The notes under the pieces: generated by a model | The model's database searches: none | Told to the model about the DNA's origin: nothing | The model's input: the letters and a program-made list of their open reading frames with translations, nothing else | From: Lagopus muta | Lineage: Eukaryota | Reading direction: 5' to 3' | NCBI RefSeq assembly: GCF_023343835.1 | Contig: NC_064458.1 | Location: 4,665,829 to 4,729,828, forward strand | Length of the DNA stretch: 64,000 bases | Shown here: piece after piece, positions 1-64,000 of the stretch | How positions within the stretch are numbered: the first letter of the stretch is position 1 | How the letters are laid out: every line of letters begins with the position of its first letter | Program-made: the position numbers and the translations under genes

Positions 1-473
1 TAGATGGTACAGATATGTACATATTGAGGAGAAGACTAAAAGGTAAGGATATGTAGATATAGAGGGGTGCTGGTAGCCAGCCTGGGAGCCTATCTTCACC
101 AAGCTGTCATTCCTGTAGAAGGGACTCTGTTTTGCCTGTGAAGTTGCAGCATTAGACTTAAAACTTCCTGATAGATCTTGCTGAGGATTACACCAGTGTT
201 CTGTTGAATTTTGAGACACTTAATCCCATTTTAGCTTTCTTTTTTTTTTTCTCCTTCTTTTTCCTTGCCAGGAATCTGCAATCACTGAGCACCTGATAAA
301 AATCTGTGAGTAGTTTATCAGTCCCTTGGGCACTGAGGTGTTACACACCTGCCTTCATAGCCAGATGCTACCTCAGCTAGGGTGTAATCCTTTCTCTGGC
401 TCACATGCTTGTGCTGACAGGTTTGCTGTGTGCTAGGCATCCTCAGTGTACTCTGGTCTCTTTTCCTTCCAGG

Positions 474-646
474 ATGGCACACTCTCTGAATGAATGGCTA
501 TGGCAGCACGAGTTCTGGCTCCCCCCAGGAATTACATGGGAGGACATGAAGGAGTCTGAAGACATCCACTACCCTAAGCCTCGTGATCTCCTGCTCAGCA
601 TCCCTTTTGCCTTAATCCTGGTTGTCATTCGATGTGTCTTTGAAAG
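474..646 (+). CDS. CERS4: CERS4-like coding exon 1 (ATG at 474; donor gtaagt at 647)
   Basis: [18 protein letters not shown]... is the CerS N-terminus. It follows the acceptor ttttccttccag at 472. Confidence 0.85.
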
Positions 647-3600
647 GTAAGTTCTTTAGTGATGTTTGGGGTGTTTTGGGGATAACAGCATCATTGCAGG
701 TCCAAAACATGGCTCTGTTGTCTGGACCAGTGCACGATTGAAGAGAACCACAGAAACATCAGATCATAAATTCTGCTGAGCCAGATATTTCAGGTCTTAC
801 TTTGCAGCTGTATTTATTTACTGAAGAAGCATGTTGAATATAGAGCATTTACCCTTAAGGTCTAATTATAAGCAGTGTAACTTCCTACACTTGAAACAGG
901 TAATCCCTAGTATTAGTTTGTGCTTGTGCTTCAGAATGCAGACGTACTGTTTCTGTTGTACATTGCTGGCTATTTCTGGGTCAAGTGAAGTGGAATTAGT
1001 GTTTAGACTTCCTAAATACAGCTAAGTGCCCTCTATCTCAGAAAGTGGGGATCTGGGATATCTCACCGGACAGGGGAGCCTAAATAACATGCATTAACAT
1101 AAGCTTGTGCCCTCAGAACCAGCACTGCATAGTCACATGAACATATGCATTTCAGTCACCACAGTTCAGGATTCAGGAGTGTAATTTCCTTCGGAGCACC
1201 ATGCAGGGAGAATTGTGGCTGCTTTCTCCAGGTCAGGGCCTGCTGGAGCCACTTACAGTGCTGGGCTGCCAGAATCTCTCCTCCTCTTCCCCTGCTTTGT
1301 GGCTGCTTTTTGCAGTCTTCCAGTAACAACACAAGAGTTGCTGTGGTTTTAGAATCTTTTTGGCCGGAGCCATTTGGAAATTTTACTCTTCAGTGAAGAA
1401 AATTTGGGAATTATGGCAGAGGCACAGCTTGAAATCTCCCAGTGTTTGCCGGGTGGGTTTCATGAAGGTCCTCAACTGGTGCTGTTGATATAGGCAGTTT
1501 AGCTATTGTTTACTGTTGGTGTGATGTAATTTGTATGCAGATCAACTGAAAGTTACCATAGTGTCATCAACTGTCAGGGCTGCAGAGTAAATCCGCTTTC
1601 ATGATTTTGAAAATTACTTAATATAGTCTTTGCTAGACTGAAGAATTCCTATTCCTACCTGCTGTCTGAAGAGGCGTTCCTTTAAGGGACGATGGCTGCT
1701 CCAAAAATGTTGGCCCACAAGATGAGGAAAGGATGGTGGTGGGATGGCAATAGAGGTTGAACCTCCCCACCATCATCCCATTACCGTGTGACAGATAGCA
1801 GGACAAGGGCAGTCTGACAGAATGGTGTCTGACATGGAAGTGGATGAAGCAGGGGGGGTGAATTGAATTCCTCCATGAGGAAAAAATGATACACACTGAT
1901 GTTCATCAACATTTATGGAGACCAAACAGTGGATGTGAGCACAATGAGGGACAGGTGGTGCATTTCAGCAGTGGAGGCATTGAGGTGGGTCACCTCTGCT
2001 GTTGAAGATTTGTGTGAGTGCAACTTGCAGATATTGTTGGCAAAAAGGCACAGCTAATGGTGGTGACTGTGTTGAGAAACAGTGTTATGTAGCTGAGAAC
2101 TTGCTCTATCAAATAGAGCTATTGTGCTGTCTGTAACTGTTGTAGTATCCATGGAAATAAATGGGAGGCATTACTTTTGGAGCAACCTACATAGTTTAGT
2201 CAAAGATGGTGGTGGTGGTTTTTAGGAAAAAAGTAAAAAAATTAAAATTAAAAATCAAAAAAGAGTCTGCACAAGAAAATGGAAATAGACCTCCCTGTAG
2301 GCTAGTAACAGATTTCTTCTATGGATTTTCTGTGACACGAGGACATAATGGAAAAGTTCTTTGAAGTAGATTCTAAACTCTGTTGTGAGAATGTTTTTAT
2401 GTAAAAGTACTGGCATTCAAGTAGAGTGTTATTAAAACCAAATGCATGAATGATTATTTAAAGAATCTTTTTATGATGATACTTGGAATTGTTTGTAAAG
2501 AATATGTTTAGGGTGCATTCCATAAATTCTGTTGTTTTTATCCTCCACTTACTTGAGGACATAGGTGTCTCACTTACCTCCACTCATGTTTGAACCAAGC
2601 TGCAACCATTAAAAGAGAAGTCAGTCACATTTCTTCCTTGCTGACCTGTAGTCTTCTTTAGGTAGGTGATGTCAGTTGGCCACTTAGACATGCTTGGAGA
2701 GTGAAGCTAGACATCAACCTCCATGTTCTGCATTGACCAGAATTGCCCCGTTCTGGGCTCATGAAGACAGAGGAGCCAGACTCTGCTCAGTGATGCCTAG
2801 TGGCAGGACAAGAAGAGGCACTGAACACAAACTAAAACACATGATATCCCATCTGAATATAAGAAAACACTTTTTTACTGCAAGGGTGGTCAGATATTGG
2901 GACAGGTCACACAGGAAGGGAACACTCTTCTTCTGTGGAGAAAATCAAAGCCCCGCTGCACGCTCAGCAGCCTGCTCTCACCACCTCAGCCTGAGCTGCA
3001 GAGCTGGACTGTGTGGTATCCTGAGGCCCCTTCCAGCTCTAACAGTTCAGTGCTTTTGTGACTTTGTATTCCTCTTCCTCCTGCCACATAGGTCCTAGTC
3101 TGCCTGAATATCTTTTGTCTCCTTTAAGATACCTCTGACCAGATAAAAAGATTTTTTTTCTTTCCTATCCAAACACTGCGTCAGCTGGGAGGGTTTCCAT
3201 GGGCCTAGGCCTGCTCATGCATTTTAAAGCTGTTTTAATTCACAAACTTCATTAAATAAAAGCTTCTTGCCACACCCTTTAAAAGATAATATCTCAAGCC
3301 CATTTTACAAGTCCAGGAAACCTGTAATCATGCCACTATCTTACCTATGCAAATTACAAGCTGATGTTCTGAGCCATATTCTTATTTGTCCTAACTCTCT
3401 ACAGGCATTTATTTCAGCAGGAAATTTTCACACTCTTAAATCATTACTGTTTCACAGTCAATTCATCCTGGAAAAGAAAGCCTCCTTTAGTGTGAATCAA
3501 GCCCACTGTCTCTCAGTTACATTGCACAGGTGGGCTAGGATGGTTTAAACTCATTGGCAGAGTTTGGAGAAAAGCAGGCTGAAAGGATGTGTAGTATTTC

Positions 3601-6600
3601 TCACTTTCCATGCAGATGGCTCTGACTCTGTAGCTTTGCGTGTTTGTGGATCAAAATGTGATTTTGGAGAACGTAAATAAGCTACAAGATTGGTTTAAAT
3701 GGCTTTCCCTTGGCCTCTGTCAATTTATGCTACCCTTATGACTTGTAACTGTGCATCCGGTGTAAAGCATTTCTTTTGTTTGAGTATGCTCTCTGTTTCT
3801 GGTGGTTCCTGCTCTGGATTTCAGAAATGCTCTGTCAGAATTCCAAGAAAATTCTCAAGAGGCAAGAGAAGCCCAGAGGAGGTTCTGTGAGCCGTATTTC
3901 AGCAGCTGCATTGGATGCCTTGCTTGGCATTTCTTAATGGTACCATCTTATGGTTTTGGAGTTCATACCTTGGGAGTTTTTCTACCTGCTGCTACCTGGA
4001 GTGTTTTTTCTTTTCCTTTCCTTGGCATGTATGGGCTGAACTTGGACAAACTGTGACAAAAACATCCACCAACCAGTTGTTGAGTGGATTAGGTGGCGGC
4101 TGTGGGAAGTGGAGGAGCTGGGTGGGGCCTGGGAGAGCTGAGGACACTGTGAGTGCAACCCTGGAGGAAAAAACACTTTGTGAAGCAACTCCTCTCTGAG
4201 CTGCTGTGATCTGGGTAAGGTGGGAAAATAGGGGGTGTTCAGGGCTGGTGAGCAGCATACAGTGCTGTTTGTCTCCATGTGCCACAATACTGAGGCAGGT
4301 CAGAGAACCACAGAGTCATTGAGGTTGGGCAGACCAATAAGATCATCCTGTCCAACCAGCAACCCCCGCCGGTGACACTCGGCCATGGCACTCACTGCCA
4401 CATCTCCATGTTTCTTGAAGACTTCCAGGATGGTGTCTCCGCTGCCTTCCTGGGCAGCCTGTTCCAGTGCCTCACCATTTGTTCTGAGTGTACAAATAAA
4501 TGAAAATTAATTTATTATAAATAAATGCTTCCTGATATCCAAGCTGCACCTCCCCTGGAGCAACTTCAGGCCATTTCCAGCTGCTGGGGGGGGGTAAGTA
4601 GTTCTGTACTGACACAGGAGAGGAGCTAAAACTCGAGAACCTCTCCAGTTCCTCTGATTGTGCTTGTACATATGAAGTGTGTTCTGGACCCATAATTTGG
4701 AGCCAGATTTTAAACATTTGTGTGCCTTAACAGAACTTTTCCCTTGGTGGCATCAAGTGGTACAACAAATGACAAAGTCAAGAAACAGCAACCTGGAAGA
4801 TTCATTTTGGGCTTTAGGAAGAACTTCATTCCTGGGAGGATGGTGCAGGCCTGGGACATGTCACCTGAGACATGGAGAATCTCTGTACTTGGTGTCCTCA
4901 AGACTTAGCTATGGTGCGTTTCCAAGACTTGATGTTGAAACCTCTATTGTCCTGATTAGATGTTAGCAATGGTCTCCCTTTGAGCAGGACATTGGACTGG
5001 AGAAATCCAGAGGTCTCTTTCAGCCAATGCTAGTTTATTGGGCACTGTGACATACTTATACCCATCTTTTTGTGATAATTGGCAGCCCAGCAGGCTCTGC
5101 TTTTTACAGATTTCTGCACAAGCTCAGATCTAGGTAGATGCTTGAGCCTTAGCACAATTCTGTATACTGGTGAATATATCATACATGTGAAAGTAGGATG
5201 CTGAGCTGGCAAGTGTCCTATGTCACTGCCTATTATATTGTCCTTTTCTGTGCTCCTGTCCATGTTTTCGTACAGGACACTGGTGCTCAAAGGTTGATTT
5301 TGAGTCTTTGTATCCAATAGTCAAACTGTAGTGTCCCGACATCACTCATAATTTCCTGTAGTTGCATTTAAAGGCCAGGGTCTTAGATGCATTGTATTTG
5401 TTTCAGGTGTTTTGTATCTCCCTGCAGCTGTAGTTTAGAGCTGTCTCAGTGACTCTTTTCTTAACTATATGGGAAAAACTTGATGATTTTGGAGCTTATG
5501 ACATTAACATTTCCTCAAGACCTTTGTGCTTCCTTTGCACAAAGGGGAAGATGAGTGCCTCTTAGCTAAATTTTGGATGATAAAAGAACTGTTCTAGTGA
5601 TTGGTGAAAAAAGCTTTTAATAGGAGAAAATGATAGAATAAAACACAAACCTTACATTTTACAAAGCGATTCAATATTCTTGGTGATGTGGCAACATCAA
5701 TTTTCAGGCACAAGTACAGACGCTGAAATTCTGAATTGTGAAACAATTTTCTGAAGGAAACTAGGAGCTAAAATAGGCTCAGAATTACACAGAGCTTTCT
5801 TCAGACCCACTGTAGGTGTTACTGATGTGAGAATACTTCAGTCTAAATTTGCTTTTTCTGTCCATTAGTTTCTACTTGGACTGGCAACTTGGGTGTATTG
5901 AGGTGCTACACAAATAACGATCATTAAACAGTACACATCAAAATCAAAGCATTCTGACTGAACAAAACCCCAAGGAGTCTCAGGTTTTTAGTTGTCACCA
6001 ATACAAAAATACAAGACTCAAAAATTATTTTATACTTCAGAAATCTTCATGAAATCATAGAGCCATTGATTCTCATTCAAGTTAACTAAAATCAGCTTAA
6101 ATAAATTATCTATACTATATAAGTGCATACCTGTTTGTGTGTATACAAGTGCACTTCATACGTTTGTATCAGTTTAATTTGGACTGTATAGCATTGGTAA
6201 TAATTCAGCTCTCATTTAAATATAACTCCGTCAACTACATTGATGTCTTTAAAAGTGCTTATCATTGCCTGTTTGCAGAATGTCTTTACTGAGCAGTAGC
6301 AATTTGATCTTCCCAAGAGCAGTGTTCTTTTGTAGAGTGGGAGAAGTGTTGTCATATGTCCAGTGGTTGGGAGACTGTATCCTACAGATTATTAATGCTT
6401 AACCAATTAGCCAACCAAGTTCTATTTAAAATTAGAGAAGTCCTCACAAGTGATTTTCCTGCTCCTTTCACTTCAGGATGCAGTGTAAAATGGTAAGTGA
6501 TGTGCATTATCTCTCAGCTTAACTGGATCCTGGGATTCTGGCATCCTCTGACATTCCTGAAGGCCTGAAGATGTGATGAATTTGGTTATTGCTTTTTTTT

Positions 6601-9600
6601 AAAAAAAGTTTATGAATGTGATGTATTTAGAGGTGTGCAGTACTTAGCTCGGGTCTGCTTTACATTTCCTTCATAGAATCATGGAATCACATGGTCGGAA
6701 ACGACCTACAAGATCACCTAGTCCAACTGTCTCCTCATCACCATTGCCATCACTGGCACTTCAGACTTCTGCTCCAAGCTCCCATTTTATGCTCTAAATT
6801 ACCATTTCCCTCAATTAAAAAAAAATATTTTGATTCCTTTGTGTATCTTTGTGACAGATTCATATGGAGTGAAACTGATGTCATATAAGCTGAAAAGTGA
6901 GTTTAATGAAAGGTTAAATGATGTTTCAAACAGAAAAACCGTAAGACAGATCTCTCAGTTCACATCTTGGCAGATGCTGGTTAAATGTACCTGGGGGAGT
7001 TCAAGCATTCTGAACATTAGTTTGCATTCTGTTGGAAGTGACACGTTCATCTTTGTTGGCTGCAACAGCTTCCTTAGCTGCAGATAAAAGGCTTAGAGAT
7101 TTGCTCTCAAATCTTGTTCTAAATTCATGCTCCATCAACACCAGGCTCCAACAAATGCATCATAGTGAAGTCCAGATCAGTAATTAGGTCAGATGCTGCT
7201 CCCTCACAGTTAAAAATCAGCAGTGATCCCAGTTTTCATTTGAACCATCTCCTACTGGCTGGAAGCTTCTGGTTAGCTTCTAATCCAGCTTTCTGATTTA
7301 TTTCCGATCAACTTGGCTTCATAAGACATCCAACTTCTTTAGCTTTGGCAACCTCACTGTAAGTACACATACAGAAAGAGTATTGATGGATGTGGTTGTA
7401 TTTATGCATGAAGGTTGTGGTGTAAATTTCTGTAGAAACAAAGCCCCTTAGAAACTGCTGAGCCCCTCCCTTAAGATGCAAACCATGCCATTGATTGTAT
7501 TATTACAGCAGGGTTTAATATTTGAGTTAAAACCATACAGAAAACATTGCACCAATTGTTCACTTTGGGAAAAGAATAAAAGAATAAAAGGATAAAGGTC
7601 AAATTTATGCAGTATCTGCTAATAAGTGCTCAGGTACAGTCAAGATGAGCGCAGTGTCACCTTTATATCAGAGTATAAAGCAACAGACCATTGTACAGCC
7701 CAGAGCTCTGGATTTCTACATGAGCTCAAGGGGCACATGGAGATATGGGTGACCCCATCCCCATTGCTGCTGGGTGAACATCCTTTCTCTTCTTAAGTGG
7801 GGAATTTGAATGCTGAGCCTCTTTCGTCATCGGACGGAGAATCCAGCTGATTTAAACACAGTGGGTGTTTGTCACCACTGCTGTTATCAGTGCCTGGAAG
7901 CATGAATTGGGCACGTGAGAAAGAGGAAACTTCTCTTCAAGCTGAAAAGCAGCTTCTGTCTTCCCATGTTCCTGTGATGCTAAATGATTTTGTTCTCCTT
8001 GCTGCAACAAGTTACACTGATGCTAGAAGACCAATAATAATTAATGCAGTTTGTGCAGAATTCAAGGTAAATGCTGCAGCAAAGTGCTGTTTAACTAATG
8101 CTTCATTTAAATGCATATTCACACTCAAAGACGTTCTAGCTCATTCAGGTGCTGCCTATTTTGTTCCAGCTGTAACTGGAACTGTCTATTCACTTTCTGT
8201 GGTCCTGTGCTTTGAGTCGGCTTGATTTTCAAATGCAGAAATCAAAGGAGAACTTTCTTGCATTTTATTGGAGTTCATACAGTCTCGCAGAAAGGCCGTG
8301 GCATCTCCTTGTAAGGAGGTATCAGTAGCTGCTCTGCCAGGAGTGCACTGAACCTTCTAACCTGGCTGTTGGGATTGGTTCATCTCCAAGAAAACCTTCC
8401 ATCAGGATCACAGCTCACCCTTTTTCATTGCACTGAACTACAAGGGTGGTGATTCCTGTGCCAGCTCTCCGTGTAGAGACTGTGTGGATGGTTCCTGTTT
8501 TGACCTCTGTCCACCATCGTTTTCAGGGACTCGTTCCCATGGAATCTATATCCTGTAACATGCGCTTTTTATGCCTGCCGTGTGGTTTAAGGGCTGGGAA
8601 GTGAGTGTTGGTGCCCCCGAGGGCAGGATGTGCCTAAAGAGTTCTGTACAAATTTTTTTGTCGCTCCTGGTCTGCATGAAGCCATGGCTTCATCTCTCCC
8701 TCTCCACGTTCTACTAACTGTTAAGCCAAAATAGTTGTGTTCTTCCTATCATAGTTCATGTGGAAATAGTTTGCTCTGCTTCTTCCTCTGCCAGATTGTC
8801 ATGCAAGTATTGGTTTGTGTATTCCCAGGAAATGTTTGTGCATTTGTGCATCACATTATGTGGGTAAAGAGTCTTTGGGCCCTAATTACAAAGCGTATGT
8901 AGTGAGTACAGGGAATTCTTCTTTCAGTTTAGCAGCTGCTCTGTGCTTGATCTTCCAAAAACGATTCAATACAAGGGGCAATAAAATGGAACGTAGGAAA
9001 TTCCATACAAACATGAGGAAAAAGCTTCTGTACTGTGAGGGTGACAGAGCACTGGAGCAACCTGCACAGAGAGGTGATGGAGTCTCCTTCTCTGGAGATA
9101 TTCAAAGCCCACCTGGACTCAGTGGTCAGCAGGGGTCCCTTCCAACCCCTGCGATTCTGTGATTCTGTAGCAGGAGGTGCTTCAGATAGCAGTGTAGTTT
9201 ATCTTTATCCATAGTGTTTGTGATTCGTGCACTGACACTGTGATATTTTTATACACGGAGACTGATAATTGGAGTATGTTCCTACACACAAACAAGAGTT
9301 TACAGATAACATATCTTGTTACTATAGGCAGAGAACAAATGCTGCGTCCTGAGCAAGTAAGAGCTGTTAAAATAAGCCTTACGAGAGGGAGAAGTTTGTT
9401 CCCTAACACTCTTAACATTTGCCCTAGAACTTCTCTGCCTTTTTGGGCAGCAGCTGCTGACTGCAGTGTGAGAAAACATGCAGCTAAGTTTGTTACTAGC
9501 AATCTCCCTTGACTGAACTCAGGATGAAGTCTTAGGAGACTTGCAGCTCACTGTCATAGCACAGCTCAGCCCAGTAGTGCTGGGTGAGCAGAAAGGCACT

Positions 9601-12600
9601 GAAGATCAGAGGGAAGGGAGACACAGCCTCAAGAAGGTGTCTAGCTTGGGAATCCTGAGAGATTATCTCAGTCAGAAATTGCAGTTATAATGCAAGAATT
9701 ACTGTCTCAGCATGGGACCTGCTCTATTTGAGAGTCAAACTGCATGCAGACGATTTAAGAACAGATCATTAATATGAATGACTACAACTGTTCTCCTTGC
9801 TTCACACAGCCTAATGCTTCCTTCAGGTGCCAAGATCCATAAATCTGCTGATTTCTGTGTGTCTTTGGTAACTACATGGAGCAATGAATTAGTGGCAGCT
9901 TCCAAGAACAGAAGGCACAGTAAACTGCTCCGAGTTTGTGACTTGACATTGACTTTAGCCACTGTATTGCAGGGAGAACTGGAATAGTTAACTTCCTGAG
10001 TCCTTGTAACATTCCTTCTTCTCAAGATGAAGAAGGGATGGGAGGAGGATTTGGCATCTAGTTGGCCTTTGATGAAGGGAGCTTCCCTGCTGATGCACAC
10101 GATAAAGCAAAAAAATACCCCTCTGTCCTCTTGTGCAATAGTGGAAGAAGAACAAGCTTTGCAAGCTCTTTAGCCATTTAGGACAAATTTTATTGGCCTA
10201 AATTTTATATTAAGGCTTAGAACCAACATGTTAATTTACAGAGGATCAAATGCTAGGGAGTAAATGAAGAAATTTTAAACACAGTCTTACTCACAAATGA
10301 AACATATTCTTAACAAGTACGCAAAAACAACAGTGTAACTCTGATTCCTATCCATATATGTATTTATATTACTTAGCTGTCATTGTAAGACTTTACAAAT
10401 TTATTATTTTAATGAAATTAACATACACTTGTTTAGTACAGTAGACAGAATTTACCTGGAAATTCAATCAATATTTGAGCATTTTCCTCCAAATGGAATG
10501 GTATAAACCAGAAAGACTTGGGACAGATGTTCCAGAACACCCTCCTTGAGCCACGATACTCCGCTGGCTGTTACTGTCTTATATCTTCTGAGTCAGAGGA
10601 TAGAACTACACCAAAGTGCCCCACATTCTAGAGAAAGTCTTCACCACGAGCATACCTGTTACCTCCTAATTCATTGATTTACCTTTGTTCAGACTCCCCG
10701 AGTGCAGGGAAGAATGGGAGAAAAATAGCTTTATTTTAGTTTAGCTCCAGTTCCTTCCTCTACCTGCCTGCCTCTGGCATTCCTCAGGTCTATAGGGCTG
10801 GAGGAGGCTGGCTGTTATGCTGTTGAGATAGCTTTCTCTCCATGTAAGCCTGTTAATTCAGAAGTAACTGAGCATATTGCCAATGAAAGGTGAACAACTG
10901 CAGCCCACTGAGTATAACTCTTCTCCCAAGTAAGTAAATTTTGAATAATTTCTATGTCTATAAAAGAGGAAGTGCCTGTTGATGTGAACTGGTGCATTTC
11001 TCATGGGAGCAGAGCAGTAAATCAGGATTATTAATAAGAAAAATCATAAATTTTATCTCACTTTTTCAAATGTAGCTAATGCAGAAATTTCCATGGTGAT
11101 AGCTGTGTGGAAGATGTGGAGGGGTCAAGATGGCAAGAAGTTATTGATGGGAGATAAAAGAGCATTAGAAAATGTCTTAAATCTGGACTGTTTTTAATGG
11201 CTCTTTAAACAGACTCCTGGTTCAGTCAGAATGGTTATGTCTCTTCTTTAGGAGGGTTGTGGCAGTTTATTACTCATGCTTTGTGCGTTATAAGAAAGAA
11301 ATATTGTTCATCTGCAGAGAATATATGAACTCAGAACCAGGAAAAAAGATGGAAGAGAAAACCCTTTTCAAGCAGCTTATTTGAAAATGCGTTTATTTGC
11401 AGTTCATTTTCCACAAAGATTTTTGTTATTAATCAGAAATTGAAACGTACCTGAGAGCATCTTCCTCTTAGGTGCTCTGGGTTGGTTGGTTTTTTTTGGT
11501 GCAGAGGTACAAACTGGTTGTTCTGTACAACATAGCTGTGATGATAGCTTCTGGTAGAATTCTCCTGGAACCATGTAGAAGAGATGTCAAGAGCACAGAG
11601 AGCCAATGCAGTGTATGAGGCTTCAAGGAACTGTGCAATTCCAAGGGTAGAAGTTGCAGCAGTCACTGGCTGTTGGTGCTGGAAGATACTGGCAGAGTTG
11701 TTTGAAATTATCCTGTAGAAATTCTTAACCCTTAGACCCTTAGAAATTCTGTAACATTTGTGGAAAATAAACTCACAATAGCTAAAATATTTTGTTTCAT
11801 ACTAGCTGTGGAAGCCTCTGCAGGTGAGGGATTATGGATTTATGCCCTTCATTATTGATCCATTTAGTTTCAGTGTCAGCAGGTTTTGCACAAGACAGTT
11901 TGCTCATTGGTGATTACTGAATAAAATGCCTTAGTGTGAACTTTCTTTTGTAAACTTTGGAGGAGCTATCTTCACCTCAACCTGACTGAAGAGGAAACAG
12001 GTTTGAGTTGAGTCATGTCACTGACTGTGGCTTGCCTTACGTAGCTATGGAAACTGTCCAATATGGTCTTCAGGCTCTCTTCCATATTTTAGCAAGCTGT
12101 GAAGATTCCATTGATGAGACGATCCCTGGCAATTGATACCATGGACCTGTGATGTTGAAATCAGTACAAGCACCATTCTCTTAGGGCTGTGCTTGGAACA
12201 AGATTAAACTTAGAAGTGAGTCAGAGCACGCATCCAACATGTATAAACATCCCTTTGGAGGAATTTCAGGGCTTGATTTCCCAATAATGTCCATAAAACT
12301 AGGATTGGTCCTATAATTGATGGTTAAATTCAGTACCTCAACAACAAAGTAATTGGAACTTTGGTTACTCACACCCTGTCTTCTTCAGCTGCAACTGGCT
12401 TGTTTTTGTTACAGTGAGATTTTATACTGTGGCCGCGACAAAACATTAAGAAAGAGAAAATAAGCATTAACCAAAATTAAGGATAATTTAAATAGCTTTT
12501 CAAACTTGTTGGCTGCCCTGACACCCAGCAGAAACATTCTCTTTCCCTTTAATCTGTCAGAAAAATTTCAGACCATTCTGTTTCCATGAGGGCCTATAGG

Positions 12601-15600
12601 AAGCTGCAGTAAGGTTCCTCTTAAACAACAGAAACTGATTACATCTTCATTTTCAGAGGAGCTTGAATCAACCTTCTTGGAAAGCTAAAGAGAAGGTAAA
12701 AAACAACAGCTGGCCATTCGGAGCTGGCCATGCAAAGAATGTTTGAAATCAACTGCTACACAAAGAAGCCAAATGTGCAAACCATTTTGTGTTTTATGGT
12801 TTGATGTAATACAAGCTGCAAAATTCTGTATGTAGTTGGGTTCTTCAGAAAATTGCTTCTGATACCTGTTTATTAATTGATGATACAGGTTTTTGAAAAT
12901 TAAACTTCCAGAAGAACCCCCTGATAGGATTTTTGATCTATAATAGTCCCTGAGCACATGAACATTTGGAGTATAGTCTGTGTAGCTAGAAGAGGTAACC
13001 ACAGGCAACCAGCAAATCACATACTGTTTTTAAGTAAAACACTTTTAAAATACCTGCATAGCGAATGTTCCACAGCTTGTTTGCTGCTGTGGAAAAGAAG
13101 AATTCTTGTTTGATATCTGAATCGTTTGGGATAACTTACCAGAGGAGCTGCCTGAACAGAATTAAGTCTGGCCAGGCAGGCAGGCCTGCGTCTCAGTACT
13201 TGCTGCATATTCATCAGCTCACAACCACTGTCAGCACTGATTTACAGTTGATAACTCAGTGACCATTCAAGTAAGCTTTAAGCACTCTGAGCAAAATAAA
13301 AGATCTCCAAAATGCAGAAATAAGGTTTCCCAGACATTTTGCACATTTCATGTTTAGAAACGGGAACATATACCCTTGGTGGAAGAGGATCAGGTCAGGG
13401 AACACTTAGATGCTTCACACCACATTATTACTTTGTGCCAAGGAATAGAAGAAGGTTTGTAGTGCAGAAGTTGAGTTGTTGAGCACAGGAAGTTTTGTCA
13501 TCTCTTGGTACTTTTTCCTTGTTATACAGATGTTTTTCTTTGCATTGTTTCACTTTGAAAGAGTGAAGGTGCACAGGTAGCACAAGTCCTTGTGGTTAAA
13601 TATGACATTGCTGTGCCCTTTATTTTCTCACAGTTTGACTTGCCATAGGAAAAACTGAGGAACATTTTTCCAATGAAGACCAAGCGGTCTCCTGTTTCAT
13701 CAGGAAGTCTTTTTCCATTAATTCTGCATGTCTCAGTCTGTCTTTTGATCCTGAGACAAGTCCTTAGTTCAAGTGAGTGCCCTTGTATGACCACATAAAA
13801 ACTGAACAGCATTTCACAGAATCACAAAATCACAGAATATCAGAAATTGGAAGAGACTTCCAAAGATCATCTAGTCCAATCCCCCTGCCGGAGCAGGAGC
13901 ACCTCGATTAGGCCACATGTCTGTGTGGGATGGGACCAGAGATGTCCTGAATGTCACCCAAATGTTCCCAGTGTTACTCCGATGTCCGTCCTCATGGGAT
14001 GGGCCATGATGTCCCCAGGGTCACCTAGATGACCGCAGTGTCACCCTTGTGTCCTTATGGGGTCCCTTCATCCACAGGGTCACCCAGATGTCCACATGGG
14101 ATGGGACTGAGGGGTCCCCACTATCGCCCAGATGTAAACGTGGGATGGGACACAGATGTCTCTGTAGGACCCCACTGTCACCTAGATTTAGGCCTTACCA
14201 TCAGTGTGGCACTCTGCATAAGCTTCAGGTAAGCCAAAAAGCAACGGCAGGGATCACAGCTGTCTCTGCAAGCACTGACAAAGCAGGACGTAGCATTTCC
14301 AAACTCATTCAATGTTGAACAGAGCTCAGACCTGCAGAATACAAGTCTTGCTGTTTCTGCTGCAAGGTTTTGTACTTGTCTTCCTCACCTGATTGATGTG
14401 ATACTTGTACTGTGACTCGGAATTGTAGGAGGCAACTGTAGGAGGAAACCGTTATGTACACACAATGTTTTACAGTGTTACAGCATTAGAAATCACTGTT
14501 CTGTTCTGGGCTGAACTTTTATCTTTTCTTTTGCAGAGCCATAGCCCTGCCTCTCAGTGCCAAACTTGGTGTGAAGGACAAGTTGAGACCTAAAGCTCAG
14601 CCCATCTCCATTCTGGAAACATTCTACACTGTGAATTGTAGGAACCCTAAAGAGGTGAGTCCTTTTTTCCTTTGCTTTCCTCTAGATTTAGCCCCTGTCT
14701 ATTTGCCTAAATGAAATCACATTTGGAATCTTGCATTTGAACACTCAGCAGACCATAAGGAAACACTGTAGCACTGGCCTCCTGACACCAGTGTACCGCA
14801 AAGATCATCCTGCAGATGCTGTAAGTCATCAGTTCTGCTTCTGAATATGTGGGAATAACAGCTTTCCAGGGACAGCACTCAAAAGAATTGAATCTCAGAC
14901 TTGTTTGGACAGGAGACTTCTCTCCAAACACCTGTTTGCTCTTGTTTGCCTTGTACGTGGCTTTTCTTCGTGTATTAGCAAATTGCTGTCATATCAGCTC
15001 ACTTGAACTGACTTTCCCTTGCAGCTTAGCACATGTGGATTGCATGATTCTTTTAGTTCTAGGAGGCAAATTGTTCTGTTGCTATACAATCCACAGTTTT
15101 TTTGATTGATCTTTCAGGAATCCAATTAAAATCTTGTCTCTCATCAGAGACACAATAAGGACCATCAGAATACGGCAAGCACAAGTAGTAGATAGTTTTC
15201 CCATGAGAGAGAAAAAGGGTGATCTTGGCAGGATAATTTGGAATTATAATGGCTGTGGCTGAGGAAAAAAAGCATTGGCAGAACTGCAGATATTCTGTAT
15301 TGGGATTTAACCTTGTCAGTTAAGTCCCTGGATGTAACTCTGTGTTGTAGGTAAGGGAATTACTGTGGTGAGTTCAAATATCAAATTGATGGCTAGCAAA
15401 AGCTCCCCACACCACTATCTCACTCTCTCTCATCAGAAGAATGAGAGGAGAAAATGAGAGAGAAAAGGACTCAAGGGTTGAGATGAGAACAGGGAGAGCG
15501 CTCACTAATTACAATCACAAGCAAAACAGAGTCAGCATAGAGAGATTAATATAATTCATTGCCTATTAGTAACGGCACAGAGAGCAGAGAGAACCAAAAG

Positions 15601-18600
15601 CAAACTAAAATACCTTTACTCAAACACTTCTCTACCTGCTCCCCCCAAGCAGCACAGGGAGACAGGGAATGGAGCTGTGGTCAGTCCATGATGCTCTATC
15701 TCTACTGCTCCACCTTGGTCACTATCTGCCCCTGCTCCATGTCGGCCCCTCCCATGAATGCCATCCTCCCTGAATTGACCCTGCATGGCCTTCCACAGAC
15801 TGCAGCTTTCCAAGCACTGCTCCAACATGGGGCCCCATGAGTGGCAGCTTGTCCAGCCTCCCTCAAACTTATCACCACGGGTGGCAGCTCCGGCCCAGAG
15901 CTGCTCCTGCTGGGTTCCGTGGGCTGCAGTCTCCTCTAGTCCACATCTACTGCTGCACCGTGGGCTCCTCCATGGCTGTATGTGGAGATCTGCTCCATGC
16001 AGTGCCCGTGGGCTGAAGGGGGACAATGTGATCCACCATGACCTCTCCTGGGCTTCAGGGATCTTCTACTCTGCTTCTGGAGCTCGTCCTGCTCTCCTTC
16101 TGTGCCTACTTCGGTGGCTGCAGAGCTGCTCATCTCTGTTCCTCTTCCCTCTCTTTCAGTAACAGCAGTTTTTCCCTTTCTTCAGTGTGTGTAACAAGCA
16201 TCGCTCACAGCTGAGCTCTGGCAGTAGCAGGTCCCTTTTGGAGCAGCTGGATCTGGATCTAATCCGACAAGGAGCAGCTGCTGGGCTATGCTCACAGAGG
16301 CCACCTCTGCTAACAAAACCTTGCTGTGTAAGCCCAATTGCAACATTACCTTTCATCTCCTTTTTGCAGGCTGTCTTGGCCTTGAAGCAAAAGCTAATAG
16401 CCACTACCAAGGAGTAGGGATTCCAGTCCCACTGGACAGTCCTAGTGCAAACAAGTTAATGCCTTGTCATGGCTGTTTCAGCATGTTTCATATGGCAGTG
16501 GGGCATATGGAGCCCCAGGACATTCAGCAGCAGCTTGAAAGTAAAATAATAGAGGCTAAAGTAAGAATGCAGGCATTCATCTGGATTGTGCAGCCAGCCT
16601 CTTTCCCTAGCAATGGGAAGGAATGTTCTCAGGATCACTTGCCATGGTCTCCGACCTTCTCTGTGCCTGTCTGAGAAATTTGCACATTTCTCAGTAGAGC
16701 TACTCCTGTTGCAGAGATCTAACTCAAGGCCTGTCTCTGCAGGCAGACTTTCTATACAGCTGTTACTGCACCCCAGTGCACTGAAGGAGCAGAAATCTGC
16801 ACTTCTGTCCTAGGAAATCTGGGATATCAGAGTGTATCTGGCTGTGAGACTTCTGCTATCAGTGTGTCACAGAGCAAAACTCTGCAACTGGCCAATGCCC
16901 TACTCTCATTCACCACTTGCATCTCAGCCAGTCTTTTGGCTTCCTTCCCCTCCTGTGAGCTCTCAGAATCCTGCTTATGTGGCAGCTTTTATAAGATGTA
17001 ATTTTGCTGTTCTCAGCAGCCCTCACCTTGAGAGGGATATCACTTCATGGAGCAATTGGAGAATTGAAATCACAGTCATCTGTGTGACCACCCCAAGAGC
17101 ACTAGGTAAAAGTAGAAAGAAATATATTTGACAATGGTAGTGGACACAGATCTTTACAGCACTCTCAGGGTATGTAAAGCACTGTATGTGAGACCTTTAA
17201 GGTGAGTGCATTCATTGAAAGCCTATTGCTTTACTAAGCTATCCTTGATGACACTTTCAGAAGGAATATAGAAAATGATGAACAACTTCTGTGTCGCTCA
17301 GCAAACTCTTTAGGAGCCCAAGGGCAAGAAGGAAGGTAATTGCAGTATTTCTGTGAGTAATCCATTGAATTTACCACAAAAGGAGAATAACTGGTAGGAA
17401 AATGATGTTGCTCATTACACTGGTCATGTTGTTCTCTGATACTGGATAGGAATGCTGAAAGACTTGACAAGATCCAGTGTAGAACTTTAAAAGTTATTTA
17501 AGCTTCAGTAAAACCTTATTGGAGTGACAGATTTAAGGGACTTGGACACTAAAGACAAATGAAATAATTCCAGAAGAAACACCTGTGAGAAGAGACCACA
17601 GTTTGAAACTCTAAACCTGAGACTTTGTCATAAAAATTAAAATGTAAGGTTTTAACATTTAGCATTAATAACCATTTGCTTGCAAGCAGAAGTGAAAGAT
17701 TTTCTGTTACCTGAAATCTCTATGCTAGGAATGGACAGCTTGCTGAAAGATGCCTTAGCTTGAACACACCTGGGCTTGCCCGGAACTTCGGCGATGTTCT
17801 GTGATGGCCCAGACCAGACAGCCCTGGAGCCTTCTGACCCTCAAACCTGAATCTGAACCCCACCTCCTCACCTGTTTTCCAGGGTGAGCTGATCAGTTTA
17901 GCCAAACAATGTGACCTGCCAGTGAGAAAGGTGGAGAGGTGGTTCCGGCGCCGGAGGAACACCGACCGACCGAGCCTGTCGAAGAAGTTCTGTGAGGCCT
18001 GGTGAGCAGGAGCACAAGCTGTGAGCTGCAGGGCCTCTTGCTGGCTCTGAGCTTGGCAAGCATCTTGCTGCCTCCAGCCTGCCTACACTCATCCACAGAG
18101 AGCTTCCTGAACCTTCTCTGCCCCACTTGATTCTTCTGTGGCTCTGCTGCTGCTTACCAGTTCCTGAATTGTTCCTTGCTTCTCCCCTTTATTTTCATCC
18201 CCAAGATTCCTTTTACTCCTATCTCACTTTATGCTTTATAGGATGCCTGTTTTTGACTTCGCAAGACTGACACTCTGCTTTGAAACATAATATCTGAGAA
18301 ATTCAATATTGTTTTGCTTCGTATTGCTTCCTGCTGCTTTGCTACTGCTTCTATGATGCCAGAGCAGCCTACCATTGCCTCTCTGTTTCCCTCCCATTTG
18401 CTTCACTGCAAGCTGATAAATGGAGAAGGCTCAGGGGAGAGCTCATTGCAGCCTTCCAATACTTGAAGAGAGCGTATAAACAGGAGGGGGAATGGCTGTT
18501 TACGAGGGTGGATAGTGATAGGAGAAGGAGGAATGGTTTTAAACTGAGACAGGAGAGGTTTAGGTTGGATATTAGGATGAACTTTTTCATGCAGAAGATG

Positions 18601-21600
18601 GTAACACACTGGAACAGGTTGTCCAAGGAGGTTGTGGATGCCCCATCCCTGGAGACATTCAAGCTCAGGCTGGATGTTGCCCTGGTGGTAGCCCAGTCTG
18701 GTGGTTGGTGACCTTGCACATAGCAGGGGGGTTGAAACTAGATGATTATTGTAGTCCTTTTCAGCCCAGGCCATTCTATGATTCTATCATGATTCTGCTG
18801 CATCTTTCCTGCAGCTATTTTCCACAGTGCTACTTTCAAAAGTCACAGACACTGGGCTAGACTGCATTTTGTTGGCAGCTGACTCTCAACTTCCCTGAAA
18901 GCCAGAAAGTACAATCCTTTTATAATGTCAGGAAAGAGAGCTTGTACAAAAGATTTTCGTGGGAGACACAAGCAGGTCTGGCAAAGGAGGACTATAATTG
19001 GACTTCTCACTTTTTAGTTACTTCAACTAATGCAGATTGAAGTGGTAGCACAGCAATAGTCCCAACAGACTTGTGGTGGCTGCATGCTTGCATGTTCACT
19101 GCTGCCCTTGGAGGTGCTGGTGAGCTGGCCGGGGGCAGCCTGTTGCACAGCTGAGGTCAGAAGCTGTGCAAGTCTTGGAGCTCCATGACTGTCCATCCTT
19201 GTCCCCATGCTTAGACAGGCTTTCTAGGCTGGGATTTCCTCCTTGCCAGAATCTAGATGAATTATCATCAAGGCCATTTTACAGCAAAAAATCAGACTGT
19301 AAAGCCCTTTAGGAAACTGTTCTACACTGATGCCCATACCCCCGTGAGCATGCCCCAGCTATTCCCCAGTCTGTGTCTTTGTGATTCTGTCTCAGGACCC
19401 CACTTGATCCTCATGCTTGTGCAAAGGCTATGAAAATCTCAACCTAAGGTTGTTACAGATGTTAATATCTGAGAGGTTATGCTCTGTAATAGTACGTGGT
19501 AGACCATCACTCAGCAATTGGTTCTACCAATTATATAAAGTTATACTATATATAATTGGAACTATATAACTATAATATAAACTATAATAAACTATGTAAC
19601 GTTCCTGTATGTTGGGTTTGGTGGGAGAAGAAGTGAACCTAGAATACAGAATTGTGGGTAGAGGAATGCCAAGAATGTTTTGGTAAAACTTTAGAAATTA
19701 GCCCTCTTAGAAATGTTAGCTTTGGCTCAGCTTTCCACAAAGGAGGAGAACTCTCCTGAGCTTGGGTGAAATGTCAAACTGCTGAGTGCTTGATCTGCTT
19801 CACTTGTGGAGAACGAGGTTCTTACAGGAAGGCCACAGAGATGAAGGAGAAAATAAATACCTAGTGACATTCGTCTAACTAAAAGTGTATCTGTAGGGTA
19901 GGCATCACCTCTGAGCTGATGACAATCCATTTACTATTCAGACTCTAATTCAGAACTCCTATCTAACCCCCTAATGGAGAAAACAAAACAAAAAGGGTGC
20001 ATATTATTTATTTACAGCATTCCCGATCATTACAGTTAGAAAGATTTACTGCACTGTGGACAAAGAGTTGTAAAACAAACATGCTTAATCTGCTTCTATC
20101 AAGATGAAATCCAAGCTCTCCCTGCACTCAGCTGCCTTGCAGTAAATAGTACCAGTGAACACTAAACAGTAAATAGGTTTCTAACTGAGCCCACTGACTA
20201 TAATGTCTTTCTGCCTGCCCTCTGTTGCTGTTTGCAATCTACACAAAGAATGCCCTTCCAACATGAAATAGTAGCTTATGTCTTTCTTGGAGTCCTGAGT
20301 GTTTCATGGACGAATGGAGTCTTTCAAAACATAAAGCTGCTTCCAATTTGTTACAGAGATGCTTGGTAATTTAAGAGCTGTTATAGGCAGTTTTACCCGT
20401 TTGCAGATTTTCTGTGTTTAGTCTGTTAGCTGCTTGTTTGTTCTGCTGGGATAAAATTTCCCTCATTCCTTACTGTATGTGTAAATATGCACCATGACAC
20501 ATCACTTTCCACTGAACTTCTATTTTATACATATTTTATATGTACATCTCTGTGGGTTTAATGTGGCTAACTCATTAGCAACTCTCACTGAGACCAAACA
20601 TGACAACAGTCATTTGCTTTACATGACAATGAACTTAGCATACCTAATCTTCAAAAGCCTAAGGAGGAGATTGGCACTGTTGGAATTTTACACATGCATC
20701 TGGTTGGGCTGGGAAGGGTTGGTATGATTATCTGGGCCATTTCCAGGTAATCATCCAGAAAATGATTAGCTGGAAAATGATAATCACCTAGATCATTATC
20801 TGGGTGATTTCAACAGCCTTTGTGGCGCCTGTTGAATGTGCTAACATTATACAGAATCTGTTAGGATCTGGGCAAACCTTGAACATTTTGATGTTTTTGC
20901 TTGCTTTAATGGCATCATGTGTGAGTGGGATTAATACACAGAATTGTACCTTCGTGGTTAATGGGTTACTGACATCCTTCTTTCTTTCTTTGTAGCTGGA
21001 GGTTTGCGTTTTACATCGTTTCTTTCTTCACTGGGCTGGCTGTACTGTATGATGTGAGTATAGAAGCAGTGCCACCTTCTGTCCTATCTGGGAAGTGCCT
21101 CAAGAATGGCAGTTTTTGGTGCCAAACCTTTGCTTTCAAACCTTATAGAGATTTTCCCATCAGATATGTCCTCTGCACAGCACACTGTTGAGCTCACAAG
21201 AACAAGGAACCATGCGTACCTTAAGAACTCTAAGGCAAAACCAGGAGATTTCATCTTCCTCTGACACAGCAGTAGATCATTACAATTGTGAGACAGTGTA
21301 GGTGTGAGAGATGGAACATTTATCTGGGACAGAAGCTGCATGGCTTTGTTTGTGTGTTGTGTCCAGTACTGGGTTCGTACTCATTTCTTTTGGAGGGTGG
21401 GCTGCAGTTCAAAAATTTTATGTATGTGTTTTCCTTAGCCAAGAGGTGAGGTGAAGTTCATGTGTCTGCCTTTTCTCTGATCTGATAAATAGTGATTCCT
21501 CTTTATACAGATAGACTAGCTTCAACAAGAGAAGGCTGGGACTTAAATGTTATGGGTTGAATCACTGAGGCAGAGGAGGTAGTGGAAATCATGTCACACA

Positions 21601-24600
21601 CTCTCATCCTGAGTGTGGTCACTGTGCTGGGACGAGGGGCACCTTCCTCCTCTGAGTGTGGGATAAAGTTTCCCCTGGCCCTTGTGCTGAACCCAGTTTC
21701 CTCGGTGAGCTTTGTAAAAGTGTTCTCCCCTGAGACCTTCTGGAGTGGAGAAATCTGCAGATCCTAAGACATGGGTACAGACTGTGCTGAAGCTGCTCAT
21801 TATAATAACTGAAGAACTGTGAAACTCAGAAACTTTCAAGGCAGAATGCAAGGTACCTGATGAGTATGAGGTAGGATGAGCTAACACAGGAATGAAGGTA
21901 TCTAAACCTATACTGTTTTGTAGTTCTTTACATCAAAATAGAAGGCTGTTCTGTGAAGCCAGCTGTGAAAGCTTGGAATGAACGACCTGCTCAGCATAGC
22001 TCAAGATCCCTGTTGTGACAGAAGGAACAAAATCTTGTTCTGCATGTCACCTGCCCATTCTAGAAATGAGACCACCTGCACTTTTCCTGAAAATCTTTTC
22101 TTCATTCATTAGATATCTTCCACACACACACACAAAACTTCTGTGAAACTTTCTTGTTTGTCTAGAAAAACAAGAAAATTTGAAGCTTAAATTCTATAGT
22201 ATTAGCTTTCAGCTGGCTGCACGACCCTCTGCCACATGAGTTAGTGTATTAGAGTTAGTATATCAGCAAGTAACAGTATAACTTTATCTCACAGATTACC
22301 AGAAAAGAGATTTATTTGCTGTTGGTATAGGAATGATAGACTTCAGAGATGTGAGATTCCTTTCTGGGTCCCAGTTGTTTCAGGGTGTTTACTTCAACGT
22401 CTCTGATACTGCATCACACATCTCTGGTTCCTTACTTGTATTTGCTGTGAATCCCACCTTCCACCCAGAAGGAGGCTGTATCTACTCCTACTTACCACTG
22501 CCTCTAATTTGCAGTACTTCCTCCTTCTCTTCTGCATTCTAATGGATTTTCAGGTTCCTCAGGTTGTGAACCTCAACGACACATACAGTGGGAGGGGCAA
22601 TTCCCCTCAGTTCCCACCTTCCAAATCATCCGATTAAGAGCTGTGTGTAGAACAGTCACCAGTAAAGATAAGGCAAAAGAGCTGTTGAATACCCCAGTTT
22701 CTCCTTGTCTGTTGTAAGCAGCCTGCCTGTGTTGCTCTCTAGGGGGCTATGCCCTCCTGGGCTTTTCTTTTCTGGTAGATGTACCTATAGGAGCCTTTCT
22801 TGTCCTTCTGTTGCATTGCTAAGTCCTGTTCCAGTTGCGCCTTCCTGACCCCATCCCCTCACAGCCCAGCAACGTCCCTATACTCCTCGCAGATTACCTG
22901 TCCCTGTTTCCACTGCCTGTGCATTTTCTTCTTGCTCTTCAGTGTGACCAGCAGGTCCCAGCTCAGCCATGCTGGTCTCTTGCATTCCTTTCCTGACATC
23001 CTACACCTGAGGATGCTCTTGTGCCCTAAGTAAGGCTTCCCTAAAGATCTGCCAGCTCTGCTCCACTTCCTTGTCCTCAAGAGCTGATTCTGAAGGGGTT
23101 TGTTGACTAACTCCATGAAGAGCTAGAATGTGGCATTCCTAAAATTAAGTTTCCTGATTTTATTCTTTGTCCAATATCAATCAAGACTGTGAGCTCCACT
23201 GTTACATGGTCACTGCAGCCAAGCAGCCTCCAATTCTGATGTTACCAATCAGTTCACTCCAGTTAGTGAACAATAGGTCCAGCATTGCATTCCTCCTGAT
23301 AGAGCTGTCTGTTATGTGGCTCAGGAAGTTGTCCTTGATGCATTCCAGGAGCCTCCTGGATTGCCTACAGCTCACTGTGCTACTTTTCCCGCAGATGTCC
23401 AGGTGGTTGAGGTCCCCCAGCAGGATGAGAGTCTGCAGTCTCCTGTAGCTGGAGGAAGAAGGCTTCATCAACAGGCTCCACTTGCTCAGGCAGCCTGTAG
23501 TAGATGCCAGTCACAAGGCTCCCTTTGTTGCCTCAGTCTGTAACTCTCACCCAAAGGCTATTGACTTGCTTATGGTCATTCTTCAGGGACAGCTCTTCAC
23601 ACTCTATTCCTTCCTATATGTAGGGGGCAATGTGTCCTACCCTCCTTCCTCGCCTGTCCCTTCTGAACAGCTTGTAGCTGTCAGTAGCCACATTCCAGTA
23701 GTAGGAATTATCCCTCTGGTTTCAATGACAACAACTACATCATGATTTTCCAGTGGCATGGTGGCTTCCAACTTCTGTTTTGTTTCCCAAGCTGCATGCA
23801 TTGGTATAGAGGCAGTTTAGCGGCAGTTGGTGTTGTCACCTTGGAGAACAGCTCCTTAATTCCTTTGAATTTTTTACCCTGAGTCTCCTTCTTGCCTTCA
23901 TCATCATAAGATGCAGCAGGTTAAGGGCCTCCGCTAGCACCTTGTCCTGCTAACTGAGCTATGTCATCCCACACCTTGTCGTGGGCAGGCTTGCTGTCAC
24001 CCCTTTCTCCCTTCAAACCTAGTGTAAAGCCATGTCAAACTACAAGCTTTAAACTTCAGTTTTCTTTGAAGTGTAAACAAAGCAGTATCTTTTCAGAGGT
24101 TTGTTACTTAGCAGCCTGCAGCATGATCCTTGCCATTTGAAGGAAAAACATGTTCCTGGCAGGGGTGTGTGGCCTGCAATACTTAACAATACTTAACAGC
24201 TTACCAGCTCTTTTTGTAATAACATGAAGCAAATCTGTGATAGCCAACAAGAGATTTAGGTAGCTTATAAGAAAAGACTTTCTCTGGCTTCCTGTCATTC
24301 ATGTTGCATTTTCTTTCCAGAAGCCTTGGCTTTGGGACCATAGAGAGTGCTGGACAGGTTACCCACAACAGGTAAGTCATCTAGGACTGAAAATTGCTGT
24401 TATAAATTGTGTATTGTCTCTGTATCTCTTTTCAACATCAGATTATAGATAAAAGAGAGAGCACTGAATAAAATTCAGATTGATGAGCCTTAAGAATTCA
24501 AAACCAGGTCCTTGTCAGTAGATAACATCTTAATATCTGTCTTAATCTAAACACAATAGAGGAGAAGTCAGTATAACAGAAGGAGACTTACAGAAGGAAA

Positions 24601-27600
24601 GGAAAGTGAGACTTTGGACCAGGTAAGCGAAGAACTGAAAAATAAGCGTGCTCCTTGTTTACTTAATGGAGGAGACTGAGGCTTAGGACACTTTGCCAAA
24701 GGAGGAGAAAACTTCAGTGGAGAGCATACAGAGCAGAGGACATGCTCTGAGACGTGTAATCCTTCCACTACACCAAAGAATCATGTCCACAGTGCTCCCC
24801 ATGAGCTTGTTTCCCAGAGGAACTGGCACCATGGCCAGTAGCAACACAGCATCATTTCCTTTAATTTTGTAGGATGTTATTTTACAGTTCTCCAATGTAT
24901 GTTCTGTGTTTGTTTGTTTTTTCCCACAACAGCACTGTGAGAAGCTGTCCAGAGGGCTGGAGATCTCCAGCATCTCCTATCAGCTAAAGGATCACAAAAA
25001 AACGAATATATTCTTGCCCATCTGCCTCCCCAGCTATTCATACTTCATAAGTTGACAAGTTAGGATGGGGCTTCACCCACTGAGCGCACGAACCACTGAC
25101 TGTTCCACCTTTTTTCTTTATGTTTTTATGACTGTTATATAGCAGCAGCCTTCTTAAATACAGGCTTGATTAGCATTATGAATCAATTAGTGAGACACCT
25201 GGGTATCATTTCATTCCTTCTCCAAGAGTGAACCATTTTTGGTTTGCTGCAGGACTGTGTCCTTGTCAGTGAAAGGCAAGAATCGTTGGTCGTCACAGAG
25301 CTGACAAAGCCTTTGCAAGCTAAACGAATCCCACAGGCTTCATCTGGGAAATATTTTCAGAGTATTGTGGCAAAACTAGAGGAGTCTGAACTCATGTCAG
25401 AGCTAAGAAGAGCAAAGGGAAAAGGGAGCACTTTCCACTGTGTAAGTGACCGAGTGCTGGAACCCCCACATATGATTCTATGATTCTAACCCTCTGCCCA
25501 GAGGGCTCTAATTAACTGAATGCAGTGCTGCTCTGCTCTGGGTGGCCCTGCTTGAGCAGGGGTTGGTCCAGGTGGCCTCCAGATGGGCCAACCTCAGCCA
25601 TTCTGTGATTCTGTGAAAAATAGTTCAGTATCTTTAGTTAAGTTACTTCTTCCTGAGCAGATGAAATCTGCCTTTTATGTCAGATACCAAAGGAGTGTGT
25701 TGCCCTACAAGGGAAACCAACTGGGAGAAAAGGTTGACAGCAGCAGTCAGCGTCAAGAGGAAAAGCACAAGAGCGGATACAGATGGGATCAGCTGAGTGC
25801 TCAGGTCACCAGGCAAGTCTGCAGGTAGAGGATAAGTCTAAAATGGAGTGTGTGGATCCAGGAGAGTAAAGTACATCAGCACACACAATGTACCTCTAGC
25901 ATAGTTCAAGCAAGAACGGACACAAAGGTTGGAATTGAAACACAGCTCCTGAGCCGAGAGAGGAGGGCCCCGATGAGGTACTGACTGCTCTTTCTCACAC
26001 AGCTCATTCACAGCTCTTGTGATTTGAGGGGAAACAGATGGGCCCTCTGAGAAACTGATCTTGACCACAGGCAGCTAAACCCCCTCAGAGGAATCCTTTG
26101 CAGAGTCTGCTGGTATGCTCAGAGTTCTGACAGTGCAATTCAGAGCTCAGTGAAGGAGGCAAAAAGGCTGCTATTGACTTGGTAGACTTTGATTCCCTTC
26201 AGCATTTGCTCATTGCAATCCAAAGGCTGTGAAGTGTTTCTGGCAGGATAATAATTTCCACTGGTATCGTGCAGGGAGTTCCCATGCATAGGGTTTTACA
26301 ATGCAAGAACATCCTGGGTGAGAAGTAAGTTCTTCATTAATTGAAGGAAAGGTTGAAGTACAGTTTGATTCCAGCAGCAAGACAAAGTGAGACAAGCCCT
26401 GCTTGTGCTGCAGGGCTGCTTGGTCTGGCAGTCAGAGTTAGAGCAATTGAATGTCCATTGAGATTTGCTAACCTGTAAAGGGAAATACAGTGCATAGGGT
26501 TAAGCACAGAAGCAATGATGGGGCATATGAGTGAGGAGTGAGGTACTATCTTTCAGACCAAGCCTCCAAATATCTTTTGTCACCCAAAGGCAGAAATTTT
26601 AAGGGTGAATTTGTGCAAACAGGTGGTGTATGAATAGGACTCTACGGATCCTCATTTTCTCTTCTGTACATTTGCAGTACATGTATTTTCCAGAAAAATT
26701 TAAACCCTCATAACAGAACTCTTTCTAACAGCTGTAATAAATAGAAAAGACCAAAACCAGATCTGGTAACATTCCACTGGAAAAGAGTAGGAAGGGTCAA
26801 GAACATACCTGTGTCCTAACAGGAACAAAGAATATTCTAAATATAATTTCTGTTAAACAAACCATGCTCTGTGGTACAGACAAGGGCAAAAGAAGCATCT
26901 GTTCTCCCAAATCTCTTCTCCCAAAATGAATGCCTTCTGATCCAGAGCTCCCAACAGAAAAATTACTGCTTAATTTGCACACACCTTGCTAATTGCGTTG
27001 GAGCTTTTAGTCTTCCACATGTAAAACCCCAGAAAAAATTACTCAGAAGAATGTAGATGAGTGTTCACGCTCTATGATCTCCTGTTCACACACAGGAGCA
27101 CTGTACCTTTGCCGGATAATTTGATTAGACTGAAAAATCTGTGACAGAGTCCAAGAAATCTGAAGCGTCTCCCTGAACGCTGTCAAAGGGAATGATTTAT
27201 TCAAGTCCTAATCTGCTCCACTGCAGTGAAACAGTATATAGAGTTTGCTAAGGTCTGCAGTGACAGCTCAGGAATTCACACAGTGCTGAAGAGAGCAAAG
27301 ACTTTCTGCAACTTCCCCCAGTTCCCCAATATTCCTCATGGTAATGCAAAGTAGAGTGTCCCCTGCTGTTTGTTTCTACCTCAGCACAGCTGATGTTTGT
27401 TTAGTGACTAGATTGTTCTGTTGATTTTTGTCCCCCCTGATGCTGCAGGAACCAGATCTTTTCATGGTGGTGATCTCATGGGTTGTTTTTTCTTTTGGTT
27501 TTTTTTTTTTTTTTTTTTGCATAGAGAGGAGCTGTGGTTTCCATCTCTCTCTCTGCTTTATCTGATGGGTATATCACTGTCTCTCCCTTGGTGTTGCAGC

Positions 27601-30600
27601 CTCTCCAGCCCACTCTGTTCTGGTACTACATGCTGGAGCTTTCCTTCTACTGCTCACTGGTCTTCACCTTGCCCTTTGATGTGAAGAGGAAGGTGAGTGA
27701 CAGCACCAGGGAAGAGTCAAGCGTAAAGAGAATGCAAGCTTAAAGCTCGGGAGAGTGTTCAAGAGTGTGTAGCACCTACAGTGCCGGTCTGATGTTCTGT
27801 GGCACTCTGGCCTTGCACATTGCCAGGAGTTTCCATTCCCAGTCACTCACTTCCCTTTCCTCTGGGAGGTGGGGAATGCCAACCCTGGCATGGGAAGGTG
27901 TGAGCTGCTACATGGGATGCGATAGACACACGAGAGGGATGGGATGCCATCCAGAGGGACCTAGACAGACTTGAGCAGTGGGTGTGGGAGAACCTCACGA
28001 GGTTCAACAAAGTTAAGTGCAAGGCCTCGTACCCAGGTCAAGGCAACCCCCACTGACAATACGAGCTGGGGATATAAGGATAGAGCACAGTCCTGCCAAA
28101 AAGTACTTGGGAGTACTGGTGAACAGGAAGCTGGGCGTGAGCCAGCAATGTGCCCAGAAAGCCAACCGTATCCTGGGCTGCATCAAAAGCAGTGTGGTCT
28201 GCAGGGTGAGGGGGGTTCCCCTGCCCCTCTGCTCAGTACTGTAGATTTGCCTAGAGCACTGTGTCCAGGTGGGGAGGATTCAGTACAGGAGAGACATGGA
28301 GCTGTTGGAGCGCATCCAGAGGGGGGCCACAAAAATGATCCCAGGGCCAGAGCACCTCTCCTATGAGGACATGCTGAGAGCTGGGGCTGTGCAGCCTGGA
28401 GAAGGAAAGGCTCTGAGGAGATCTGAAGCGGCCTTTCAGTATCTAAAGAAAAACTACAGGAAAGAAGGGGACAGATTTTTTAGCAGAGTGTATGGTCATA
28501 GAACAACGGGAAATGGTTTCAAGCTAAAAGAGGGGAGATTTAGATTGGATATAAGGAAAATGTCTTTAACAGTGAGGGTGACGAGGCACTGGCACAGGTT
28601 GCCCATGGATGTGGTAGATGTCTGTCATTGGAGATGCTCAGAATCAGGCTGGACAAGACTGAGCAACCTGATATCTAGCTGTGGATGTCCTTGTTTACTG
28701 CAGGGGAGATGGACTAGATGACCTTCAGAGGTCCCTTCCAACTCCAAGGTTTCTATGATTCTATTATTCTGAGACATTACAGTGAGAGGTTTTTTGAGAG
28801 ATTTTATCGCTTCCTGCAGGAGACATGCTCTAACTGAGACAGAAGGTACACCGTGTGTTTTATTTCTCCTGTCCCCTTTTTCTTCAGGACTTCAAGGAGC
28901 AGATAGTCCATCATGCTGCAACCATCTTCCTGATCAGTTTCTCATATTGTGCCAATTACATCCGCATTGGGACACTGGTGATGGTGATTCATGATGCTTC
29001 TGATTGCTTCCTAGAGGTGAGCTCCAAGGTTATTTGCCAGGTAAAACCTAGCTGGCAGCGATGCTCCTCAGCCAAATGCTGTCTTTTGATCTAATGCAGT
29101 AAGGGCCAAGCATTATTCCACTGATAACTCATTGCTGATCTCTTGACCTAGCTTAAGGTGCCCTACAGAGGAGAGATGATTACCTGCATGTGGATAGTAT
29201 TATATCTGGTTTATTAGCTTCTTGGAGCATGTGCAGATGCAGTGTCTAGGCCTGCTTTGTTTTATTGTTCTTTCTCCTTCCAGCCAACTAAGATATTCAA
29301 TTACATGAAGTGGAAAAAAACCTGTGACAGCCTCTTTATGATCTTCTCAGCTGTCTTCCTCATCAGCCGCCTGGTCATTTTCCCCTACACGTGAGTCTGC
29401 TGCAGTCAAGGAAAATTAAAAAACTGCCTTCTCAGAGGCAGGATAATTCAGCTGTGGACTGAATCTTTTGCTACAGCCTTTGCTTTTCAATCCTTGAGCT
29501 CATGTCTCTGATATCTGTGTAGATTACAGTGTCATATGGCTGTTGCACCTGCCTTGGGGTAAACAAGGGTGGTCTGCTTTGCAGTTTGTAGAGGAGTCAT
29601 AAAGACCCGATGTATACTGCAGAAGAGTCCTTGTCTTTTGGCTCTACTCTGTTTCCAGTGGGAAACTCACATGTTATATGGAAGAAGGAAATGACTGACC
29701 TGAAACTTCCTCTATGACAAAGAGCTTTTGGGGGCTTACAGCCCTGCTAAGAACATGAGTACCCTTCAGTGCAATTCTTTCTCTCTTGCAGAGTGCTCTA
29801 TAACACCTACTACTACTCCATGGAGATATTCCAGCCCTTCTTTGGATACTACTTTGTGAATGCTCTCCTGATAACTCTACAGTTGCTTCACATCTTCTGG
29901 TCCTGCCTCATTATTCATATGGTCTACAAGTTCATGCTCCAGGGCACGGTAGGAATCAGCTTGTAGTCCCTTGTGCATCACACGGGGAGGGAGGGTGCCC
30001 TAAAGCTACTTGGGAACATAGAAGTTTATTTGGGATTGATTCTTTCTTGTACTAATGTAATTACATATGTAGACTCCTATCCATGTGGCAAAAGGGGCAC
30101 TCAGTAGGCGTAATCCATTCAAGATCGCAGCTAGGTATTGCCTGTTTGTCTCTATCAGTCATAGAGCAGTGTTCCATGCCTGAGATGCAGCTGCATAAAC
30201 TTTAGTGAAATGCATCCCATTCTTTCTGACTACAGCATGTGGCATCTGCTGTGAAACCAAACTGCTGCTCAGCATGAAATTCTTCTCAGAATCAAAGACA
30301 TGACCTCAAGTCATCAGGTTGGCCATCTGCCAAGGACACAGTCTAGGAGAAACGAGTTCGTGCTCTGTGGGAGTTGACCTCATACCCTGGGATGAGTTGT
30401 TTTCTTACCCTCCAACTGGGGAATTCTATAACTTCCTGAAGGGAGGCTGTAGTGAGCTGGGGGTCGGCCTCTTCTCTCGTGTCATAGGAGAGAGTCTTGT
30501 GTCATGTCATGATAGGACCAGAGGGAATGGTTTCAAGCTACGGCAGGGGCGATTCAGGCTGGACATCAGGAAGTATTACTTTTCGGAAAGGGTGGTCAGG

Positions 30601-33600
30601 CACTGGAATGGATGCCCAGGGAGGTGGTGGAGTCACCGACCCTGGGGGTGTTCAAGGAAAGGCTGGATGTTGTGTTGAGGGACATGGTTCAGTGGGAGCT
30701 GTTGGTAAGAGGTGAACGGTTGGACTGGATGAGCTTTTAGGTCTTTTCCAACCTTGGTGATTCTATGATTCTATGATTCTATGAATTCTGTCTTAGGGGA
30801 ACTAAGAACAAGCATGAATAACTTATCTTCATCCATATTGTCCAGAGCTTCCTCATCAGCCTTCCCTTAAGGTAGCACAGAGCAAATTACTTACAAATTA
30901 AAACAAGAAACTTCACACGCTGCAGAAAATGAAGAGGTGACTGAAGAGGCCTTTCTGCTGTTTTCCTAATTGTCATGTGGGGTGAAATACCACTACAGTT
31001 ATTACAGTGTTAAATGATGAGGTAATAAGTGGCCTTATTAGAAATAAATGAGCTATCAGGAAGGCTGGAGCACATTCAGATTTTTTCATGTTTTATCTGT
31101 AAGTGTTGTGGCTTAACCCTGGCAGGCATCTGAATGCCACACAGCTACTCATTACTCACCACCGGTGGGATGGGAGACAATCAGAAAGGGAAAAATATTA
31201 GAACTGTTGGGTTGAGATAAAGACAGTTGATCAGGCGAAGCAAAACAAGGAATTCATTCACTGCTTCCCATGGACTTCATGCACTGCTTCCCACTTCAAA
31301 GAAAGCAGGGCTTATCTTGCATAATGCTTTCTTGGGAGAGCAAACACCATCACTGTGCACATGCCCTTCTTCCTCCTTTACCCCAGCCTTTATTGCTGAT
31401 GTTGTACAGCATGGAATATCCCTTTGGCCAGTTTGAGTCCACTGTCCACAGCCCCTTGTGCCCACCCAAGTGACCCCTGTAATTTTCCTCCATGGCTCCA
31501 GGTTTATCTGCATCACCTTTACATATGGTGTTCTCTAATCCTCAGTAATTAGGGTTCAGCCAAATCCTGACGTAACAGGTTTCACTTCCTCATAAAGGCA
31601 ACCACCTTTTTAGTTCATGCAGCTGTCTAGTTAGTTCCTCTGGGGACCTTGCTAGGTGTAAGGCCTCAGCCACATTCTGCATTTCTGAATTAAAAAAAAC
31701 ACTTAGAAGAGTACTACCGATTACTAATTGCACTTATGCTGCAGATCAGTGCTCTTTGTGCATAGCTCCTCAACTGCCAATTCCAGAATGACATAGATTG
31801 CTCACAAAATGTGGCATCTCCTATTCTTATTGCTCTTCCGGGCAATATGAATTCACTGCAAGTTCAGATTCTTATTCCTAACTGCTCTGGGGATTGGAGA
31901 TCTTTAAAAAAGGCTTCAGACTTCAGTCTGCTTAATGTGATCCAAGAAATATATCCAGAAGAACATACATAGAAAATTGAGGCCATAGAGTATGTCCATC
32001 AATGGACACGGTCTTAACGAAGCTTGCAGCTCTCAGTTCACTTCCCACCAAAGAGCATGGACACTTTGAATGGGTTCCCAATTTTGGCATCTTGTATGGC
32101 AGAGTAAAAGCAGCCTGAGAAGCCAATGAATGTTAGGTTGCTTTCTCTAATCTGTCATTTTATCACTTTATTTATCACTTTATTTAGGCAAGGAAATAAA
32201 TATTTACAAAAGTGGACTGCAGATCTCTTGATAGCAAGGGAAAAAAAAAACTGAATATAAATCTGAATGCAGAGTTGAGTAGCTCTGTGATGTGGGACGT
32301 GCTGCTCCAGCTGGATGCACTTCAGTCTATAGGGCCTGATGGATTCATCCCAGGATACTCCAAGAGTTTTCTCAAGTATTTTTCAACAGTCTTAGGAGTC
32401 TGGAGAGGTCCCAGTAAACTGGAAGTTGGCAAACATTCTCCCAGTTTTCAAGAAAGGCGAGAAAAAAGATCATGCTAATTATAGGCCTGTCAAATTGACT
32501 TCAGTGGCTGGGAAGAAAACAGCCTGCGCTCACTGATCACAGCCAACACAGGTTCATGAGAGGAAGGTCCTGTTTAACGCGCTTAACAAGGATCCCACCT
32601 CACTGACCAAGGGGAGCCAGCTAGTGTGATCTTTTTGGATGTCCTCAAAGCTTTCAGTACTCTTTCAGATGGTATCCTTCAGGACAAAATATCTAGCGTA
32701 CAGCTAGACCAAACCATAATGTGATGGGTAAAAAGTTGGCTGATGGGTTGTGCTCACAGAGTTATGATAAATGGGGCTACATCAGGCTGGCAGCCAGCAA
32801 TAGAACTCCATTCTAGAGCTTGTCCTTTTTACTGGACACACTGGATACAGGATACGGGACTTGAAATTGGAGAAGCTGTTGACCTCCTCAAGGGTGAAGA
32901 GACCTTGCACAGTCCTTGACAAATGGCAGGGCTGGGCAATTCCCAGCATCATAAAGTCCAGCCAGAGCAAGGGCCAAATCCTGCCCCTGGGTGTGCAGCC
33001 CCTGGCCATGGCTACAACAGGGAGATCAGAGGCCAGACAAGCAGCCTGCAGAACAGGACCTGGGGATTCTGGTCAAGAGCAAGTTGGGTCTGAGGCAGCA
33101 GCGTGCCCTGGAGACCAAAGGCCCCACAGCCCTGAGCTGCTGGAGTTCAGGGAGCGTTGGGACACCATGAGGGTTTGGGTTTTGGTGGTGCTGTGGAGCC
33201 AGAGCTGGACTCAGGGATCCTGTGGGTCCCTTCCCACTCAGGCGGTGCTGTGATCCTGTGATTCTGAGTGCTGGACTTGCAGCACCCATTTTCGTGTCCC
33301 CTTTGGAAAATGTAAGATTTTGATGCACGGCCTTTCCCCTCCCTTCTTCTGCACGGTGATGCCCAAAGCAGCAGTGTGGATCTCTTCACTCTGACACGGC
33401 TGTCCTCACTCCTGGGCAGTTGTGATTTGGGGCTGCTTCAACCTGTTTGTATAATGAATATCAGGGTCACAGTTAAGATTTAATTGGGACAGAAATGAAA
33501 CTGTTTGCAAAGGTGAGCTAAAGCTAAAAGCACACTGCAGAAATGCATGCTGCAGGCAGGTGGCTGAAGGAGCAGTTTCAGCCTGTGGCTCAGCTAGCAC

Positions 33601-33845
33601 TGCTTTTTGTACACTTCTGCATTTGAACTGTTTCTCGTTTACATTTTTTGTAGATGGAAAAGGACATGAGAAGTGAAACAGAAGAGAGTGATGTGGATGA
33701 AGAAAGAGAAAACATGATGGAAAAAGAGAAAAATGGGATTGCACGTTTCAGCAATGTCACGAGCAGCAATGACATCCAGAGGAATGGGTCTGAGCCACTG
33801 AACAGCAGAGCCCATCTCACCAATGGCCACGTCAAGGAAAGATAG
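474..33845 (+). CDS. CERS4: Ceramide synthase (homeobox + TLC/Lag1p domain), 10 coding exons, ~398 aa. Exons: 474-646, 14537-14654, 17883-18001, 20996-21053, 24321-24371, 27600-27692, 28888-29016, 29284-29390, 29792-29948, 33654-33845 (stop TAG 33843-33845).
   Basis: Spliced translation reads [58 protein letters not shown]|[19 protein letters not shown]..|[39 protein letters not shown]|[20 protein letters not shown]|[17 protein letters not shown]|[31 protein letters not shown]|[43 protein letters not shown]|[10 protein letters not shown]..|[31 protein letters not shown]..|[17 protein letters not shown]... This is colinear with the vertebrate CerS family and closest, from memory, to CERS4 (NEWFWQDRFWLPPNVTW, KKFCEASWRF, MEKDIRSDVEES). 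Every exon is bounded by AG/GT and the phases are consistent (2,0,2,0,0,0,0,2,0). The first coding exon starts at an acceptor (ttccag|gATG), so a non-coding 5' exon lies upstream of the window. The paralog assignment as CERS4 is less certain than the family assignment. Confidence 0.85.
2700..3100 (+). mobile_element. CR1 LINE fragment (ORF2 C-terminal region)
   Basis: The ORF translates to ..[22 protein letters not shown].., matching the CR1 ORF2 DIRKHFFTERVVKHWNRLPREV. Confidence 0.5.
4290..4500 (-). mobile_element. CR1 LINE 3'-end fragment
   Basis: …gaaccacagagtcattgaggttgggcag…gacttccaggatggtgtctccgctgccttcctgggcagcctgttccagtgcctcaccattt is the reverse-complement pattern of the CR1 3' terminus. 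Confidence 0.55.
6676..6800 (-). mobile_element. CR1 3'-end fragment
   Basis: catagaatcatggaatcacatggtcggaaacgacctacaagatcacctagtccaac. Confidence 0.5.
8940..9172 (+). mobile_element. CR1 3'-end fragment
   Basis: …[40 protein letters not shown], followed by the gattctgtgattctgtag tail. Confidence 0.6.
13811..13900 (-). mobile_element. CR1 3'-end fragment
   Basis: cacagaatcacaaaatcacagaatatcagaaattggaagagacttccaaagatcatctagtccaatcc. Confidence 0.5.
13900..14232. repeat. Minisatellite, ~40-45-bp degenerate unit ×~7 (…ATGGGATGGGAC…GATGTCCCCAGGGTCACCCAGATGTCCAC…)
   Basis: Recurring blocks gtcacccagatgtccacatgggatgggac / gaggggtcccc / gtcacctagatgaccgcagtgtcaccc, visible by eye. It lies in CERS4 intron 1, adjacent to a CR1 tail. 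Confidence 0.6.
14537..14654 (+). CDS. CERS4: CERS4-like coding exon 2
   Basis: ttgcag|AGCC ... aaagag|gtgagt; encodes (R)[39 protein letters not shown], matching CerS2 FVATPLAALLNIKEKTRLRAPPNATLEHFY. Confidence 0.8.
15300..16200. mobile_element. Probable avian ERV-type LTR / LTR-derived repeat
   Basis: …gaggagaaaatgagagagaaaaggactcaagggttgagatgagaacagggagag…caaaacagagtcagc… resembles the gtgggatgggggagagaatc…gtgggttgagataaagacagtttaata core of avian ERV LTRs and of the element at 31.1 kb. It overlaps GC-rich spurious ORFs on both strands. Confidence 0.4.
17883..18001 (+). CDS. CERS4: CERS4-like coding exon 3 (homeobox-like segment)
   Basis: [39 protein letters not shown] matches the CerS motif [21 protein letters not shown]. 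119 nt, with ag|..|gtgagc. Confidence 0.85.
18420..18800 (+). mobile_element. CR1 LINE 3' end (ORF2 C-terminus plus tail)
   Basis: ORF 18463-18711 is [73 protein letters not shown]…, then cattctatgattctatcatgattctg. Confidence 0.85.
20996..21053 (+). CDS. CERS4: CERS4-like coding exon 4
   Basis: tgtag|ctggagg...gat|gtgagt; encodes (C)[19 protein letters not shown], matching SWRFTFYLIAFIAGMAVIVD. Confidence 0.8.
22560..24050 (-). mobile_element. CR1 LINE, ~1.5-kb fragment including ORF2 endonuclease and upstream region
   Basis: Minus-strand ORFs: [65 protein letters not shown] (CR1 EN: LGDFNHPDICWK..QSRRFLECIEDNFL..LLDL.LTN) and …[32 protein letters not shown]… (CR1: GKRLAWLNRELLLKLRTKRRVY.LWKKGQ). 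Confidence 0.75.
24321..24371 (+). CDS. CERS4: CERS4-like coding exon 5
   Basis: ttccag|aagccttgg...cag|gtaagt; encodes [17 protein letters not shown], matching KPWFYDMKKVWEGYPIQ. Confidence 0.8.
25400..25622 (+). mobile_element. CR1 3'-end fragment
   Basis: …gcaggggttggtccaggtggcctccagatgggccaacctcagccattctgtgattctgtg. Confidence 0.5.
27484..27518 (+). repeat. Poly-T tract (~27 T with a few interruptions), ~80 bp upstream of the CERS4 exon-6 acceptor
   Basis: ttttttcttttggttttttttttttttttttttttgc. Confidence 0.9.
27600..27692 (+). CDS. CERS4: CERS4-like coding exon 6
   Basis: [31 protein letters not shown] followed by gtgagt. The acceptor could instead be 27608; 27600 is chosen to keep family length. 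Confidence 0.75.
27960..28790 (+). mobile_element. CR1 LINE fragment (ORF2 RT C-terminal part plus 3' tail)
   Basis: …[43 protein letters not shown]… and …[33 protein letters not shown]…[18 protein letters not shown]…, with the tail ggtttctatgattctattattctga. Confidence 0.85.
28888..29016 (+). CDS. CERS4: CERS4-like coding exon 7 (TLC core)
   Basis: [43 protein letters not shown], between tcttcag| and |gtgagc. Confidence 0.85.
29284..29390 (+). CDS. CERS4: CERS4-like coding exon 8
   Basis: [36 protein letters not shown], between cag| and |gtgagt. Confidence 0.8.
29792..29948 (+). CDS. CERS4: CERS4-like coding exon 9
   Basis: (T)[52 protein letters not shown], between tcttgcag| and |gtagga. 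Confidence 0.8.
30420..30792 (+). mobile_element. CR1 3' end
   Basis: [37 protein letters not shown]…, followed by gattctatgattctatgattctatgaattctg. Confidence 0.85.
31090..31500 (+). mobile_element. Solo LTR of an avian endogenous retrovirus (ERVK-like LTR family)
   Basis: tgtggcttaaccctggcagg…cagctactcattactcaccaccggtgggatgggagacaatcagaaagggaaaaatattagaactgttgggttgagataaagacagttgatcag…gcaaaacaaggaattcattcactgcttcccatgg…gatgttgtacagcatggaatatccctttggccagtttgagtccactgtccacagcccc. This is the characteristic avian ERV LTR architecture, lying in CERS4 intron 9. Confidence 0.65.
32250..33265 (+). mobile_element. CR1 LINE fragment (ORF2 RT region to 3' tail)
   Basis: …[62 protein letters not shown]… (CR1: LLQLDAHKSMGPDGIHPRVLKELADVI…GEVP.DWKLANVVPVFKKGKKEDPGNYRP), then the tail ggtgctgtgatcctgtgattctgag at ~33250. 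Confidence 0.65.
33654..33845 (+). CDS. CERS4: CERS4-like terminal coding exon (acidic, Ser-rich C-terminus), stop TAG
   Basis: tttgtag|ATGGAAAAGGAC...; [24 protein letters not shown]...NGHVKER*, matching the CerS4 C-terminus MEKDIRSDVEESDSSEE. Confidence 0.75.
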   Translation: MEKDMRSETEESDVDEERENMMEKEKNGIARFSNVTSSNDIQRNGSEPLNSRAHLTNGHVKER

Positions 33846-36800
33846 CCCTCTTTGTGTCTGTCATGAATCCGGTCCACCATCTTTAGAAGCAGTTTTGCTT
33901 GTTGTATAGATATAAAAGATTGCAATTGCAGTATCATAACTAAATTTGTTTTTATTGTAAACAGAATTGTGTACAGTTAGTGATATCTGAGGGGAGTTTT
34001 TGGTCTTTCTTCAACGTAAGTTTTCTGTAGGTTGTAGCCTTGAGGCAAATAGAAGGGGATCCAAGTGGTTTGACTTGAATTAGACAATATCACAGCAGGT
34101 GTTAAACATGTTGATCTTGAAAAACACTCAGAACAGTGGATGATGATGTTGGACAATGTCACCTCTTAACTGCCTAATGCTGTTTGATAGGAATCTATTT
34201 GGAATGGCCTCTGGAAGCAAAGCCCACTGCCACTAATGACTATGGACAGCAAGTGTGAAACTCTAAACCTTAACACAGGGACACCTCCTTCAAGAGCAGA
34301 GGTGCCCCATACGTACTGGTAACATTGAAACTGTGTATAGTGGTATAAAAGCTTTGGAAAGATACAGAAGAAAACATTTTCGTACAGGAAATGCTGCTGT
34401 GTGCCATGTGACTGGTTTTGTAATGTATGGATCTCAGTCCCTTCTCTTGTCAGCACTGTTGCCTCAAAGGGGGGGAACTCCAAAGGCTGTAATGAAGAGA
34501 GTTCCCACCCCAGTCGTGGTTGTAGGGGCTAGAAAATCCAAGCAGTTGTGTCTCAGCTGTCAGATAATGAATCCCATCTTGGAAAGTACCAATTTCAGGA
34601 GAAGAGAGGGGACAAGGAAATTGATATTCTAGAAGACAACACCGATCAAGTGCTCATGATTTTATGTAGGATGATTGGCACAGTGGGAGATATTTGCAGT
34701 CAGCTTGTGGTAAGAAGGGAATGGAACACCCCTGTTCTCAGAGGGAGAAGAATCAGAGAAGATCTGCTGAACTTCATGGCACAACGCTTTAATTTAGGCT
34801 TCTAATTCTGGGGCCGCTGCCTAGATGTGTTGGGAGTTTAAAGCAGTAGGCAGTGAAGTCATGATGCAATTCTGATTCATTCCTTTAGACGTTTTGTATC
34901 TTATATCCTGTGTAGTTTTAGACTTTTGATTCTGTAATACCTTAGGAGAGTTAAATAGGTATGGCACAGATTTCTGTCTTATAGATCTATTAAACTATGA
35001 AACCACATTACTAACAGATTTGCTGTTACAATAGCAGGGACTTAGTCTGCGCAGGCCATGCAGACGCTTCCCTGTCTGTGCCTGGCAAGGCCCAATGCTA
35101 ACTGATGGACACGGACCAAGGAAATGCCCAATTCTAGGAGGTGATGCACATTTATAAAGTTAAGAGGCAAATGACAGTCTAGTAGGATGAGGGTTTTCAG
35201 CAGCTCACCAAGTTCACCTGAAATATGACTGGGGAAGCTTTGATTTTAGCCTTTGGTCTTAGGTTTCAATCAAAATATATTGGATAACTTCAGAGGGAAA
35301 AGTGGTTTCAGCACAGGTGATTGATTCCAGGGCAGTGACATACTCAGAGCAGAGCATCTCTTCCTGCATCATCATTTCATGCGGATCATTAAATCCATGT
35401 TTGTTGAAGATAGCTTCTCTCTGGATGTTGGGGTAATTTAGAGTTCAGAGTACAATTTCTGTATACGGTCATGTTTCTGTAATCCACATGTGCAATCTTG
35501 CCACTCCTCTGCAGGCGATGAGCTCAGGAGGAACGGTTATGTATCATTTTGTACTACTGAATGTAACAGTTCTTTGTAAATTACTTTTGAACGGTTTGGC
35601 TCTCTGGGCTCTTTTCTACTTCTTGGACTCTCAGGAGGTGACCAGGCTGGTTGGTGACACGTCTGGGTGCTGTTGCCAGGGCTGTTGAACACTTAGCGTG
35701 CATGGAGGTGATGCTGCAGAGCATTCAGCCGTATCAGGCCGGCCAGAAAAGAGCAGCAGCTGCCTCCTTTGTGTCCTGCTTGGTGAAGCTTCATTTGGCC
35801 CTGAAGCAGTTTGGGGCACCCCTGTGTTAAATCTAGAGGCAGTCCAGGTGACGTGACACTGACAGAGCAATGGGAGTCCACAGTCTGGTGGGTGATTTGA
35901 AGCTGTGGGGACGTGGGAAGGGAAATGCATCTGGAGTCTTCTTTGTCGTGAGGTTTCAGAAGGGTGGCAAGGATTGATGCTGTAAAATCACAACACATCT
36001 GAGGAGCAGAATGCTCTGCCCAGGCTCATTGTAAGGCTGATCTGATCACTGTGAAAGGATGCATCAAGGATTTGGGAGGGCTCTTGGGGGCTGAATTAGG
36101 ACACTTCAACTGAGTAACTGAGCATGGCAGTGGTGAATCAGAATTTTTCTTGCCATCAAATTGCTATGGCTCAGCGAAGCTCTGTGTGCTGTTTTCTCCC
36201 CACAATGGCTCCACATTCGCTCTATGTCTGCTCTGGTGTCAGGAAGTTTGTGAGTGCTGCATTAGTATTTCTGAATTCATTGCATCAACTCCCTTTATTA
36301 CCACCCATGGACGCAGTTCCTCTTGGAGCATCACAGACCTCAAAACTGAGAAGCTGCTGTAAAAACCTGCAGCAAAACTCCGTGTCACGTCTGCTAAAAT
36401 AACCCAGCAGAGCGAATGGAGCTCCAGCTGCAACAGCAGAATCTCTTTGCAATTGATCCTTATCAGCCCTGTGTGCAAGAAAGGAGTGCACCGCACCATG
36501 TGTGCGCCAAGCAGTGTCATCAAGCTGCAGGGGAGATGGAATGTCCAGCTCCAGGTGAGCTGTGAGAAAGAGAACCTCTCCTGGTGTCTTTAGGCAGCTG
36601 TGCAGTGCTGAGCTGGAGACTGGAACAGCTGGGCCCCAGGGCTGGCAGCTGGCACCGAGCTGCTGGCTCCAGTGGGCACTGCTTGGGGTCGTGTTTTTAA
36701 AGCACGCACTGGAAACATGGGAGAAGTGCATCCACTGTGTTTCTTGATTCAGACACGTATGCCCAAGGGAGCCTTTACTGGATGACTGCGCTTCAAACAA

Positions 36801-37869
36801 CATTGCTTTTCTCATCTGCACGTGTGCAACAGACAGTGCCTGCAGGCAGGGGCGTCCCTAAGAAACAGCAGAAAGCTGAAGTCATGTCTAAACAAGGAAA
36901 GGACTCGTAAGCTTGGCAGATCGATCTGGACATACCAGGAAATACACTGAGAAACAAAGGGCAGCAGTAATCTGCTCTGAAAAACACTGGGAAAACTATA
37001 GGAGACTTAAAATAAAAGGGCTGAGAAGGGATCAGGCTGGAGCTGCCTGTTGCTGCCTGCATAAGGCTTCCCTACTTGGAAGCAGGCAGTGTCCACGTCA
37101 GCTGTCTTCTTGCTGAGGCTGCATCCCCCCAAATGATGGGCATGAAGGGGTTCTATAAGAAACAGCAATGGAATAACAGCAAACCTTCAGCCTGGGTGGT
37201 ACTCACCCAAGAGCCAAGAGGGAGCTGACACCATAAAGAGTTCAGCTACCAACTGAGCAAGGTCGCTGTTGTTTCAAACCATGGTGGTGTCAGAAACTGA
37301 TGGAAGTCCCAGGTGGAAATGTGAGGAGCTGCTTACATTTGGCCCGAGCAGATTGGCACAACGTACCATGAGTTACTGGAAACGTGTGTGAACATTACGT
37401 TGTGGGAAAGAGCTCCCATGTGTTGTGTGTGAGGAAATCGTGTCTTTCTCTGCCAGAGTTCTCCCAAAGAGTCAACAAGCTTATGCAGAGGAGAGAACCT
37501 GCTGGTAGTGCTTTGCAAAGGTGTTCAGAAAGACTCCTGGGCTGAGGTCTGAAGAAACTCACCTTCAGAGGTGAAAAAATTGTAGTTAGGCTTTCAGAGC
37601 AGGCACTGAGTCCCACTGCTGGAAAAATTGGACAGAGAGAGCCGGTGCTAAGCTCCAAACCTGGGTTTACATATTTCTGCATGGAGTTTTAGGATGGCCA
37701 AAGTGATGCGGGAGGTCAGCAGTGCAAGCACAGCAGATGCAGTTCTTTCCCAAAGAGAGGTGGTCTCTGGGGAAGCACCGACCCCGAGGGGCAGAAGCAG
37801 CCCCTGACCCCACATGGAGACAGAAAGAGTCAGGGAGGTGAGGCGCTGCTTTCCCCATCTGTTCTGCAG

Positions 37870-37988
37870 GAGGACCTGATTTCAGTGGCCAAGCGAAGCG
37901 GCCTGCCAGTCAGAACAGTGCAGAGCTGGTTCCGGCAGCGGCGGGCCCAGGACCGTCCCAGGCTTACGAAGAGGCTCTGTGAGGCGAG
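37870..37988 (+). pseudogene. Isolated CerS homeobox-like exon (paralogous to CERS4 exon 3) with no companion exons found: orphan exon, gene fragment, or part of an unannotated gene
   Basis: ttctgcag|GAGGACCTG...GAGGCGAG|gtaggt. It is 119 nt, the same length and phase as CERS4 exon 3. It encodes EDLISVAKRSGLPVRTVQSWFRQRRAQDRPRLTKRLCEA, roughly 70 % nt identity to exon 3 at 17883-18001. I found no CerS exon-1, exon-2 or TLC exons upstream (34.8-37.8 kb) or downstream, although short exons could be missed by eye. Confidence 0.5.
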
Positions 37989-39004
37989 GTAGGTGGGCCA
38001 GAGTGGGGATGGGAGCCTCCAACAGCGAGCTGCATGGCAGCACACGTCCTGCCCTTGCTCTGAATGCAGTCAGGTGGAGTGACAGAGCCACTGAGCAGTG
38101 CCCCCAGCTTCACCCTTCCTCCCCTCCCACTTCTGCATTTTAAAACAATAAAGTTGACTCAACAGTATCCACTGATCAGGTTTAAATCTCAGGTGCTGGA
38201 GGGATTTTCAGCAGTAATACCATTGGCAAACACCTTTTTAAGAGGATTTTTATATGAAATGACAAATTTTAAATACTCTTACCAGCTCGTGGACTGTTGG
38301 ACATAACAGTGTGACAACCAGCCACTGGGCATGGACAGAGAGAGGTGACAACAGAAAAGCAACAGAAATCACTGAAAACTTCACCAAATTTCTTTTCCTC
38401 AAACTTTCCACTCTAATATGAGATACTAATGCATATCTCAGTAGAATATGGAATCAGAAAAGACAGAGGAGCCAAGTGTCCAAATGAAAAGGATCAGGTT
38501 ATTGTTGGATCTCAGCTTGAGGCTTTAAACTGTATGTACAAAGAGGCTCCAATCAGGCACAAGATCCTCTGTTCCTTGTTCTCTGAAAATGTTTCTCAGT
38601 GCTTGAATCCTGTTCCCACATCACAAAAGGAGGCAGGTAGAGGCACCTCGGGAGTGATGCTGATTCCCACTTAGTGCTGGCAGCATACGTCTGGGATTTG
38701 GGCACAGTAGAACCCAGGTGAGCTGTGGGTACCCCACTGCCTTACCAGCATATTGCTGCACATGCAAACAGAGCTGAGCTGCTGCAAATCTGTGTCCAAA
38801 CAGAACCACTGTGGGCTTCTCGGCTGGTGGGAGAGCACCTGGGAGGGTGGGATCCCACATCCATCTGCCCACACCTATTCCTTCTCCAGCTGTTTCTGCT
38901 CTCAAGCCCTTGTGCCTAACTACACCCATTTTGCTGCTTTCCAGTCGGGTGCTGGATGTGATGGCAAAGCCTGGGGAGGCATCCAAGCTCCAGAGGGAGT
39001 TATA

Positions 39005-39960
39005 ATTACAGAATCACAGAATCACAGAATGGCCAGGGTTAGAAGGGACCTCAAGGATCATGAAGCTCCAACCCTCCTGCCACATGCAGGGCCACCAAAC
39101 TCCCCATTTAATACTAGACCAGATTGACCAGGGCCCCATCCAGCCTGGCCTTGAACACCTCCAGGGATGGACGGGGCATCCACAGCCTCTCTGGGCAGCT
39201 GTTCCACCACCTCACCACTCTCTCTGTAAAGAATTTCCCCCTAACGTCCTACCTCAATTTTCCCTCCCTCAACATCAAATCATTTCCCCTTGTCCTGCAG
39301 TTATCTATCGTTTCAGAGTTGATTCCCCTCCTGTTTGTAGGCTCCCTTTAGGCGCTGAAAGGCTGCAATGAGGTCACCCCACAGCCTTCTTTTCTGAAGG
39401 CTGAACAAACCCAGCTCTCTCAGTCTGTCTTTGTAGGGGAGCTGTTCCAGCCCCTGATCATCTTCATGGCTCTCCCCTGGACCCTCTCCAACAGCTCCCT
39501 GTCTTTTTTGTACTGGGGGTTCCAGACCTGGACACAGTGCTGCAGATAGGGCCTCACAAGAGCAGAGTAGAGGGGGACAATCACCTCCCTGTCCCTGCTG
39601 GCCAGCCTTCTTCTGATGGAGCACAGGATACCATTTGCATTCCAAGCCACAAGAGCACACTGCTGGCTCATGTTTTGTTTTTCATCTATCAAGACTCCCA
39701 GGTCCCTCTCTCTCAAGGTCTCAGGTCCCCTGCTCTCAAGGAGCTCCTTCCAGTCTGTAAGGATGCCTGGGATTCCTCCAGCCCAATGCCAAACTCTGCA
39801 TTTTGCTGTGTTGAACCTCATCAGGTTCACCCAGGCCCACCTTTCCAGCCTGTCACTCCATCACCAAAGGCCTCCAGCTGGCCCTGCGCCAGCACCCGAC
39901 TTCGTGACAGCCCACGTGGTTCAACCAGAGAACCCAACTGTGCCAGTATCCATAGCCCTT
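39005..39960 (-). mobile_element. CR1 LINE fragment (3' tail plus ORF2 RT C-terminal half); it forms the left boundary of tandem-array copy 1
   Basis: The plus strand reads cagaatcacagaatcacagaatggccagggttagaagggacctcaaggatcatgaagctccaaccc…cagcctctctgggcagctgttccaccacctcaccactctctctgtaaagaatttcccc. Minus-strand ORFs are …[86 protein letters not shown]… and …[33 protein letters not shown]. Confidence 0.85.
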
Positions 39961-40719
39961 ATTAAAAAGAGCAAAATGAGGCCGTGAAAATCAGCTCCTT
40001 TAATAAGAAAGGAAATACGTTCTAAGAGGGGGGTAGAAGAAGAGGATGAGAATGAAGCCAGGCCATGACAAGAACGGCAGGAGGAAGAGGCCGAACTCAT
40101 AAAGGAGACGAGAACCATTTGACTCCTGAGCACGAGTGAGCTGACAGATATGTGAAAAGACTTCAGCTGTCATGCAGGGGAGCACTCTGACACTGGGAGA
40201 ACGGGGCCGCAAGCCTGGACTAGGCGGGCAGCAAAGGCAGGCATCTGGGATCTCTTTCACGGGCAGGGTGCATTGGCAAAGCCCTTGGAAATGAGGCACG
40301 AGCCTTCCCCTCGTGGAGGTGACTCTCCGTAAGGGCCGAGAGGGAAAGGAGTCCCTTCAAAGAAGATCTGGTATGTTACCCAGGCAAGCGGTGCACCGTG
40401 GGGAAAGGTGTGCCTGAGGGCACCAGCTCTTCTGGAGGTGATGCGTAATGCTGAAAAAAGAGGGGAGATACAGACTGGCTGTTGGCCGGCAATTGCTGAT
40501 TCTGAGGGCCCAGGGCTGCCGCCATCTTGCTTGGGAGCCTGGGACGCATTCCGCCCCGAGGGGGTAACCGTGATGTCACAGTGGTGGCAGGGAGCGGCCA
40601 TTGTGACCCGCGGGGCTGGGAGCAGAGCAAAGGCTGCCGGGCTCAGAGCGTGGTCAGTGCGGCCTGGTGAGGTGCAGAGAGAGCAGGGACTCTTCAAGTG
40701 CTCACCGTTGACGCGCAAC

Positions 40720-43510
40720 ATGTCCAGTAGGAAGCGGAAGGCCCCCGACTCCGGGGAGCAAGGTGAGAGCAAAGCATCCCTGCGTGCAGCTCCCCGCCGC
40801 CGGGCAGAGGGGTGCTGGGGGTCTGCCAGCGGCAGAGAGGGAAGGGAGGGGCAGGAGCAAGGAGCACGGCCCTGGGGACCGCCCTCAGGGACAACTGGCC
40901 CCGCAAGGTGCTCACTGCTGCCCGCCTTTGCTCTCTCCTCTCCAGTGTGCATGCTGTGTCGCCGGGCGGATGTCGACCCGAACATCTGCGGGCGCACCTT
41001 TGCCGAGAGCGACCTTTGCGTGCATGAGTTCTGCTTGGTGAGTTCCAACCCTCAAGGGCTCCTGCCAGCTTCCTGCCAGGGATGCTCCCTTCCTGTCTGT
41101 CCTAATGAGATCCTGCTCTGCTCTTTCCCACAGCTTTTTTCTTTGAAGAAAAACACATTCTTTGAAGAAAGCGACCCCTGGGAGGAAACGCTGCGCCTCC
41201 CCGTTGGGACCATCAGATGCAGAATCAAGCAGGCGGACCAGAAGGTGAGCTTTGTGCCAGGAGAGGCTCACGCCAGCTTAGTCTGCACCCAGAGAAAGCA
41301 ATGGCAGCCCTTCCAGCGGGCTCCAGGGCAAAGTCCTGCCATAGCAGACGAGCCTTCTCCGCCAGGCGGCTCTGCAGAGTGGAGCCCAGCAGCTTCCGCA
41401 GCCTGTGCCCTGCCCAGAGGTGTGGGGCCGGCCGTGGAGGCCCTGAGCCTGCTGCTGATCGGGGCTGCCTTGTTCCTTTCAGCAATGCTTTGTTTGTGGC
41501 GAGAGAGGAGCCGCCATCAGCTGCGCAGAGAGAGGCTGTGCACGCAGCTTCCACCTGCCCTGCGCCGCGGACGGTGAATGCGTCACCCAGTTCTTTGGGC
41601 AGCACAGGTAAGGGCTGTCAGCAGCAGCCAAGCCAGGGAGGAACCCACAGCGACAGCTCCCAGCAGCCTGCCAGAGATGGGGCCTGGGGCTCCTGCCTGC
41701 TGCTCTGCCCTCCTGGCAGTGCTTCTCACTGTGCCCATCACTTGCATCGTCCCCCAGGTCCTTCTGCTGCGAGCACCGCCCGCGACAGGCAGCGGAGGCA
41801 GCTCCACCCCAAGGCACTGACTGCGTCATCTGCCTGGAGCCCCTGGAGGACAGCACGTCCTACCAGACCCTGTGGTGCCCAGCGTGCAAGCACACCTGGT
41901 TCCACCGCCGCTGCGTCCAGGTAGAAGCCCTCCCCTCACCCTGCGGCCACGGCCCGCGCTCAGCAGCACCGAGCCCCGCTCACGCTCACGCTGCTTCTGC
42001 TTCTCCGGCAGGGGCAGGCCACGAACGCCGGCACCATGTGCTTCCAGTGCCCCATTTGTTGAGACACGGAGCAATTCCGGGCAGAAATGTCCACTCTGGG
42101 GATCCAAGTCCCAGTCAGGTTGGTGTCCTTCTCCCCAGCGCTGCAGATGGGAAGGCGCGAGCGCTGGGCCTGCCCAGGGACTGTCCCGGCAGGCCTGGCC
42201 CTTTGCTGTCTCACCAGCACAGGCCTCAGCTTCACGGAGAAGCTGGAAATGGGGTTGCCTTGGATGAACGGGGATACCCCGGATCACACATGGCAGGGAA
42301 CCGGGAACTCATCGCATTCCCTCCCTTCTCTTGTAGGAGACCGTCTTGGTGGGATGACAACACCTACCCATCACTTCTGCGGAGGCACAGGCGCTGCGAT
42401 GTCAGCAAGTGCCTTTACCCAGGAGGCAGGGAGCAGGCAGAGGTGAATGGGTGAGTTACCTCAGCAGCCCTCTGGGCTTCTGCAGGGGATCTCCCCCTCA
42501 ACACCGGATGGGGAACCAGGGCTGAGCACCGCAGATGTGCCGGCCGCTGCCTGGCTTGGCTCACTTTGTCCTCACAGCCACAACCCGTTTGCTTCCCCAG
42601 GCCCTGGCAGCTGCTGCTCTGCAGCTCCTGTGCTGCAGAAGGGACCCACCGACGATGCTCCTACCTGAGCAACAGAGTTGGCAGCTGGGAGTGTGACAGC
42701 TGTGCTGGCATAGGCACCGGTAAGATGCAAACAGCTGTGGCTCCCTAGGCGGGGGCCGGGCAACGCCTGGCAGTGGGTGCTGCTCAGGGCGGCCCTGCCA
42801 GGCTCTCTCTGCCCCAGGAAGGAGGGCAGCCCGTTGCGACTCAAGGCTGCAGCTTCATCCCAATGATCACCTTCCTGCTTTCCTTTACAGCCTCCAGCAG
42901 CAACACGGAGCGCGCCGGACCCAGCACCAACACGGAGCGCGCCGGCCCCAGCACTTCCAGCCAAGGGGCTCCGGAGCCTCCCCGTGGCTCCCAGGGACCG
43001 GAGAACATCAGCTCCGGCTCCAGCAGCCAGGCAGCATCGGGCCCCTCACACCGGTCCCAGCTGCCTGAGAACAGCCGCCTGCCCAGTGAGCCTGGGACAC
43101 GGCAGAGGGCAATCGGCCCACGCCTCCCTGAGGATCAGGAGGCATCTCTGCAGCGCCGAGGACGCCGCGGGAGCGGCCGTGCAACAGCCCCGCGCACCAG
43201 CAGCAGCTCCCGCAGGTCCACCCCACGGAGGGCACCGCGGCCCTCCAGCGACTCCCCGGTGGCTGCACCCAGAAGGAGCCCCAGGCAGCAGGGGACGGGC
43301 CGGGCACGAAGCCGCTCCCCGCTTCAAGATCGGGCCTCACGTTCCCAGAGCCGGCCCAGAAGAAGCCGTGGCAGCAGACAAACACCACGCCGAGCTGCAC
43401 AGAGCAGCACCCTCTGCTCAGCCGCCCCAGTGACATCGAGGCCCTCGAGGGGTTCCCCGCTGCCTGGACACAGAAGACCCTCCAGGCAGCAAGGGAGGGC
43501 CCACACATGA
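40720..43510 (+). pseudogene. PHF7-like (PHD/ePHD zinc-finger, RING-like) gene with an SR/basic C-terminal tail, copy 1; premature TGA in exon 6. Exons: 40720-40762, 40946-41037, 41134-41244, 41483-41607, 41758-41920, 42012-42118, 42337-42450, 42601-42719, 42891-43510.
   Basis: Spliced product: MSSRKRKAPDSGEQ|VCMLCRRADVDPNICGRTFAESDLCVHEFCL|LFSLKKNTFFEESDPWEE..IRCRIKQADQK|QCFVCGERGAAISCAERGCARSFHLPCAADGECVTQFFGQHR|SFCCEHRPRQAAEAAPPQGTDCVICLEPLEDSTSYQTLWCPACKHTWFHRRCVQ|GQATNAGTMCFQCPIC*DTEQFRAEMSTLGIQVPVR|RPSWWDDNTYPSLLRRHRRCDVSKCLYPGGREQAEVNG|PWQLLLCSSCAAEGTHRRCSYLSNRVGSWECDSCAGIGT|ASSSNTERAGPS...RS-rich 206 aa...GRAHT*. Block-for-block it matches mammalian PHF7, recalled from memory ([118 protein letters not shown]). 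All introns are GT-AG. Codon 42060-42062 is TGA here but CGA in copies 2 and 3. Confidence 0.7.
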
Positions 43511-43692
43511 AGCCCTTCCGCAGCGGGATGTCAGGCTGCGACTTCCCACACAGACCCCAGCACGCCGCAGCAGCCAAACCCAACAGCAGCGGCCAGCCTG
43601 GGCACAAAGCTGCTCCCAGGTCCATCTGCAGAACCACATCCCCACAGCCAGACCTCAGTCTGCACAGGAGCAGCCGGGTGCCAATGACACCT

Positions 43693-43850
43693 GCTCAACT
43701 TGGTCAACATCAGCCAAGACGACAAATCCCACGCTCATTTACATCAGCTTGCTCAACTTGGTCAACATCAGCCAAGACGACAAATCCACGCTCATTTACA
43801 TCAGCTTGCTCAACTTGGTCAACATCAGCCAAGACAATAAATCCCACCCC
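43693..43850 (+). repeat. 58-bp minisatellite ×~3 (gctcaacttggtcaacatcagccaagacgacaaatcccacgctcatttacatcagctt), ~180 bp downstream of the PHF7-like stop. Copies also at 53802-53959 and 63911-64000 (partial).
   Basis: Direct repeats start at 43693, 43751 and 43808; the second lacks one C and the third diverges at its 3' end. Confidence 0.8.
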
Positions 43851-43929
43851 CACCCCCATCAGCTTCATTCTTCTCGTCTTTTCCTGGGGTGGGCAGAGTT
43901 CAGACCTCGACCACAGGGTTGCCTTCTCC

Positions 43930-45085
43930 CCAGCAGAATGGCTCAGGTTGGAGGGGCCCTTAAATATCATCCGGCTCTAACCCCCTTGCCGTGAGCAGGT
44001 TCATGCACCACCAGATCAGGATGCCCAGGATCCCATCCACCCTGGCCTCAAAGGACTCCAGCAACGGGGTGTCCTGAACCCCTCAGGGAGGAACCTCGCT
44101 GTTCCAGTGCCTCGCCACTCCCTGAGGAAACAGTTTCTTTCTAACACCTCATCTCTCTCTATCCTCTTTTAGTTTCATGCCATTCCCCCTTGTCCTGTCA
44201 CTATCAGAATGCATGAAAAAGTCAGTCCTCCTCCAGCTTGGCAGGACCCTTAAAAGTACGAGAAGGCTGTGGGCACAGAGGTCTCCTCAGAGCCTTCTGT
44301 TCTGAAAGCGAAGTGAACCCCACTCCCTCAACCTGCCTTCTGAGGTGCGGTGCTCCAGGCCTTGTCTTCTCTTTGCGGCCCTCCTCCGGACCCCCCCTCC
44401 CACCGCTCCACACCCCTCCTGTGCTTGGCACCCCAGGCTTGGGCGCAGTACTCCAGATGGATGCCCTCGCAAGGGCACAGCAGAGACGGACAATCACCGC
44501 CCTGCCCTGCTGGACACCTTCCTCAGGCCTTCCGGGCTGCAGGCACGCGCTGCTGGCTCATCTCCGGCTTTTTGGCCATTACGACCCCCAGGTCCTTCTC
44601 CACAGGGCTTCTCTCGCTGTCTTCTCCTCCCAGTCTCCACCCGTATCTGCGACTGCCTCAACCCAATCGCAACACCTTGCACTGGGCCTTGTTAAACCTC
44701 ACGAGATGCTCACGTGCCCTGTATTCCAGCCTGGGTCCAGGTCCCTCTGGATAGCGTCTCTGCCTTCTGCTGTGCCAAGCGCACCATCAGCTCGGTGCCG
44801 TCAGCTGGGGGTGCACTCAATCCCACCGTCTGTGTCCTTGATAAAAATGCTCACGAGCATCAGTCCCCAGACGGACCCCTGGGTGCCCGGCCTCCACCTG
44901 GACACAGAGCCGCTGGCAGCAATCCTCGGGCACAACATCCAAACAACCTGCATCCACCTGTCTGTTCAACACTCAAATGCACATCTCTCCACTTCAGACA
45001 TTAGGAGGTGCTGTGGGACGAAGACATCAGTCGCCCTTCCTTTGTCCATCACAGCCATCACTCCATCACCAAAGGCCTCCAGATG
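43930..45085 (-). mobile_element. CR1 LINE fragment (older, diverged) inside the repeat unit; copy also at 54039-55194
   Basis: …ctcgctgttccagtgcctcgccactccctgaggaaacagtttctttctaacacctcatctctctctatcctcttttagtttcatgccattcccccttgtcctgtcactatc…ggcgcagtactccagatggatgccctcgcaagggcacagcagagacggacaatcaccgccctgccctgctggacacc…catcactccatcaccaaaggcctccag is the reverse complement of the CR1 3' tail and ORF2 3' region. Confidence 0.7.
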
Positions 45086-46799
45086 GCTCAGGCACAGCCG
45101 CCCTTGCTGAAGCCGTGCTGGCTGTCTTAGGTCGCCTCCCCATCTCGCGTGTGCCTTCACATCTCCTCCAGGAGGATCCACCCCGCCATGTTCCCAGGCC
45201 CACAGATGAGGCACAGCGGCCTTCAGGCCCAGCTGGCTTCTGGCCCAGCCCCACTGAGGCACGAGGTCTCAAGTCAGGATGGATCAAGGCTCTGCTGGCA
45301 GGGCAGCCCAATTCTGGGGGTGTTTCATGGCTTGGGGTTGCCACTGTTCTGTATCGTTCATTCATTAGCAGCAAACCATTTCCATTTGTAGTATTTTTTA
45401 AAGCGTTGGGGGGAAAAAAAAGGAGAGAAACAAAGCGTAAAACTGGTGGGATATCTGACTTCTTTTTTCGTGAAGGTAGTGCGTCAATGCCTCGTTTGAT
45501 GTCAATGGTTGCAATTTTTCGTGAGGTCTTAATGCGTTTGTCAGATTTCTGATGAAATTTTACTCTTGCCATGCAATTGTTCACAAGCGTGCTGACTGCC
45601 AAAACGCGATGACGTGAATAAGGCTTGACTGCAAAGCGAGGGATATTTCTGTCTGTTAAAAGAGGTCTGACAGAAGTCCAGTCAGGAGACATGGTTAGAT
45701 TTTGGAGTCGAATATCTGGTTGGAACTCCAGGCATTCCAATTGAAAACTGGCAGGTAATGCATTTGTATCAACTTAAAATGGGGTCACCCACATAAAGGG
45801 ATGATTTTTTGGCAAAATTGAAACCGGTTTCCAAATTCCTTTATCAAAAGAGAAAGCATGGCTGCACATTCTTTGCTGTTCAGAGCACTGCGTGGGGCCG
45901 GGGCTGGGCTGCACTGCTGGCTGTGCGGAGCTGCGCATTGGGTACACCTGCTCTGGGTCCCAGAGAGAGCTCCAACACACAAAGTAAAGCAATACGGTGC
46001 CCAACTCTCTTGCAAAATACTACTTTAGGATTCAGCATTCACCAAGAAAGAGCAAACCTAGCTTTTACAACAGCTCACACAAATTACCCAAAGACACCCT
46101 GTGAGACAGAAAGCATGAAGATTCATGGAGGCAATCAGCTTTTTTTGGGGTGGAGTTTCAAGCACGCAGCCCAGCCTGGAGCACAGCCCCTTTTCCGTTT
46201 GTAATCCTGCAGGAGTAGAGCACCTGCTGGGGCACAGAGCATCATCTGGACAGTTTCCACTGACAGAAGTAGAGCATCATACTGGGGCAGAAAAAGAAAA
46301 AAAAAAGAAAAGAGCATAGCTATATTAAAATACTTTGAACTGAACTTTTCACCCTGCAGGATGAGCTCACTTCAGGGCTCACATCGTGAGAGGTTTGGAA
46401 AAAAATATTCAAACATCCTGATTTGTGTTTCCAGTGCTACGGATTAAAAGCTGCAGAAATGCCTTCTCCTCCACCATCCATCAACTCTGATCCTGGGACA
46501 GAGACCCACAAACTCCTCAGGGTTGGAAGGGTCCTCTGAGGGCCATCCGGACCAACCCCCCTGCAGCGCACAGGGACACCGCAGCTGGGTCAGGTCTCCA
46601 GGGACGGAGCACCCAGCGCACCTCTGTGCGACCTGTGCCAGTGCCTCACCACCTCTCTGCAGAAGATTTCGTCCCTATAGCCAACCTAAACCTCCCCTCT
46701 TGGAGCTTGCAGCCATTTCCCTCTCGGAGCTGGAAACCACACTGACACTTTGGTCAGTTTTGGAGCAGAAAATGAGATGAGATGTAGATAGACAGATAA

Positions 46800-47420
46800 C
46801 TCGATGTTTTTCTTCCTTGATTTACTATTTATTATGACCTCGCTGACCGACTGCACGCCGCACGCCCAGCACCGCCGCCAGCTCCAAGCACCACCAGCCC
46901 GCCGCGCCGCCAGCGCAGCGCCCTTACACCAACGAGCCGCCGCTTCCGCTCTTCTCGGCACATGCGCAGCACCAGCAGGAGGACCCGCTACCATCGAGTT
47001 GGAGGGCTGGAGGCACAGAGCAGTCAGAGCAAAGAGGCACCACTTCCGGGTTTCCGGAGGCGTCAGTGTCTGGAGGATCGCTTCGTATTACCGCAGGGAC
47101 GGGCGGTACGGAGCGGAGAGAGCAGAGCGACGCGTCGTGCCGCTCCGGGACGGCTCTGTGGTGCTCTGCGGGACCGTGCGGGCCCCGGGGGGCCCAGAGC
47201 GCCCAGAGCTCGTCTGACCCCCCGCTGCCCCTAAAACCGCCGCCGCGGCGGTCCCGACTGCAATTCTGCGCTCCGGTCAAGCGGTGGCAGCAGAGACCGA
47301 GAAAAGAGCGGCGTGGGGCGTGGGTACCGGCGATGGGAGCGGAGCGAGCCTGGGGCTTGGCTCTGCTCGGGTAAATGCGTCCATTCCAACTGCATTCAGG
47401 CTCGGCTAGCTCTGAGCTCT
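46800..47420. promoter_or_regulatory. CpG island (very CG-dense; cgccgc/gcgcgc runs) inside the repeat unit; copy also at 56909-57529
   Basis: Dense CpG content, e.g. gaccgactgcacgccgcacgcccagcaccgccgccagctccaagcaccaccagcccgccgcgccgccagcgcagcgccc… and ccgccgccgcggcggtcccgactgcaattctgcgctccggtcaagcgg. It ends at a possible ATG-plus-donor (47333-47370). Confidence 0.6.
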
Positions 47421-48989
47421 GCCAAAGTGGTTGGCATTTGTCATTGCTGAGCGCACAAAAGGCTCGACCAAAGGTGACGATGCCCGGAAGGCAGAAGGAT
47501 GGAGAAAAGCGTGGCCACATCCCTGGCACGGAGCCGAGCCCGTAGCTGGAGAAGGGGGTTGTTCTGCCGGATGTGGACTGGGAGCGGTTCTGTGCCACGG
47601 CCCGAATCTGCCCTTCTTTGGCTTCGGTCGGGCCAGGAGCTGCTGCGCGGTGCCGCACACCGTGCGTGTGCCGTAACCCCACGCTGCTCCGTGTGCACGG
47701 TGGTTGTGGAGGGCCGTGGTTGTGGGGGGGACCCGAGACCGCCTTCAGCCGGGCGACTGACTCCTGGCTTCTCCGCTGTACTTCGTACAACCTGTGTTTG
47801 TTGTGCACCTTTCACAAGCGTGTGACAGTACAGTGTTTGCTCTGATGCCTTCACAAGGCTGTCACAGCCGTGTCTCCTGTCTCCGGTTAGCCTGTCCACG
47901 GGTCCACCTGTGAACCAGACAGAAAGAGGGCGAGAATTCACAGTGTTACAGTTCTGTATGGCATTGTCACAGTCTGAGCCACAAAGAAACACGTCGCTTC
48001 CTTCACACGCCTACAGAGTATTGAGAGTGAGACATAAATATGTGCGTATACATGCATACAGAGCGTCTGATCCTTCACCAATCATAACAGAACTTCTTTT
48101 CACCAGCTGCGTATTCACATAGGTTTCACCTTTATAAATGTCCACAGTCCATAAATGCCTCATGAAGCTCATGCAGACTGGGACGTGCTTGATCGTTTTT
48201 CCAAATCATTTCACTGATGGGCTCCGCCACAAGCTCACCTGAAGCGCAACGGTGCCCAAGCCCAGTGAAAAGTGTTGAAAAGCAGCAAGGGGCTGGAGAT
48301 GGAGAAGGGTGAAAGAAGAGCTCGGGTGATGTTTGCACAAAGAACAGAACGTGGAGAGGAACAGCATCCCCAGGTCTTCAAATAGACAGAAGTGTTGAGA
48401 TTGTTTCACTCCCTTCTTCAAGAGTGGATGTGCAGTGGGGTTCATGCCAGCTGACCAGAAAGACACCAAACCTCTATTCATCAGGGGAAGAGAAGGGTTA
48501 GGATGAGCCTGGAAATTATCAACTACTTGGTGTACCATCCAGTCCCGGGACAATTCTAGAAGCTATCACCCAAAAAGTCTTTCTCAAAAGGTGAAATTTC
48601 CTAATGATTTTTGAAGTAGAAGTCACTCTAAGAGGAAATCAGATACAGTTGCACATACAGCACACAGTCCAAATGCGCAGAAATTTCTGTGCAAACTGTG
48701 CAAAACAAAATGGTAACAAACTCGTGAATGCCTCAGAACAAAAACTGTGCTGCTATGCTCCTGCGAAAGGTGCAGAACAAACATGTTGTGCGTGAGCACA
48801 ATGGAGAAGTCCGGAGTTTGTTGTCTTGCTTAAGGCGGTCTCGGTTCGATCCCCAGCCCCCCACACAACCACCACGCAATGGGAGAAGCATGACTGGTAT
48901 GGCATGCACACGGTACATGGCACCAGGCACACTCCACGCCATCTGGAAACTGCTCCTGAGCCAATTGGAAGGGCCCATCCTATGGCATA

Positions 48990-49990
48990 AAATGCATTGC
49001 CGACTCCACAGTAGGACCGTCACCCCGGACTTTGGGAGAGCAGGACCTCCTCAGTGGGCCTGCTTGGAGGTATCCCATGGACGGGAGCTTTGGCAAGTAG
49101 GCCCGAGAGAGCTGCTTGACACTTAAACACCGCTTCCTCCAAGCTCAAGATGGATGCATCCCTGAGAGCAAGAAAGCAGGGAAAAGTGGCAGGAGAACTG
49201 CTGGATAAGCAAGGGGCTCATGGATGGACTCAAAGGGAAGAGGAGCGTACACAGCACGTGGAAGAAGGGCATTTCTACTTGGAAAGAATGTATGAGCGTT
49301 GTCAGGGCCTGCAAGGATGCAATGAGGAAGGCTAAGGCACCCTTGGGATTAAATCCAGCAAAGGCGGTCGAGGAGAACAACAAGGGCTTTTGTGAGAATG
49401 TTGGTAGTAAAACTAAGACTGGAACACATGCGGGTCTGCCACTGAATGCCTTGGTAACAAGGGACAAAGAGAAGGCAGAGGTACTGAATGCCTTCTTTGC
49501 TTCCATCTTTACTACTAAGATTGCCCCTCCTAAATCCCAGGCCCTGGCGGTAAGAGAGAGAGTCTGGGGAATTAAAGACTTCCTCCTGCTTGAGGAGGAT
49601 CTGAACAGGAAGCGTGCAGGCAAAATCAGTGCTCGCAAATTCATGGGCCCTGTGGGGATGCACCCACGTGTGCTGAGAGAGCTGGTGGAGGTAATTGCTG
49701 AACTGCTCTCTATGATCTTGGAGAGGCCTTGGAGAACAGGAGAGCTGCCTGGATGCTGGAGGACAGCCAGCTTCGCACCAGTCATCGCACCGATGAGTGG
49801 GCAGTGAGATGGACTGGGAACTGGCTTGACGACCAAGAGATGATGGAGGGGCCTGGAGCATCTTCCTCACGAGAAAAGGCTGAGAGACCTAGGACTCTTC
49901 AGTCTGGAGAAGAAACGCATGAGCGGGGGATCTCATAACAGTTTGGCCCACTGCGACGGGCCCTGCGTCTGCTCCAAGCCATGAGACAGG
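48990..49990 (+). mobile_element. CR1 LINE fragment (ORF2 EN–RT linker region, internal deletion, then …GLFSLEKKR… segment) forming the 3' end of each repeat unit; copy also at 59099-60099
   Basis: ORF 49220-49807 is …KAKAPLGLNPAKAVEENNKGFCENVGSKTKTGTHAGLPLNALVTRDKEKAEVLNAFFASIFTTKIAPPKSQALAVRERVWG…RKFMGPVGMHPRVLRELVEVIAELLSMILERPWRTGELPGCWRTASFAPV (CR1 ORF2: KAKAQLELNLA..KDNKK.FYKY..SKR….AE.FNAFFASVF…HKSMGPDGIHPRVLKELADVIA.PLSIIF.RSW.SGEVP.DWK.ANV.PV), then …EKAERPRTLQSGEETHERGIS ([19 protein letters not shown]). Confidence 0.8.
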
Positions 49991-50828
49991 CCCTGCGCCA
50001 GCACCCGACTTCGTGACAGCCCACGTGGTTCAACCAGAGAACCCAACTGTGCCAGTATCCATAGCCCTTATTAAAAAGAGCAAAATGAGGCCGTGAAAAT
50101 CAGCTCCTTTAATAAGAAAGGAAATACGTTCTAAGAGGGGGGTAGAAGAAGAGGATGAGAATGAAGCCAGGCCATGACAAGAACGGCAGGAGGAAGAGGC
50201 CGAACTCATAAAGGAGACGAGAACCATTTGACTCCTGAGCACGAGTGAGCTGACAGATATGTGAAAAGACTTCAGCTGTCATGCAGGGGAGCACTCTGAC
50301 ACTGGGAGAACGGGGCCGCAAGCCTGGACTAGGCGGGCAGCAAAGGCAGGCATCTGGGATCTCTTTCACGGGCAGGGTGCATTGGCAAAGCCCTTGGAAA
50401 TGAGGCACGAGCCTTCCCCTCGTGGAGGTGACTCTCCGTAAGGGCCGAGAGGGAAAGGAGTCCCTTCAAAGAAGATCTGGTATGTTACCCAGGCAAGCGG
50501 TGCACCGTGGGGAAAGGTGTGCCTGAGGGCACCAGCTCTTCTGGAGGTGATGCGTAATGCTGAAAAAAGAGGGGAGATACAGACTGGCTGTTGGCCGGCA
50601 ATTGCTGATTCTGAGGGCCCAGGGCTGCCGCCATCTTGCTTGGGAGCCTGGGACGCATTCCGCCCCGAGGGGGTAACCGTGATGTCACAGTGGTGGCAGG
50701 GAGCGGCCATTGTGACCCGCGGGGCTGGGAGCAGAGCAAAGGCTGCCGGGCTCAGAGCGTGGTCAGTGCGGCCTGGTGAGGTGCAGAGAGAGCAGGGACT
50801 CTTCAAGTGCTCACCGTTGACGCGCAAC

Positions 50829-53619
50829 ATGTCCAGTAGGAAGCGGAAGGCCCCCGACTCCGGGGAGCAAGGTGAGAGCAAAGCATCCCTGCGTGCAGCT
50901 CCCCGCCGCCGGGCAGAGGGGTGCTGGGGGTCTGCCAGCGGCAGAGAGGGAAGGGAGGGGCAGGAGCAAGGAGCACGGCCCTGGGGACCGCCCTCAGGGA
51001 CAACTGGCCCCGCAAGGTGCTCACTGCTGCCCGCCTTTGCTCTCTCCTCTCCAGTGTGCATGCTGTGTCGCCGGGCGGATGTCGACCCGAACATCTGCGG
51101 GCGCACCTTTGCCGAGAGCGACCTTTGCGTGCATGAGTTCTGCTTGGTGAGTTCCAACCCTCAAGGGCTCCTGCCAGCTTCCTGCCAGGGATGCTCCCTT
51201 CCTGTCTGTCCTAACGAGATCCTGCTCTGCTCTTTCCCACAGCTTTTTTCTTTGAAGAAAAACACATTCTTTGAAGAAAGCGACCCCTGGGAGGAAACGC
51301 TGCGCCTCCCCGTTGGGACCATCAGATGCAGAATCAAGCAGGCGGACCAGAAGGTGAGCTTTGTGCCAGGAGAGGCTCACGCCAGCTTAGTCTGCACCCA
51401 GAGAAAGCAATGGCAGCCCTTCCAGCGGGCTCCAGGGCAAAGTCCTGCCATAGCAGACGAGCCTTCTCCGCCAGGCGGCTCTGCAGAGTGGAGCCCAGCA
51501 GCTTCCGCAGCCTGTGCCCTGCCCAGAGGTGTGGGGCCGGCCGTGGAGGCCCTGAGCCTGCTGCTGATCGGGGCTGCCTTGTTCCTTTCAGCAATGCTTT
51601 GTTTGTGGCGAGAGAGGAGCCGCCATCAGCTGCGCAGAGAGAGGCTGTGCACGCAGCTTCCACCTGCCCTGCGCCGCGGACGGTGAATGCGTCACCCAGT
51701 TCTTTGGGCAGCACAGGTAAGGGCTGTCAGCAGCAGCCAAGCCAGGGAGGAACCCACAGCGACAGCTCCCAGCAGCCTGCCAGAGATGGGGCCTGGGGCT
51801 CCTGCCTGCTGCTCTGCCCTCCTGGCAGTGCTTCTCACTGTGCCCATCACTTGCATCGTCCCCCAGGTCCTTCTGCTGCGAGCACCGCCCGCGACAGGCA
51901 GCGGAGGCAGCTCCACCCCAAGGCACTGACTGCGTCATCTGCCTGGAGCCCCTGGAGGACAGCACGTCCTACCAGACCCTGTGGTGCCCAGCGTGCAAGC
52001 ACACCTGGTTCCACCGCCGCTGCGTCCAGGTAGAAGCCCTCCCCTCACCCTGCGGCCACGGCCCGCGCTCAGCAGCACCGAGCCCCGCTCACGCTCACGC
52101 TGCTTCTGCTTCTCCGGCAGGGGCAGGCCACGAACGCCGGCACCATGTGCTTCCAGTGCCCCATTTGTCGAGACACGGAGCAATTCCGGGCAGAAATGTC
52201 CACTCTGGGGATCCAAGTCCCAGTCAGGTTGGTGTCCTTCTCCCCAGCGCTGCAGATGGGAAGGCGCGAGCGCTGGGCCTGCCCAGGGACTGTCCCGGCA
52301 GGCCTGGCCCTTTGCTGTCTCACCAGCACAGGCCTCAGCTTCACGGAGAAGCTGGAAATGGGGTTGCCTTGGATGAACGGGGATACCCCGGATCACACAT
52401 GGCAGGGAACCGGGAACTCATCGCATTCCCTCCCTTCTCTTGTAGGAGACCGTCTTGGTGGGATGACAACACCTACCCATCACTTCTGCGGAGGCACAGG
52501 CGCTGCGATGTCAGCAAGTGCCTTTACCCAGGAGGCAGGGAGCAGGCAGAGGTGAATGGGTGAGTTACCTCAGCAGCCCTCTGGGCTTCTGCAGGGGATC
52601 TCCCCCTCAACACCGGATGGGGAACCAGGGCTGAGCACCGCAGATGTGCCGGCCGCTGCCTGGCTTGGCTCACTTTGTCCTCACAGCCACAACCCGTTTG
52701 CTTCCCCAGGCCCTGGCAGCTGCTGCTCTGCAGCTCCTGTGCTGCAGAAGGGACCCACCGACGATGCTCCTACCTGAGCAACAGAGTTGGCAGCTGGGAG
52801 TGTGACAGCTGTGCTGGCATAGGCACCGGTAAGATGCAAACAGCTGTGGCTCCCTAGGCGGGGGCCGGGCAACGCCTGGCAGTGGGTGCTGCTCAGGGCG
52901 GCCCTGCCAGGCTCTCTCTGCCCCAGGAAGGAGGGCAGCCCGTTGCGACTCAAGGCTGCAGCTTCATCCCAATGATCACCTTCCTGCTTTCCTTTACAGC
53001 CTCCAGCAGCAACACGGAGCGCGCCGGACCCAGCACCAACACGGAGCGCGCCGGCCCCAGCACTTCCAGCCAAGGGGCTCCGGAGCCTCCCCGTGGCTCC
53101 CAGGGACCGGAGAACATCAGCTCCGGCTCCAGCAGCCAGGCAGCATCGGGCCCCTCACACCGGTCCCAGCTGCCTGAGAACAGCCGCCTGCCCAGTGAGC
53201 CTGGGACACGGCAGAGGGCAATCGGCCCACGCCTCCCTGAGGATCAGGAGGCATCTCTGCAGCGCCGAGGACGCCGCGGGAGCGGCCGTGCAACAGCCCC
53301 GCGCACCAGCAGCAGCTCCCGCAGGTCCACCCCACGGAGGGCACCGCGGCCCTCCAGCGACTCCCCGGTGGCTGCACCCAGAAGGAGCCCCAGGCAGCAG
53401 GGGACGGGCCGGGCACGAAGCCGCTCCCCGCTTCAAGATCGGGCCTCACGTTCCCAGAGCCGGCCCAGAAGAAGCCGTGGCAGCAGACAAACACCACGCC
53501 GAGCTGCACAGAGCAGCACCCTCTGCTCAGCCGCCCCAGTGACATCGAGGCCCTCGAGGGGTTCCCCGCTGCCTGGACACAGAAGACCCTCCAGGCAGCA
53601 AGGGAGGGCCCACACATGA
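50829..53619 (+). CDS. PHF7-like gene with SR/basic tail, copy 2 (apparently intact, ~497 aa). Exons: 50829-50871, 51055-51146, 51243-51353, 51592-51716, 51867-52029, 52121-52227, 52446-52559, 52710-52828, 53000-53619.
   Basis: Same exon structure as copy 1, shifted by +10109. Exon 6 reads MCFQCPICRDTEQFRAEMSTLGIQVPVR (CGA at 52169-52171), so the reading frame is open through to the stop at 53617-53619. Confidence 0.75.
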
Positions 53620-56600
53620 AGCCCTTCCGCAGCGGGATGTCAGGCTGCGACTTCCCACACAGACCCCAGCACGCCGCAGCAGCCAAACCCAACAGCAGCG
53701 GCCAGCCTGGGCACAAAGCTGCTCCCAGGTCCATCTGCAGAACCACATCCCCACAGCCAGACCTCAGTCTGCACAGGAGCAGCCGGGTGCCAATGACACC
53801 TGCTCAACTTGGTCAACATCAGCCAAGACGACAAATCCCACGCTCATTTACATCAGCTTGCTCAACTTGGTCAACATCAGCCAAGACGACAAATCCACGC
53901 TCATTTACATCAGCTTGCTCAACTTGGTCAACATCAGCCAAGACAATAAATCCCACCCCCACCCCCATCAGCTTCATTCTTCTCGTCTTTTCCTGGGGTG
54001 GGCAGAGTTCAGACCTCGACCACAGGGTTGCCTTCTCCCCAGCAGAATGGCTCAGGTTGGAGGGGCCCTTAAATATCATCCGGCTCTAACCCCCTTGCCG
54101 TGAGCAGGTTCATGCACCACCAGATCAGGATGCCCAGGATCCCATCCACCCTGGCCTCAAAGGACTCCAGCAACGGGGTGTCCTGAACCCCTCAGGGAGG
54201 AACCTCGCTGTTCCAGTGCCTCGCCACTCCCTGAGGAAACAGTTTCTTTCTAACACCTCATCTCTCTCTATCCTCTTTTAGTTTCATGCCATTCCCCCTT
54301 GTCCTGTCACTATCAGAATGCATGAAAAAGTCAGTCCTCCTCCAGCTTGGCAGGACCCTTAAAAGTACGAGAAGGCTGTGGGCACAGAGGTCTCCTCAGA
54401 GCCTTCTGTTCTGAAAGCGAAGTGAACCCCACTCCCTCAACCTGCCTTCTGAGGTGCGGTGCTCCAGGCCTTGTCTTCTCTTTGCGGCCCTCCTCCGGAC
54501 CCCCCCTCCCACCGCTCCACACCCCTCCTGTGCTTGGCACCCCAGGCTTGGGCGCAGTACTCCAGATGGATGCCCTCGCAAGGGCACAGCAGAGACGGAC
54601 AATCACCGCCCTGCCCTGCTGGACACCTTCCTCAGGCCTTCCGGGCTGCAGGCACGCGCTGCTGGCTCATCTCCGGCTTTTTGGCCATTACGACCCCCAG
54701 GTCCTTCTCCACAGGGCTTCTCTCACTGTCTTCTCCTCCCAGTCTCCACCCGTATCTGCGACTGCCTCAACCCAATCGCAACACCTTGCACTGGGCCTTG
54801 TTAAACCTCACGAGATGCTCACGTGCCCTGTATTCCAGCCTGGGTCCAGGTCCCTCTGGATAGCGTCTCTGCCTTCTGCTGTGCCAAGCGCACCATCAGC
54901 TCGGTGCCGTCAGCTGGGGGTGCACTCAATCCCACCGTCTGTGTCCTTGATAAAAATGCTCACGAGCATCAGTCCCCAGACGGACCCCTGGGTGCCCGGC
55001 CTCCACCTGGACACAGAGCCGCTGGCAGCAATCCTCGGGCACAACATCCAAACAACCTGCATCCACCTGTCTGTTCAACACTCAAATGCACATCTCTCCA
55101 CTTCAGACATTAGGAGGTGCTGTGGGACGAAGACATCAGTCGCCCTTCCTTTGTCCATCACAGCCATCACTCCATCACCAAAGGCCTCCAGATGGCTCAG
55201 GCACAGCCGCCCTTGCTGAAGCCGTGCTGGCTGTCTTAGGTCGCCTCCCCATCTCGCGTGTGCCTTCACATCTCCTCCAGGAGGATCCACCCCGCCATGT
55301 TCCCAGGCCCACAGATGAGGCACAGCGGCCTTCAGGCCCAGCTGGCTTCTGGCCCAGCCCCACTGAGGCACGAGGTCTCAAGTCAGGATGGATCAAGGCT
55401 CTGCTGGCAGGGCAGCCCAATTCTGGGGGTGTTTCATGGCTTGGGGTTGCCACTGTTCTGTATCGTTCATTCATTAGCAGCAAACCATTTCCATTTGTAG
55501 TATTTTTTAAAGCGTTGGGGGGAAAAAAAAGGAGAGAAACAAAGCGTAAAACTGGTGGGATATCTGACTTCTTTTTTCGTGAAGGTAGTGCGTCAATGCC
55601 TCGTTTGATGTCAATGGTTGCAATTTTTCGTGAGGTCTTAATGCGTTTGTCAGATTTCTGATGAAATTTTACTCTTGCCATGCAATTGTTCACAAGCGTG
55701 CTGACTGCCAAAACGCGATGACGTGAATAAGGCTTGACTGCAAAGCGAGGGATATTTCTGTCTGTTAAAAGAGGTCTGACAGAAGTCCAGTCAGGAGACA
55801 TGGTTAGATTTTGGAGTCGAATATCTGGTTGGAACTCCAGGCATTCCAATTGAAAACTGGCAGGTAATGCATTTGTATCAACTTAAAATGGGGTCACCCA
55901 CATAAAGGGATGATTTTTTGGCAAAATTGAAACCGGTTTCCAAATTCCTTTATCAAAAGAGAAAGCATGGCTGCACATTCTTTGCTGTTCAGAGCACTGC
56001 GTGGGGCCGGGGCTGGGCTGCACTGCTGGCTGTGCGGAGCTGCGCATTGGGTACACCTGCTCTGGGTCCCAGAGAGAGCTCCAACACACAAAGTAAAGCA
56101 ATACGGTGCCCAACTCTCTTGCAAAATACTACTTTAGGATTCAGCATTCACCAAGAAAGAGCAAACCTAGCTTTTACAACAGCTCACACAAATTACCCAA
56201 AGACACCCTGTGAGACAGAAAGCATGAAGATTCATGGAGGCAATCAGCTTTTTTTGGGGTGGAGTTTCAAGCACGCAGCCCAGCCTGGAGCACAGCCCCT
56301 TTTCCGTTTGTAATCCTGCAGGAGTAGAGCACCTGCTGGGGCACAGAGCATCATCTGGACAGTTTCCACTGACAGAAGTAGAGCATCATACTGGGGCAGA
56401 AAAAGAAAAAAAAAAGAAAAGAGCATAGCTATATTAAAATACTTTGAACTGAACTTTTCACCCTGCAGGATGAGCTCACTTCAGGGCTCACATCGTGAGA
56501 GGTTTGGAAAAAAATATTCAAACATCCTGATTTGTGTTTCCAGTGCTACGGATTAAAAGCTGCAGAAATGCCTTCTCCTCCACCATCCATCAACTCTGAT

Positions 56601-59600
56601 CCTGGGACAGAGACCCACAAACTCCTCAGGGTTGGAAGGGTCCTCTGAGGGCCATCCGGACCAACCCCCCTGCAGCGCACAGGGACACCGCAGCTGGGTC
56701 AGGTCTCCAGGGACGGAGCACCCAGCGCACCTCTGTGCGACCTGTGCCAGTGCCTCACCACCTCTCTGCAGAAGATTTCGTCCCTATAGCCAACCTAAAC
56801 CTCCCCTCTTGGAGCTTGCAGCCATTTCCCTCTCGGAGCTGGAAACCACACTGACACTTTGGTCAGTTTTGGAGCAGAAAATGAGATGAGATGTAGATAG
56901 ACAGATAACTCGATGTTTTTCTTCCTTGATTTACTATTTATTATGACCTCGCTGACCGACTGCACGCCGCACGCCCAGCACCGCCGCCAGCTCCAAGCAC
57001 CACCAGCCCGCCGCGCCGCCAGCGCAGCGCCCTTACACCAACGAGCCGCCGCTTCCGCTCTTCTCGGCACATGCGCAGCACCAGCAGGAGGACCCGCTAC
57101 CATCGAGTTGGAGGGCTGGAGGCACAGAGCAGTCAGAGCAAAGAGGCACCACTTCCGGGTTTCCGGAGGCGTCAGTGTCTGGAGGATCGCTTCGTATTAC
57201 CGCAGGGACGGGCGGTACGGAGCGGAGAGAGCAGAGCGACGCGTCGTGCCGCTCCGGGACGGCTCTGTGGTGCTCTGCGGGACCGTGCGGGCCCCGGGGG
57301 GCCCAGAGCGCCCAGAGCTCGTCTGACCCCCCGCTGCCCCTAAAACCGCCGCCGCGGCGGTCCCGACTGCAATTCTGCGCTCCGGTCAAGCGGTGGCAGC
57401 AGAGACCGAGAAAAGAGCGGCGTGGGGCGTGGGTACCGGCGATGGGAGCGGAGCGAGCCTGGGGCTTGGCTCTGCTCGGGTAAATGCGTCCATTCCAACT
57501 GCATTCAGGCTCGGCTAGCTCTGAGCTCTGCCAAAGTGGTTGGCATTTGTCATTGCTGAGCGCACAAAAGGCTCGACCAAAGGTGACGATGCCCGGAAGG
57601 CAGAAGGATGGAGAAAAGCGTGGCCACATCCCTGGCACGGAGCCGAGCCCGTAGCTGGAGAAGGGGGTTGTTCTGCCGGATGTGGACTGGGAGCGGTTCT
57701 GTGCCACGGCCCGAATCTGCCCTTCTTTGGCTTCGGTCGGGCCAGGAGCTGCTGCGCGGTGCCGCACACCGTGCGTGTGCCGTAACCCCACGCTGCTCCG
57801 TGTGCACGGTGGTTGTGGAGGGCCGTGGTTGTGGGGGGGACCCGAGACCGCCTTCAGCCGGGCGACTGACTCCTGGCTTCTCCGCTGTACTTCGTACAAC
57901 CTGTGTTTGTTGTGCACCTTTCACAAGCGTGTGACAGTACAGTGTTTGCTCTGATGCCTTCACAAGGCTGTCACAGCCGTGTCTCCTGTCTCCGGTTAGC
58001 CTGTCCACGGGTCCACCTGTGAACCAGACAGAAAGAGGGCGAGAATTCACAGTGTTACAGTTCTGTATGGCATTGTCACAGTCTGAGCCACAAAGAAACA
58101 CGTCGCTTCCTTCACACGCCTACAGAGTATTGAGAGTGAGACATAAATATGTGCGTATACATGCATACAGAGCGTCTGATCCTTCACCAATCATAACAGA
58201 ACTTCTTTTCACCAGCTGCGTATTCACATAGGTTTCACCTTTATAAATGTCCACAGTCCATAAATGCCTCATGAAGCTCATGCAGACTGGGACGTGCTTG
58301 ATCGTTTTTCCAAATCATTTCACTGATGGGCTCCGCCACAAGCTCACCTGAAGCGCAACGGTGCCCAAGCCCAGTGAAAAGTGTTGAAAAGCAGCAAGGG
58401 GCTGGAGATGGAGAAGGGTGAAAGAAGAGCTCGGGTGATGTTTGCACAAAGAACAGAACGTGGAGAGGAACAGCATCCCCAGGTCTTCAAATAGACAGAA
58501 GTGTTGAGATTGTTTCACTCCCTTCTTCAAGAGTGGATGTGCAGTGGGGTTCATGCCAGCTGACCAGAAAGACACCAAACCTCTATTCATCAGGGGAAGA
58601 GAAGGGTTAGGATGAGCCTGGAAATTATCAACTACTTGGTGTACCATCCAGTCCCGGGACAATTCTAGAAGCTATCACCCAAAAAGTCTTTCTCAAAAGG
58701 TGAAATTTCCTAATGATTTTTGAAGTAGAAGTCACTCTAAGAGGAAATCAGATACAGTTGCACATACAGCACACAGTCCAAATGCGCAGAAATTTCTGTG
58801 CAAACTGTGCAAAACAAAATGGTAACAAACTCGTGAATGCCTCAGAACAAAAACTGTGCTGCTATGCTCCTGCGAAAGGTGCAGAACAAACATGTTGTGC
58901 GTGAGCACAATGGAGAAGTCCGGAGTTTGTTGTCTTGCTTAAGGCGGTCTCGGTTCGATCCCCAGCCCCCCACACAACCACCACGCAATGGGAGAAGCAT
59001 GACTGGTATGGCATGCACACGGTACATGGCACCAGGCACACTCCACGCCATCTGGAAACTGCTCCTGAGCCAATTGGAAGGGCCCATCCTATGGCATAAA
59101 ATGCATTGCCGACTCCACAGTAGGACCGTCACCCCGGACTTTGGGAGAGCAGGACCTCCTCAGTGGGCCTGCTTGGAGGTATCCCATGGACGGGAGCTTT
59201 GGCAAGTAGGCCCGAGAGAGCTGCTTGACACTTAAACACCGCTTCCTCCAAGCTCAAGATGGATGCATCCCTGAGAGCAAGAAAGCAGGGAAAAGTGGCA
59301 GGAGAACTGCTGGATAAGCAAGGGGCTCATGGATGGACTCAAAGGGAAGAGGAGCGTACACAGCACGTGGAAGAAGGGCATTTCTACTTGGAAAGAATGT
59401 ATGAGCGTTGTCAGGGCCTGCAAGGATGCAATGAGGAAGGCTAAGGCACCCTTGGGATTAAATCCAGCAAAGGCGGTCGAGGAGAACAACAAGGGCTTTT
59501 GTGAGAATGTTGGTAGTAAAACTAAGACTGGAACACATGCGGGTCTGCCACTGAATGCCTTGGTAACAAGGGACAAAGAGAAGGCAGAGGTACTGAATGC

Positions 59601-60937
59601 CTTCTTTGCTTCCATCTTTACTACTAAGATTGCCCCTCCTAAATCCCAGGCCCTGGCGGTAAGAGAGAGAGTCTGGGGAATTAAAGACTTCCTCCTGCTT
59701 GAGGAGGATCTGAACAGGAAGCGTGCAGGCAAAATCAGTGCTCGCAAATTCATGGGCCCTGTGGGGATGCACCCACGTGTGCTGAGAGAGCTGGTGGAGG
59801 TAATTGCTGAACTGCTCTCTATGATCTTGGAGAGGCCTTGGAGAACAGGAGAGCTGCCTGGATGCTGGAGGACAGCCAGCTTCGCACCAGTCATCGCACC
59901 GATGAGTGGGCAGTGAGATGGACTGGGAACTGGCTTGACGACCAAGAGATGATGGAGGGGCCTGGAGCATCTTCCTCACGAGAAAAGGCTGAGAGACCTA
60001 GGACTCTTCAGTCTGGAGAAGAAACGCATGAGCGGGGGATCTCATAACAGTTTGGCCCACTGCGACGGGCCCTGCGTCTGCTCCAAGCCATGAGACAGGC
60101 CCTGCGCCAGCACCCGACTTCGTGACAGCCCACGTGGTTCAACCAGAGAACCCAACTGTGCCAGTATCCATAGCCCTTATTAAAAAGAGCAAAATGAGGC
60201 CGTGAAAATCAGCTCCTTTAATAAGAAAGGAAATACGTTCTAAGAGGGGGGTAGAAGAAGAGGATGAGAATGAAGCCAGGCCATGACAAGAACGGCAGGA
60301 GGAAGAGGCCGAACTCATAAAGGAGACGAGAACCATTTGACTCCTGAGCACGAGTGAGCTGACAGATATGTGAAAAGACTTCAGCTGTCATGCAGGGGAG
60401 CACTCTGACACTGGGAGAACGGGGCCGCAAGCCTGGACTAGGCGGGCAGCAAAGGCAGGCATCTGGGATCCCTTTCACGGGCAGGGTGCATTGGCAAAGC
60501 CCTTGGAAATGAGGCACGAGCCTTCCCCTCGTGGAGGTGACTCTCCGTAAGGGCCGAGAGGGAAAGGAGTCCCTTCAAAGAAGATCTGGTATGTTACCCA
60601 GGCAAGCGGTGCACCGTGGGGAAAGGTGTGCCTGAGGGCACCAGCTCTTCTGGAGGTGATGCGTAATGCTGAAAAAAGAGGGGAGATACAGACTGGCTGT
60701 TGGCCGGCAATTGCTGATTCTGAGGGCCCAGGGCTGCCGCCATCTTGCTTGGGAGCCTGGGACGCATTCCGCCCCGAGGGGGTAACCGTGATGTCACAGT
60801 GGTGGCAGGGAGCGGCCATTGTGACCCGCGGGGCTGGGAGCAGAGCAAAGGCTGCCGGGCTCAGAGCGTGGTCAGTGCGGCCTGGTGAGGTGCAGAGAGA
60901 GCAGGGACTCTTCAAGTGCTCACCATTGACGCGCAAC

Positions 60938-63728
60938 ATGTCCAGTAGGAAGCGGAAGGCCCCCGACTCCGGGGAGCAAGGTGAGAGCAAAGCATCCCTG
61001 CGTGCAGCTCCCCGCCGCCGGGCAGAGGGGTGCTGGGGGTCTGCCAGCGGCAGAGAGGGAAGGAAGGGGCAGGAGCAAGGAGCACGGCCCTGGGGACCGC
61101 CCTCAGGGACAACTGGCCCCGCAAGGTGCTCACTGCTGCCCGCCTTTGCTCTCTCCTCTCCAGTGTGCATGCTGTGTCGCCGGGCGGATGTCGACCCGAA
61201 CATCTGCGGGCGCACCTTTGCCGAGAGCGACCTTTGCGTGCATGAGTTCTGCTTGGTGAGTTCCAACCCTCAAGGGCTCCTGCCAGCTTCCTGCCAGGGA
61301 TGCTCCCTTCCTGTCTGTCCTAACGAGATCCTGCTCTGCTCTTTCCCACAGCTTTTTTCTTTGAAGAAAAACACATTCTTTGAAGAAAGCGACCCCTGGG
61401 AGGAAACGCTGCGCCTCCCCGTTGGGACCATCAGATGCAGAATCAAGCAGGCGGACCAGAAGGTGAGCTTTGTGCCAGGAGAGGCTCACGCCAGCTTAGT
61501 CTGCACCCAGAGAAAGCAATGGCAGCCCTTCCAGCGGGCTCCAGGGCAAAGTCCTGCCATAGCAGACGAGCCTTCTCCGCCAGGCGGCTCTGCAGAGTGG
61601 AGCCCAGCAGCTTCCGCAGCCTGTGCCCTGCCCAGAGGTGTGGGGCCGGCCGTGGAGGCCCTGAGCCTGCTGCTGATCGGGGCTGCCTTGTTCCTTTCAG
61701 CAATGCTTTGTTTGTGGCGAGAGAGGAGCCGCCATCAGCTGCGCAGAGAGAGGCTGTGCACGCAGCTTCCACCTGCCCTGCGCCGCGGACGGTGAATGCG
61801 TCACCCAGTTCTTTGGGCAGCACAGGTAAGGGCTGTCAGCAGCAGCCAAGCCAGGGAGGAACCCACAGCGACAGCTCCCAGCAGCCTGCCAGAGATGGGG
61901 CCTGGGGCTCCTGCCTGCTGCTCTGCCCTCCTGGCAGTGCTTCTCACTGTGCCCATCACTTGCATCGTCCCCCAGGTCCTTCTGCTGCGAGCACCGCCCG
62001 CGACAGGCAGCGGAGGCAGCTCCACCCCAAGGCACTGACTGCGTCATCTGCCTGGAGCCCCTGGAGGACAGCACGTCCTACCAGACCCTGTGGTGCCCAG
62101 CGTGCAAGCACACCTGGTTCCACCGCCGCTGCGTCCAGGTAGAAGCCCTCCCCTCACCCTGCGGCCACGGCCCACGCTCAGCAGCACCGAGCCCCGCTCA
62201 CGCTCACGCTGCTTCTGCTTCTCCGGCAGGGGCAGGCCACGAACGCCGGCACCATGTGCTTCCAGTGCCCCATTTGTCGAGACACGGAGCAATTCCGGGC
62301 AGAAATGTCCACTCTGGGGATCCAAGTCCCAGTCAGGTTGGTGTCCTTCTCCCCAGCGCTGCAGATGGGAAGGCGCGAGCGCTGGGCCTGCCCAGGGACT
62401 GTCCCGGCAGGCCTGGCCCTTTGCTGTCTCACCAGCACAGGCCTCAGCTTCACGGAGAAGCTGGAAATGGGGTTGCCTTGGATGAACGGGGATACCCCGG
62501 ATCACACATGGCAGGGAACCGGGAACTCATCGCATTCCCTCCCTTCTCTTGTAGGAGACCGTCTTGGTGGGATGACAACACCTACCCATCACTTCTGCGG
62601 AGGCACAGGCGCTGCGATGTCAGCAAGTGCCTTTACCCAGGAGGCAGGGAGCAGGCAGAGGTGAATGGGTGAGTTACCTCAGCAGCCCTCTGGGCTTCTG
62701 CAGGGGATCTCCCTCTCAACACCGGATGGGGAACCAGGGCTGAGCACCGCAGATGTGCCGGCCGCTGCCTGGCTTGGCTCACTTTGTCCTCACAGCCACA
62801 ACCCGTTTGCTTCCCCAGGCCCTGGCAGCTGCTGCTCTGCAGCTCCTGTGCTGCAGAAGGGACCCACCGACGATGCTCCTACCTGAGCAACAGAGTTGGC
62901 AGCTGGGAGTGTGACAGCTGTGCTGGCATAGGCACCGGTAAGATGCAAACAGCTGTGGCTCCCTAGGCGGGGGCCGGGCAACGCCTGGCAGTGGGTGCTG
63001 CTCAGGGCGGCCCTGCCAGGCTCTCTCTGCCCCAGGAAGGAGGGCAGCCCGTTGCGACTCAAGGCTGCAGCTTCATCCCAATGATCACCTTCCTGCTTTC
63101 CTTTACAGCCTCCAGCAGCAACACGGAGCGCGCCGGACCCAGCACCAACACGGAGCGCGCCGGCCCCAGCACTTCCAGCCAAGGGGCTCCGGAGCCTCCC
63201 CGTGGCTCCCAGGGACCGGAGAACATCAGCTCCGGCTCCAGCAGCCAGGCAGCATCGGGCCCCTCACACCGGTCCCAGCTGCCTGAGAACAGCCGCCTGC
63301 CCAGTGAGCCTGGGACACGGCAGAGGGCAATCGGCCCACGCCTCCCTGAGGATCAGGAGGCATCTCTGCAGCGCCGAGGACGCCGCGGGAGCGGCCGTGC
63401 AACAGCCCCGCGCACCAGCAGCAGCTCCCGCAGGTCCACCCCACGGAGGGCACCGCGGCCCTCCAGCGACTCCCCGGTGGCTGCACCCAGAAGGAGCCCC
63501 AGGCAGCAGGGGACGGGCCGGGCACGAAGCCGCTCCCCGCTTCAAGATCGGGCCTCACGTTCCCAGAGCCGGCCCAGAAGAAGCCGTGGCAGCAGACAAA
63601 CACCACGCCGAGCTGCACAGAGCAGCACCCTCTGCTCAGCCGCCCCAGTGACATCGAGGCCCTCGAGGGGTTCCCCGCTGCCTGGACACAGAAGACCCTC
63701 CAGGCAGCAAGGGAGGGCCCACACATGA
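60938..63728 (+). CDS. PHF7-like gene with SR/basic tail, copy 3 (apparently intact). Exons: 60938-60980, 61164-61255, 61352-61462, 61701-61825, 61976-62138, 62230-62336, 62555-62668, 62819-62937, 63109-63728.
   Basis: Copy 1 coordinates shifted by +20218. CGA at 62278-62280. The differences from copies 1 and 2 that I located are non-coding (60925 in the 5'UTR at -13, 61064 in intron 1, 62174 in intron 5, 62714 in intron 7). Confidence 0.75.
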
Positions 63729-64000
63729 AGCCCTTCCGCAGCGGGATGTCAGGCTGCGACTTCCCACACAGACCCCAGCACGCCGCAGCAGCCAAACCCA
63801 ACAGCAGCGGCCAGCCTGGGCACAAAGCTGCTCCCAGGTCCATCTGCAGAACCACATCCCCACAGCCAGACCTCAGTCTGCACAGGAGCAGCCGGGTGCC
63901 AATGACACCTGCTCAACTTGGTCAACATCAGCCAAGACGACAAATCCCACGCTCATTTACATCAGCTTGCTCAACTTGGTCAACATCAGCCAAGACGACA

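What the first reader, a model, noticed from the sequence alone, without database searches (positions are those of the whole stretch)
37870..37988. Orphan CerS homeobox-like exon between the CERS4 3' end and the PHF7-like array
A 119-nt exon-like segment with a perfect acceptor (ttctgcag|) and donor (|gtaggt) encodes EDLISVAKRSGLPVRTVQSWFRQRRAQDRPRLTKRLCEA. It matches CERS4 exon 3 in length and phase and is about 70 % identical to it, yet no other CerS exons are evident within ±3 kb. It could be the relic of an old CERS4 tandem duplicate whose other exons were lost, perhaps when the PHF7-like amplicon inserted or expanded. It could equally be an exon captured by a different, unannotated transcript, or part of a divergent paralogue whose neighbours I missed. 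The open frame and intact splice signals after this much divergence hint at selective constraint rather than neutral decay.
Basis: seen in the sequence. Interest (0 to 1): 0.6.

Follow-up and report, generated by a model that had tools for sequence, protein, structure and literature searches.

The report
Leftover exon of a ceramide-synthase paralogue
The lone exon is real, but it is the last surviving piece of a broken copy of a second bird ceramide-synthase gene (CERS4-like); it looks intact only because it is almost identical to the working copy, so it is an ordinary gene relic.

Summary
Window 37870-37988 (+) is a 119-nt open segment with ttctgcag| and |gtaggt. It has the same length and phase as CERS4 exon 3 (17883-18001) and is 71% (nt) / 60% (aa) identical to it.

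The comparator was wrong, though. Birds carry a second, old paralogue, "ceramide synthase 4-like" (CERS4L, 353 aa). It is intact in at least ten galliform species. The orphan is CERS4L exon 3: 115/119 nt identical to white-tailed ptarmigan, two amino acids from three other grouse, with identical splice signals and flanking intron DNA 96.6-98.7% identical.

In the window, CERS4L exons 1-2 are removed by a clean ~2.3-kb deletion at 37564/37565. Homology stops 25 bp before exon 4 (39007/39008), at an interspersed repeat followed by the PHF7-like array. No other CERS4L exon lies at 30-64 kb.

The intact galliform CERS4L gene lies elsewhere, beside HNRNPM in chicken, king quail and ptarmigan. It carries a reciprocal dead copy of the CERS4 3' end. 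The two copies cluster by lineage, which indicates a duplicated segment homogenised by gene conversion.

The relic's own changes are all nonsynonymous (pN/pS about 1). An open frame after 3-4 substitutions is expected about 75% of the time. There is no sign of constraint. Interest is low.

The parts
37870..37988 (+). Relic exon 3 of the CERS4-like (CERS4L) paralogue. It encodes the C-terminal half of the CerS Hox-like domain and is 119 nt, phase 0 in and phase 2 out.
   Evidence: Searches give the sequence and translation; 115/119 nt identical to Lagopus leucura CERS4L exon 3, with the same ttctgcag/gtaggt as all galliform copies; 37/39 aa identical to L. muta, Centrocercus and Tympanuchus. 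Pfam Homeodomain 31-56/57, 22.0 bits.
32935..37564 (+). Left part of the segment that exists twice in phasianids: end of the last CERS4 intron, the last CERS4 coding exon (33654-33845), the 3'UTR, and the ancestral CERS4-CERS4L spacer. The copy upstream of the functional CERS4L in chicken, turkey and ptarmigan is homologous throughout but lacks 33600-33966.
   Evidence: 85-98% identity to L006, L008, L009. (segment-by-segment identities). (collinear with the woodpecker CERS4-CERS4L spacer).
37564..37565 (.). Deletion junction. About 2.3-2.5 kb carrying the CERS4L promoter-proximal region, exon 1 (with the ATG) and exon 2 is missing relative to ptarmigan, turkey, chicken and quail. There is short CAC-type microhomology at the junction.
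   Evidence: window 37564 = L008 9541 / L009 9546 / L006 9555, and window 37565 = L008 ~11858 / L009 11955 / L006 12051. One search gives the junction sequences.
37565..37869 (+). Remnant of CERS4L intron 2, directly upstream of the relic exon.
   Evidence: the 37565-38047 block is 97.9% identical to the L. leucura CERS4L locus.
37989..39007 (+). Remnant of CERS4L intron 3. The sub-block 38048-38422 is absent from all galliform functional copies, which carry an interspersed repeat there (quail carries a deletion). It keeps a 44-bp collinear match to woodpecker intron 3.
   Evidence: One search shows the collinear woodpecker hits at 38079-38122 and 38702-38801.
39008..39879 (.). Breakpoint and filler. 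Homology to CERS4L ends at 39007, 25 bp before the exon 4 acceptor. An interspersed repeat (39009-39854, multi-copy in the window and in other bird loci) follows, then 25 bp of unique sequence.
   Evidence: breakpoint sequences against L008/L009. (the repeat hits many places).
39880..64000 (+). PHF7-like tandem array. The period is 10,109 bp and at least 2.4 copies are present. Copy 1 and copy 2 differ at 3 sites in 10,109; copies 2 and 3 differ at 5 of the 3,903 positions that could be compared. It occupies the place where CERS4L exons 4-11 would be.
   Evidence: best hit is the chicken chr28 PHF7-like protein, 77% identity.
47409..47623 (-). Inverted fragment of CERS4L intron 4 embedded in the array unit, repeated at 57518-57732. 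It is ~70% identical to ptarmigan, turkey and quail (a shorter 93-bp match to chicken is 80%).
17883..18001 (+). It is an ancient paralogue of the relic, not its source.
   Evidence: pS 0.46, pN 0.25 against the relic.

Best explanation
The segment is a non-functional relic. It is the only surviving exon (exon 3) of a truncated copy of the avian CERS4-like gene, sitting at the ancestral tandem position just downstream of CERS4.

Shown:
- Birds and other sauropsids have two CERS4-type genes. In woodpecker they lie head-to-tail, CERS4 then CERS4L.
- In phasianid galliforms the intact CERS4L lies elsewhere on the same microchromosome. In chicken, king quail and ptarmigan it lies beside HNRNPM.
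- In chicken, turkey and ptarmigan it is preceded by a dead copy of the CERS4 3' end that lacks the last coding exon.
- The window holds the reciprocal product: an intact CERS4 followed by the CERS4L 5' region, from which exons 1-2 have been deleted and which breaks off 25 bp before exon 4 at a repeat and the PHF7-like array.

Inferred:
- A segment running from the last CERS4 intron into CERS4L was duplicated before the phasianid radiation. Each copy then lost the half that had become redundant.
- The two copies have since been kept similar by gene conversion. That is why the relic exon is only 2-4 changes away from the working exon of grouse and still has an open frame and perfect splice signals.
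- It has no promoter, no start codon and no downstream partner exon, so it most likely does nothing.
For: - Paralogue identity. The orphan is 36/39 aa identical to L. leucura CERS4L and 37/39 to three other grouse, against 23/38 to the adjacent CERS4 exon. At nucleotide level it is 115/119 to L008.
- Orthologous flanks. Window 33967-37558, 37555-38047 and 38423-39007 align to the L. leucura CERS4L locus at 98.3%, 97.6% and 93.2%. They align collinearly to chicken, turkey, quail and woodpecker.
- Missing parts. There is a clean deletion of exons 1-2 and a break 25 bp before exon 4. No other CERS4L exon lies at 30-64 kb.
- A functional gene exists elsewhere. A 353-aa CERS4L is annotated in Gallus, Meleagris, Coturnix, Excalfactoria, two Lagopus, Centrocercus and Tympanuchus, with a 351-aa form in Cyrtonyx and a partial one in Odontophorus. 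It lies next to HNRNPM and KLHL in quail, chicken and ptarmigan.
- Reciprocal relic. The chicken, turkey and ptarmigan CERS4L upstream regions contain the CERS4 last intron and 3'UTR but all lack window 33600-33966.
- Concerted evolution. In the 3'UTR segment, turkey A vs turkey B is 97.8% and window vs ptarmigan B is 97.9%, but window A vs turkey A is only 92.1%.
- The window copy is structurally old. It keeps 375 bp with a collinear woodpecker match that all phasianid functional copies have lost or replaced.
- No constraint. pN/pS is 0.98 against ptarmigan, compared with 0.16-0.45 for most pairs of functional copies. There are 3 nonsynonymous and 0 synonymous changes on the relic lineage. 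P(intact) is 0.74-0.79 for 3-4 random hits. Flanks diverge about 1% on the window lineage.
- No coding context. There is no ATG in the exon or in frame upstream.
Against: - I could not see the rest of this species' genome. The presence of an intact CERS4L copy in the same genome is inferred from ten related species, not observed.
- The species is unidentified. The exact CERS4 protein is not in the collection. Part of the 1.3-3.4% difference from L. leucura may therefore be species divergence, and the age of the last conversion event is uncertain.
- The relic could not be checked in any other phasianid. The turkey copy ends in an assembly gap at window 34642, and look-ups for quail CERS4 and L. 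muta CERS4L failed.
- It is absent within 10 kb downstream of CERS4 in Cyrtonyx. The old-duplication model therefore rests on structural marks, not on seeing the relic in several species.
- The substitution counts (3 vs 0) are too small for a significant test.
- No transcript data were available.
Confidence: 0.8

Rival explanations
1. Recent, grouse-lineage partial duplication. The CERS4L 5' region was copied next to CERS4 only a few million years ago and then lost exons 1-2. Under this model there is no ancient duplication and no gene conversion.
For: Window vs L. leucura functional locus is 96.6-98.7% identical in all six segments. The window copy is equidistant with ptarmigan from turkey and chicken. 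The exon shares the derived grouse motif QSWFRQ. No relic lies downstream of CERS4 in Cyrtonyx.
Against: - The duplicated CERS4 3' part is certainly old. Chicken, turkey and ptarmigan share the same deletion of the last CERS4 exon in the copy next to CERS4L.
- Turkey shows the same by-lineage clustering independently.
- The window copy lacks the interspersed repeat present in intron 3 of the chicken, turkey and ptarmigan functional copies. In its place it keeps sequence matching woodpecker intron 3.
- The intron-4 fragment in the array is ~70% identical to three of the functional copies, which suggests an old split.
Confidence: 0.12
2. Lineage-specific loss. This species has no other CERS4L, and the window shows the one and only orthologue in the course of decay.
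For: CERS4L has been lost repeatedly in birds. Macaw and hornbill go straight from CERS4 to KLHL. Isolated CERS4L-like exon remnants persist in wrentit and macaw. The window's order (CERS4, then CERS4L remains) is the ancestral tandem order seen in woodpecker.
Against: All ten galliforms sampled, including four grouse that are within about 2% of the window in this region, keep CERS4L, full-length in nine of them. Their functional copy has a different context (HNRNPM side in chicken, quail and ptarmigan; no CERS4 last exon in chicken, turkey and ptarmigan) that the window does not share, so the window is the other copy.
Confidence: 0.05
3. The exon is functional in another transcript. One possibility is an alternative 3' exon of CERS4 read-through transcripts: exon 9 ends in phase 0 and the relic starts in phase 0. 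Another is a 5' exon of the first PHF7-like copy.
For: It is on the same strand as both neighbours, with intact AG and GT and an open frame. If the donor is not used, the frame stops at once (CEAR*, TAG at 37990-37992), and an AATAAA lies at 38147.
Against: - Every one of these features is inherited unchanged from the functional CERS4L exon, so they need no new function.
- There is no ATG in or upstream of the exon.
- None of 120 PHF7-like protein representatives, and none of the 120 CERS4-type hits listed, contains the exon in a new context.
- The chicken chr28 PHF7-like protein starts at its own ATG inside the unit.
- PHF7-like copy 1 carries a premature stop.
- pN/pS is about 1.
Confidence: 0.03

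Closest known systems
Ceramide synthase 4-like (CERS4L) of galliform birds, e.g. XP_042742790.1 Lagopus leucura and XP_025000077.2 Gallus gallus (names and accessions as given by the sources)
   Same: Exon 3 has the same 119-nt length and phase and identical splice signals. It is 115/119 nt and 36-37/39 aa identical. The flanking intron 2 and intron 3 sequences are orthologous or paralogous at 93-98%.
   Different: Exons 1, 2 and 4-11 are absent, along with the promoter and the whole TLC (catalytic) domain. It sits next to CERS4 rather than next to HNRNPM. It carries two private replacements, Q to R in AKQ and F to L in the otherwise invariant KRFCEA motif.
CERS4 exon 3 in the same window (17883-18001)
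   Same: Same exon length, phase and encoded half of the Hox-like domain.
   Different: Only 71% nt and 60% aa identical. pS is 0.46, i.e. an ancient paralogue shared with woodpecker and also seen as gene pairs in lizards, snakes and turtles. There is no intron homology.
Unprocessed (duplicated) pseudogene fragments in segmental duplications that undergo concerted evolution
   Same: It was copied at DNA level with its introns. The two copies degenerated reciprocally. Paralogues within a lineage are more alike than orthologues between lineages.
   Different: Nothing unusual. Only one exon survives, and the conversion tract appears to be interrupted by non-homologous blocks: the exon 1-2 deletion and the 375-bp block.
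PHF7 gene-family expansions in chicken and turkey (PMC10360393 and PMC11835228, both citing Fouchecourt et al. 2022, Genomics 114:110411)
   Same: The array next to the relic consists of PHF7-like genes. Its best match is the chicken chr28 PHF7-like protein.
   Different: This concerns the neighbour, not the relic. In this window the array unit has additionally captured an inverted piece of CERS4L intron 4.

Membership tests
CERS4-like (CERS4L) gene, exon 3 | Closer in sequence to CERS4L exon 3 than to CERS4 exon 3 | tested here: met
   96.6% nt and 92-95% aa identity to grouse CERS4L, against 71% nt and 60% aa to the window's CERS4 exon 3.
CERS4-like (CERS4L) gene, exon 3 | Same exon length, phase and splice signals | tested here: met
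   119 nt, phase 0 in and 2 out. ttctgcag| and |gtaggt are identical in ptarmigan, turkey, chicken and quail.
CERS4-like (CERS4L) gene, exon 3 | Flanking introns and upstream spacer homologous and collinear with the CERS4L locus | tested here: met
Intact ceramide synthase gene (Hox-like domain plus TLC domain) | Start codon and N-terminal exons 1-2 present | tested here: not met
   They are removed by a 2.3-2.5-kb deletion at 37564/37565. There is no tblastn hit.
Intact ceramide synthase gene (Hox-like domain plus TLC domain) | TLC / Lag1 catalytic domain exons (4-11) present downstream | tested here: not met
   Homology ends 25 bp before exon 4. No exon lies at 38-64 kb on either strand. What lies beyond 64 kb is unknown.
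Homeodomain (Pfam PF00046) | Reaches the curated score over the domain | tested here: inconclusive
   22.0 bits against a cut-off of 22.9. Only profile positions 31-56 of 57 are matched, i.e. half a domain, as expected for one exon.
Unprocessed pseudogene fragment | Evolves without purifying selection | tested here: inconclusive
   pN/pS is 0.98, with 3 nonsynonymous and 0 synonymous changes on its lineage. The exon changes no more slowly than its flanks. This is consistent with neutrality, but the counts are too small for significance.
Unprocessed pseudogene fragment | Not transcribed or spliced into a productive mRNA | not testable with these tools
   No RNA-seq is available. Indirect evidence only: no ATG, and no protein in the collection was found to carry it. 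One search is weak because the word index also missed true relatives.
Segmental duplicate under concerted evolution | Paralogues within a lineage more similar than orthologues between lineages | tested here: met
   In the 3'UTR segment, turkey A vs B is 97.8% and window vs ptarmigan B is 97.9%, while window A vs turkey A is 92.1%.
Segmental duplicate under concerted evolution | Both copies present in the same genome as the window | not testable with these tools
   Only the 64-kb window of this species is available. Both copies are seen in one assembly for turkey only (L007 and L009, about 130 kb apart).

The most novel reading that the evidence does not exclude
The relic is not inert. One reading is that it is spliced from CERS4 exon 9 as an alternative last exon. 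That junction is in frame, the product would end ...CEAR* at 37990-37992, and an AATAAA lies at 38147. The result would be a CerS4 isoform with a half-homeodomain tail. A second reading is that it serves as a gene-conversion partner that feeds variants into the working CERS4L. The H/R difference at QD(H/R)P among grouse functional copies matches the relic's R.
Probability: 0.05. Interest if true: 0.4.

Novelty: new member of a known kind. Interest (0 to 1): 0.2.

Why it matters
On its own it matters little, because it is a dead exon. It is useful as a marker of how this microchromosome region was rebuilt in phasianid birds. It shows that the original tandem CERS4-CERS4L pair was split by a duplicative rearrangement. 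Each copy then lost the redundant half, and the copies still exchange sequence.

For annotation, it warns against calling a new CerS paralogue or a chimeric PHF7-like gene at this position.

For method, an intact frame and intact splice sites are not evidence of constraint until the nearest paralogue has been identified.

Tried and rejected
This was a limitation of the word index, not absence. Quail and grouse CERS4L share many 5-mers with the query and were found later through the full CERS4 protein. I therefore give no weight.
- A search for further CerS exons found nothing credible beyond 30.1 kb except the relic and CERS4's own last exon. Queries were a recalled human CERS2 sequence (lead only) and then database CERS4L proteins at E up to 50. 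Several weak minus-strand hits at 48.3-49.3 kb (E 20-47) were not collinear and were rejected as noise.
- Identification of the species failed. I can say only that it is a phasianid close to grouse.
- Look-ups of Coturnix CERS4 isoform X4 and L. muta CERS4L returned nothing. The turkey CERS4 locus breaks at an assembly gap just before the informative region. The relic could therefore not be tested in a second phasianid.
- I considered that the exon could be a 5' exon of the first PHF7-like copy. This is rejected as unsupported. The chicken orthologue starts at an ATG inside the unit, no PHF7-like protein carries the motif, and copy 1 has a premature stop.
- I considered GC-biased conversion as the cause of the relic's changes. 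All three exon changes are weak-to-strong, but over 3,856 flanking sites there is no such bias (16 W>S vs 20 S>W). Dropped.
- Literature searches for a described avian CERS4-like paralogue found nothing relevant.

Full report
**1. The observation**

It is 119 nt, preceded by ttctgcag and followed by gtaggt. It is open in frame 1 and encodes EDLISVAKRSGLPVRTVQSWFRQRRAQDRPRLTKRLCEA plus two spare bases.

I rebuilt the CERS4 gene of the window from tblastn hits and splice sites. It has ten coding exons, 474-646 to 33654-33845, and encodes 398 aa. Its exon 3 is 17883-18001. That exon is also 119 nt and has the same phase.

The orphan is 71.2% identical to it over 139 nt and 60.5% at protein level. 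This similarity does not extend into the introns. Pfam places the peptide on the second half of the Homeodomain profile: positions 31-56 of 57, 22.0 bits against a cut-off of 22.9.

**2. What the exon really is**

A search of the protein collection with the window's CERS4 returned two groups of bird proteins.
- True CERS4 orthologues, 85-91% identical.
- A second group, about 61-64% identical and 351-362 aa, labelled 'CERS4 synthase' or 'ceramide synthase 4-like'.

In woodpecker the two genes lie head to tail on one contig, CERS4 then CERS4-like, followed by a BTB-Kelch gene and an LSM gene. Pairs of CERS4-type genes on one contig are also seen in lizards and snakes.

I call the second gene CERS4L. 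Its exon 3 in galliforms reads as follows.
- Chicken: GDLISVAKQSGLPVRTVQTWFRHRRAQDHPRLTKRFCEAS.
- White-tailed ptarmigan: EDLISVAKQSGLPVRTVQSWFRQRRAQDHPRLTKRFCEAS.
- Rock ptarmigan, sage-grouse and prairie-chicken: ...QDRPRLTKRFCEAS.

The orphan differs from the last three at only two residues (Q to R in AKQ, F to L in KRF). At nucleotide level it is 115/119 identical to the ptarmigan exon. All galliform copies carry exactly the same ttctgcag and gtaggt. The orphan is therefore CERS4L exon 3, not a decayed copy of the neighbouring CERS4 exon.

**3. What surrounds it**

The window's CERS4 is about 97% identical to Japanese quail CERS4 in the shared exons, so the window comes from a phasianid. 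I aligned the window to the CERS4L loci of king quail, chicken, white-tailed ptarmigan and turkey (L001, L006, L008, L009).

- Window 33967-37564 matches the DNA upstream of CERS4L.
- Window 37565-38047 matches the end of intron 2, exon 3 and the start of intron 3.
- Window 38423-39007 matches more of intron 3.

Identity to ptarmigan is 96.6-98.7% in the six segments.

Two things are missing. The first is a 2.3-2.5-kb block with the promoter-proximal region, exon 1 (with the ATG) and exon 2. It is cleanly deleted at 37564/37565 with a few bases of microhomology. The second is everything from exon 4 on. Homology stops at 39007, 25 bp before the exon 4 acceptor. There the window continues with an interspersed repeat (39009-39854) and then the PHF7-like array from 39880.

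With quail, penguin and woodpecker CERS4L proteins as queries, no other CERS4L exon is detectable at 30-64 kb on either strand.

**4. Why a functional gene and a relic coexist**

An intact or near-intact CERS4L is annotated in Gallus, Meleagris, Coturnix, Excalfactoria, two Lagopus species, Centrocercus, Tympanuchus, Cyrtonyx and Odontophorus.

In chicken, king quail and ptarmigan it lies between HNRNPM and the BTB-Kelch gene, not after CERS4.

In chicken, turkey and ptarmigan, the DNA upstream of this functional gene contains the end of the last CERS4 intron and the CERS4 3'UTR. All three lack the same 367 bp (window 33600-33966) that hold the last CERS4 coding exon.

A segment from the last CERS4 intron into CERS4L is therefore present twice.
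- Copy B goes with the working CERS4L and has lost the CERS4 exon.
- Copy A, seen in the window, goes with the working CERS4 and has lost CERS4L exons 1-2 and 4 onward.

In turkey both copies are in one assembly, about 130 kb apart and in the same orientation.

**5. Age and concerted evolution**

The shared deletion in copy B of chicken, turkey and ptarmigan makes the duplication older than their split. Yet the copies cluster by lineage, not by type. In the 3'UTR segment the identities are as follows.
- Turkey A vs turkey B: 97.8%.
- Window A vs ptarmigan B: 97.9%.
- Window A vs turkey A: only 92.1%.

That is the pattern of gene conversion between paralogous segments.

Three structural marks argue that the window copy is nevertheless an old, separate lineage rather than a fresh copy of B.
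- It keeps the CERS4 last exon.
- At 38048-38422 it has 375 bp with a collinear 44-bp match to woodpecker intron 3. Chicken, turkey and ptarmigan B copies have an interspersed repeat at that place, and quail has a deletion.
- A ~215-bp piece of CERS4L intron 4 sits inverted inside every PHF7-like unit (47409-47623 and 57518-57732). It is ~70% identical to ptarmigan, turkey and quail B copies, with a shorter 93-bp match to chicken at 80%. This suggests it has diverged without conversion.

I hold the 'ancient duplication plus conversion' model at roughly 0.65-0.7 and a recent grouse-lineage duplication at about 0.12. Either way the exon is a relic.

**6. Is the exon under constraint?**

- Against ptarmigan the exon has 1 synonymous and 3 nonsynonymous differences (pN/pS 0.98).
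- With turkey and chicken as outgroups, all three changes on the window lineage are nonsynonymous. One (F to L) hits a residue invariant in every CerS sequence I looked at.
- Most pairs of functional copies give pN/pS of 0.16-0.45.
- Over 3,856 flanking sites the window lineage has changed at about 1.0% (40 derived changes). The exon has changed at 2.5% (3 of 119), so it is not slower than its flanks.
- Simulating 3-4 random substitutions in the ptarmigan exon leaves the frame and the AG/GT intact in 74-79% of trials.

The open frame and 'perfect' splice signals are therefore inherited from a very similar functional copy. They are not evidence of selection on this copy. The counts are small and prove nothing on their own, but there is no signal to explain.

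**7. Could it be used by another transcript?**

The exon contains no methionine codon, and there is no in-frame ATG upstream in the open stretch. The third protein search used the PHF7-like protein of the array. Its best hit is the chicken chr28 PHF7-like protein (77% identity), which starts at its own ATG inside the unit. None of the 120 representatives returned carries a CerS homeobox motif. Copy 1 of the array, the only one downstream of the relic, has a premature stop that copies 2 and 3 lack.

On paper, CERS4 exon 9 (phase 0) could splice to the relic in frame, and without use of the donor the frame stops at once (CEAR*). But these features are the same in the functional copies and need no special explanation. 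I could not test RNA.

**8. Other birds**

CERS4L has been lost more than once.
- In blue-and-yellow macaw and in ground hornbill, CERS4 is followed directly by the BTB-Kelch gene.
- The macaw keeps a weak last-exon-like remnant. The wrentit keeps an exon-2-like remnant, 80% identical to quail, 5.5 kb after CERS4.
- In Montezuma quail the DNA after CERS4 aligns with the window only up to 36437, and no relic exon is present within 10 kb.
- The turkey copy ends in an assembly gap.

**9. Verdict**

It is wrong about the comparator and about constraint. The thing itself is an ordinary unprocessed pseudogene fragment kept fresh by similarity to, and probably conversion with, its working paralogue. 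Interest is low (0.2). It is a new member of a known kind.

Noticed in passing
window 39880-64000: PHF7-like genes on the + strand form a tandem array with a 10,109-bp period. Copy 1 and copy 2 differ at only 3 of 10,109 positions (41106, 42060, 44616). Copies 2 and 3 differ at 5 of the 3,903 positions that could be compared. The array runs off the end of the window. PHF7 expansion in chicken and turkey is already published (PMC10360393, PMC11835228).
   Followed up: partly
window 42009-42119 (mismatch at 42060): PHF7-like copy 1 has an in-frame stop (QCPIC*DTEQF) where copies 2 and 3 read QCPICRDTEQF. The copy nearest the relic is therefore probably a pseudogene.
   Followed up: partly
window 47409-47623 and 57518-57732 (minus orientation): Each array unit contains an inverted ~215-bp piece of CERS4L intron 4. 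It is ~70% identical to quail, turkey and ptarmigan (a shorter 93-bp match to chicken is 80%). The amplicon therefore captured part of the gene it displaced.
   Followed up: partly
L006 5834-7335 (chicken), L008 5378-6626 (ptarmigan), L009 5238-6612 (turkey): The DNA upstream of the functional CERS4L carries a dead copy of the CERS4 last intron and 3'UTR. All three species lack the same 367 bp holding the last CERS4 coding exon. This is the reciprocal relic to the one in the window.
   Followed up: yes
window 33050-39007 vs L007, L008, L009: The two copies of the duplicated segment cluster by lineage. Turkey A vs turkey B is 97.8%, window vs ptarmigan B is 97.9%, and window vs turkey A is 92.1%. 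This indicates gene conversion between loci about 130 kb apart. The H/R difference (QDHP vs QDRP) among grouse functional copies could be a trace of it.
   Followed up: partly
L003 49993-50112 (wrentit); L004 27779-27847 (macaw); L005 (hornbill): CERS4L seems to have been lost independently in several bird lineages. The wrentit keeps an isolated exon-2-like remnant (80% aa identity to quail). The macaw keeps a weak last-exon-like remnant. The hornbill has none. In macaw and hornbill, CERS4 abuts the BTB-Kelch gene directly.
   Followed up: partly
window 39009-39854, also 27918-28771, 18424-18797, 30512-30787, 43935-44892 and others: An interspersed repeat beginning ACAGAATCACAGAATCACAGAATGG occurs many times in the window and in the other bird loci. 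One copy marks the exact point where CERS4L homology ends. I did not classify it.
   Followed up: no
L007 (turkey GCA_000146605.4, 161823-198487): In this turkey assembly the 5' part of CERS4 (window 256-6355) is placed after the 3' end of the gene, with 100-N gaps at the joins. This looks like a local scaffolding error in that assembly.
   Followed up: no
The word-indexed protein search reported no candidate for the 40-aa exon peptide. Yet quail and grouse CERS4L in the same collection share eight or more exact 5-mers with it. Very short queries appear unreliable with that tool.
   Followed up: yes

What the first reader, a model, noticed from the sequence alone, without database searches (positions are those of the whole stretch)
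39882..64000. Near-identical 10,109-bp tandem array (at least 2 full copies plus a partial third) of a PHF7-like gene: an ampliconic gene cluster
Three head-to-tail copies differ by only about 0.1–0.2 % with no indels, so the amplification or ongoing gene conversion is very recent. Each unit carries a complete 9-exon gene. Mammalian PHF7 is a testis-restricted gene, and high-identity tandem amplicons of reproduction-related genes are a recurring genome feature. The array probably continues beyond the window, because copy 3 is cut at the window edge. High-identity arrays like this are also prone to assembly collapse, so the true copy number may be larger.
Basis: seen in the sequence. Interest (0 to 1): 0.8.

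Follow-up and report, generated by a model that had tools for sequence, protein, structure and literature searches.

The report
Tandem PHF7-like gene array, rock ptarmigan
The window holds a real head-to-tail array of at least three almost identical 10.1-kb units, each carrying a PHF7-like zinc-finger gene; this kind of amplification is already described in chicken and turkey, so it is a correct but fairly ordinary finding.

Summary
A 10,109-bp unit repeats head to tail from 39880 to the window end: two full copies plus 3,903 bp of a third. There are no indels and only 3 to 7 mismatches between copies.

- **Gene:** each unit carries a 9-coding-exon, 497-aa gene with PHF7 architecture (ePHD, RING, PHD). 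It matches RefSeq 'PHD finger protein 7-like' of Lagopus muta at 100%.
copy 1 has a premature stop (CGA to TGA, R195*), so only copies 2 and 3 are intact.
- **Chicken:** both reference assemblies carry a head-to-tail array of about 9.75-kb units of the closest homologue (85% identity) next to MVP. Avian PHF7 expansion is published.
- **Other grouse:** L. leucura has a 5.6-kb-arm palindrome and T. pallidicinctus a 16.7-kb tandem duplication at the same interval.
- **Concerted evolution:** both junction types in L. muta are present, at the same base, in L. leucura. Yet copies differ by 0.05–0.14% within a species against about 1.2% between species, with 60 species-fixed sites and none pairing orthologously.
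- **Constraint:** dN/dS against chicken is about 0.48.

Verdict: a new member of a known kind, of modest interest. Expression and true copy number could not be tested here.

The parts
39880..49988 (+). Array unit, copy 1 (10,109 bp). It is made of module G 39880-45454, module S 45455-49536 and module T 49537-49988.
   Evidence: Offset-10,109 identity starts at 39880. Module limits come from the breakpoints seen in L. leucura and T. pallidicinctus.
49989..60097 (+). Array unit, copy 2 (10,109 bp).
   Evidence: 3 mismatches and no indel against copy 1.
60098..64000 (+). Array unit, copy 3, cut by the window end after 3,903 bp.
   Evidence: 5 mismatches against copy 2 and 7 against copy 1.
40720..43510 (+). 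PHF7-like gene, copy 1: 9 coding exons, disrupted by a premature stop, so a probable pseudogene. Exons: 40720-40762, 40946-41037, 41134-41244, 41483-41607, 41758-41920, 42012-42118, 42337-42450, 42601-42719, 42891-43510.
   Evidence: Splice model with GT-AG at all eight introns; the translation has * at residue 195.
42060..42062 (+). TGA nonsense codon (R195*) private to copy 1. Copies 2 and 3 have CGA; chicken, L. leucura and T. pallidicinctus have CAA.
   Evidence: It is a C-to-T change at a CpG.
50829..53619 (+). PHF7-like gene, copy 2: intact 497-aa ORF.
   Evidence: The translation is identical to RefSeq XP_048783379/80 (P0126).
60938..63728 (+). PHF7-like gene, copy 3: intact 497-aa ORF, complete within the window.
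   Evidence: The copy-3-specific A at 61064 gives the E-to-K change seen in the intron-1-retaining RefSeq isoform XP_048783378 (P0121).
42894..42954 (+). 27-bp coding tandem repeat (2.3 copies, NTERAGPST) in exon 9. The chicken homologue has one copy.
43692..43847 (+). 57-bp tandem repeat (2.7 copies) just 3' of the stop codon.
46750..47750 (.). CpG-rich island inside module S (CpG observed/expected 0.8-1.1, GC 58-70%). No gene assigned.
   Evidence: About 75% identical to the chicken unit. No Pfam hit on its ORFs and no Rfam hit.
49220..49807 (+). CR1-type retrotransposon ORF fragment at the 3' end of the unit. It runs uninterrupted across the S/T limit at 49536.
   Evidence: ORF text and junction sequence. 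The CR1 assignment is from my own reading of the peptide; Pfam gave no hit.
39008..39830 (-). CR1-type fragment in the left flank, ending 50 bp before the array.
   Evidence: ORF 39420-39830 and similarity to other CR1 copies. Pfam gave no hit; the assignment is from my own reading.
474..33845 (+). Neighbouring ceramide synthase (CERS) gene: start codon at 474, stop at 33843-33845. It is the upstream flank of the array.
   Evidence: Peptide coordinates and TLC domain E=4e-27. The orthologous genes in T. pallidicinctus and L. leucura are annotated with Homeodomain + TRAM_LAG1_CLN8.

Best explanation
The window is from a 4.86-Mb sequence record (presumably a microchromosome) of rock ptarmigan (Lagopus muta). 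Downstream of a ceramide synthase gene lies a genuine head-to-tail array of a 10,109-bp unit, with at least three copies and probably at least four.

**What each unit carries.** Each unit holds one compact gene (2.8 kb from start to stop codon), a bird-specific paralogue of PHF7. PHF7 is a RING E3 ligase and histone-tail reader that in mammals acts in spermatids.

**How the array is maintained (inferred from comparison).** The array belongs to an old, structurally unstable amplicon in the CERS-MVP interval of galliform birds. Unequal crossing-over and gene conversion between copies keep them nearly identical within a species while the species diverge. That is concerted evolution. The same exchanges change copy number and can flip the region between tandem and palindromic layouts.

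**State of the copies.** Interior copies are intact and under moderate purifying selection. The edge copy (copy 1) has picked up a CpG nonsense mutation.

**What is shown and what is inferred.**
- Shown: the array, the gene model, the family assignment, the counterpart structures in other birds, the shared junctions and the species-wise clustering of copies.
- Inferred, not shown: that the copies act as dosage-amplified testis genes, as reported for chicken.
For: **Array.** Searches give the period, the boundaries and the 3-7 mismatches.

**Gene.** One search gives 9 exons with GT-AG at all eight introns and a 497-aa product.

**Species and annotation.**
- One search finds a 100% match to L. 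muta 'PHD finger protein 7-like' on a 4,861,958-bp record.
- Searches show P0126 equals copies 2 and 3.
- One search shows a copy-3 private variant reproduced in XP_048783378.

**Family.**
- One search finds Pfam zf-HC5HC2H and zf-RING_2.
- Searches match PDB PHF7 8jwj at E=3e-58.
- One search shows all zinc-ligand columns invariant against mouse PHF7.

**Copies are real.**
- The three copies are all distinct.
- All 8 variant sites are transitions, 5 of them at CpG.
- There are no N.
- The assembly is HiFi at 57x (PMC10320755).

**Chicken counterpart.**
- GRCg7b has at least 7 and GRCg7w at least 4 head-to-tail genes downstream of MVP.
- Interior units are 9,742-9,771 bp and 99.9% identical; edge units are 96.7-98.2%.

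**Other grouse.**
- L. leucura has a palindrome with 5.64-kb arms at 99.8% identity.
- T. pallidicinctus has a 16,677-bp direct duplication at 99.77%.

**Concerted evolution.**
- The flank|G and T|G junctions fall at the same base in L. muta and L. leucura (40/40 and 38/40 flanking bases identical).
- Over 5.57 kb there are 60 species-fixed differences and 0 sites pairing copies orthologously.
- Copies differ by 0.05-0.14% within a species and 1.13-1.22% between.

**Constraint.** dN/dS is 0.48 against chicken and 0.24-0.36 against other grouse.

**Expression in chicken.** The 63 chicken PHF7 co-orthologues are testis-enriched (PMC6609395). Expansion is reported in chicken and turkey (PMC11835228, PMC10360393).
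Against: - No reads or expression data were available, so true copy number and transcription of these copies are untested.
- The XP_ proteins are models derived from the same assembly, so they are not independent evidence.
- The L. muta chromosome beyond the window could not be fetched, so the far end of the array is unseen.
- The sequencing technology of the L. leucura assembly was not checked. Its layout could be affected by repeat collapse.
- Chicken and ptarmigan units do not share demonstrable unit junctions. The chicken array is MVP-proximal and MVP-oriented, whereas this one is CERS-proximal and CERS-oriented. Independent amplification in the two lineages is therefore not excluded.
- Several residues shown to matter for E2 or H3 binding in mouse PHF7 are substituted: E232W, K192G, Y193Q, Y242L, Y245H, F262A and E299S. 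The biochemical activity may differ from PHF7.
Confidence: 0.85

Rival explanations
1. Assembly artefact. A single-copy or two-copy locus was falsely expanded, for example by retained haplotigs or a mis-resolved repeat graph, so the array in the window overstates the real structure.
For: High-identity 10-kb repeats are close to HiFi read length. L. leucura shows only one direct copy at this position.
Against: - Three mutually distinct copies cannot come from two haplotypes.
- The variants have a biological signature: all are transitions and 5 of 8 are at CpG. They do not look like HiFi errors.
- There are no gaps.
- purge_dups was applied (PMC10320755).
- Independent assemblies of chicken (two) and T. 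pallidicinctus (HiFi, PMC10118296) show tandem copies in the same interval.
Confidence: 0.05
2. Purely recent duplication without gene conversion. The 10.1-kb unit duplicated for the first time in the L. muta lineage within the last few percent of the time since it split from L. leucura. Near-identity then simply reflects youth.
For: - Copies differ by only 0.03-0.18%.
- All three carry the L. muta-specific codon-195 change from CAA to CGA or TGA.
- L. leucura shows no direct tandem copies.
- The rise in copy number itself may well be recent.
Against: - The T|G junction that defines the tandem unit, and the G module boundary at 39880, are both present at the same base in L. leucura.
- The S|spacer|inverted-G junction is shared by L. 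leucura and T. pallidicinctus. Duplicated G modules are therefore older than these splits.
- Paralogues nevertheless cluster strictly by species: 60 fixed sites against 0.
Confidence: 0.1
3. Neutral or decaying amplicon. The copies are by-products of an unstable region and are not functionally maintained, so they are on the way to becoming pseudogenes.
For: - Copy 1 has a nonsense codon.
- dN/dS of 0.48 is relaxed.
- Key mouse E2-contact residues are replaced.
- The C-terminal tail is low-complexity with dN/dS 0.58-0.93.
Against: - Two of three copies keep a 497-aa ORF with all splice sites.
- All zinc ligands are invariant across birds and mouse.
- dN/dS is below 1 in every comparison. It is 0.16-0.41 in the zinc-finger part.
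- Chicken co-orthologues are transcribed with testis bias (PMC6609395).
Confidence: 0.1

Closest known systems
Chicken PHF7 tandem array downstream of MVP (record CM028509.1 in GRCg7b, 5.44 Mb; Fouchecourt et al. 2022, Genomics 114:110411, cited in PMC11835228 and PMC10360393)
   Same: - Same gene lineage: 85% protein and about 87.5% nucleotide identity over the gene.
- The chicken coding-exon map has the same number of exons, and exons 2 and 4-8 have the same lengths.
- Head-to-tail units of about 9.75 kb against 10.1 kb, collinear over the gene, its 3' region and part of module S.
- Interior copies 99.9% identical and edge copies more diverged.
- Same genomic neighbourhood, since MVP is also the far neighbour in L. 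leucura.
   Different: - The chicken array is MVP-proximal and oriented like MVP. The ptarmigan array is CERS-proximal and oriented like CERS.
- Unit junctions are not alignable.
- Chicken units vary in length through indels (9,742-12,550 bp), whereas the ptarmigan units are all exactly 10,109 bp.
- The original paper could not be read here.
Mammalian PHF7 (RING E3 ligase for histone H3K14 / H2A in spermatids; PDB 8jwj, 8jwu; PMC10760634)
   Same: The ePHD-RING-linker-PHD architecture is the same. All zinc-coordinating Cys/His are conserved, as are RING P205, linker W231, and PHD L270 and L272.
   Different: - Only 37% identity.
- It is not the closest avian relative of mammalian PHF7. Another chicken PHF7 protein (P0069) shares just 46% identity with it.
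- Mouse E232, where E232R abolishes UBE2D2 binding, is W here. K192, Y193, Y242, Y245, F262 and E299 are also replaced.
- It carries a 206-residue Ser/Arg-rich tail (residues 292-497) that has no counterpart in the mouse PHF7 chain aligned here.
Ampliconic testis-gene arrays and palindromes of sex chromosomes (e.g. the chicken Z amplicon, human Y palindromes); comparison from my own knowledge
   Same: Near-identical multi-kb copies homogenised by gene conversion. Tandem and palindromic layouts interconvert. The cargo is a gene whose mammalian and chicken relatives are testis-expressed.
   Different: It lies on what is presumably an autosomal microchromosome, not a sex chromosome. Copy number is small in what is visible. 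Expression in this species is unknown.

Membership tests
PHF7 / G2E3-type zinc-finger family | N-terminal extended PHD (zf-HC5HC2H) | tested here: met
   PF13771 E=3.6e-12, residues 41-131, above the gathering score; PF13832 sits just below its cut-off.
PHF7 / G2E3-type zinc-finger family | Central RING finger | tested here: met
   PF13639 gives 28.0 bits against a 27.3 cut-off, residues 145-195. It aligns to the PHF7 RING in 8jwj.
PHF7 / G2E3-type zinc-finger family | C-terminal PHD following a linker | tested here: met
   Residues 222-287 match the PHF7 PHD structure 1weq at E=5.5e-15. PF26054 PHD_G2E3 is precomputed for the identical RefSeq protein.
PHF7 / G2E3-type zinc-finger family | All zinc-coordinating Cys/His conserved | tested here: met
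   The invariant columns in the alignment of mouse PHF7 with five bird proteins include every Cys/His of the three fingers.
PHF7 as a UBE2D2-dependent H3K14 E3 ligase (mechanism of PMC10760634) | E2-contact residues L162, K192, Y193, P205, W231, E232, F238 and Y242 (mouse numbering) | tested here: not met
   P205 and W231 are kept. L162I and F238Y are conservative. K192G, Y193Q, E232W and Y242L are not conservative. W at the E232 position is found in 29 of 112 avian homologues, all galliform.
Orthologue of mammalian PHF7 | Closest avian relative of mammalian PHF7, in conserved synteny | tested here: inconclusive
   Another chicken protein named PHF7 (P0069, on a 20.1-Mb record) is only 46% identical to this one. 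All bird proteins tested are 37-40% identical to mouse. Neighbours here are CERS and MVP. Synteny with the mammalian locus was not examined.
Ampliconic / concertedly evolving tandem gene array | At least two head-to-tail copies of a multi-kb unit at over 99% identity | tested here: met
   Two full copies plus 0.39 of a third, at 99.82-99.97% identity with no indels.
Ampliconic / concertedly evolving tandem gene array | Paralogues more alike within a species than between, although the duplication predates the species split | tested here: met
   Junctions are shared at the same base with L. leucura. There are 60 species-fixed sites against 0 orthologue-pairing sites, with 0.05-0.14% divergence within and 1.13-1.22% between.
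Ampliconic / concertedly evolving tandem gene array | Copies encode an intact, constrained gene | tested here: met
   Copies 2 and 3 are intact and copy 1 has R195*. dN/dS is 0.24-0.48.
Ampliconic / concertedly evolving tandem gene array | Testis-biased expression of the copies | not testable with these tools
   Only chicken literature is available: the 63 co-orthologues have relative testis expression of at least 50% (PMC6609395).
Chicken PHF7 array next to MVP (record CM028509.1) | Same array by descent (shared unit junction) | tested here: inconclusive
   The units are collinear over 40185-45899 and 46586-47497, but no alignable junction exists and the orientation relative to the neighbours is opposite.

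The most novel reading that the evidence does not exclude
The CERS-MVP interval of grouse and other Galliformes may be an autosomal amplicon that repeatedly switches between palindromic and tandem layouts. L. leucura has a palindrome, T. pallidicinctus a 16.7-kb duplication and L. muta a 10.1-kb array. Gene conversion homogenises the copies.

Its cargo is a galliform-specific PHF7 subfamily whose E2-binding linker has changed (E232W). The amplified protein may therefore have a new partner or activity in spermatid chromatin remodelling. Amplification could be driven by male reproductive competition or genetic conflict, as proposed for sex-chromosome amplicons.
Probability: 0.2. Interest if true: 0.5.

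Novelty: new member of a known kind. Interest (0 to 1): 0.3.

Why it matters
It adds a clean, base-resolved example to the known avian PHF7 expansion. The example is an exact-period array in a HiFi assembly, with comparative evidence from three grouse and chicken. That evidence shows the locus evolving in concert and changing architecture between tandem, palindromic and larger-duplication layouts over short evolutionary time.

In practice it flags a region where copy number is likely polymorphic and easily mis-assembled. It also flags a region where annotation pipelines produce many near-identical 'PHF7-like' models. It does not open a new biological question by itself.

Tried and rejected
- **Fetching more of the L. 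muta chromosome.** I looked up four L. muta proteins (P0001, P0126, P0128, P0121). None is in the position index, so the distal end and copy count stay unseen.
- **Reading the key papers.** Fouchecourt et al. 2022 and the zebra finch genome paper are not held. My recollection that zebra finch PHF7 copies are brain-expressed is therefore not used.
- **Flanking repeats as the cause of the duplication.** I looked for repeats that could have mediated it by homologous recombination.
  - The 60 bases before 39880 and before 49989 share no homology.
  - The nearby CR1 fragments are in opposite orientation.
- **Inverted repeats around module S.** These might have explained its inversion in T. pallidicinctus. 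The self-comparison shows none.
- **A second gene or RNA in the unit.**
  - No Pfam hit on the three largest other ORFs.
  - No Rfam family in the unit above E=0.1.
  - No tRNA.
- **PHF7 remnants upstream of the array.** None were found.


Full report
**1. The observation**

A k-mer self-comparison of the window gives 13,833 shared 20-mers at offset 10,109 and 3,690 at offset 20,218. The next most frequent offset has 62. Base-by-base identity at offset 10,109 starts at 39880 and runs uninterrupted to the window end.

| Copy | Coordinates | Length |
|---|---|---|
| 1 | 39880-49988 | 10,109 bp |
| 2 | 49989-60097 | 10,109 bp |
| 3 | 60098-64000 | 3,903 bp, cut by the window end |

- There are no indels and no N.
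- Copies 1 and 2 differ at 3 sites (41106, 42060, 44616).
- Copies 2 and 3 differ at 5 sites, and copies 1 and 3 at 7.
- The unit is GC-rich (57%) against a 44% GC flank.

A 14-kb self-match at 99.94% cannot be chance.

**2. What each unit carries**

On the + strand each unit has a compact gene of nine coding exons. All eight introns have GT-AG boundaries. The product is 497 aa.

- Pfam finds an extended PHD (PF13771) and a RING (PF13639).
- Residues 11-288 match the PHF7 crystal structure 8jwj at E=3e-58.
- Residues 222-287 match the PHF7 PHD 1weq.
- All zinc ligands are invariant in an alignment with mouse PHF7 and four other bird proteins.

The translation of copies 2 and 3 is 100% identical to RefSeq 'PHD finger protein 7-like' of Lagopus muta (XP_048783379/80), on a 4.86-Mb record. 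A variant private to copy 3 (A at 61064, E to K in retained intron 1) is reproduced in XP_048783378. The window is therefore from the rock ptarmigan reference, a HiFi/hifiasm assembly at 57x (PMC10320755).

It has TGA at 42060-42062 where copies 2 and 3 have CGA, and chicken, L. leucura and T. pallidicinctus have CAA. The Q-to-R change is thus present in all L. muta copies. The edge copy then acquired a CpG nonsense mutation.

RefSeq accession numbers and isoform labels suggest three genes encoding the intact protein, although the gene grouping was not seen directly. Only two intact copies lie in the window. A further, slightly different copy (XP_048783196) also exists. At least one more copy therefore probably lies beyond the window. 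This is an inference.

**3. Are the copies real?**

- The three copies are mutually distinct, which two haplotypes cannot produce.
- All 8 variant sites are transitions and 5 are at CpG. This is a mutational signature, not an error signature.
- Copies 1 and 2 share two derived alleles relative to the outgroups.
- Independent assemblies of other birds show the same kind of structure (section 4).

Read depth could not be checked.

**4. Surroundings and relatives**

*Upstream flank.* A ceramide synthase gene occupies 474-33845 on the + strand. CR1 debris follows it up to 39830.

*Chicken.* Both reference assemblies carry head-to-tail arrays of the closest homologue (85% protein identity) downstream of MVP.
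- GRCg7b has at least 7 genes and GRCg7w at least 4.
- Interior units are 9,742-9,771 bp and 99.9% identical. Edge units are 96.7-98.2%.
- Chicken and ptarmigan units are collinear over the gene, its 3' region and part of the spacer, but have no alignable unit junction.

*Literature.* Published work already reports 63 chicken PHF7 co-orthologues with testis-enriched expression (PMC6609395). It also reports variable annotation of 0-68 copies (PMC11835228) and expansion in turkey (PMC10360393).

*Other grouse.* The unit divides into three modules: G (39880-45454), S (45455-49536) and T (49537-49988).

| Species | Layout of the CERS-MVP interval |
|---|---|
| L. muta (this window) | flank, then G-S-T repeated; far end unseen |
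| L. leucura | CERS flank, G, S, 135-bp spacer, inverted G, inverted T, MVP flank; a palindrome with 5.64-kb arms 99.8% identical |
| T. pallidicinctus (HiFi assembly) | flank, G, spacer, inverted S; the whole 16,677-bp block is then duplicated in tandem at 99.77% |

The spacer is homologous in L. leucura and T. pallidicinctus.

**5. How it most likely works**

The two junction types in L. muta are flank|G and T|G. Both occur in L. leucura at the same base, with 40/40 and 38/40 flanking bases identical. Duplicated G modules and the 'tandem' junction therefore predate the split of the two ptarmigans.

Over the 5.57-kb G module there are 60 sites fixed between species and none that pair copies orthologously. 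Divergence within a species is 0.05-0.14%, against 1.13-1.22% between species. This is the signature of concerted evolution by unequal crossing-over and gene conversion. The same process accounts for four things:
- the exact-length units;
- copy-number change;
- a more diverged or decaying edge copy, as in chicken;
- the interconversion of palindromic and tandem layouts.

The gene is under moderate constraint. dN/dS against chicken is 0.48 overall, 0.41 in the zinc-finger part and 0.58 in the Ser/Arg-rich tail. Against other grouse it is 0.24-0.36.

By homology it should act as a chromatin-directed RING protein in male germ cells. This step is inferred.

A caveat comes from mouse PHF7. Structure-guided mutants in that protein show E232 to be critical for UBE2D2 binding (PMC10760634). 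That residue is W in this lineage, and K192, Y193, Y242, Y245, F262 and E299 are also replaced. W at this position is found in 29 of 112 avian homologues, all galliform. Partner choice or activity may therefore have shifted.

**6. Comparison with what is known, and novelty**

The protein meets the architectural definition of the PHF7/G2E3-type family. It is not demonstrably the orthologue of mammalian PHF7, and it fails conservation of some E2-contact residues.

The array is a counterpart of the published chicken PHF7 arrays, but identity by descent of the arrays is not shown. The gene is already annotated in RefSeq. The L. muta genome paper does not mention it.

I class it as a new member of a known kind. 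The small added value lies in three results: the nonsense mutation in copy 1, the evidence for concerted evolution from shared junctions, and the three different architectures in three grouse.

**7. Verdict**

Interest is about 0.3. Untested: true copy number, the structure distal to the window, expression and biochemical activity.

Noticed in passing
window 42060-42062: Copy 1 carries an in-frame TGA (R195*) where copies 2 and 3 have CGA and three other galliforms have CAA. The edge copy of the array is probably a pseudogene.
   Followed up: yes
window 474-33845 (+): A complete ceramide synthase gene fills the first half of the window. Its first exon begins [11 protein letters not shown], and it has a homeodomain-like exon near 17.9 kb, TLC-domain exons at 28.9-29.9 kb and a stop at 33845. 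It is the conserved upstream neighbour of the array in grouse.
   Followed up: partly
window 46750-47750 (and 56859-57859): There is a CpG island (observed/expected 0.8-1.1) inside the unit, about 3 kb downstream of the PHF7-like gene. It is about 75% conserved with the chicken unit. No protein domain, Rfam family or annotated gene explains it. It could be an unannotated promoter or non-coding transcript that is co-amplified.
   Followed up: partly
L011/L001 (L. leucura JAHKMA010000059.1, 37453-71531): The same interval in white-tailed ptarmigan is assembled as a palindrome. Two 5.64-kb arms are 99.8% identical, each holds a PHF7-like gene, and they are convergent around a 4.2-kb spacer between CERS and MVP. 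I did not check whether tandem copies were collapsed in that assembly.
   Followed up: partly
L002/L010 (T. pallidicinctus JAPCYR010000043.1, 1111552-1151023): Lesser prairie-chicken has a 16,677-bp direct duplication (99.77%). Its breakpoints differ from those in L. muta, and it includes 4.5 kb of what is single-copy flank in L. muta and an inverted module S.
   Followed up: partly
window 42894-42954 and 43692-43847 (repeated in each unit): A 27-bp in-frame repeat adds nine residues (NTERAGPST) relative to chicken. A 57-bp repeat (2.7 copies) lies just after the stop codon and is read as coding in the divergent RefSeq model XP_048783196.
   Followed up: no
protein residue 219 of the 497-aa product (window 42349-42351 in copy 1): The residue equivalent to mouse PHF7 E232, where E232R abolishes UBE2D2 binding, is Trp in this protein. 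It is also Trp in 29 of 112 avian homologues, all from Galliformes. Most other birds keep Glu.
   Followed up: partly
window 39000-39049: A weak, sub-threshold Rfam match to mir-3524 (30.9 bits against a gathering score of 99) appears on both strands. It lies at the edge of the scanned stretch, just upstream of the flank CR1 fragment, and is probably repeat-derived noise.
   Followed up: no

What the first reader, a model, noticed from the sequence alone, without database searches (positions are those of the whole stretch)
42891..43510. The PHF7-like protein carries a 206-aa Ser/Arg/Pro-rich, protamine/SR-like C-terminal extension encoded by one large terminal exon
The last exon encodes …SRRSTPRRAPRPSSDSPVAAPRRSPRQQGTGRARSRSPLQDRASRSQSRPRRSRGSRQTPRR…, a very basic, low-complexity RS/PR tail. 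It includes a near-perfect tandem duplication of the peptide NTERAGPST. Mammalian PHF7 is described as a testis-specific chromatin ubiquitin ligase acting in histone-to-protamine replacement. A PHF7 catalytic core fused to an SR/protamine-like DNA- or RNA-binding tail, present in multiple copies, would be a lineage-specific innovation worth characterising: is it a nuclear basic protein, or an SR-domain splicing-speckle protein?
Basis: partly seen in the sequence, partly recalled or inferred. Interest (0 to 1): 0.7.

Follow-up and report, generated by a model that had tools for sequence, protein, structure and literature searches.

The report
Basic disordered tail of bird PHF7-like
The flagged exon encodes the disordered, arginine/serine-rich C-terminal tail found on PHF7-like testis ubiquitin ligases across birds; the protein is already in RefSeq for rock ptarmigan, and the flagged gene copy has a premature stop codon upstream of the tail.

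Summary
Window 42891-43510 (+) is a single terminal exon, joined in frame to exon 8. It encodes 206 aa (43 Ser, 40 Arg, 27 Pro, no Lys, pI ~12) and contains a 27-nt tandem duplication (NTERAGPST x2).

- **Already annotated.** The 497-aa protein is identical to RefSeq XP_048783379/380, "PHD finger protein 7-like" of Lagopus muta. Its core aligns to the mouse PHF7 crystal structure (E = 1.5e-59).
- **Not array-specific.** The same alignable tail occurs in PHF7-like proteins from rhea, ducks, Galliformes and Neoaves. It shares the start GTASSxxSELAGPSTASQ and a conserved basic module, RTRSRSPLQxRAxxSQSRPRRxRGSR.
- **Bird-restricted as far as tested.** A tail-only profile search of 1.84 billion proteins found 73 hits. 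Every named hit among the 20 I looked up is a bird. None of the hits inspected is an SR splicing factor or a protamine.
- **Not a true RS domain or protamine.** The tail fails the usual RS-domain and protamine criteria. AlphaFold2 predicts it disordered.
- **Flagged copy is broken.** Copy 1 has an in-frame TGA at codon 195 (42060-42062). Copies 2 and 3 read CGA and are intact.
- **Family already published.** The avian PHF7 amplification is described in the literature.

Most likely role (inferred): a phospho-regulated basic tail that adds DNA/chromatin affinity and nuclear targeting. Interest is low to moderate.

The parts
42891..43510 (+). Terminal exon 9 of PHF7-like copy 1. It encodes the 206-aa Ser/Arg/Pro-rich tail plus the stop codon (TGA at 43508-43510).
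   Evidence: The product is identical to the C-terminus of RefSeq XP_048783379/380.
40720..42719 (+). Exons 1-8 of copy 1: 40720-40762, 40946-41037, 41134-41244, 41483-41607, 41758-41920, 42012-42118, 42337-42450, 42601-42719. They encode the ePHD-RING-PHD core.
   Evidence: All junctions are GT-AG. Pfam finds zf-HC5HC2H and zf-RING_2. PDB 8JWJ matches at E = 1.5e-59.
42060..42062 (+). In-frame TGA at codon 195 in exon 6, in copy 1 only. It falls just after the last CxxC of the RING. It truncates the protein before the C-terminal PHD and the tail.
   Evidence: Copies 2 and 3 read CGA at 52169-52171 and 62278-62280. Orthologues have Gln at this position. No SECIS was found in the unit.
42894..42954 (+). 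27-nt tandem duplication encoding NTERAGPST twice.
   Evidence: TRF gives period 27, 2.3 copies, 94% matches. The duplication is also present in Lagopus leucura, Tympanuchus and Chrysolophus orthologues. Chicken has a single copy.
43301..43387 (+). Conserved basic module RARSRSPLQDRASRSQSRPRRSRGSRQTP, the best-conserved part of the tail.
   Evidence: Translation. A loose pattern for the start of the module is found in 62 of 120 avian homologues. R431, R433, S434, A440 and R449 are conserved in at least 29 of 31 aligned birds.
53000..53619 (+). Tail exon of copy 2, which is an intact gene. Its CDS differs from copy 1 only at codon 195.
63109..63728 (+). Tail exon of copy 3, which is an intact gene.
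39880..49988 (+). First 10,109-bp tandem unit. It repeats at 49989-60097 and, cut by the window end, at 60098-64000.
   Evidence: Self-BLAST gives 99.97% and 99.82% identity. There are 3-7 substitutions between copies, all transitions.
43511..43640 (+). 3' flank that looks like a decayed remnant of a second, more Arg-rich module. Other paralogues continue here as GRAHTRSRSPVGRRASTSRSRPRGGRGSRSRQRG...
   Evidence: The non-Arg positions align. Where the paralogues have Arg, the window reads *, P, C, Q, H and similar residues.
43259..43631 (+). GT..AG interval inside exon 9 and the 3' UTR. One RefSeq isoform from another array copy (XP_048783196, P0138) uses it as an intron, which removes the basic half of the tail.
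   Evidence: The P0138 sequence reads ...SSDSP|NHIPTARPQ.... I mapped it onto the sequence by hand.

Best explanation
The exon encodes the normal C-terminal tail of a bird-type PHF7 paralogue, 'PHD finger protein 7-like' of Lagopus muta. The protein is a folded ePHD-RING-PHD histone E3 ligase core (residues ~15-290) followed by a ~200-aa intrinsically disordered tail.

**Tail anatomy**
- A near-neutral Ser/Pro/Gln-rich linker of ~85 aa comes first.
- A strongly basic Arg/Ser-rich part of ~120 aa follows (net charge about +30, no Lys).
- The basic part is built around a conserved module, RxRSRSPLQxRAxxSQSRPRRxRGSR.
- The tail is an old feature of avian PHF7 genes that predates their amplification. 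It is not a fusion to an SR protein or a protamine.

**Likely mechanism (inferred, not shown)**
- The basic part adds non-specific electrostatic affinity for DNA, nucleosomes or RNA, on top of the DNA-binding ePHD.
- It probably also supports nuclear import.
- Its many Ser, SP and RS sites would allow phosphorylation to switch binding off and on. SRPK1-type or proline-directed kinases, active in spermatids, are plausible candidates.

**The three copies in the window**
- Copy 1, the flagged copy, carries R195* (CGA to TGA at a CpG). It should yield a truncated, inactive product and an NMD-prone mRNA, so its tail is not expected to be made.
- Copies 2 and 3 are intact.
For: **Shown here**
- The gene model is in frame across all nine exons.
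- The product is identical to RefSeq XP_048783379/380.
- The core is PHF7.
- AlphaFold2 gives pLDDT 31-41 and no secondary structure for residues 292-497.
- The tail aligns across birds with conserved positions.
- Tail-only phmmer finds 10 hits, all avian PHF7-like fragments or unnamed metagenome contigs.
- A tail profile searched against 1.84e9 proteins finds only 73 hits. Every named one among the 20 I looked up is avian. Those with flanking sequence carry the PHF7 PHD.
- Ptarmigan versus chicken orthologues: tail dN/dS is 0.57 (C-terminal half 0.45), core 0.41, shifted frames 0.87-1.03.
- The only two tail indels are in frame, 27 and 12 nt. Introns have 16% gap columns.
- The chicken orthologue also sits in a ~9.75-kb tandem array, in two assemblies.

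**From the literature**
- All three PHF7 domains are needed for activity. The ePHD binds nucleosomal DNA. Human PHF7 has an unstructured tail at 308-381 (PMC10760634).
- The chicken PHF7 copies are testis-enriched (PMC6609395).
- SRPK1 is described as involved in protamine phosphorylation in the testis, and it phosphorylates the RS domain of the lamin B receptor (abstracts of PMC13327716 and PMC4841541).
Against: - I have no expression, protein or binding data for this species.
- Substitution-level constraint on the tail is weak. The bootstrap interval for dN/dS is 0.31-1.2, which includes 1.
- Exon 9 nucleotide identity (92.1%) is about the same as intron identity (91.4%).
- The tail evolves roughly 1.3-2 times faster than the core at the amino-acid level.
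- Annotated isoforms that drop the tail or its basic half exist in the family: intron-8 read-through in other paralogues, and the intra-exon-9 splice in P0138. The tail may therefore be dispensable for some functions.
- Mouse PHF7 works without such a tail.
- The proposed DNA-binding, NLS and phospho-switch roles rest on composition and analogy only.
Confidence: 0.6

Rival explanations
1. The tail is a true RS domain. It would send the ligase to nuclear speckles or spliceosomal complexes through SR-protein-type interactions, making the protein an SR-related RNA-processing factor.
For: There are 17 RS/SR dipeptides, including RSRS within the conserved module. NCBI's pipeline names some paralogues 'serine/arginine repetitive matrix protein 2-like'.
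Against: - The best 50-aa window has 36% RS/SR coverage, below the >40% convention for an RS domain.
- The longest alternating run is only 4 residues.
- There is no RRM.
- Tail-only searches find no SRSF or SRRM proteins. The 'SRRM2-like' names sit on PHF7-like fragments that carry PF26054.
- The core is a chromatin-directed ligase.
Confidence: 0.1
2. The tail makes the protein itself a sperm nuclear basic protein, similar to a protamine or a transition protein, that packs DNA structurally.
For: The C-terminal 121 aa have a net charge of about +30 and the tail pI is ~12. Other paralogues end in much more Arg-rich runs, such as ...RSRSRVQHRSRRPRSRSQRRRR. The genes are amplified and testis-enriched in chicken.
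Against: - Arg is 19% overall and 30% at most per 50 aa, against ~59% in galline (sequence from memory).
- The protein is 497 aa with a folded enzyme core.
- This paralogue has lost the most Arg-rich terminal module.
- Tail-only searches show no similarity to protamines.
Confidence: 0.07
3. The tail is a tolerated, largely unconstrained low-complexity appendage with no specific function. It would persist by drift and be shaped by GC-rich, repeat-prone DNA.
For: - The tail dN/dS interval includes 1, and the N-terminal half is at 0.80.
- Exon 9 and intron substitution identity are about equal.
- Tail length varies from 60 to more than 360 aa among paralogues, with internal duplications.
- Isoforms lacking the tail are annotated.
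- Mouse PHF7 lacks a tail.
Against: - The reading frame and the alignable motifs are kept from Palaeognathae to Neoaves, and across paralogues only 45-60% identical overall.
- The basic module has near-invariant residues.
- Tail indels are in frame, whereas introns are gap-rich.
- Shifted frames give a higher dN/dS.
Confidence: 0.18
4. The whole array is non-functional (pseudogenes) or an assembly artefact, so the tail is never made from any copy.
For: Copy 1 has a nonsense codon. The copies are 99.8-99.97% identical.
Against: - Copies 2 and 3 are intact over all nine exons.
- The copies differ by real transitions rather than homopolymer indels.
- The same array exists in two chicken assemblies with intact 484-aa products.
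- Intact 497-aa orthologues exist in two other grouse species.
- Core dN/dS is 0.41.
Confidence: 0.05

Closest known systems
Amplified avian PHF7 / 'PHD finger protein 7-like' genes (chicken, turkey; Fouchecourt et al. 2019 BMC Evol Biol, PMC6609395; Fouchecourt et al. 2022 Genomics, cited in PMC10360393 and PMC11835228)
   Same: - The ePHD-RING-PHD core is the same.
- The genes are organised in tandem arrays in the same way.
- The chicken orthologue (P0002) is 85% identical over the full length, including the tail, and sits in a ~9.75-kb array next to MVP.
- The exact ptarmigan protein is in RefSeq.
   Different: - The ptarmigan, grouse and pheasant orthologues carry the 9-aa NTERAGPST duplication and a 4-aa insertion that chicken lacks.
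- Copy 1 in the window has a nonsense codon.
- The open papers I could read discuss copy number and expression, not the tail. The 2022 Genomics paper was not available.
Mammalian PHF7 (mouse and human), the E3 ligase for H3K14 and H2A in spermatids; structures 8JWJ, 8JWU, 1WEQ
   Same: - The three zinc-finger domains align over residues 11-299 at E = 1.5e-59.
- There is no HECT domain.
- Human PHF7 also has an unstructured C-terminal tail, residues 308-381.
   Different: - The avian tail is 2-4 times longer, Arg/Ser/Pro-rich, and has bird-specific motifs.
- The tail profile search found no non-avian protein among the hits I checked.
- Mouse PHF7 has no tail.
- PHF7 is not reported as amplified in mammals; the sources treat the expansion as distinctive to birds.
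RS domains of SR and SR-related proteins (SRSF1-12, SRRM1/2, LBR)
   Same: Both are disordered and Arg/Ser-rich, with scattered RS/SR dipeptides and SP sites that are plausible kinase targets.
   Different: - RS coverage is below the 40% convention.
- There are no long RS runs and no RRM.
- No sequence relationship appears in tail-only searches.
Protamines (chicken galline) and transition proteins
   Same: Both are highly basic, use Arg rather than Lys, contain Ser, and belong to a testis context.
   Different: - Arg content is far lower (19% against ~59%).
- The tail is attached to a 290-aa enzyme.
- The first 85 aa are not basic.
Drosophila Phf7 with its lineage-specific C-terminus (PMC7973481)
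   Same: It is a precedent: a conserved PHF7 core carrying a lineage-specific C-terminal extension that is functionally required (abstract).
   Different: The sequences are unrelated, and the role in flies (germline sex identity) is different. This is an analogy only.

Membership tests
PHF7 family (PHF7/G2E3-type ePHD-RING-PHD E3 ligases) | N-terminal extended PHD (zf-HC5HC2H) | tested here: met
   PF13771 at E = 3.6e-12, 46.8 bits against a cut-off of 29.1, residues 41-131. The region aligns to the ePHD structure 8JWS at E = 4e-23.
PHF7 family (PHF7/G2E3-type ePHD-RING-PHD E3 ligases) | Central RING domain | tested here: met
   PF13639 at 28.0 bits against a cut-off of 27.3, residues 145-195. 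This is a marginal pass. All Cys/His ligand columns are invariant across 32 bird homologues. The region aligns to the RING of 8JWJ.
PHF7 family (PHF7/G2E3-type ePHD-RING-PHD E3 ligases) | C-terminal PHD (PHD_G2E3) | tested here: met
   Residues 222-290 match the PHF7 PHD structure 1WEQ at E = 7e-15. PF26054 is precomputed for the identical RefSeq protein. AlphaFold2 modelled this domain poorly.
PHF7 family (PHF7/G2E3-type ePHD-RING-PHD E3 ligases) | No HECT domain (this separates PHF7 from G2E3) | tested here: met
   There is no HECT hit in Pfam. The sequence after the PHD is the disordered tail, which has no Pfam match.
PHF7 family (PHF7/G2E3-type ePHD-RING-PHD E3 ligases) | Testis or spermatid expression and histone ubiquitination activity | not testable with these tools
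   Only literature on chicken paralogues (relative testis expression >= 50%, PMC6609395) and on mouse PHF7 biochemistry is available.
SR proteins / RS-domain proteins (Manley & Krainer 2010 convention, from my own knowledge) | RS domain of at least 50 aa with more than 40% RS content in consecutive RS/SR repeats | tested here: not met
   The best 50-aa window has 36% dipeptide coverage. The whole tail has 15%. The longest alternating run is 4 residues.
SR proteins / RS-domain proteins (Manley & Krainer 2010 convention, from my own knowledge) | One or two N-terminal RRMs | tested here: not met
   Pfam finds no RRM.
Protamines / sperm nuclear basic proteins | Small protein (under ~100 aa) with Arg at or above ~45-50% | tested here: not met
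   The protein is 497 aa. Tail Arg is 19%, with a maximum of 30% in any 50 aa. Tail-only searches find no protamines.
Bird-type PHF7 C-terminal tail (defined here from the alignment) | Starts GTASSxxSELAGPSTxSQ right after the PHD and contains the basic module R(T)RSRSPLQxRAxxSQSRPRRxRG | tested here: met
   The window tail reads GTASSSNTERAGPST... and RARSRSPLQDRASRSQSRPRRSRGSRQTP. A loose pattern for the start of the module occurs in 62 of 120 homologues.

The most novel reading that the evidence does not exclude
Bird spermatids are reported to lack recognised transition proteins (from my own knowledge; not verified here). The amplified PHF7-like ligases might use their Arg/Ser-rich tails as a built-in transition-protein-like module. 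The same molecule would ubiquitinate histones and then transiently coat the exposed DNA until protamine arrives. Gene amplification would supply the near-stoichiometric amounts this requires.
Probability: 0.06. Interest if true: 0.7.

Novelty: new member of a known kind. Interest (0 to 1): 0.25.

Why it matters
This matters little as a discovery. The gene is annotated in RefSeq, the avian PHF7 amplification is published, and variable disordered C-terminal tails are already noted for PHF7.

Two points may be of modest use:
1. The tail is an alignable, apparently bird-restricted feature with a conserved ~29-aa basic module. I found no mention of it in the papers I could read. It gives a concrete handle (tail or module deletions) for asking why birds amplified this histone ligase.
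2. The near-identical array copies differ in coding capacity: copy 1 has R195*. Copy counts therefore overstate the number of functional genes.

Tried and rejected
- **Contig look-up for the 590-aa RefSeq isoform.** Nothing was on record. I used chicken loci for genomic context instead.
- **Fouchecourt et al. 2022 (Genomics).** The paper is not held. I could not check whether it describes the tail.
- **Pfam on the tail and on the shadow ORFs.** I scanned the +2 frame 42867-43430, the minus strand 43008-43637, and downstream ORFs 43507-43980 and 44238-45110. There were no families. I found no sign of an overlapping gene on either strand.
- **Rfam over the whole 10.1-kb unit.** There were no matches, and in particular no SECIS element that could recode the copy-1 TGA.
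- **ORF length as evidence.** I rejected this because all frames are open in this GC-rich stretch.
- **AlphaFold2.** The alignment had only 32 sequences. The ePHD and RING were confident, but the C-terminal PHD was poor (pLDDT 40-50). I ran no fold search, and a disordered tail gives a fold search nothing to match.
- **Looking for MVP or other chicken flank sequence in window 1-39,800 by BLASTN.** Only repeat-like matches came back. The long ORFs there look like CR1 LINE fragments.
- **Literature on bird transition proteins.** The search gave nothing usable.
- **'Fusion with an SR protein or protamine'.** I rejected this after the tail-only searches.
Full report
**1. What is in the sequence**

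The window is bird DNA. From 39880 onward it consists of a 10,109-bp unit repeated in tandem: 39880-49988, 49989-60097, and 60098 to the window end. The copies are 99.97% and 99.82% identical. They differ by 3-7 substitutions, all of them transitions.

Each unit holds one nine-exon gene on the + strand, and every intron has GT-AG borders. The exons of copy 1 are 40720-40762, 40946-41037, 41134-41244, 41483-41607, 41758-41920, 42012-42118, 42337-42450, 42601-42719 and 42891-43510. Together they give 1494 nt, or 497 aa.

Exon 8 ends in phase 1 at a GTAAG donor. Exon 9 begins after a polypyrimidine tract and an AG.

Exon 9 encodes 206 aa: 43 Ser, 40 Arg, 27 Pro, no Lys, pI about 12. The NTERAGPST repeat is a 27-nt tandem repeat at 42894-42954 with 94% matches.

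ORF length is not evidence of coding here. The +2 frame and the minus strand are also open for 188 and 209 codons. Neither of these, nor the tail, matches any Pfam family.

**2.

In copy 1, the copy at the stated coordinates, codon 195 in exon 6 is TGA (42060-42062, 'tgt TGA gac'). Copies 2 and 3 read 'tgt CGA gac'. This is the only coding difference among the three copies.

Orthologues in chicken, two other grouse and a pheasant have Gln at this position. The likely history is CAA to CGA to TGA, with the last step a CpG transition.

The stop falls just after the last CxxC of the RING. It removes the C-terminal PHD and the tail. All three PHF7 domains are needed for E2 recruitment and activity (PMC10760634). 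The stop also lies three exon junctions upstream of the last exon, so by the usual rule the mRNA should be a target of nonsense-mediated decay (inference). No SECIS element is present in the unit. Copy 1 is therefore most likely a very young pseudogene or null allele. Copies 2 and 3 are intact.

**3. Identity**

- The 497-aa product is identical to RefSeq XP_048783379.1 and XP_048783380.1, 'PHD finger protein 7-like [Lagopus muta]'. Longer RefSeq isoforms use an upstream in-frame ATG at 40441.
- Pfam finds the extended PHD and a RING.
- Residues 11-299 align to the mouse PHF7 crystal structures 8JWJ and 8JWU at E = 1.5e-59. Residues 222-290 align to the PHF7 PHD structure 1WEQ at E = 7e-15.
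- There is no HECT domain.

**4. Is the tail special to this array?**

It is not. Among the 120 best homologues, all from birds, most carry a tail of 150-370 aa after the PHD. These tails begin GTASSxxSELAGPSTxSQ, are 15-25% Ser and 10-30% Arg, and have pI about 12. The species include Rhea (a palaeognath), ducks and swans, many Galliformes, gulls, raptors, owls and parrots.

In a 32-sequence alignment the tail aligns in register. Near-invariant positions cluster in a basic module, R(T)RSRSPLQxRAxxSQSRPRRxRGSR. In Neoaves the module reads VRxRDRSRLQRRAQNPYSRPRRRRG. A loose pattern for its start occurs in 62 of 120 homologues. In the window the module is at 43301-43387.

The chicken orthologue is 85% identical, tail included. 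It lies in a ~9.75-kb tandem array next to MVP on a 5.4-Mb chromosome in both GRCg7 assemblies. A second chicken array on the 20.1-Mb chromosome, next to ATRIP, encodes 602-aa proteins with the same kind of tail.

The 9-aa duplication is shared with Lagopus leucura, Tympanuchus and Chrysolophus. Chicken has one copy.

**5. Is the tail borrowed from an SR protein or a protamine?**

It is not. A phmmer search with the tail alone found 10 proteins. All were avian PHF7-like fragments or unnamed metagenome contigs. Some were auto-named 'SRRM2-like' but carry the PHF7 PHD domain, PF26054.

A profile of 15 diverse bird tails was searched exhaustively against 1.84 billion representative proteins. Only 73 hits reached E <= 0.001. 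I looked up 20 of them, including the weakest. Every one with a source name is a bird. Those with flanking sequence show the PHF7 PHD.

The tail is therefore a PHF7-specific sequence and, as far as HMMER sees, restricted to birds.

**6. SR-like or protamine-like?**

The resemblance is in overall composition only.

| Measure | This tail | Comparator (sequence from memory) |
|---|---|---|
| RS/SR-dipeptide coverage, best 50-aa window | 36% | 63% over the whole 51-aa SRSF1 RS domain |
| RS/SR-dipeptide coverage, whole tail | 15% | - |
| Longest alternating RS run | RSRS (4 residues) | - |
| Arg, whole tail | 19% | 59%, chicken protamine galline |
| Arg, best 50-aa window | 30% | - |

There is no RRM. 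The first ~85 residues are not basic at all: 8 Arg against 9 Asp+Glu. AlphaFold2 gives the tail pLDDT 31-41 with no secondary structure, while the ePHD and RING are confident.

**7. Is it under constraint?**

- Ptarmigan versus chicken orthologues: dS is about 0.12-0.13 in both parts.
- dN/dS is 0.41 for the core and 0.57 for the tail. Within the tail the N-terminal half is 0.80 and the basic half 0.45. The bootstrap interval for the tail is 0.31-1.2.
- The two shifted frames give 1.03 and 0.87.
- The only tail indels are 27 and 12 nt, both in frame. Introns have 16% gap columns. Substitution identity, however, is similar: exon 9 at 92.1%, introns at 91.4%.
- Amino-acid identity is always somewhat lower in the tail than in the core.

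| Orthologue | Core identity | Tail identity |
|---|---|---|
| Lagopus leucura | 0.989 | 0.976 |
| Tympanuchus | 0.978 | 0.961 |
| Chrysolophus | 0.920 | 0.887 |
| Gallus | 0.891 | 0.860 |

My reading is that the tail is a fast-evolving but maintained coding region. The strongest evidence is the deep retention of frame and motifs, not the pairwise rates.

**8. How it most likely works**

*Shown here:*
- The architecture is a PHF7 E3 core plus a disordered tail.
- The tail has a near-neutral linker followed by a strongly basic half.
- The basic half contains a conserved module.

*From the literature:*
- PHF7 ubiquitinates histone H3 (and H2A) in spermatids and promotes histone-to-protamine exchange.
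- Its ePHD binds nucleosomal DNA through basic patches.
- Human PHF7 has an unstructured tail and mouse has none.
- The chicken PHF7 copies are testis-enriched.
- SRPK1 is involved in protamine phosphorylation in the testis and phosphorylates the RS domain of the lamin B receptor (abstracts only).

*Inferred:* the basic half adds non-specific affinity for DNA, nucleosomes or RNA and helps nuclear import. Ser phosphorylation at RS and SP sites would modulate that binding. I put about 0.6 on this overall picture. The descriptive part is near certain. The mechanism is about even odds.

*Rivals:*
- An unconstrained appendage (0.18).
- A true RS or speckle domain (0.10).
- A protamine-like or transition-protein-like structural role (0.07).
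- A non-functional array or assembly artefact (0.05).

**9. What is known, and novelty**

Amplification of PHF7 in chicken is published, with reported copy numbers of 60-68. Several paralogues are also reported in turkey, duck and zebra finch (PMC6609395; PMC11835228; PMC10360393; PMC12794477). The exact ptarmigan protein is in RefSeq.

None of the accessible papers discusses the tail. The key 2022 Genomics paper was not available.

I class this as a new, already annotated member of a known kind. It is the bird-type disordered basic tail of PHF7.

**10. Verdict**

The exon and its composition are real, but the flagged copy is disrupted upstream.
The PHF7 core and the basic tail hold. The SR/protamine, fusion and array-specific claims do not.
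- Interest is 0.25.

Noticed in passing
window 42060-42062 (copy 1), against 52169-52171 and 62278-62280: There is a nonsense codon (TGA) at codon 195 in copy 1 only. Copies 2 and 3 have CGA. Chicken, other grouse and a pheasant have Gln there. This suggests CAA to CGA to TGA, with the last step at a new CpG.
   Followed up: yes
window 43511-43640 (+): The 3' flank after the stop aligns, at non-Arg positions, with a second and more Arg-rich module that other paralogues still encode (GRAHTRSRSPVGRRASTSRSRPRGG...). Where those paralogues have Arg, the window reads *, P, C, Q, H and similar residues, some of which are single CpG-transition products of Arg codons. This paralogue, and its chicken orthologue, seem to have lost the most protamine-like end of the tail through an R-to-stop change followed by decay.
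   Followed up: partly
window 43259-43631 (+): A RefSeq isoform from another array copy (XP_048783196, 574 aa) splices from inside exon 9 (…SSDSP|) to 43632 (NHIPTARPQ…). This replaces the basic half of the tail with sequence read through the 57-bp repeat region.
   Followed up: partly
window 42720-42748 (+): Reading through the exon 8 donor gives GTGKMQTAVAP and then a stop. The result is a ~302-aa tail-less product of about the size of mouse PHF7. Comparable 'GTGKRQ…' or 'GTGKMQ…' read-through C-termini are annotated for several bird paralogues (for example P0085, P0030, P0046).
   Followed up: partly
window 43692-43847: There is a 57-bp tandem repeat with 2.7 copies and 95% matches, just downstream of the gene. 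It is present in every unit.
   Followed up: no
window 40441-40719 (+): An upstream in-frame ATG at 40441 extends the ORF by 93 codons without an intron. RefSeq's 590-aa isoforms use it. The chicken model starts only 3 codons upstream of the ATG used here. The extension looks like 5' UTR read as coding.
   Followed up: partly
window 28269-28721 (+) and 39420-39830 (-): These ORFs have CR1-LINE-like C-terminal sequences (…[15 protein letters not shown]…, …[20 protein letters not shown]…). The second lies directly against the start of the tandem array at 39880. The region 1-39,800 is AT-richer (39-51% GC), and this quick scan found no obvious gene there.
   Followed up: no
chicken loci L001-L006 (CM028509.1, CM028550.1) and L007-L008 (CM028493.1): The chicken orthologous array (~9.75-kb period) begins about 10 kb downstream of MVP. 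A separate PHF7 array on the 20.1-Mb chromosome has a 6.7-kb period and starts next to ATRIP. Copies within a species are near-identical, while orthologues are ~88% identical at the DNA level. This fits concerted evolution or recent re-amplification.
   Followed up: partly
window 39880-64000: All substitutions between the three units are transitions: 3 between units 1 and 2 over 10.1 kb, and 5 between units 2 and 3 over 3.9 kb. This argues for real, very recent duplicates rather than assembly noise.
   Followed up: no

What the first reader, a model, noticed from the sequence alone, without database searches (positions are those of the whole stretch)
42060..42062. Copy-specific nonsense mutation: CGA→TGA in exon 6 of array copy 1 only
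At the conserved CPIC-R zinc-finger motif (PHF7 'CPQCNNR'), copy 1 reads cccatttgtTGAgac while copies 2 and 3 read cccatttgtCGAgac (52169-52171 and 62278-62280). This is a classic CpG transition that truncates copy 1 after about 222 aa, removing the C-terminal zinc fingers and the SR tail. In so young an array it is either the first pseudogenisation event, a sequencing error, or a truncated isoform. It is also a handy diagnostic variant for telling the copies apart.
Basis: seen in the sequence. Interest (0 to 1): 0.65.

Follow-up and report, generated by a model that had tools for sequence, protein, structure and literature searches.

The report
Premature stop in one PHF7-like copy
One of three almost identical, tandemly repeated copies of a PHF7-like gene (a family known from sperm development) in the rock ptarmigan genome carries a single C-to-T change that makes a premature stop codon, which is most likely an ordinary, very recent gene-copy inactivation while the other copies stay intact.

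Summary
Window 42060-42062 reads TGA, and the same codon in the next two repeat units (52169-71, 62278-80) reads CGA. The repeat has an exact 10,109-bp period with no indels. The window is Lagopus muta: copies 2 and 3 encode a 497-aa protein, and NCBI's 'PHD finger protein 7-like' proteins of L. muta contain it at 100% identity. The stop is in frame at codon 195 of a 9-exon GT-AG gene, directly after the last zinc-binding Cys pair of the RING domain.

Outgroups (L. leucura, Tympanuchus, chicken) all have CAA (Gln) here. The history is therefore CAA→CGA, specific to L. muta and creating a new CpG, then CGA→TGA in copy 1 only. The codon aligns with Asn208 of mammalian PHF7, the RING 'linchpin' position.

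The stop is the only coding difference among the three copies. It should trigger nonsense-mediated decay. Any protein made would be ePHD+RING only, an architecture shown to be inactive for mouse PHF7.

The best reading is a real, recent CpG mutation that makes a nascent pseudogene or a segregating null allele. It sits in a young tandem array of a gene family already known to be expanded in Galliformes. This is ordinary and of low interest. Whether it is fixed or expressed cannot be tested here.

The parts
42060..42062 (+). Premature stop codon TGA (codon 195) in copy 1. It sits at the RING linchpin position, immediately after the last zinc-ligand pair C191/C194.
52169..52171 (+). The same codon in copy 2, reading CGA (Arg195)
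62278..62280 (+). The same codon in copy 3, reading CGA (Arg195)
42012..42118 (+). Coding exon 6 of copy 1 (107 nt, AG...GT). The stop ends 56 nt before the exon's 3' end and 289 nt before the last exon junction. Skipping this exon would shift the frame.
40720..43510 (+). PHF7-like gene, copy 1, ATG to normal stop. Exons: 40720-40762, 40946-41037, 41134-41244, 41483-41607, 41758-41920, 42012-42118, 42337-42450, 42601-42719, 42891-43510. The ORF is interrupted at codon 195.
50829..53619 (+). PHF7-like gene, copy 2, intact. It encodes 497 aa, fully contained at 100% identity in NCBI's L. muta 'PHD finger protein 7-like' protein P0001 (590 aa; accessions include XP_048783370.1). A 497-aa L. muta member of the same cluster exists (P0126, XP_048783379.1/XP_048783380.1).
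60938..63728 (+). PHF7-like gene, copy 3, intact and coding for the identical protein. Its intron-1 variant 61064A matches NCBI isoform XP_048783378.
39880..49988 (+). Array unit 1 (10,109 bp). Its left junction with unique sequence is at 39879|39880.
49989..60097 (+). Array unit 2
60098..64000 (+). Array unit 3, cut off by the window end
41106..41106 (+). The second private derived variant of copy 1: T against C in copies 2 and 3 and in the outgroups. It is a CpG transition in intron 2.

Best explanation
This is a genuine germline C→T transition at a CpG in the first unit of a very young, 10.1-kb-period tandem array of PHF7-like genes. These genes encode ePHD-RING-PHD E3 ubiquitin ligases with a Ser/Arg-rich tail. 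The organism is the rock ptarmigan, Lagopus muta.

The codon was CAA (Gln) in the galliform ancestor. It became CGA (Arg) in the L. muta lineage before the present copies arose, and that change created a hypermutable CpG. In copy 1 it then decayed to TGA.

The stop falls in exon 6 of 9, so the mRNA should be a target of nonsense-mediated decay. Any protein that escaped would end at the last RING cysteine. It would lack the linchpin residue, the C-terminal PHD finger that binds H3 and clamps the E2, and the RS tail. By analogy with mouse PHF7 constructs it would be inactive as a ligase.

Copy 1 is therefore a nascent pseudogene, or a null allele still segregating in the population. Its loss is buffered by at least two identical intact copies next to it and at least one further copy elsewhere on the same scaffold.

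Shown: the sequence, the reading frame, the direction of the change, the domain position, and the intactness and constraint of the paralogues and orthologues. Inferred: NMD, loss of function, the reality of the variant at read level, and its population frequency.
For: - Sequence and frame.
- Identity of the gene and organism: 100% identity over the whole query to P0001, a Lagopus muta 'PHD finger protein 7-like' protein, on a 4.86-Mb scaffold.
- Direction of change: CAA in both L. leucura copies, in Tympanuchus and in chicken. The outgroup base at 42060 is C.
- Copies 1 and 2 are sister copies sharing derived 40253T and 40846G. Copy 1 has only two private derived changes, both CpG C→T.
- All 8 differences between copies are transitions and 5 are at CpG. 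This is the spectrum of real mutation, not of HiFi consensus error.
- The assembly is PacBio HiFi/hifiasm at 57.75x (PMC10320755). The site lies 2.2 kb from the unique left junction.
- The gene is constrained: dN/dS is 0.2-0.5 across four galliforms and the ORFs are intact.
- Domains: ePHD 41-131 and RING 145-195; C-terminal PHD 222-287.
- R195 aligns with PHF7 Asn208, the linchpin position. N208A abolishes activity, the ePHD-RING construct does not bind UBE2D2~Ub, and the C-terminal PHD binds H3 and contacts the E2 (PMC10760634).
- NMD geometry: the stop is 289 nt upstream of the last exon junction. Exon 6 is 107 nt, so skipping it shifts the frame.
- Defective copies also occur in the chicken array.
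- PHF7 expansion in Galliformes is already documented (PMC11835228, PMC10360393).
Against: - No reads, population data or transcripts could be examined. Read support, zygosity, fixation and NMD are all unverified.
- Apart from the stop, copy 1 shows no other disabling lesion, so nothing independent confirms loss of constraint.
- A nonsense change among only 8 differences had a prior of only about 4%.
- The NCBI status of copy 1 (pseudogene or merged into a neighbouring gene model) could not be retrieved.
Confidence: 0.86

Rival explanations
1. Assembly or consensus artefact. The T is a base-calling or polishing error, or a variant from another copy or haplotype wrongly placed in copy 1 of a near-identical tandem repeat.
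For: The copies are 99.87-99.97% identical over 10.1 kb. That is a difficult case for any assembler, and no reads were available to check.
Against: HiFi/hifiasm at 57.75x rarely produces substitution errors; its typical errors are homopolymer indels. The window has no Ns or gaps. The site is 2.2 kb from the unique left junction, well within single reads. The change has the same transition/CpG spectrum as the other 7 differences, which polarise cleanly on outgroups.
Confidence: 0.06
2. Functional truncated isoform. Copy 1 has been neo-functionalised to make an ePHD-RING protein, for example a nucleosome/DNA-binding competitor or dominant negative of the full-length ligase in spermatids.
For: The stop falls exactly at the end of the RING, after all eight zinc ligands, so two folded domains remain intact. 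The ePHD alone binds nucleosomal DNA in PHF7 (PMC10760634). Amplified testis gene families are often involved in genetic conflict (general knowledge).
Against: The stop lies 289 nt upstream of the last exon junction, so NMD is expected. The ePHD-RING construct of PHF7 has no E2~Ub binding. The mutation is one of only two private changes in copy 1 and sits at a hypermutable CpG, which is what neutral decay predicts. No truncated L. muta product appears among the database homologues.
Confidence: 0.05
3. Stop-codon recoding: the TGA is read as selenocysteine or read through, so copy 1 still makes a full-length protein.
For: TGA is the codon used for Sec and is the leakiest stop codon (general knowledge).
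Against: No SECIS element or any other Rfam family was detected in the window. The 3' regions of all three copies are identical, so copy 1 has no recoding element of its own. The ancestral residues are Gln and Arg, not Cys or Sec.
Confidence: 0.01

Closest known systems
PHF7 (mammalian PHD finger protein 7; structures 8jwj, 8jwu, 1weq)
   Same: Same ePHD-RING-PHD architecture. The match to the solved PHF7 chain has E = 3e-58 over residues 11-288. The C-P-x-C last ligand pair is invariant. The mutated codon aligns with the RING linchpin position, Asn208.
   Different: The avian paralogue carries a 209-aa Ser/Arg-rich tail (40% S+R). That tail was not part of the query compared with the solved PHF7 chains, which match only residues 11-288. 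The linchpin residue is Arg in L. muta, Gln in the orthologues and Asn in mammalian PHF7. The avian gene is multi-copy.
Expanded PHF7 gene family of chicken and turkey (Fouchécourt et al. 2022 Genomics, as cited in PMC11835228 and PMC10360393)
   Same: The direct chicken orthologue (P0002, 85% identity) also lies in a head-to-tail array with a period of about 9.8 kb. The copies are near-identical, and at least one copy in GRCg7w is frameshifted.
   Different: The L. muta unit has different boundaries: the 49988|39880 junction and the terminal 452 bp are absent from the relatives' loci. L. leucura and Tympanuchus show an inverted second copy instead of a direct tandem. The chicken array lies next to MVP.
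CGA→TGA CpG-transition nonsense mutations (the classic hotspot class in vertebrate genes)
   Same: A methyl-CpG deamination type C→T change converting an Arg CGA codon to a TGA stop.
   Different: Here the CGA codon was itself only recently created, from CAA in the L. muta lineage. The hit falls on a redundant duplicate rather than a single-copy gene.

Membership tests
PHF7/G2E3-type ePHD-RING-PHD E3 ligase | N-terminal extended PHD (zf-HC5HC2H) | tested here: met
   Pfam PF13771, E = 3.6e-12, residues 41-131. Aligns to the PHF7 ePHD structure 8jws.
PHF7/G2E3-type ePHD-RING-PHD E3 ligase | RING domain with a complete set of zinc ligands | tested here: met
   PF13639 covers residues 145-195, above the gathering score. 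C146, C149, C164, C167, H173, C176, C191 and C194 are invariant in 82 homologues.
PHF7/G2E3-type ePHD-RING-PHD E3 ligase | C-terminal PHD finger (PHD_G2E3, PF26054; PDB 1weq) | tested here: met
   Present in copies 2 and 3: residues 222-287 align to 1weq, and PF26054 is precomputed for P0001. It is encoded downstream of the stop in copy 1, so it is absent from any copy-1 product.
PHF7/G2E3-type ePHD-RING-PHD E3 ligase | Histone H3 ubiquitin-ligase activity and testis expression | not testable with these tools
   Known for mouse/human PHF7 and for rooster testis only from the literature (PMC10760634, PMC10360393).
Nascent duplicated (unprocessed) pseudogene | In-frame disabling lesion in a copy whose paralogues and orthologues are intact and constrained | tested here: met
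   TGA at codon 195 in copy 1 only. dN/dS is 0.2-0.5 and the ORFs are intact in four species.
Nascent duplicated (unprocessed) pseudogene | Further signs of relaxed constraint (additional lesions, excess non-synonymous change) | tested here: not met
   The stop is the only coding difference. The other private change of copy 1 is intronic. The copy is too young for this test to be informative.
Nascent duplicated (unprocessed) pseudogene | Lesion fixed in the species and real at read level | not testable with these tools
   No reads or population data were available.
NMD substrate | Premature stop more than 50-55 nt upstream of the last exon-exon junction | tested here: met
   The stop is 289 nt upstream of the last junction, with three junctions downstream. 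Actual decay was not tested.
Selenoprotein / recoded TGA | SECIS element in the 3' UTR, and Cys/Sec at the orthologous position | tested here: not met
   No Rfam hit in the window. The orthologous residues are Gln, Arg, Gly, Lys, Ser and Asn.

The most novel reading that the evidence does not exclude
The truncated ePHD-RING product of copy 1 escapes NMD in spermatids. It binds nucleosomal DNA without ligase activity and modulates or antagonises the full-length PHF7-like ligases, as a new regulator born within a rapidly amplifying testis gene array. A related possibility is that the L. muta-specific Gln→Arg change, which restores a canonical RING linchpin arginine, raised ligase activity, and that loss of one copy offsets the extra dosage.
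Probability: 0.04. Interest if true: 0.55.

Novelty: new member of a known kind. Interest (0 to 1): 0.2.

Why it matters
The main value is for annotation and housekeeping. The finding says that the first unit of the L. muta PHF7-like array should be treated as a pseudogene or null allele. It also supplies two copy-1-specific markers (41106T, 42060T) for genotyping a repeat that is otherwise 99.97% identical.

It is a tidy small example of birth-and-death evolution in a testis gene family already known to be expanded in Galliformes. It also shows how a substitution that creates a CGA codon sets up the next mutation, a nonsense change. The position of the codon at the RING linchpin residue, and the Gln→Arg change there in L. 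muta, could interest people working on PHF7 enzymology. None of this bears on an open question.

Tried and rejected
- Retrieving the L. muta locus and its NCBI gene calls by exact protein look-up failed for P0126, P0001 and P0128. I could not see how NCBI annotates copy 1 or how far the array extends beyond the window.
- CR1-mediated unequal recombination as the origin of the array is rejected. The left flank and the unit end share no alignable homology at the junction. There are only unrelated weak matches elsewhere in the unit.
- More PHF7-like copies or fragments upstream in the window: none found by tblastn.
- Selenocysteine recoding: no SECIS or any Rfam hit.
- The Fouchécourt 2022 paper is not held in the library. 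I used it only as cited by two other papers.
- The idea that the array is ancient and merely homogenised holds only in part. Chicken has a comparable tandem array, but with different unit boundaries. The two nearest relatives show an inverted arrangement and lack the L. muta junction. The present L. muta direct repeats are therefore best treated as recent and lineage-specific. Collapse of repeats in the relatives' assemblies cannot be excluded.

Full report
**Observation**

Window 42060-42062 reads TGA within cccatttgtTGAgac. The positions one and two repeat periods downstream (52169-71 and 62278-80) read CGA in an identical context.

A self-comparison shows a head-to-tail repeat with a period of exactly 10,109 bp. 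It starts at 39880 and runs to the end of the window, with no indels and no Ns.
- Unit 1 is 39880-49988, unit 2 is 49989-60097, and unit 3 is 60098-64000 (truncated by the window).
- Units 1 and 2 differ at three sites in 10,109 bp: 41106, 42060 and 44616.
- Units 2 and 3 differ at five sites in 3,903 bp.
- All eight differences are transitions and five are at CpG dinucleotides.

**What the gene is**

Stop-to-stop ORFs and inspection of splice sites give a nine-exon model with canonical GT-AG introns. The model lies wholly inside each unit.
- Copies 2 and 3 encode an identical 497-aa protein.
- That protein is contained at 100% identity, over its whole length, in P0001, a Lagopus muta protein that NCBI names 'PHD finger protein 7-like' (590 aa, an in-frame upstream extension). 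P0001 is on a 4.86-Mb scaffold, and its cluster also holds 497-aa and 558-aa L. muta members.
- Pfam finds an extended PHD finger at 41-131 and a RING finger at 145-195.
- Residues 222-287 match the solved C-terminal PHD of PHF7 (1weq), and residues 11-288 match the PHF7 crystal structures 8jwj and 8jwu at E = 3e-58.
- The last 209 residues are 40% Ser+Arg.
- The window holds no other PHF7-like sequence.

**Position and consequence of the stop**

The stop is codon 195, in coding exon 6 (42012-42118), and is in frame. It comes immediately after C191-P-I-C194, the last zinc-ligand pair of the RING. It is the only coding difference among the three copies.
- Truncation is after 194 residues, or 287 if the upstream ATG of the NCBI 590-aa isoform is used. 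It is not about 222.
- The stop lies 56 nt before the end of exon 6 and 289 nt before the last exon junction. By the standard 50-55-nt rule the transcript should undergo nonsense-mediated decay.
- Exon 6 is 107 nt, so skipping it does not restore the frame.
- No SECIS or any other Rfam family is present in the window.

**Direction and history of the change**

I fetched the orthologous loci from L. leucura (L001), Tympanuchus pallidicinctus (L002) and chicken (L003-L008).
- All of them, including both L. leucura copies, have CAA (Gln) at this codon.
- The path was therefore CAA→CGA in the L. muta lineage, which created a new CpG, followed by CGA→TGA in copy 1 alone.
- The CGA state is also present in a further, more divergent L. 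muta paralogue outside the window (P0128). The Gln→Arg step therefore predates the current copies.
- Polarising all eight variable sites with the outgroups shows that copies 1 and 2 are sister copies. They share derived 40253T and 40846G.
- Copy 1 has only two private derived changes, 41106T (intron 2) and 42060T. Both are CpG C→T changes.

**Is the residue conserved?**

- The HMMER alignment to PHF7 places R195 opposite the first Asn after the Cys pair. The Arg of 'CPQCNNR' aligns with T197.
- In 82 avian PHF7-like proteins the column reads R 56, Q 12, G 10, K 3, S 1, while C191, P192 and C194 are invariant.
- The position is nonetheless meaningful. Lee et al. 2023 (PMC10760634) identify the residue after the last RING cysteine as the 'linchpin' position. 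It is Asn in PHF7, and they report that N208A abolishes activity.
- The same paper shows that an ePHD-RING construct does not bind UBE2D2~Ub. It also shows that the C-terminal PHD binds the H3 tail and clamps the E2, and that all three domains are required.
- By extrapolation, any copy-1 protein would be catalytically dead. It might still bind nucleosomal DNA through the ePHD.

**Is the gene otherwise functional?**

- Nei-Gojobori dN/dS between L. muta and the three other species is 0.3-0.5 overall and 0.2-0.4 in the zinc-finger part, with intact ORFs throughout.
- The family is thus under purifying selection, and the stop is a true loss relative to a constrained state.
- With 7 CGA codons and 428 CpGs per unit, the chance that at least one of eight differences would be a nonsense change is about 4%. 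This is slightly unlucky but not anomalous.

**Age and nature of the array**

- Copy-to-copy divergence is 0.03% (copies 1 and 2) and 0.13% (copies 2 and 3).
- Substitution divergence from L. leucura is about 1.0-1.2%, and dS is 0.017.
- The duplications therefore date to a few percent, up to about a tenth, of the time since the two ptarmigan species split.
- The junction 49988|39880 shows no shared repeat. It is absent from the L. leucura and Tympanuchus loci. In both, homology breaks at the point equivalent to 49536 and a second copy lies in inverted orientation.
- Chicken has its own head-to-tail array of the orthologue with a period of about 9.8 kb, next to MVP. Its copies encode nearly identical proteins, and at least one copy in GRCg7w is frameshifted.
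- Expansion of PHF7 genes in chicken and turkey is already documented.

**Reliability**

The assembly (bLagMut1) was built from PacBio HiFi reads with hifiasm at 57.75x, from one Icelandic female (PMC10320755).
- HiFi consensus errors are overwhelmingly homopolymer indels rather than substitutions (general knowledge).
- The variant lies 2.2 kb from a unique junction.
- It has the same mutational spectrum as the other differences.

I therefore judge an artefact unlikely, at about 6%. I could not examine reads. The variant could equally be a heterozygous or low-frequency null allele rather than a fixed difference.

**Verdict**

Its mechanistic reading is ordinary: a CpG-transition nonsense mutation that inactivates one redundant copy in a young tandem array of a gene family known to be expanded in Galliformes. 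The added details are the two-step CAA→CGA→TGA history and the location at the RING linchpin codon. Interest is low.

Noticed in passing
L001 14661-23085; L002 1-2817 and 15122-19493 (compare window 41714-49536): In L. leucura and Tympanuchus the second PHF7-like copy lies in inverted, palindrome-like orientation, not in direct tandem. The 4.1-kb segment equivalent to window 45455-49536 has opposite orientation in the two species. Homology to L. muta breaks at the same point (49536) in both. This could be a real flipping spacer between inverted arms or an assembly problem.
   Followed up: partly
L003-L008 (chicken GRCg7b CM028509.1 about 439-504 kb; GRCg7w CM028550.1 about 26-72 kb): The chicken orthologue forms a head-to-tail array with a period of about 9.8 kb next to MVP. 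At least 6 copies were sampled per assembly. Most encode an identical protein. One GRCg7w copy (L007 19723-22916) is frameshifted and is annotated as a 414-aa product lacking the ePHD.
   Followed up: partly
window 52169-52171 and 62278-62280 (codon 195): L. muta has Arg (CGA) at the RING linchpin position where L. leucura, Tympanuchus, chicken and Chrysolophus have Gln (CAA) and mammalian PHF7 has Asn. A canonical linchpin Arg might raise E3 activity. This was not tested.
   Followed up: partly
window 49537-49988 and 59646-60097: The last 452 bp of each unit is a CR1-like fragment: the start of the reverse-transcriptase ORF joined to a CR1 3' end. It has no counterpart in the fetched L. leucura or Tympanuchus loci. 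The array junction has no flanking homology, which suggests a non-homologous origin for the duplication.
   Followed up: partly
outside the window (protein P0128 = XP_048783196.1, same 4.86-Mb scaffold): A further L. muta PHF7-like paralogue keeps the ancestral Arg in 'EASLRRRG', where the window copies have Gln. It has an Arg→His change in the N-terminal extension and an alternative 3' splice within exon 9. It shows that the family has at least four copies in L. muta, and it also carries Arg195.
   Followed up: no
window 53012-53071 (exon 9; same in copies 1 and 3): Grouse carry a tandem duplication of a 10-residue motif (NTERAGPST-NTERAGPST) at the start of the RS tail. Chicken has a single copy, seen as a 10-codon gap in the alignment.
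   Followed up: no
L001 about 11600 and its inverted copy (codon 188): Both L. leucura copies share Cys188→Ser (MSFQCPIC against MCFQCPIC) and several other species-specific substitutions. The copies within each species therefore share lineage-specific changes, through concerted evolution or independent recent duplication.
   Followed up: no
window 30434-33836; also 18.3-18.7, 28.2-28.7, 30.3-30.7 and 39.0-39.9 kb: By colinearity with L001, the region upstream of the array holds the 3' part of a ceramide-synthase-like gene (TRAM_LAG1_CLN8 plus homeodomain). Several CR1 3'-end fragments are scattered through the upstream 40 kb. No Rfam RNA families were found in the whole window.
   Followed up: no
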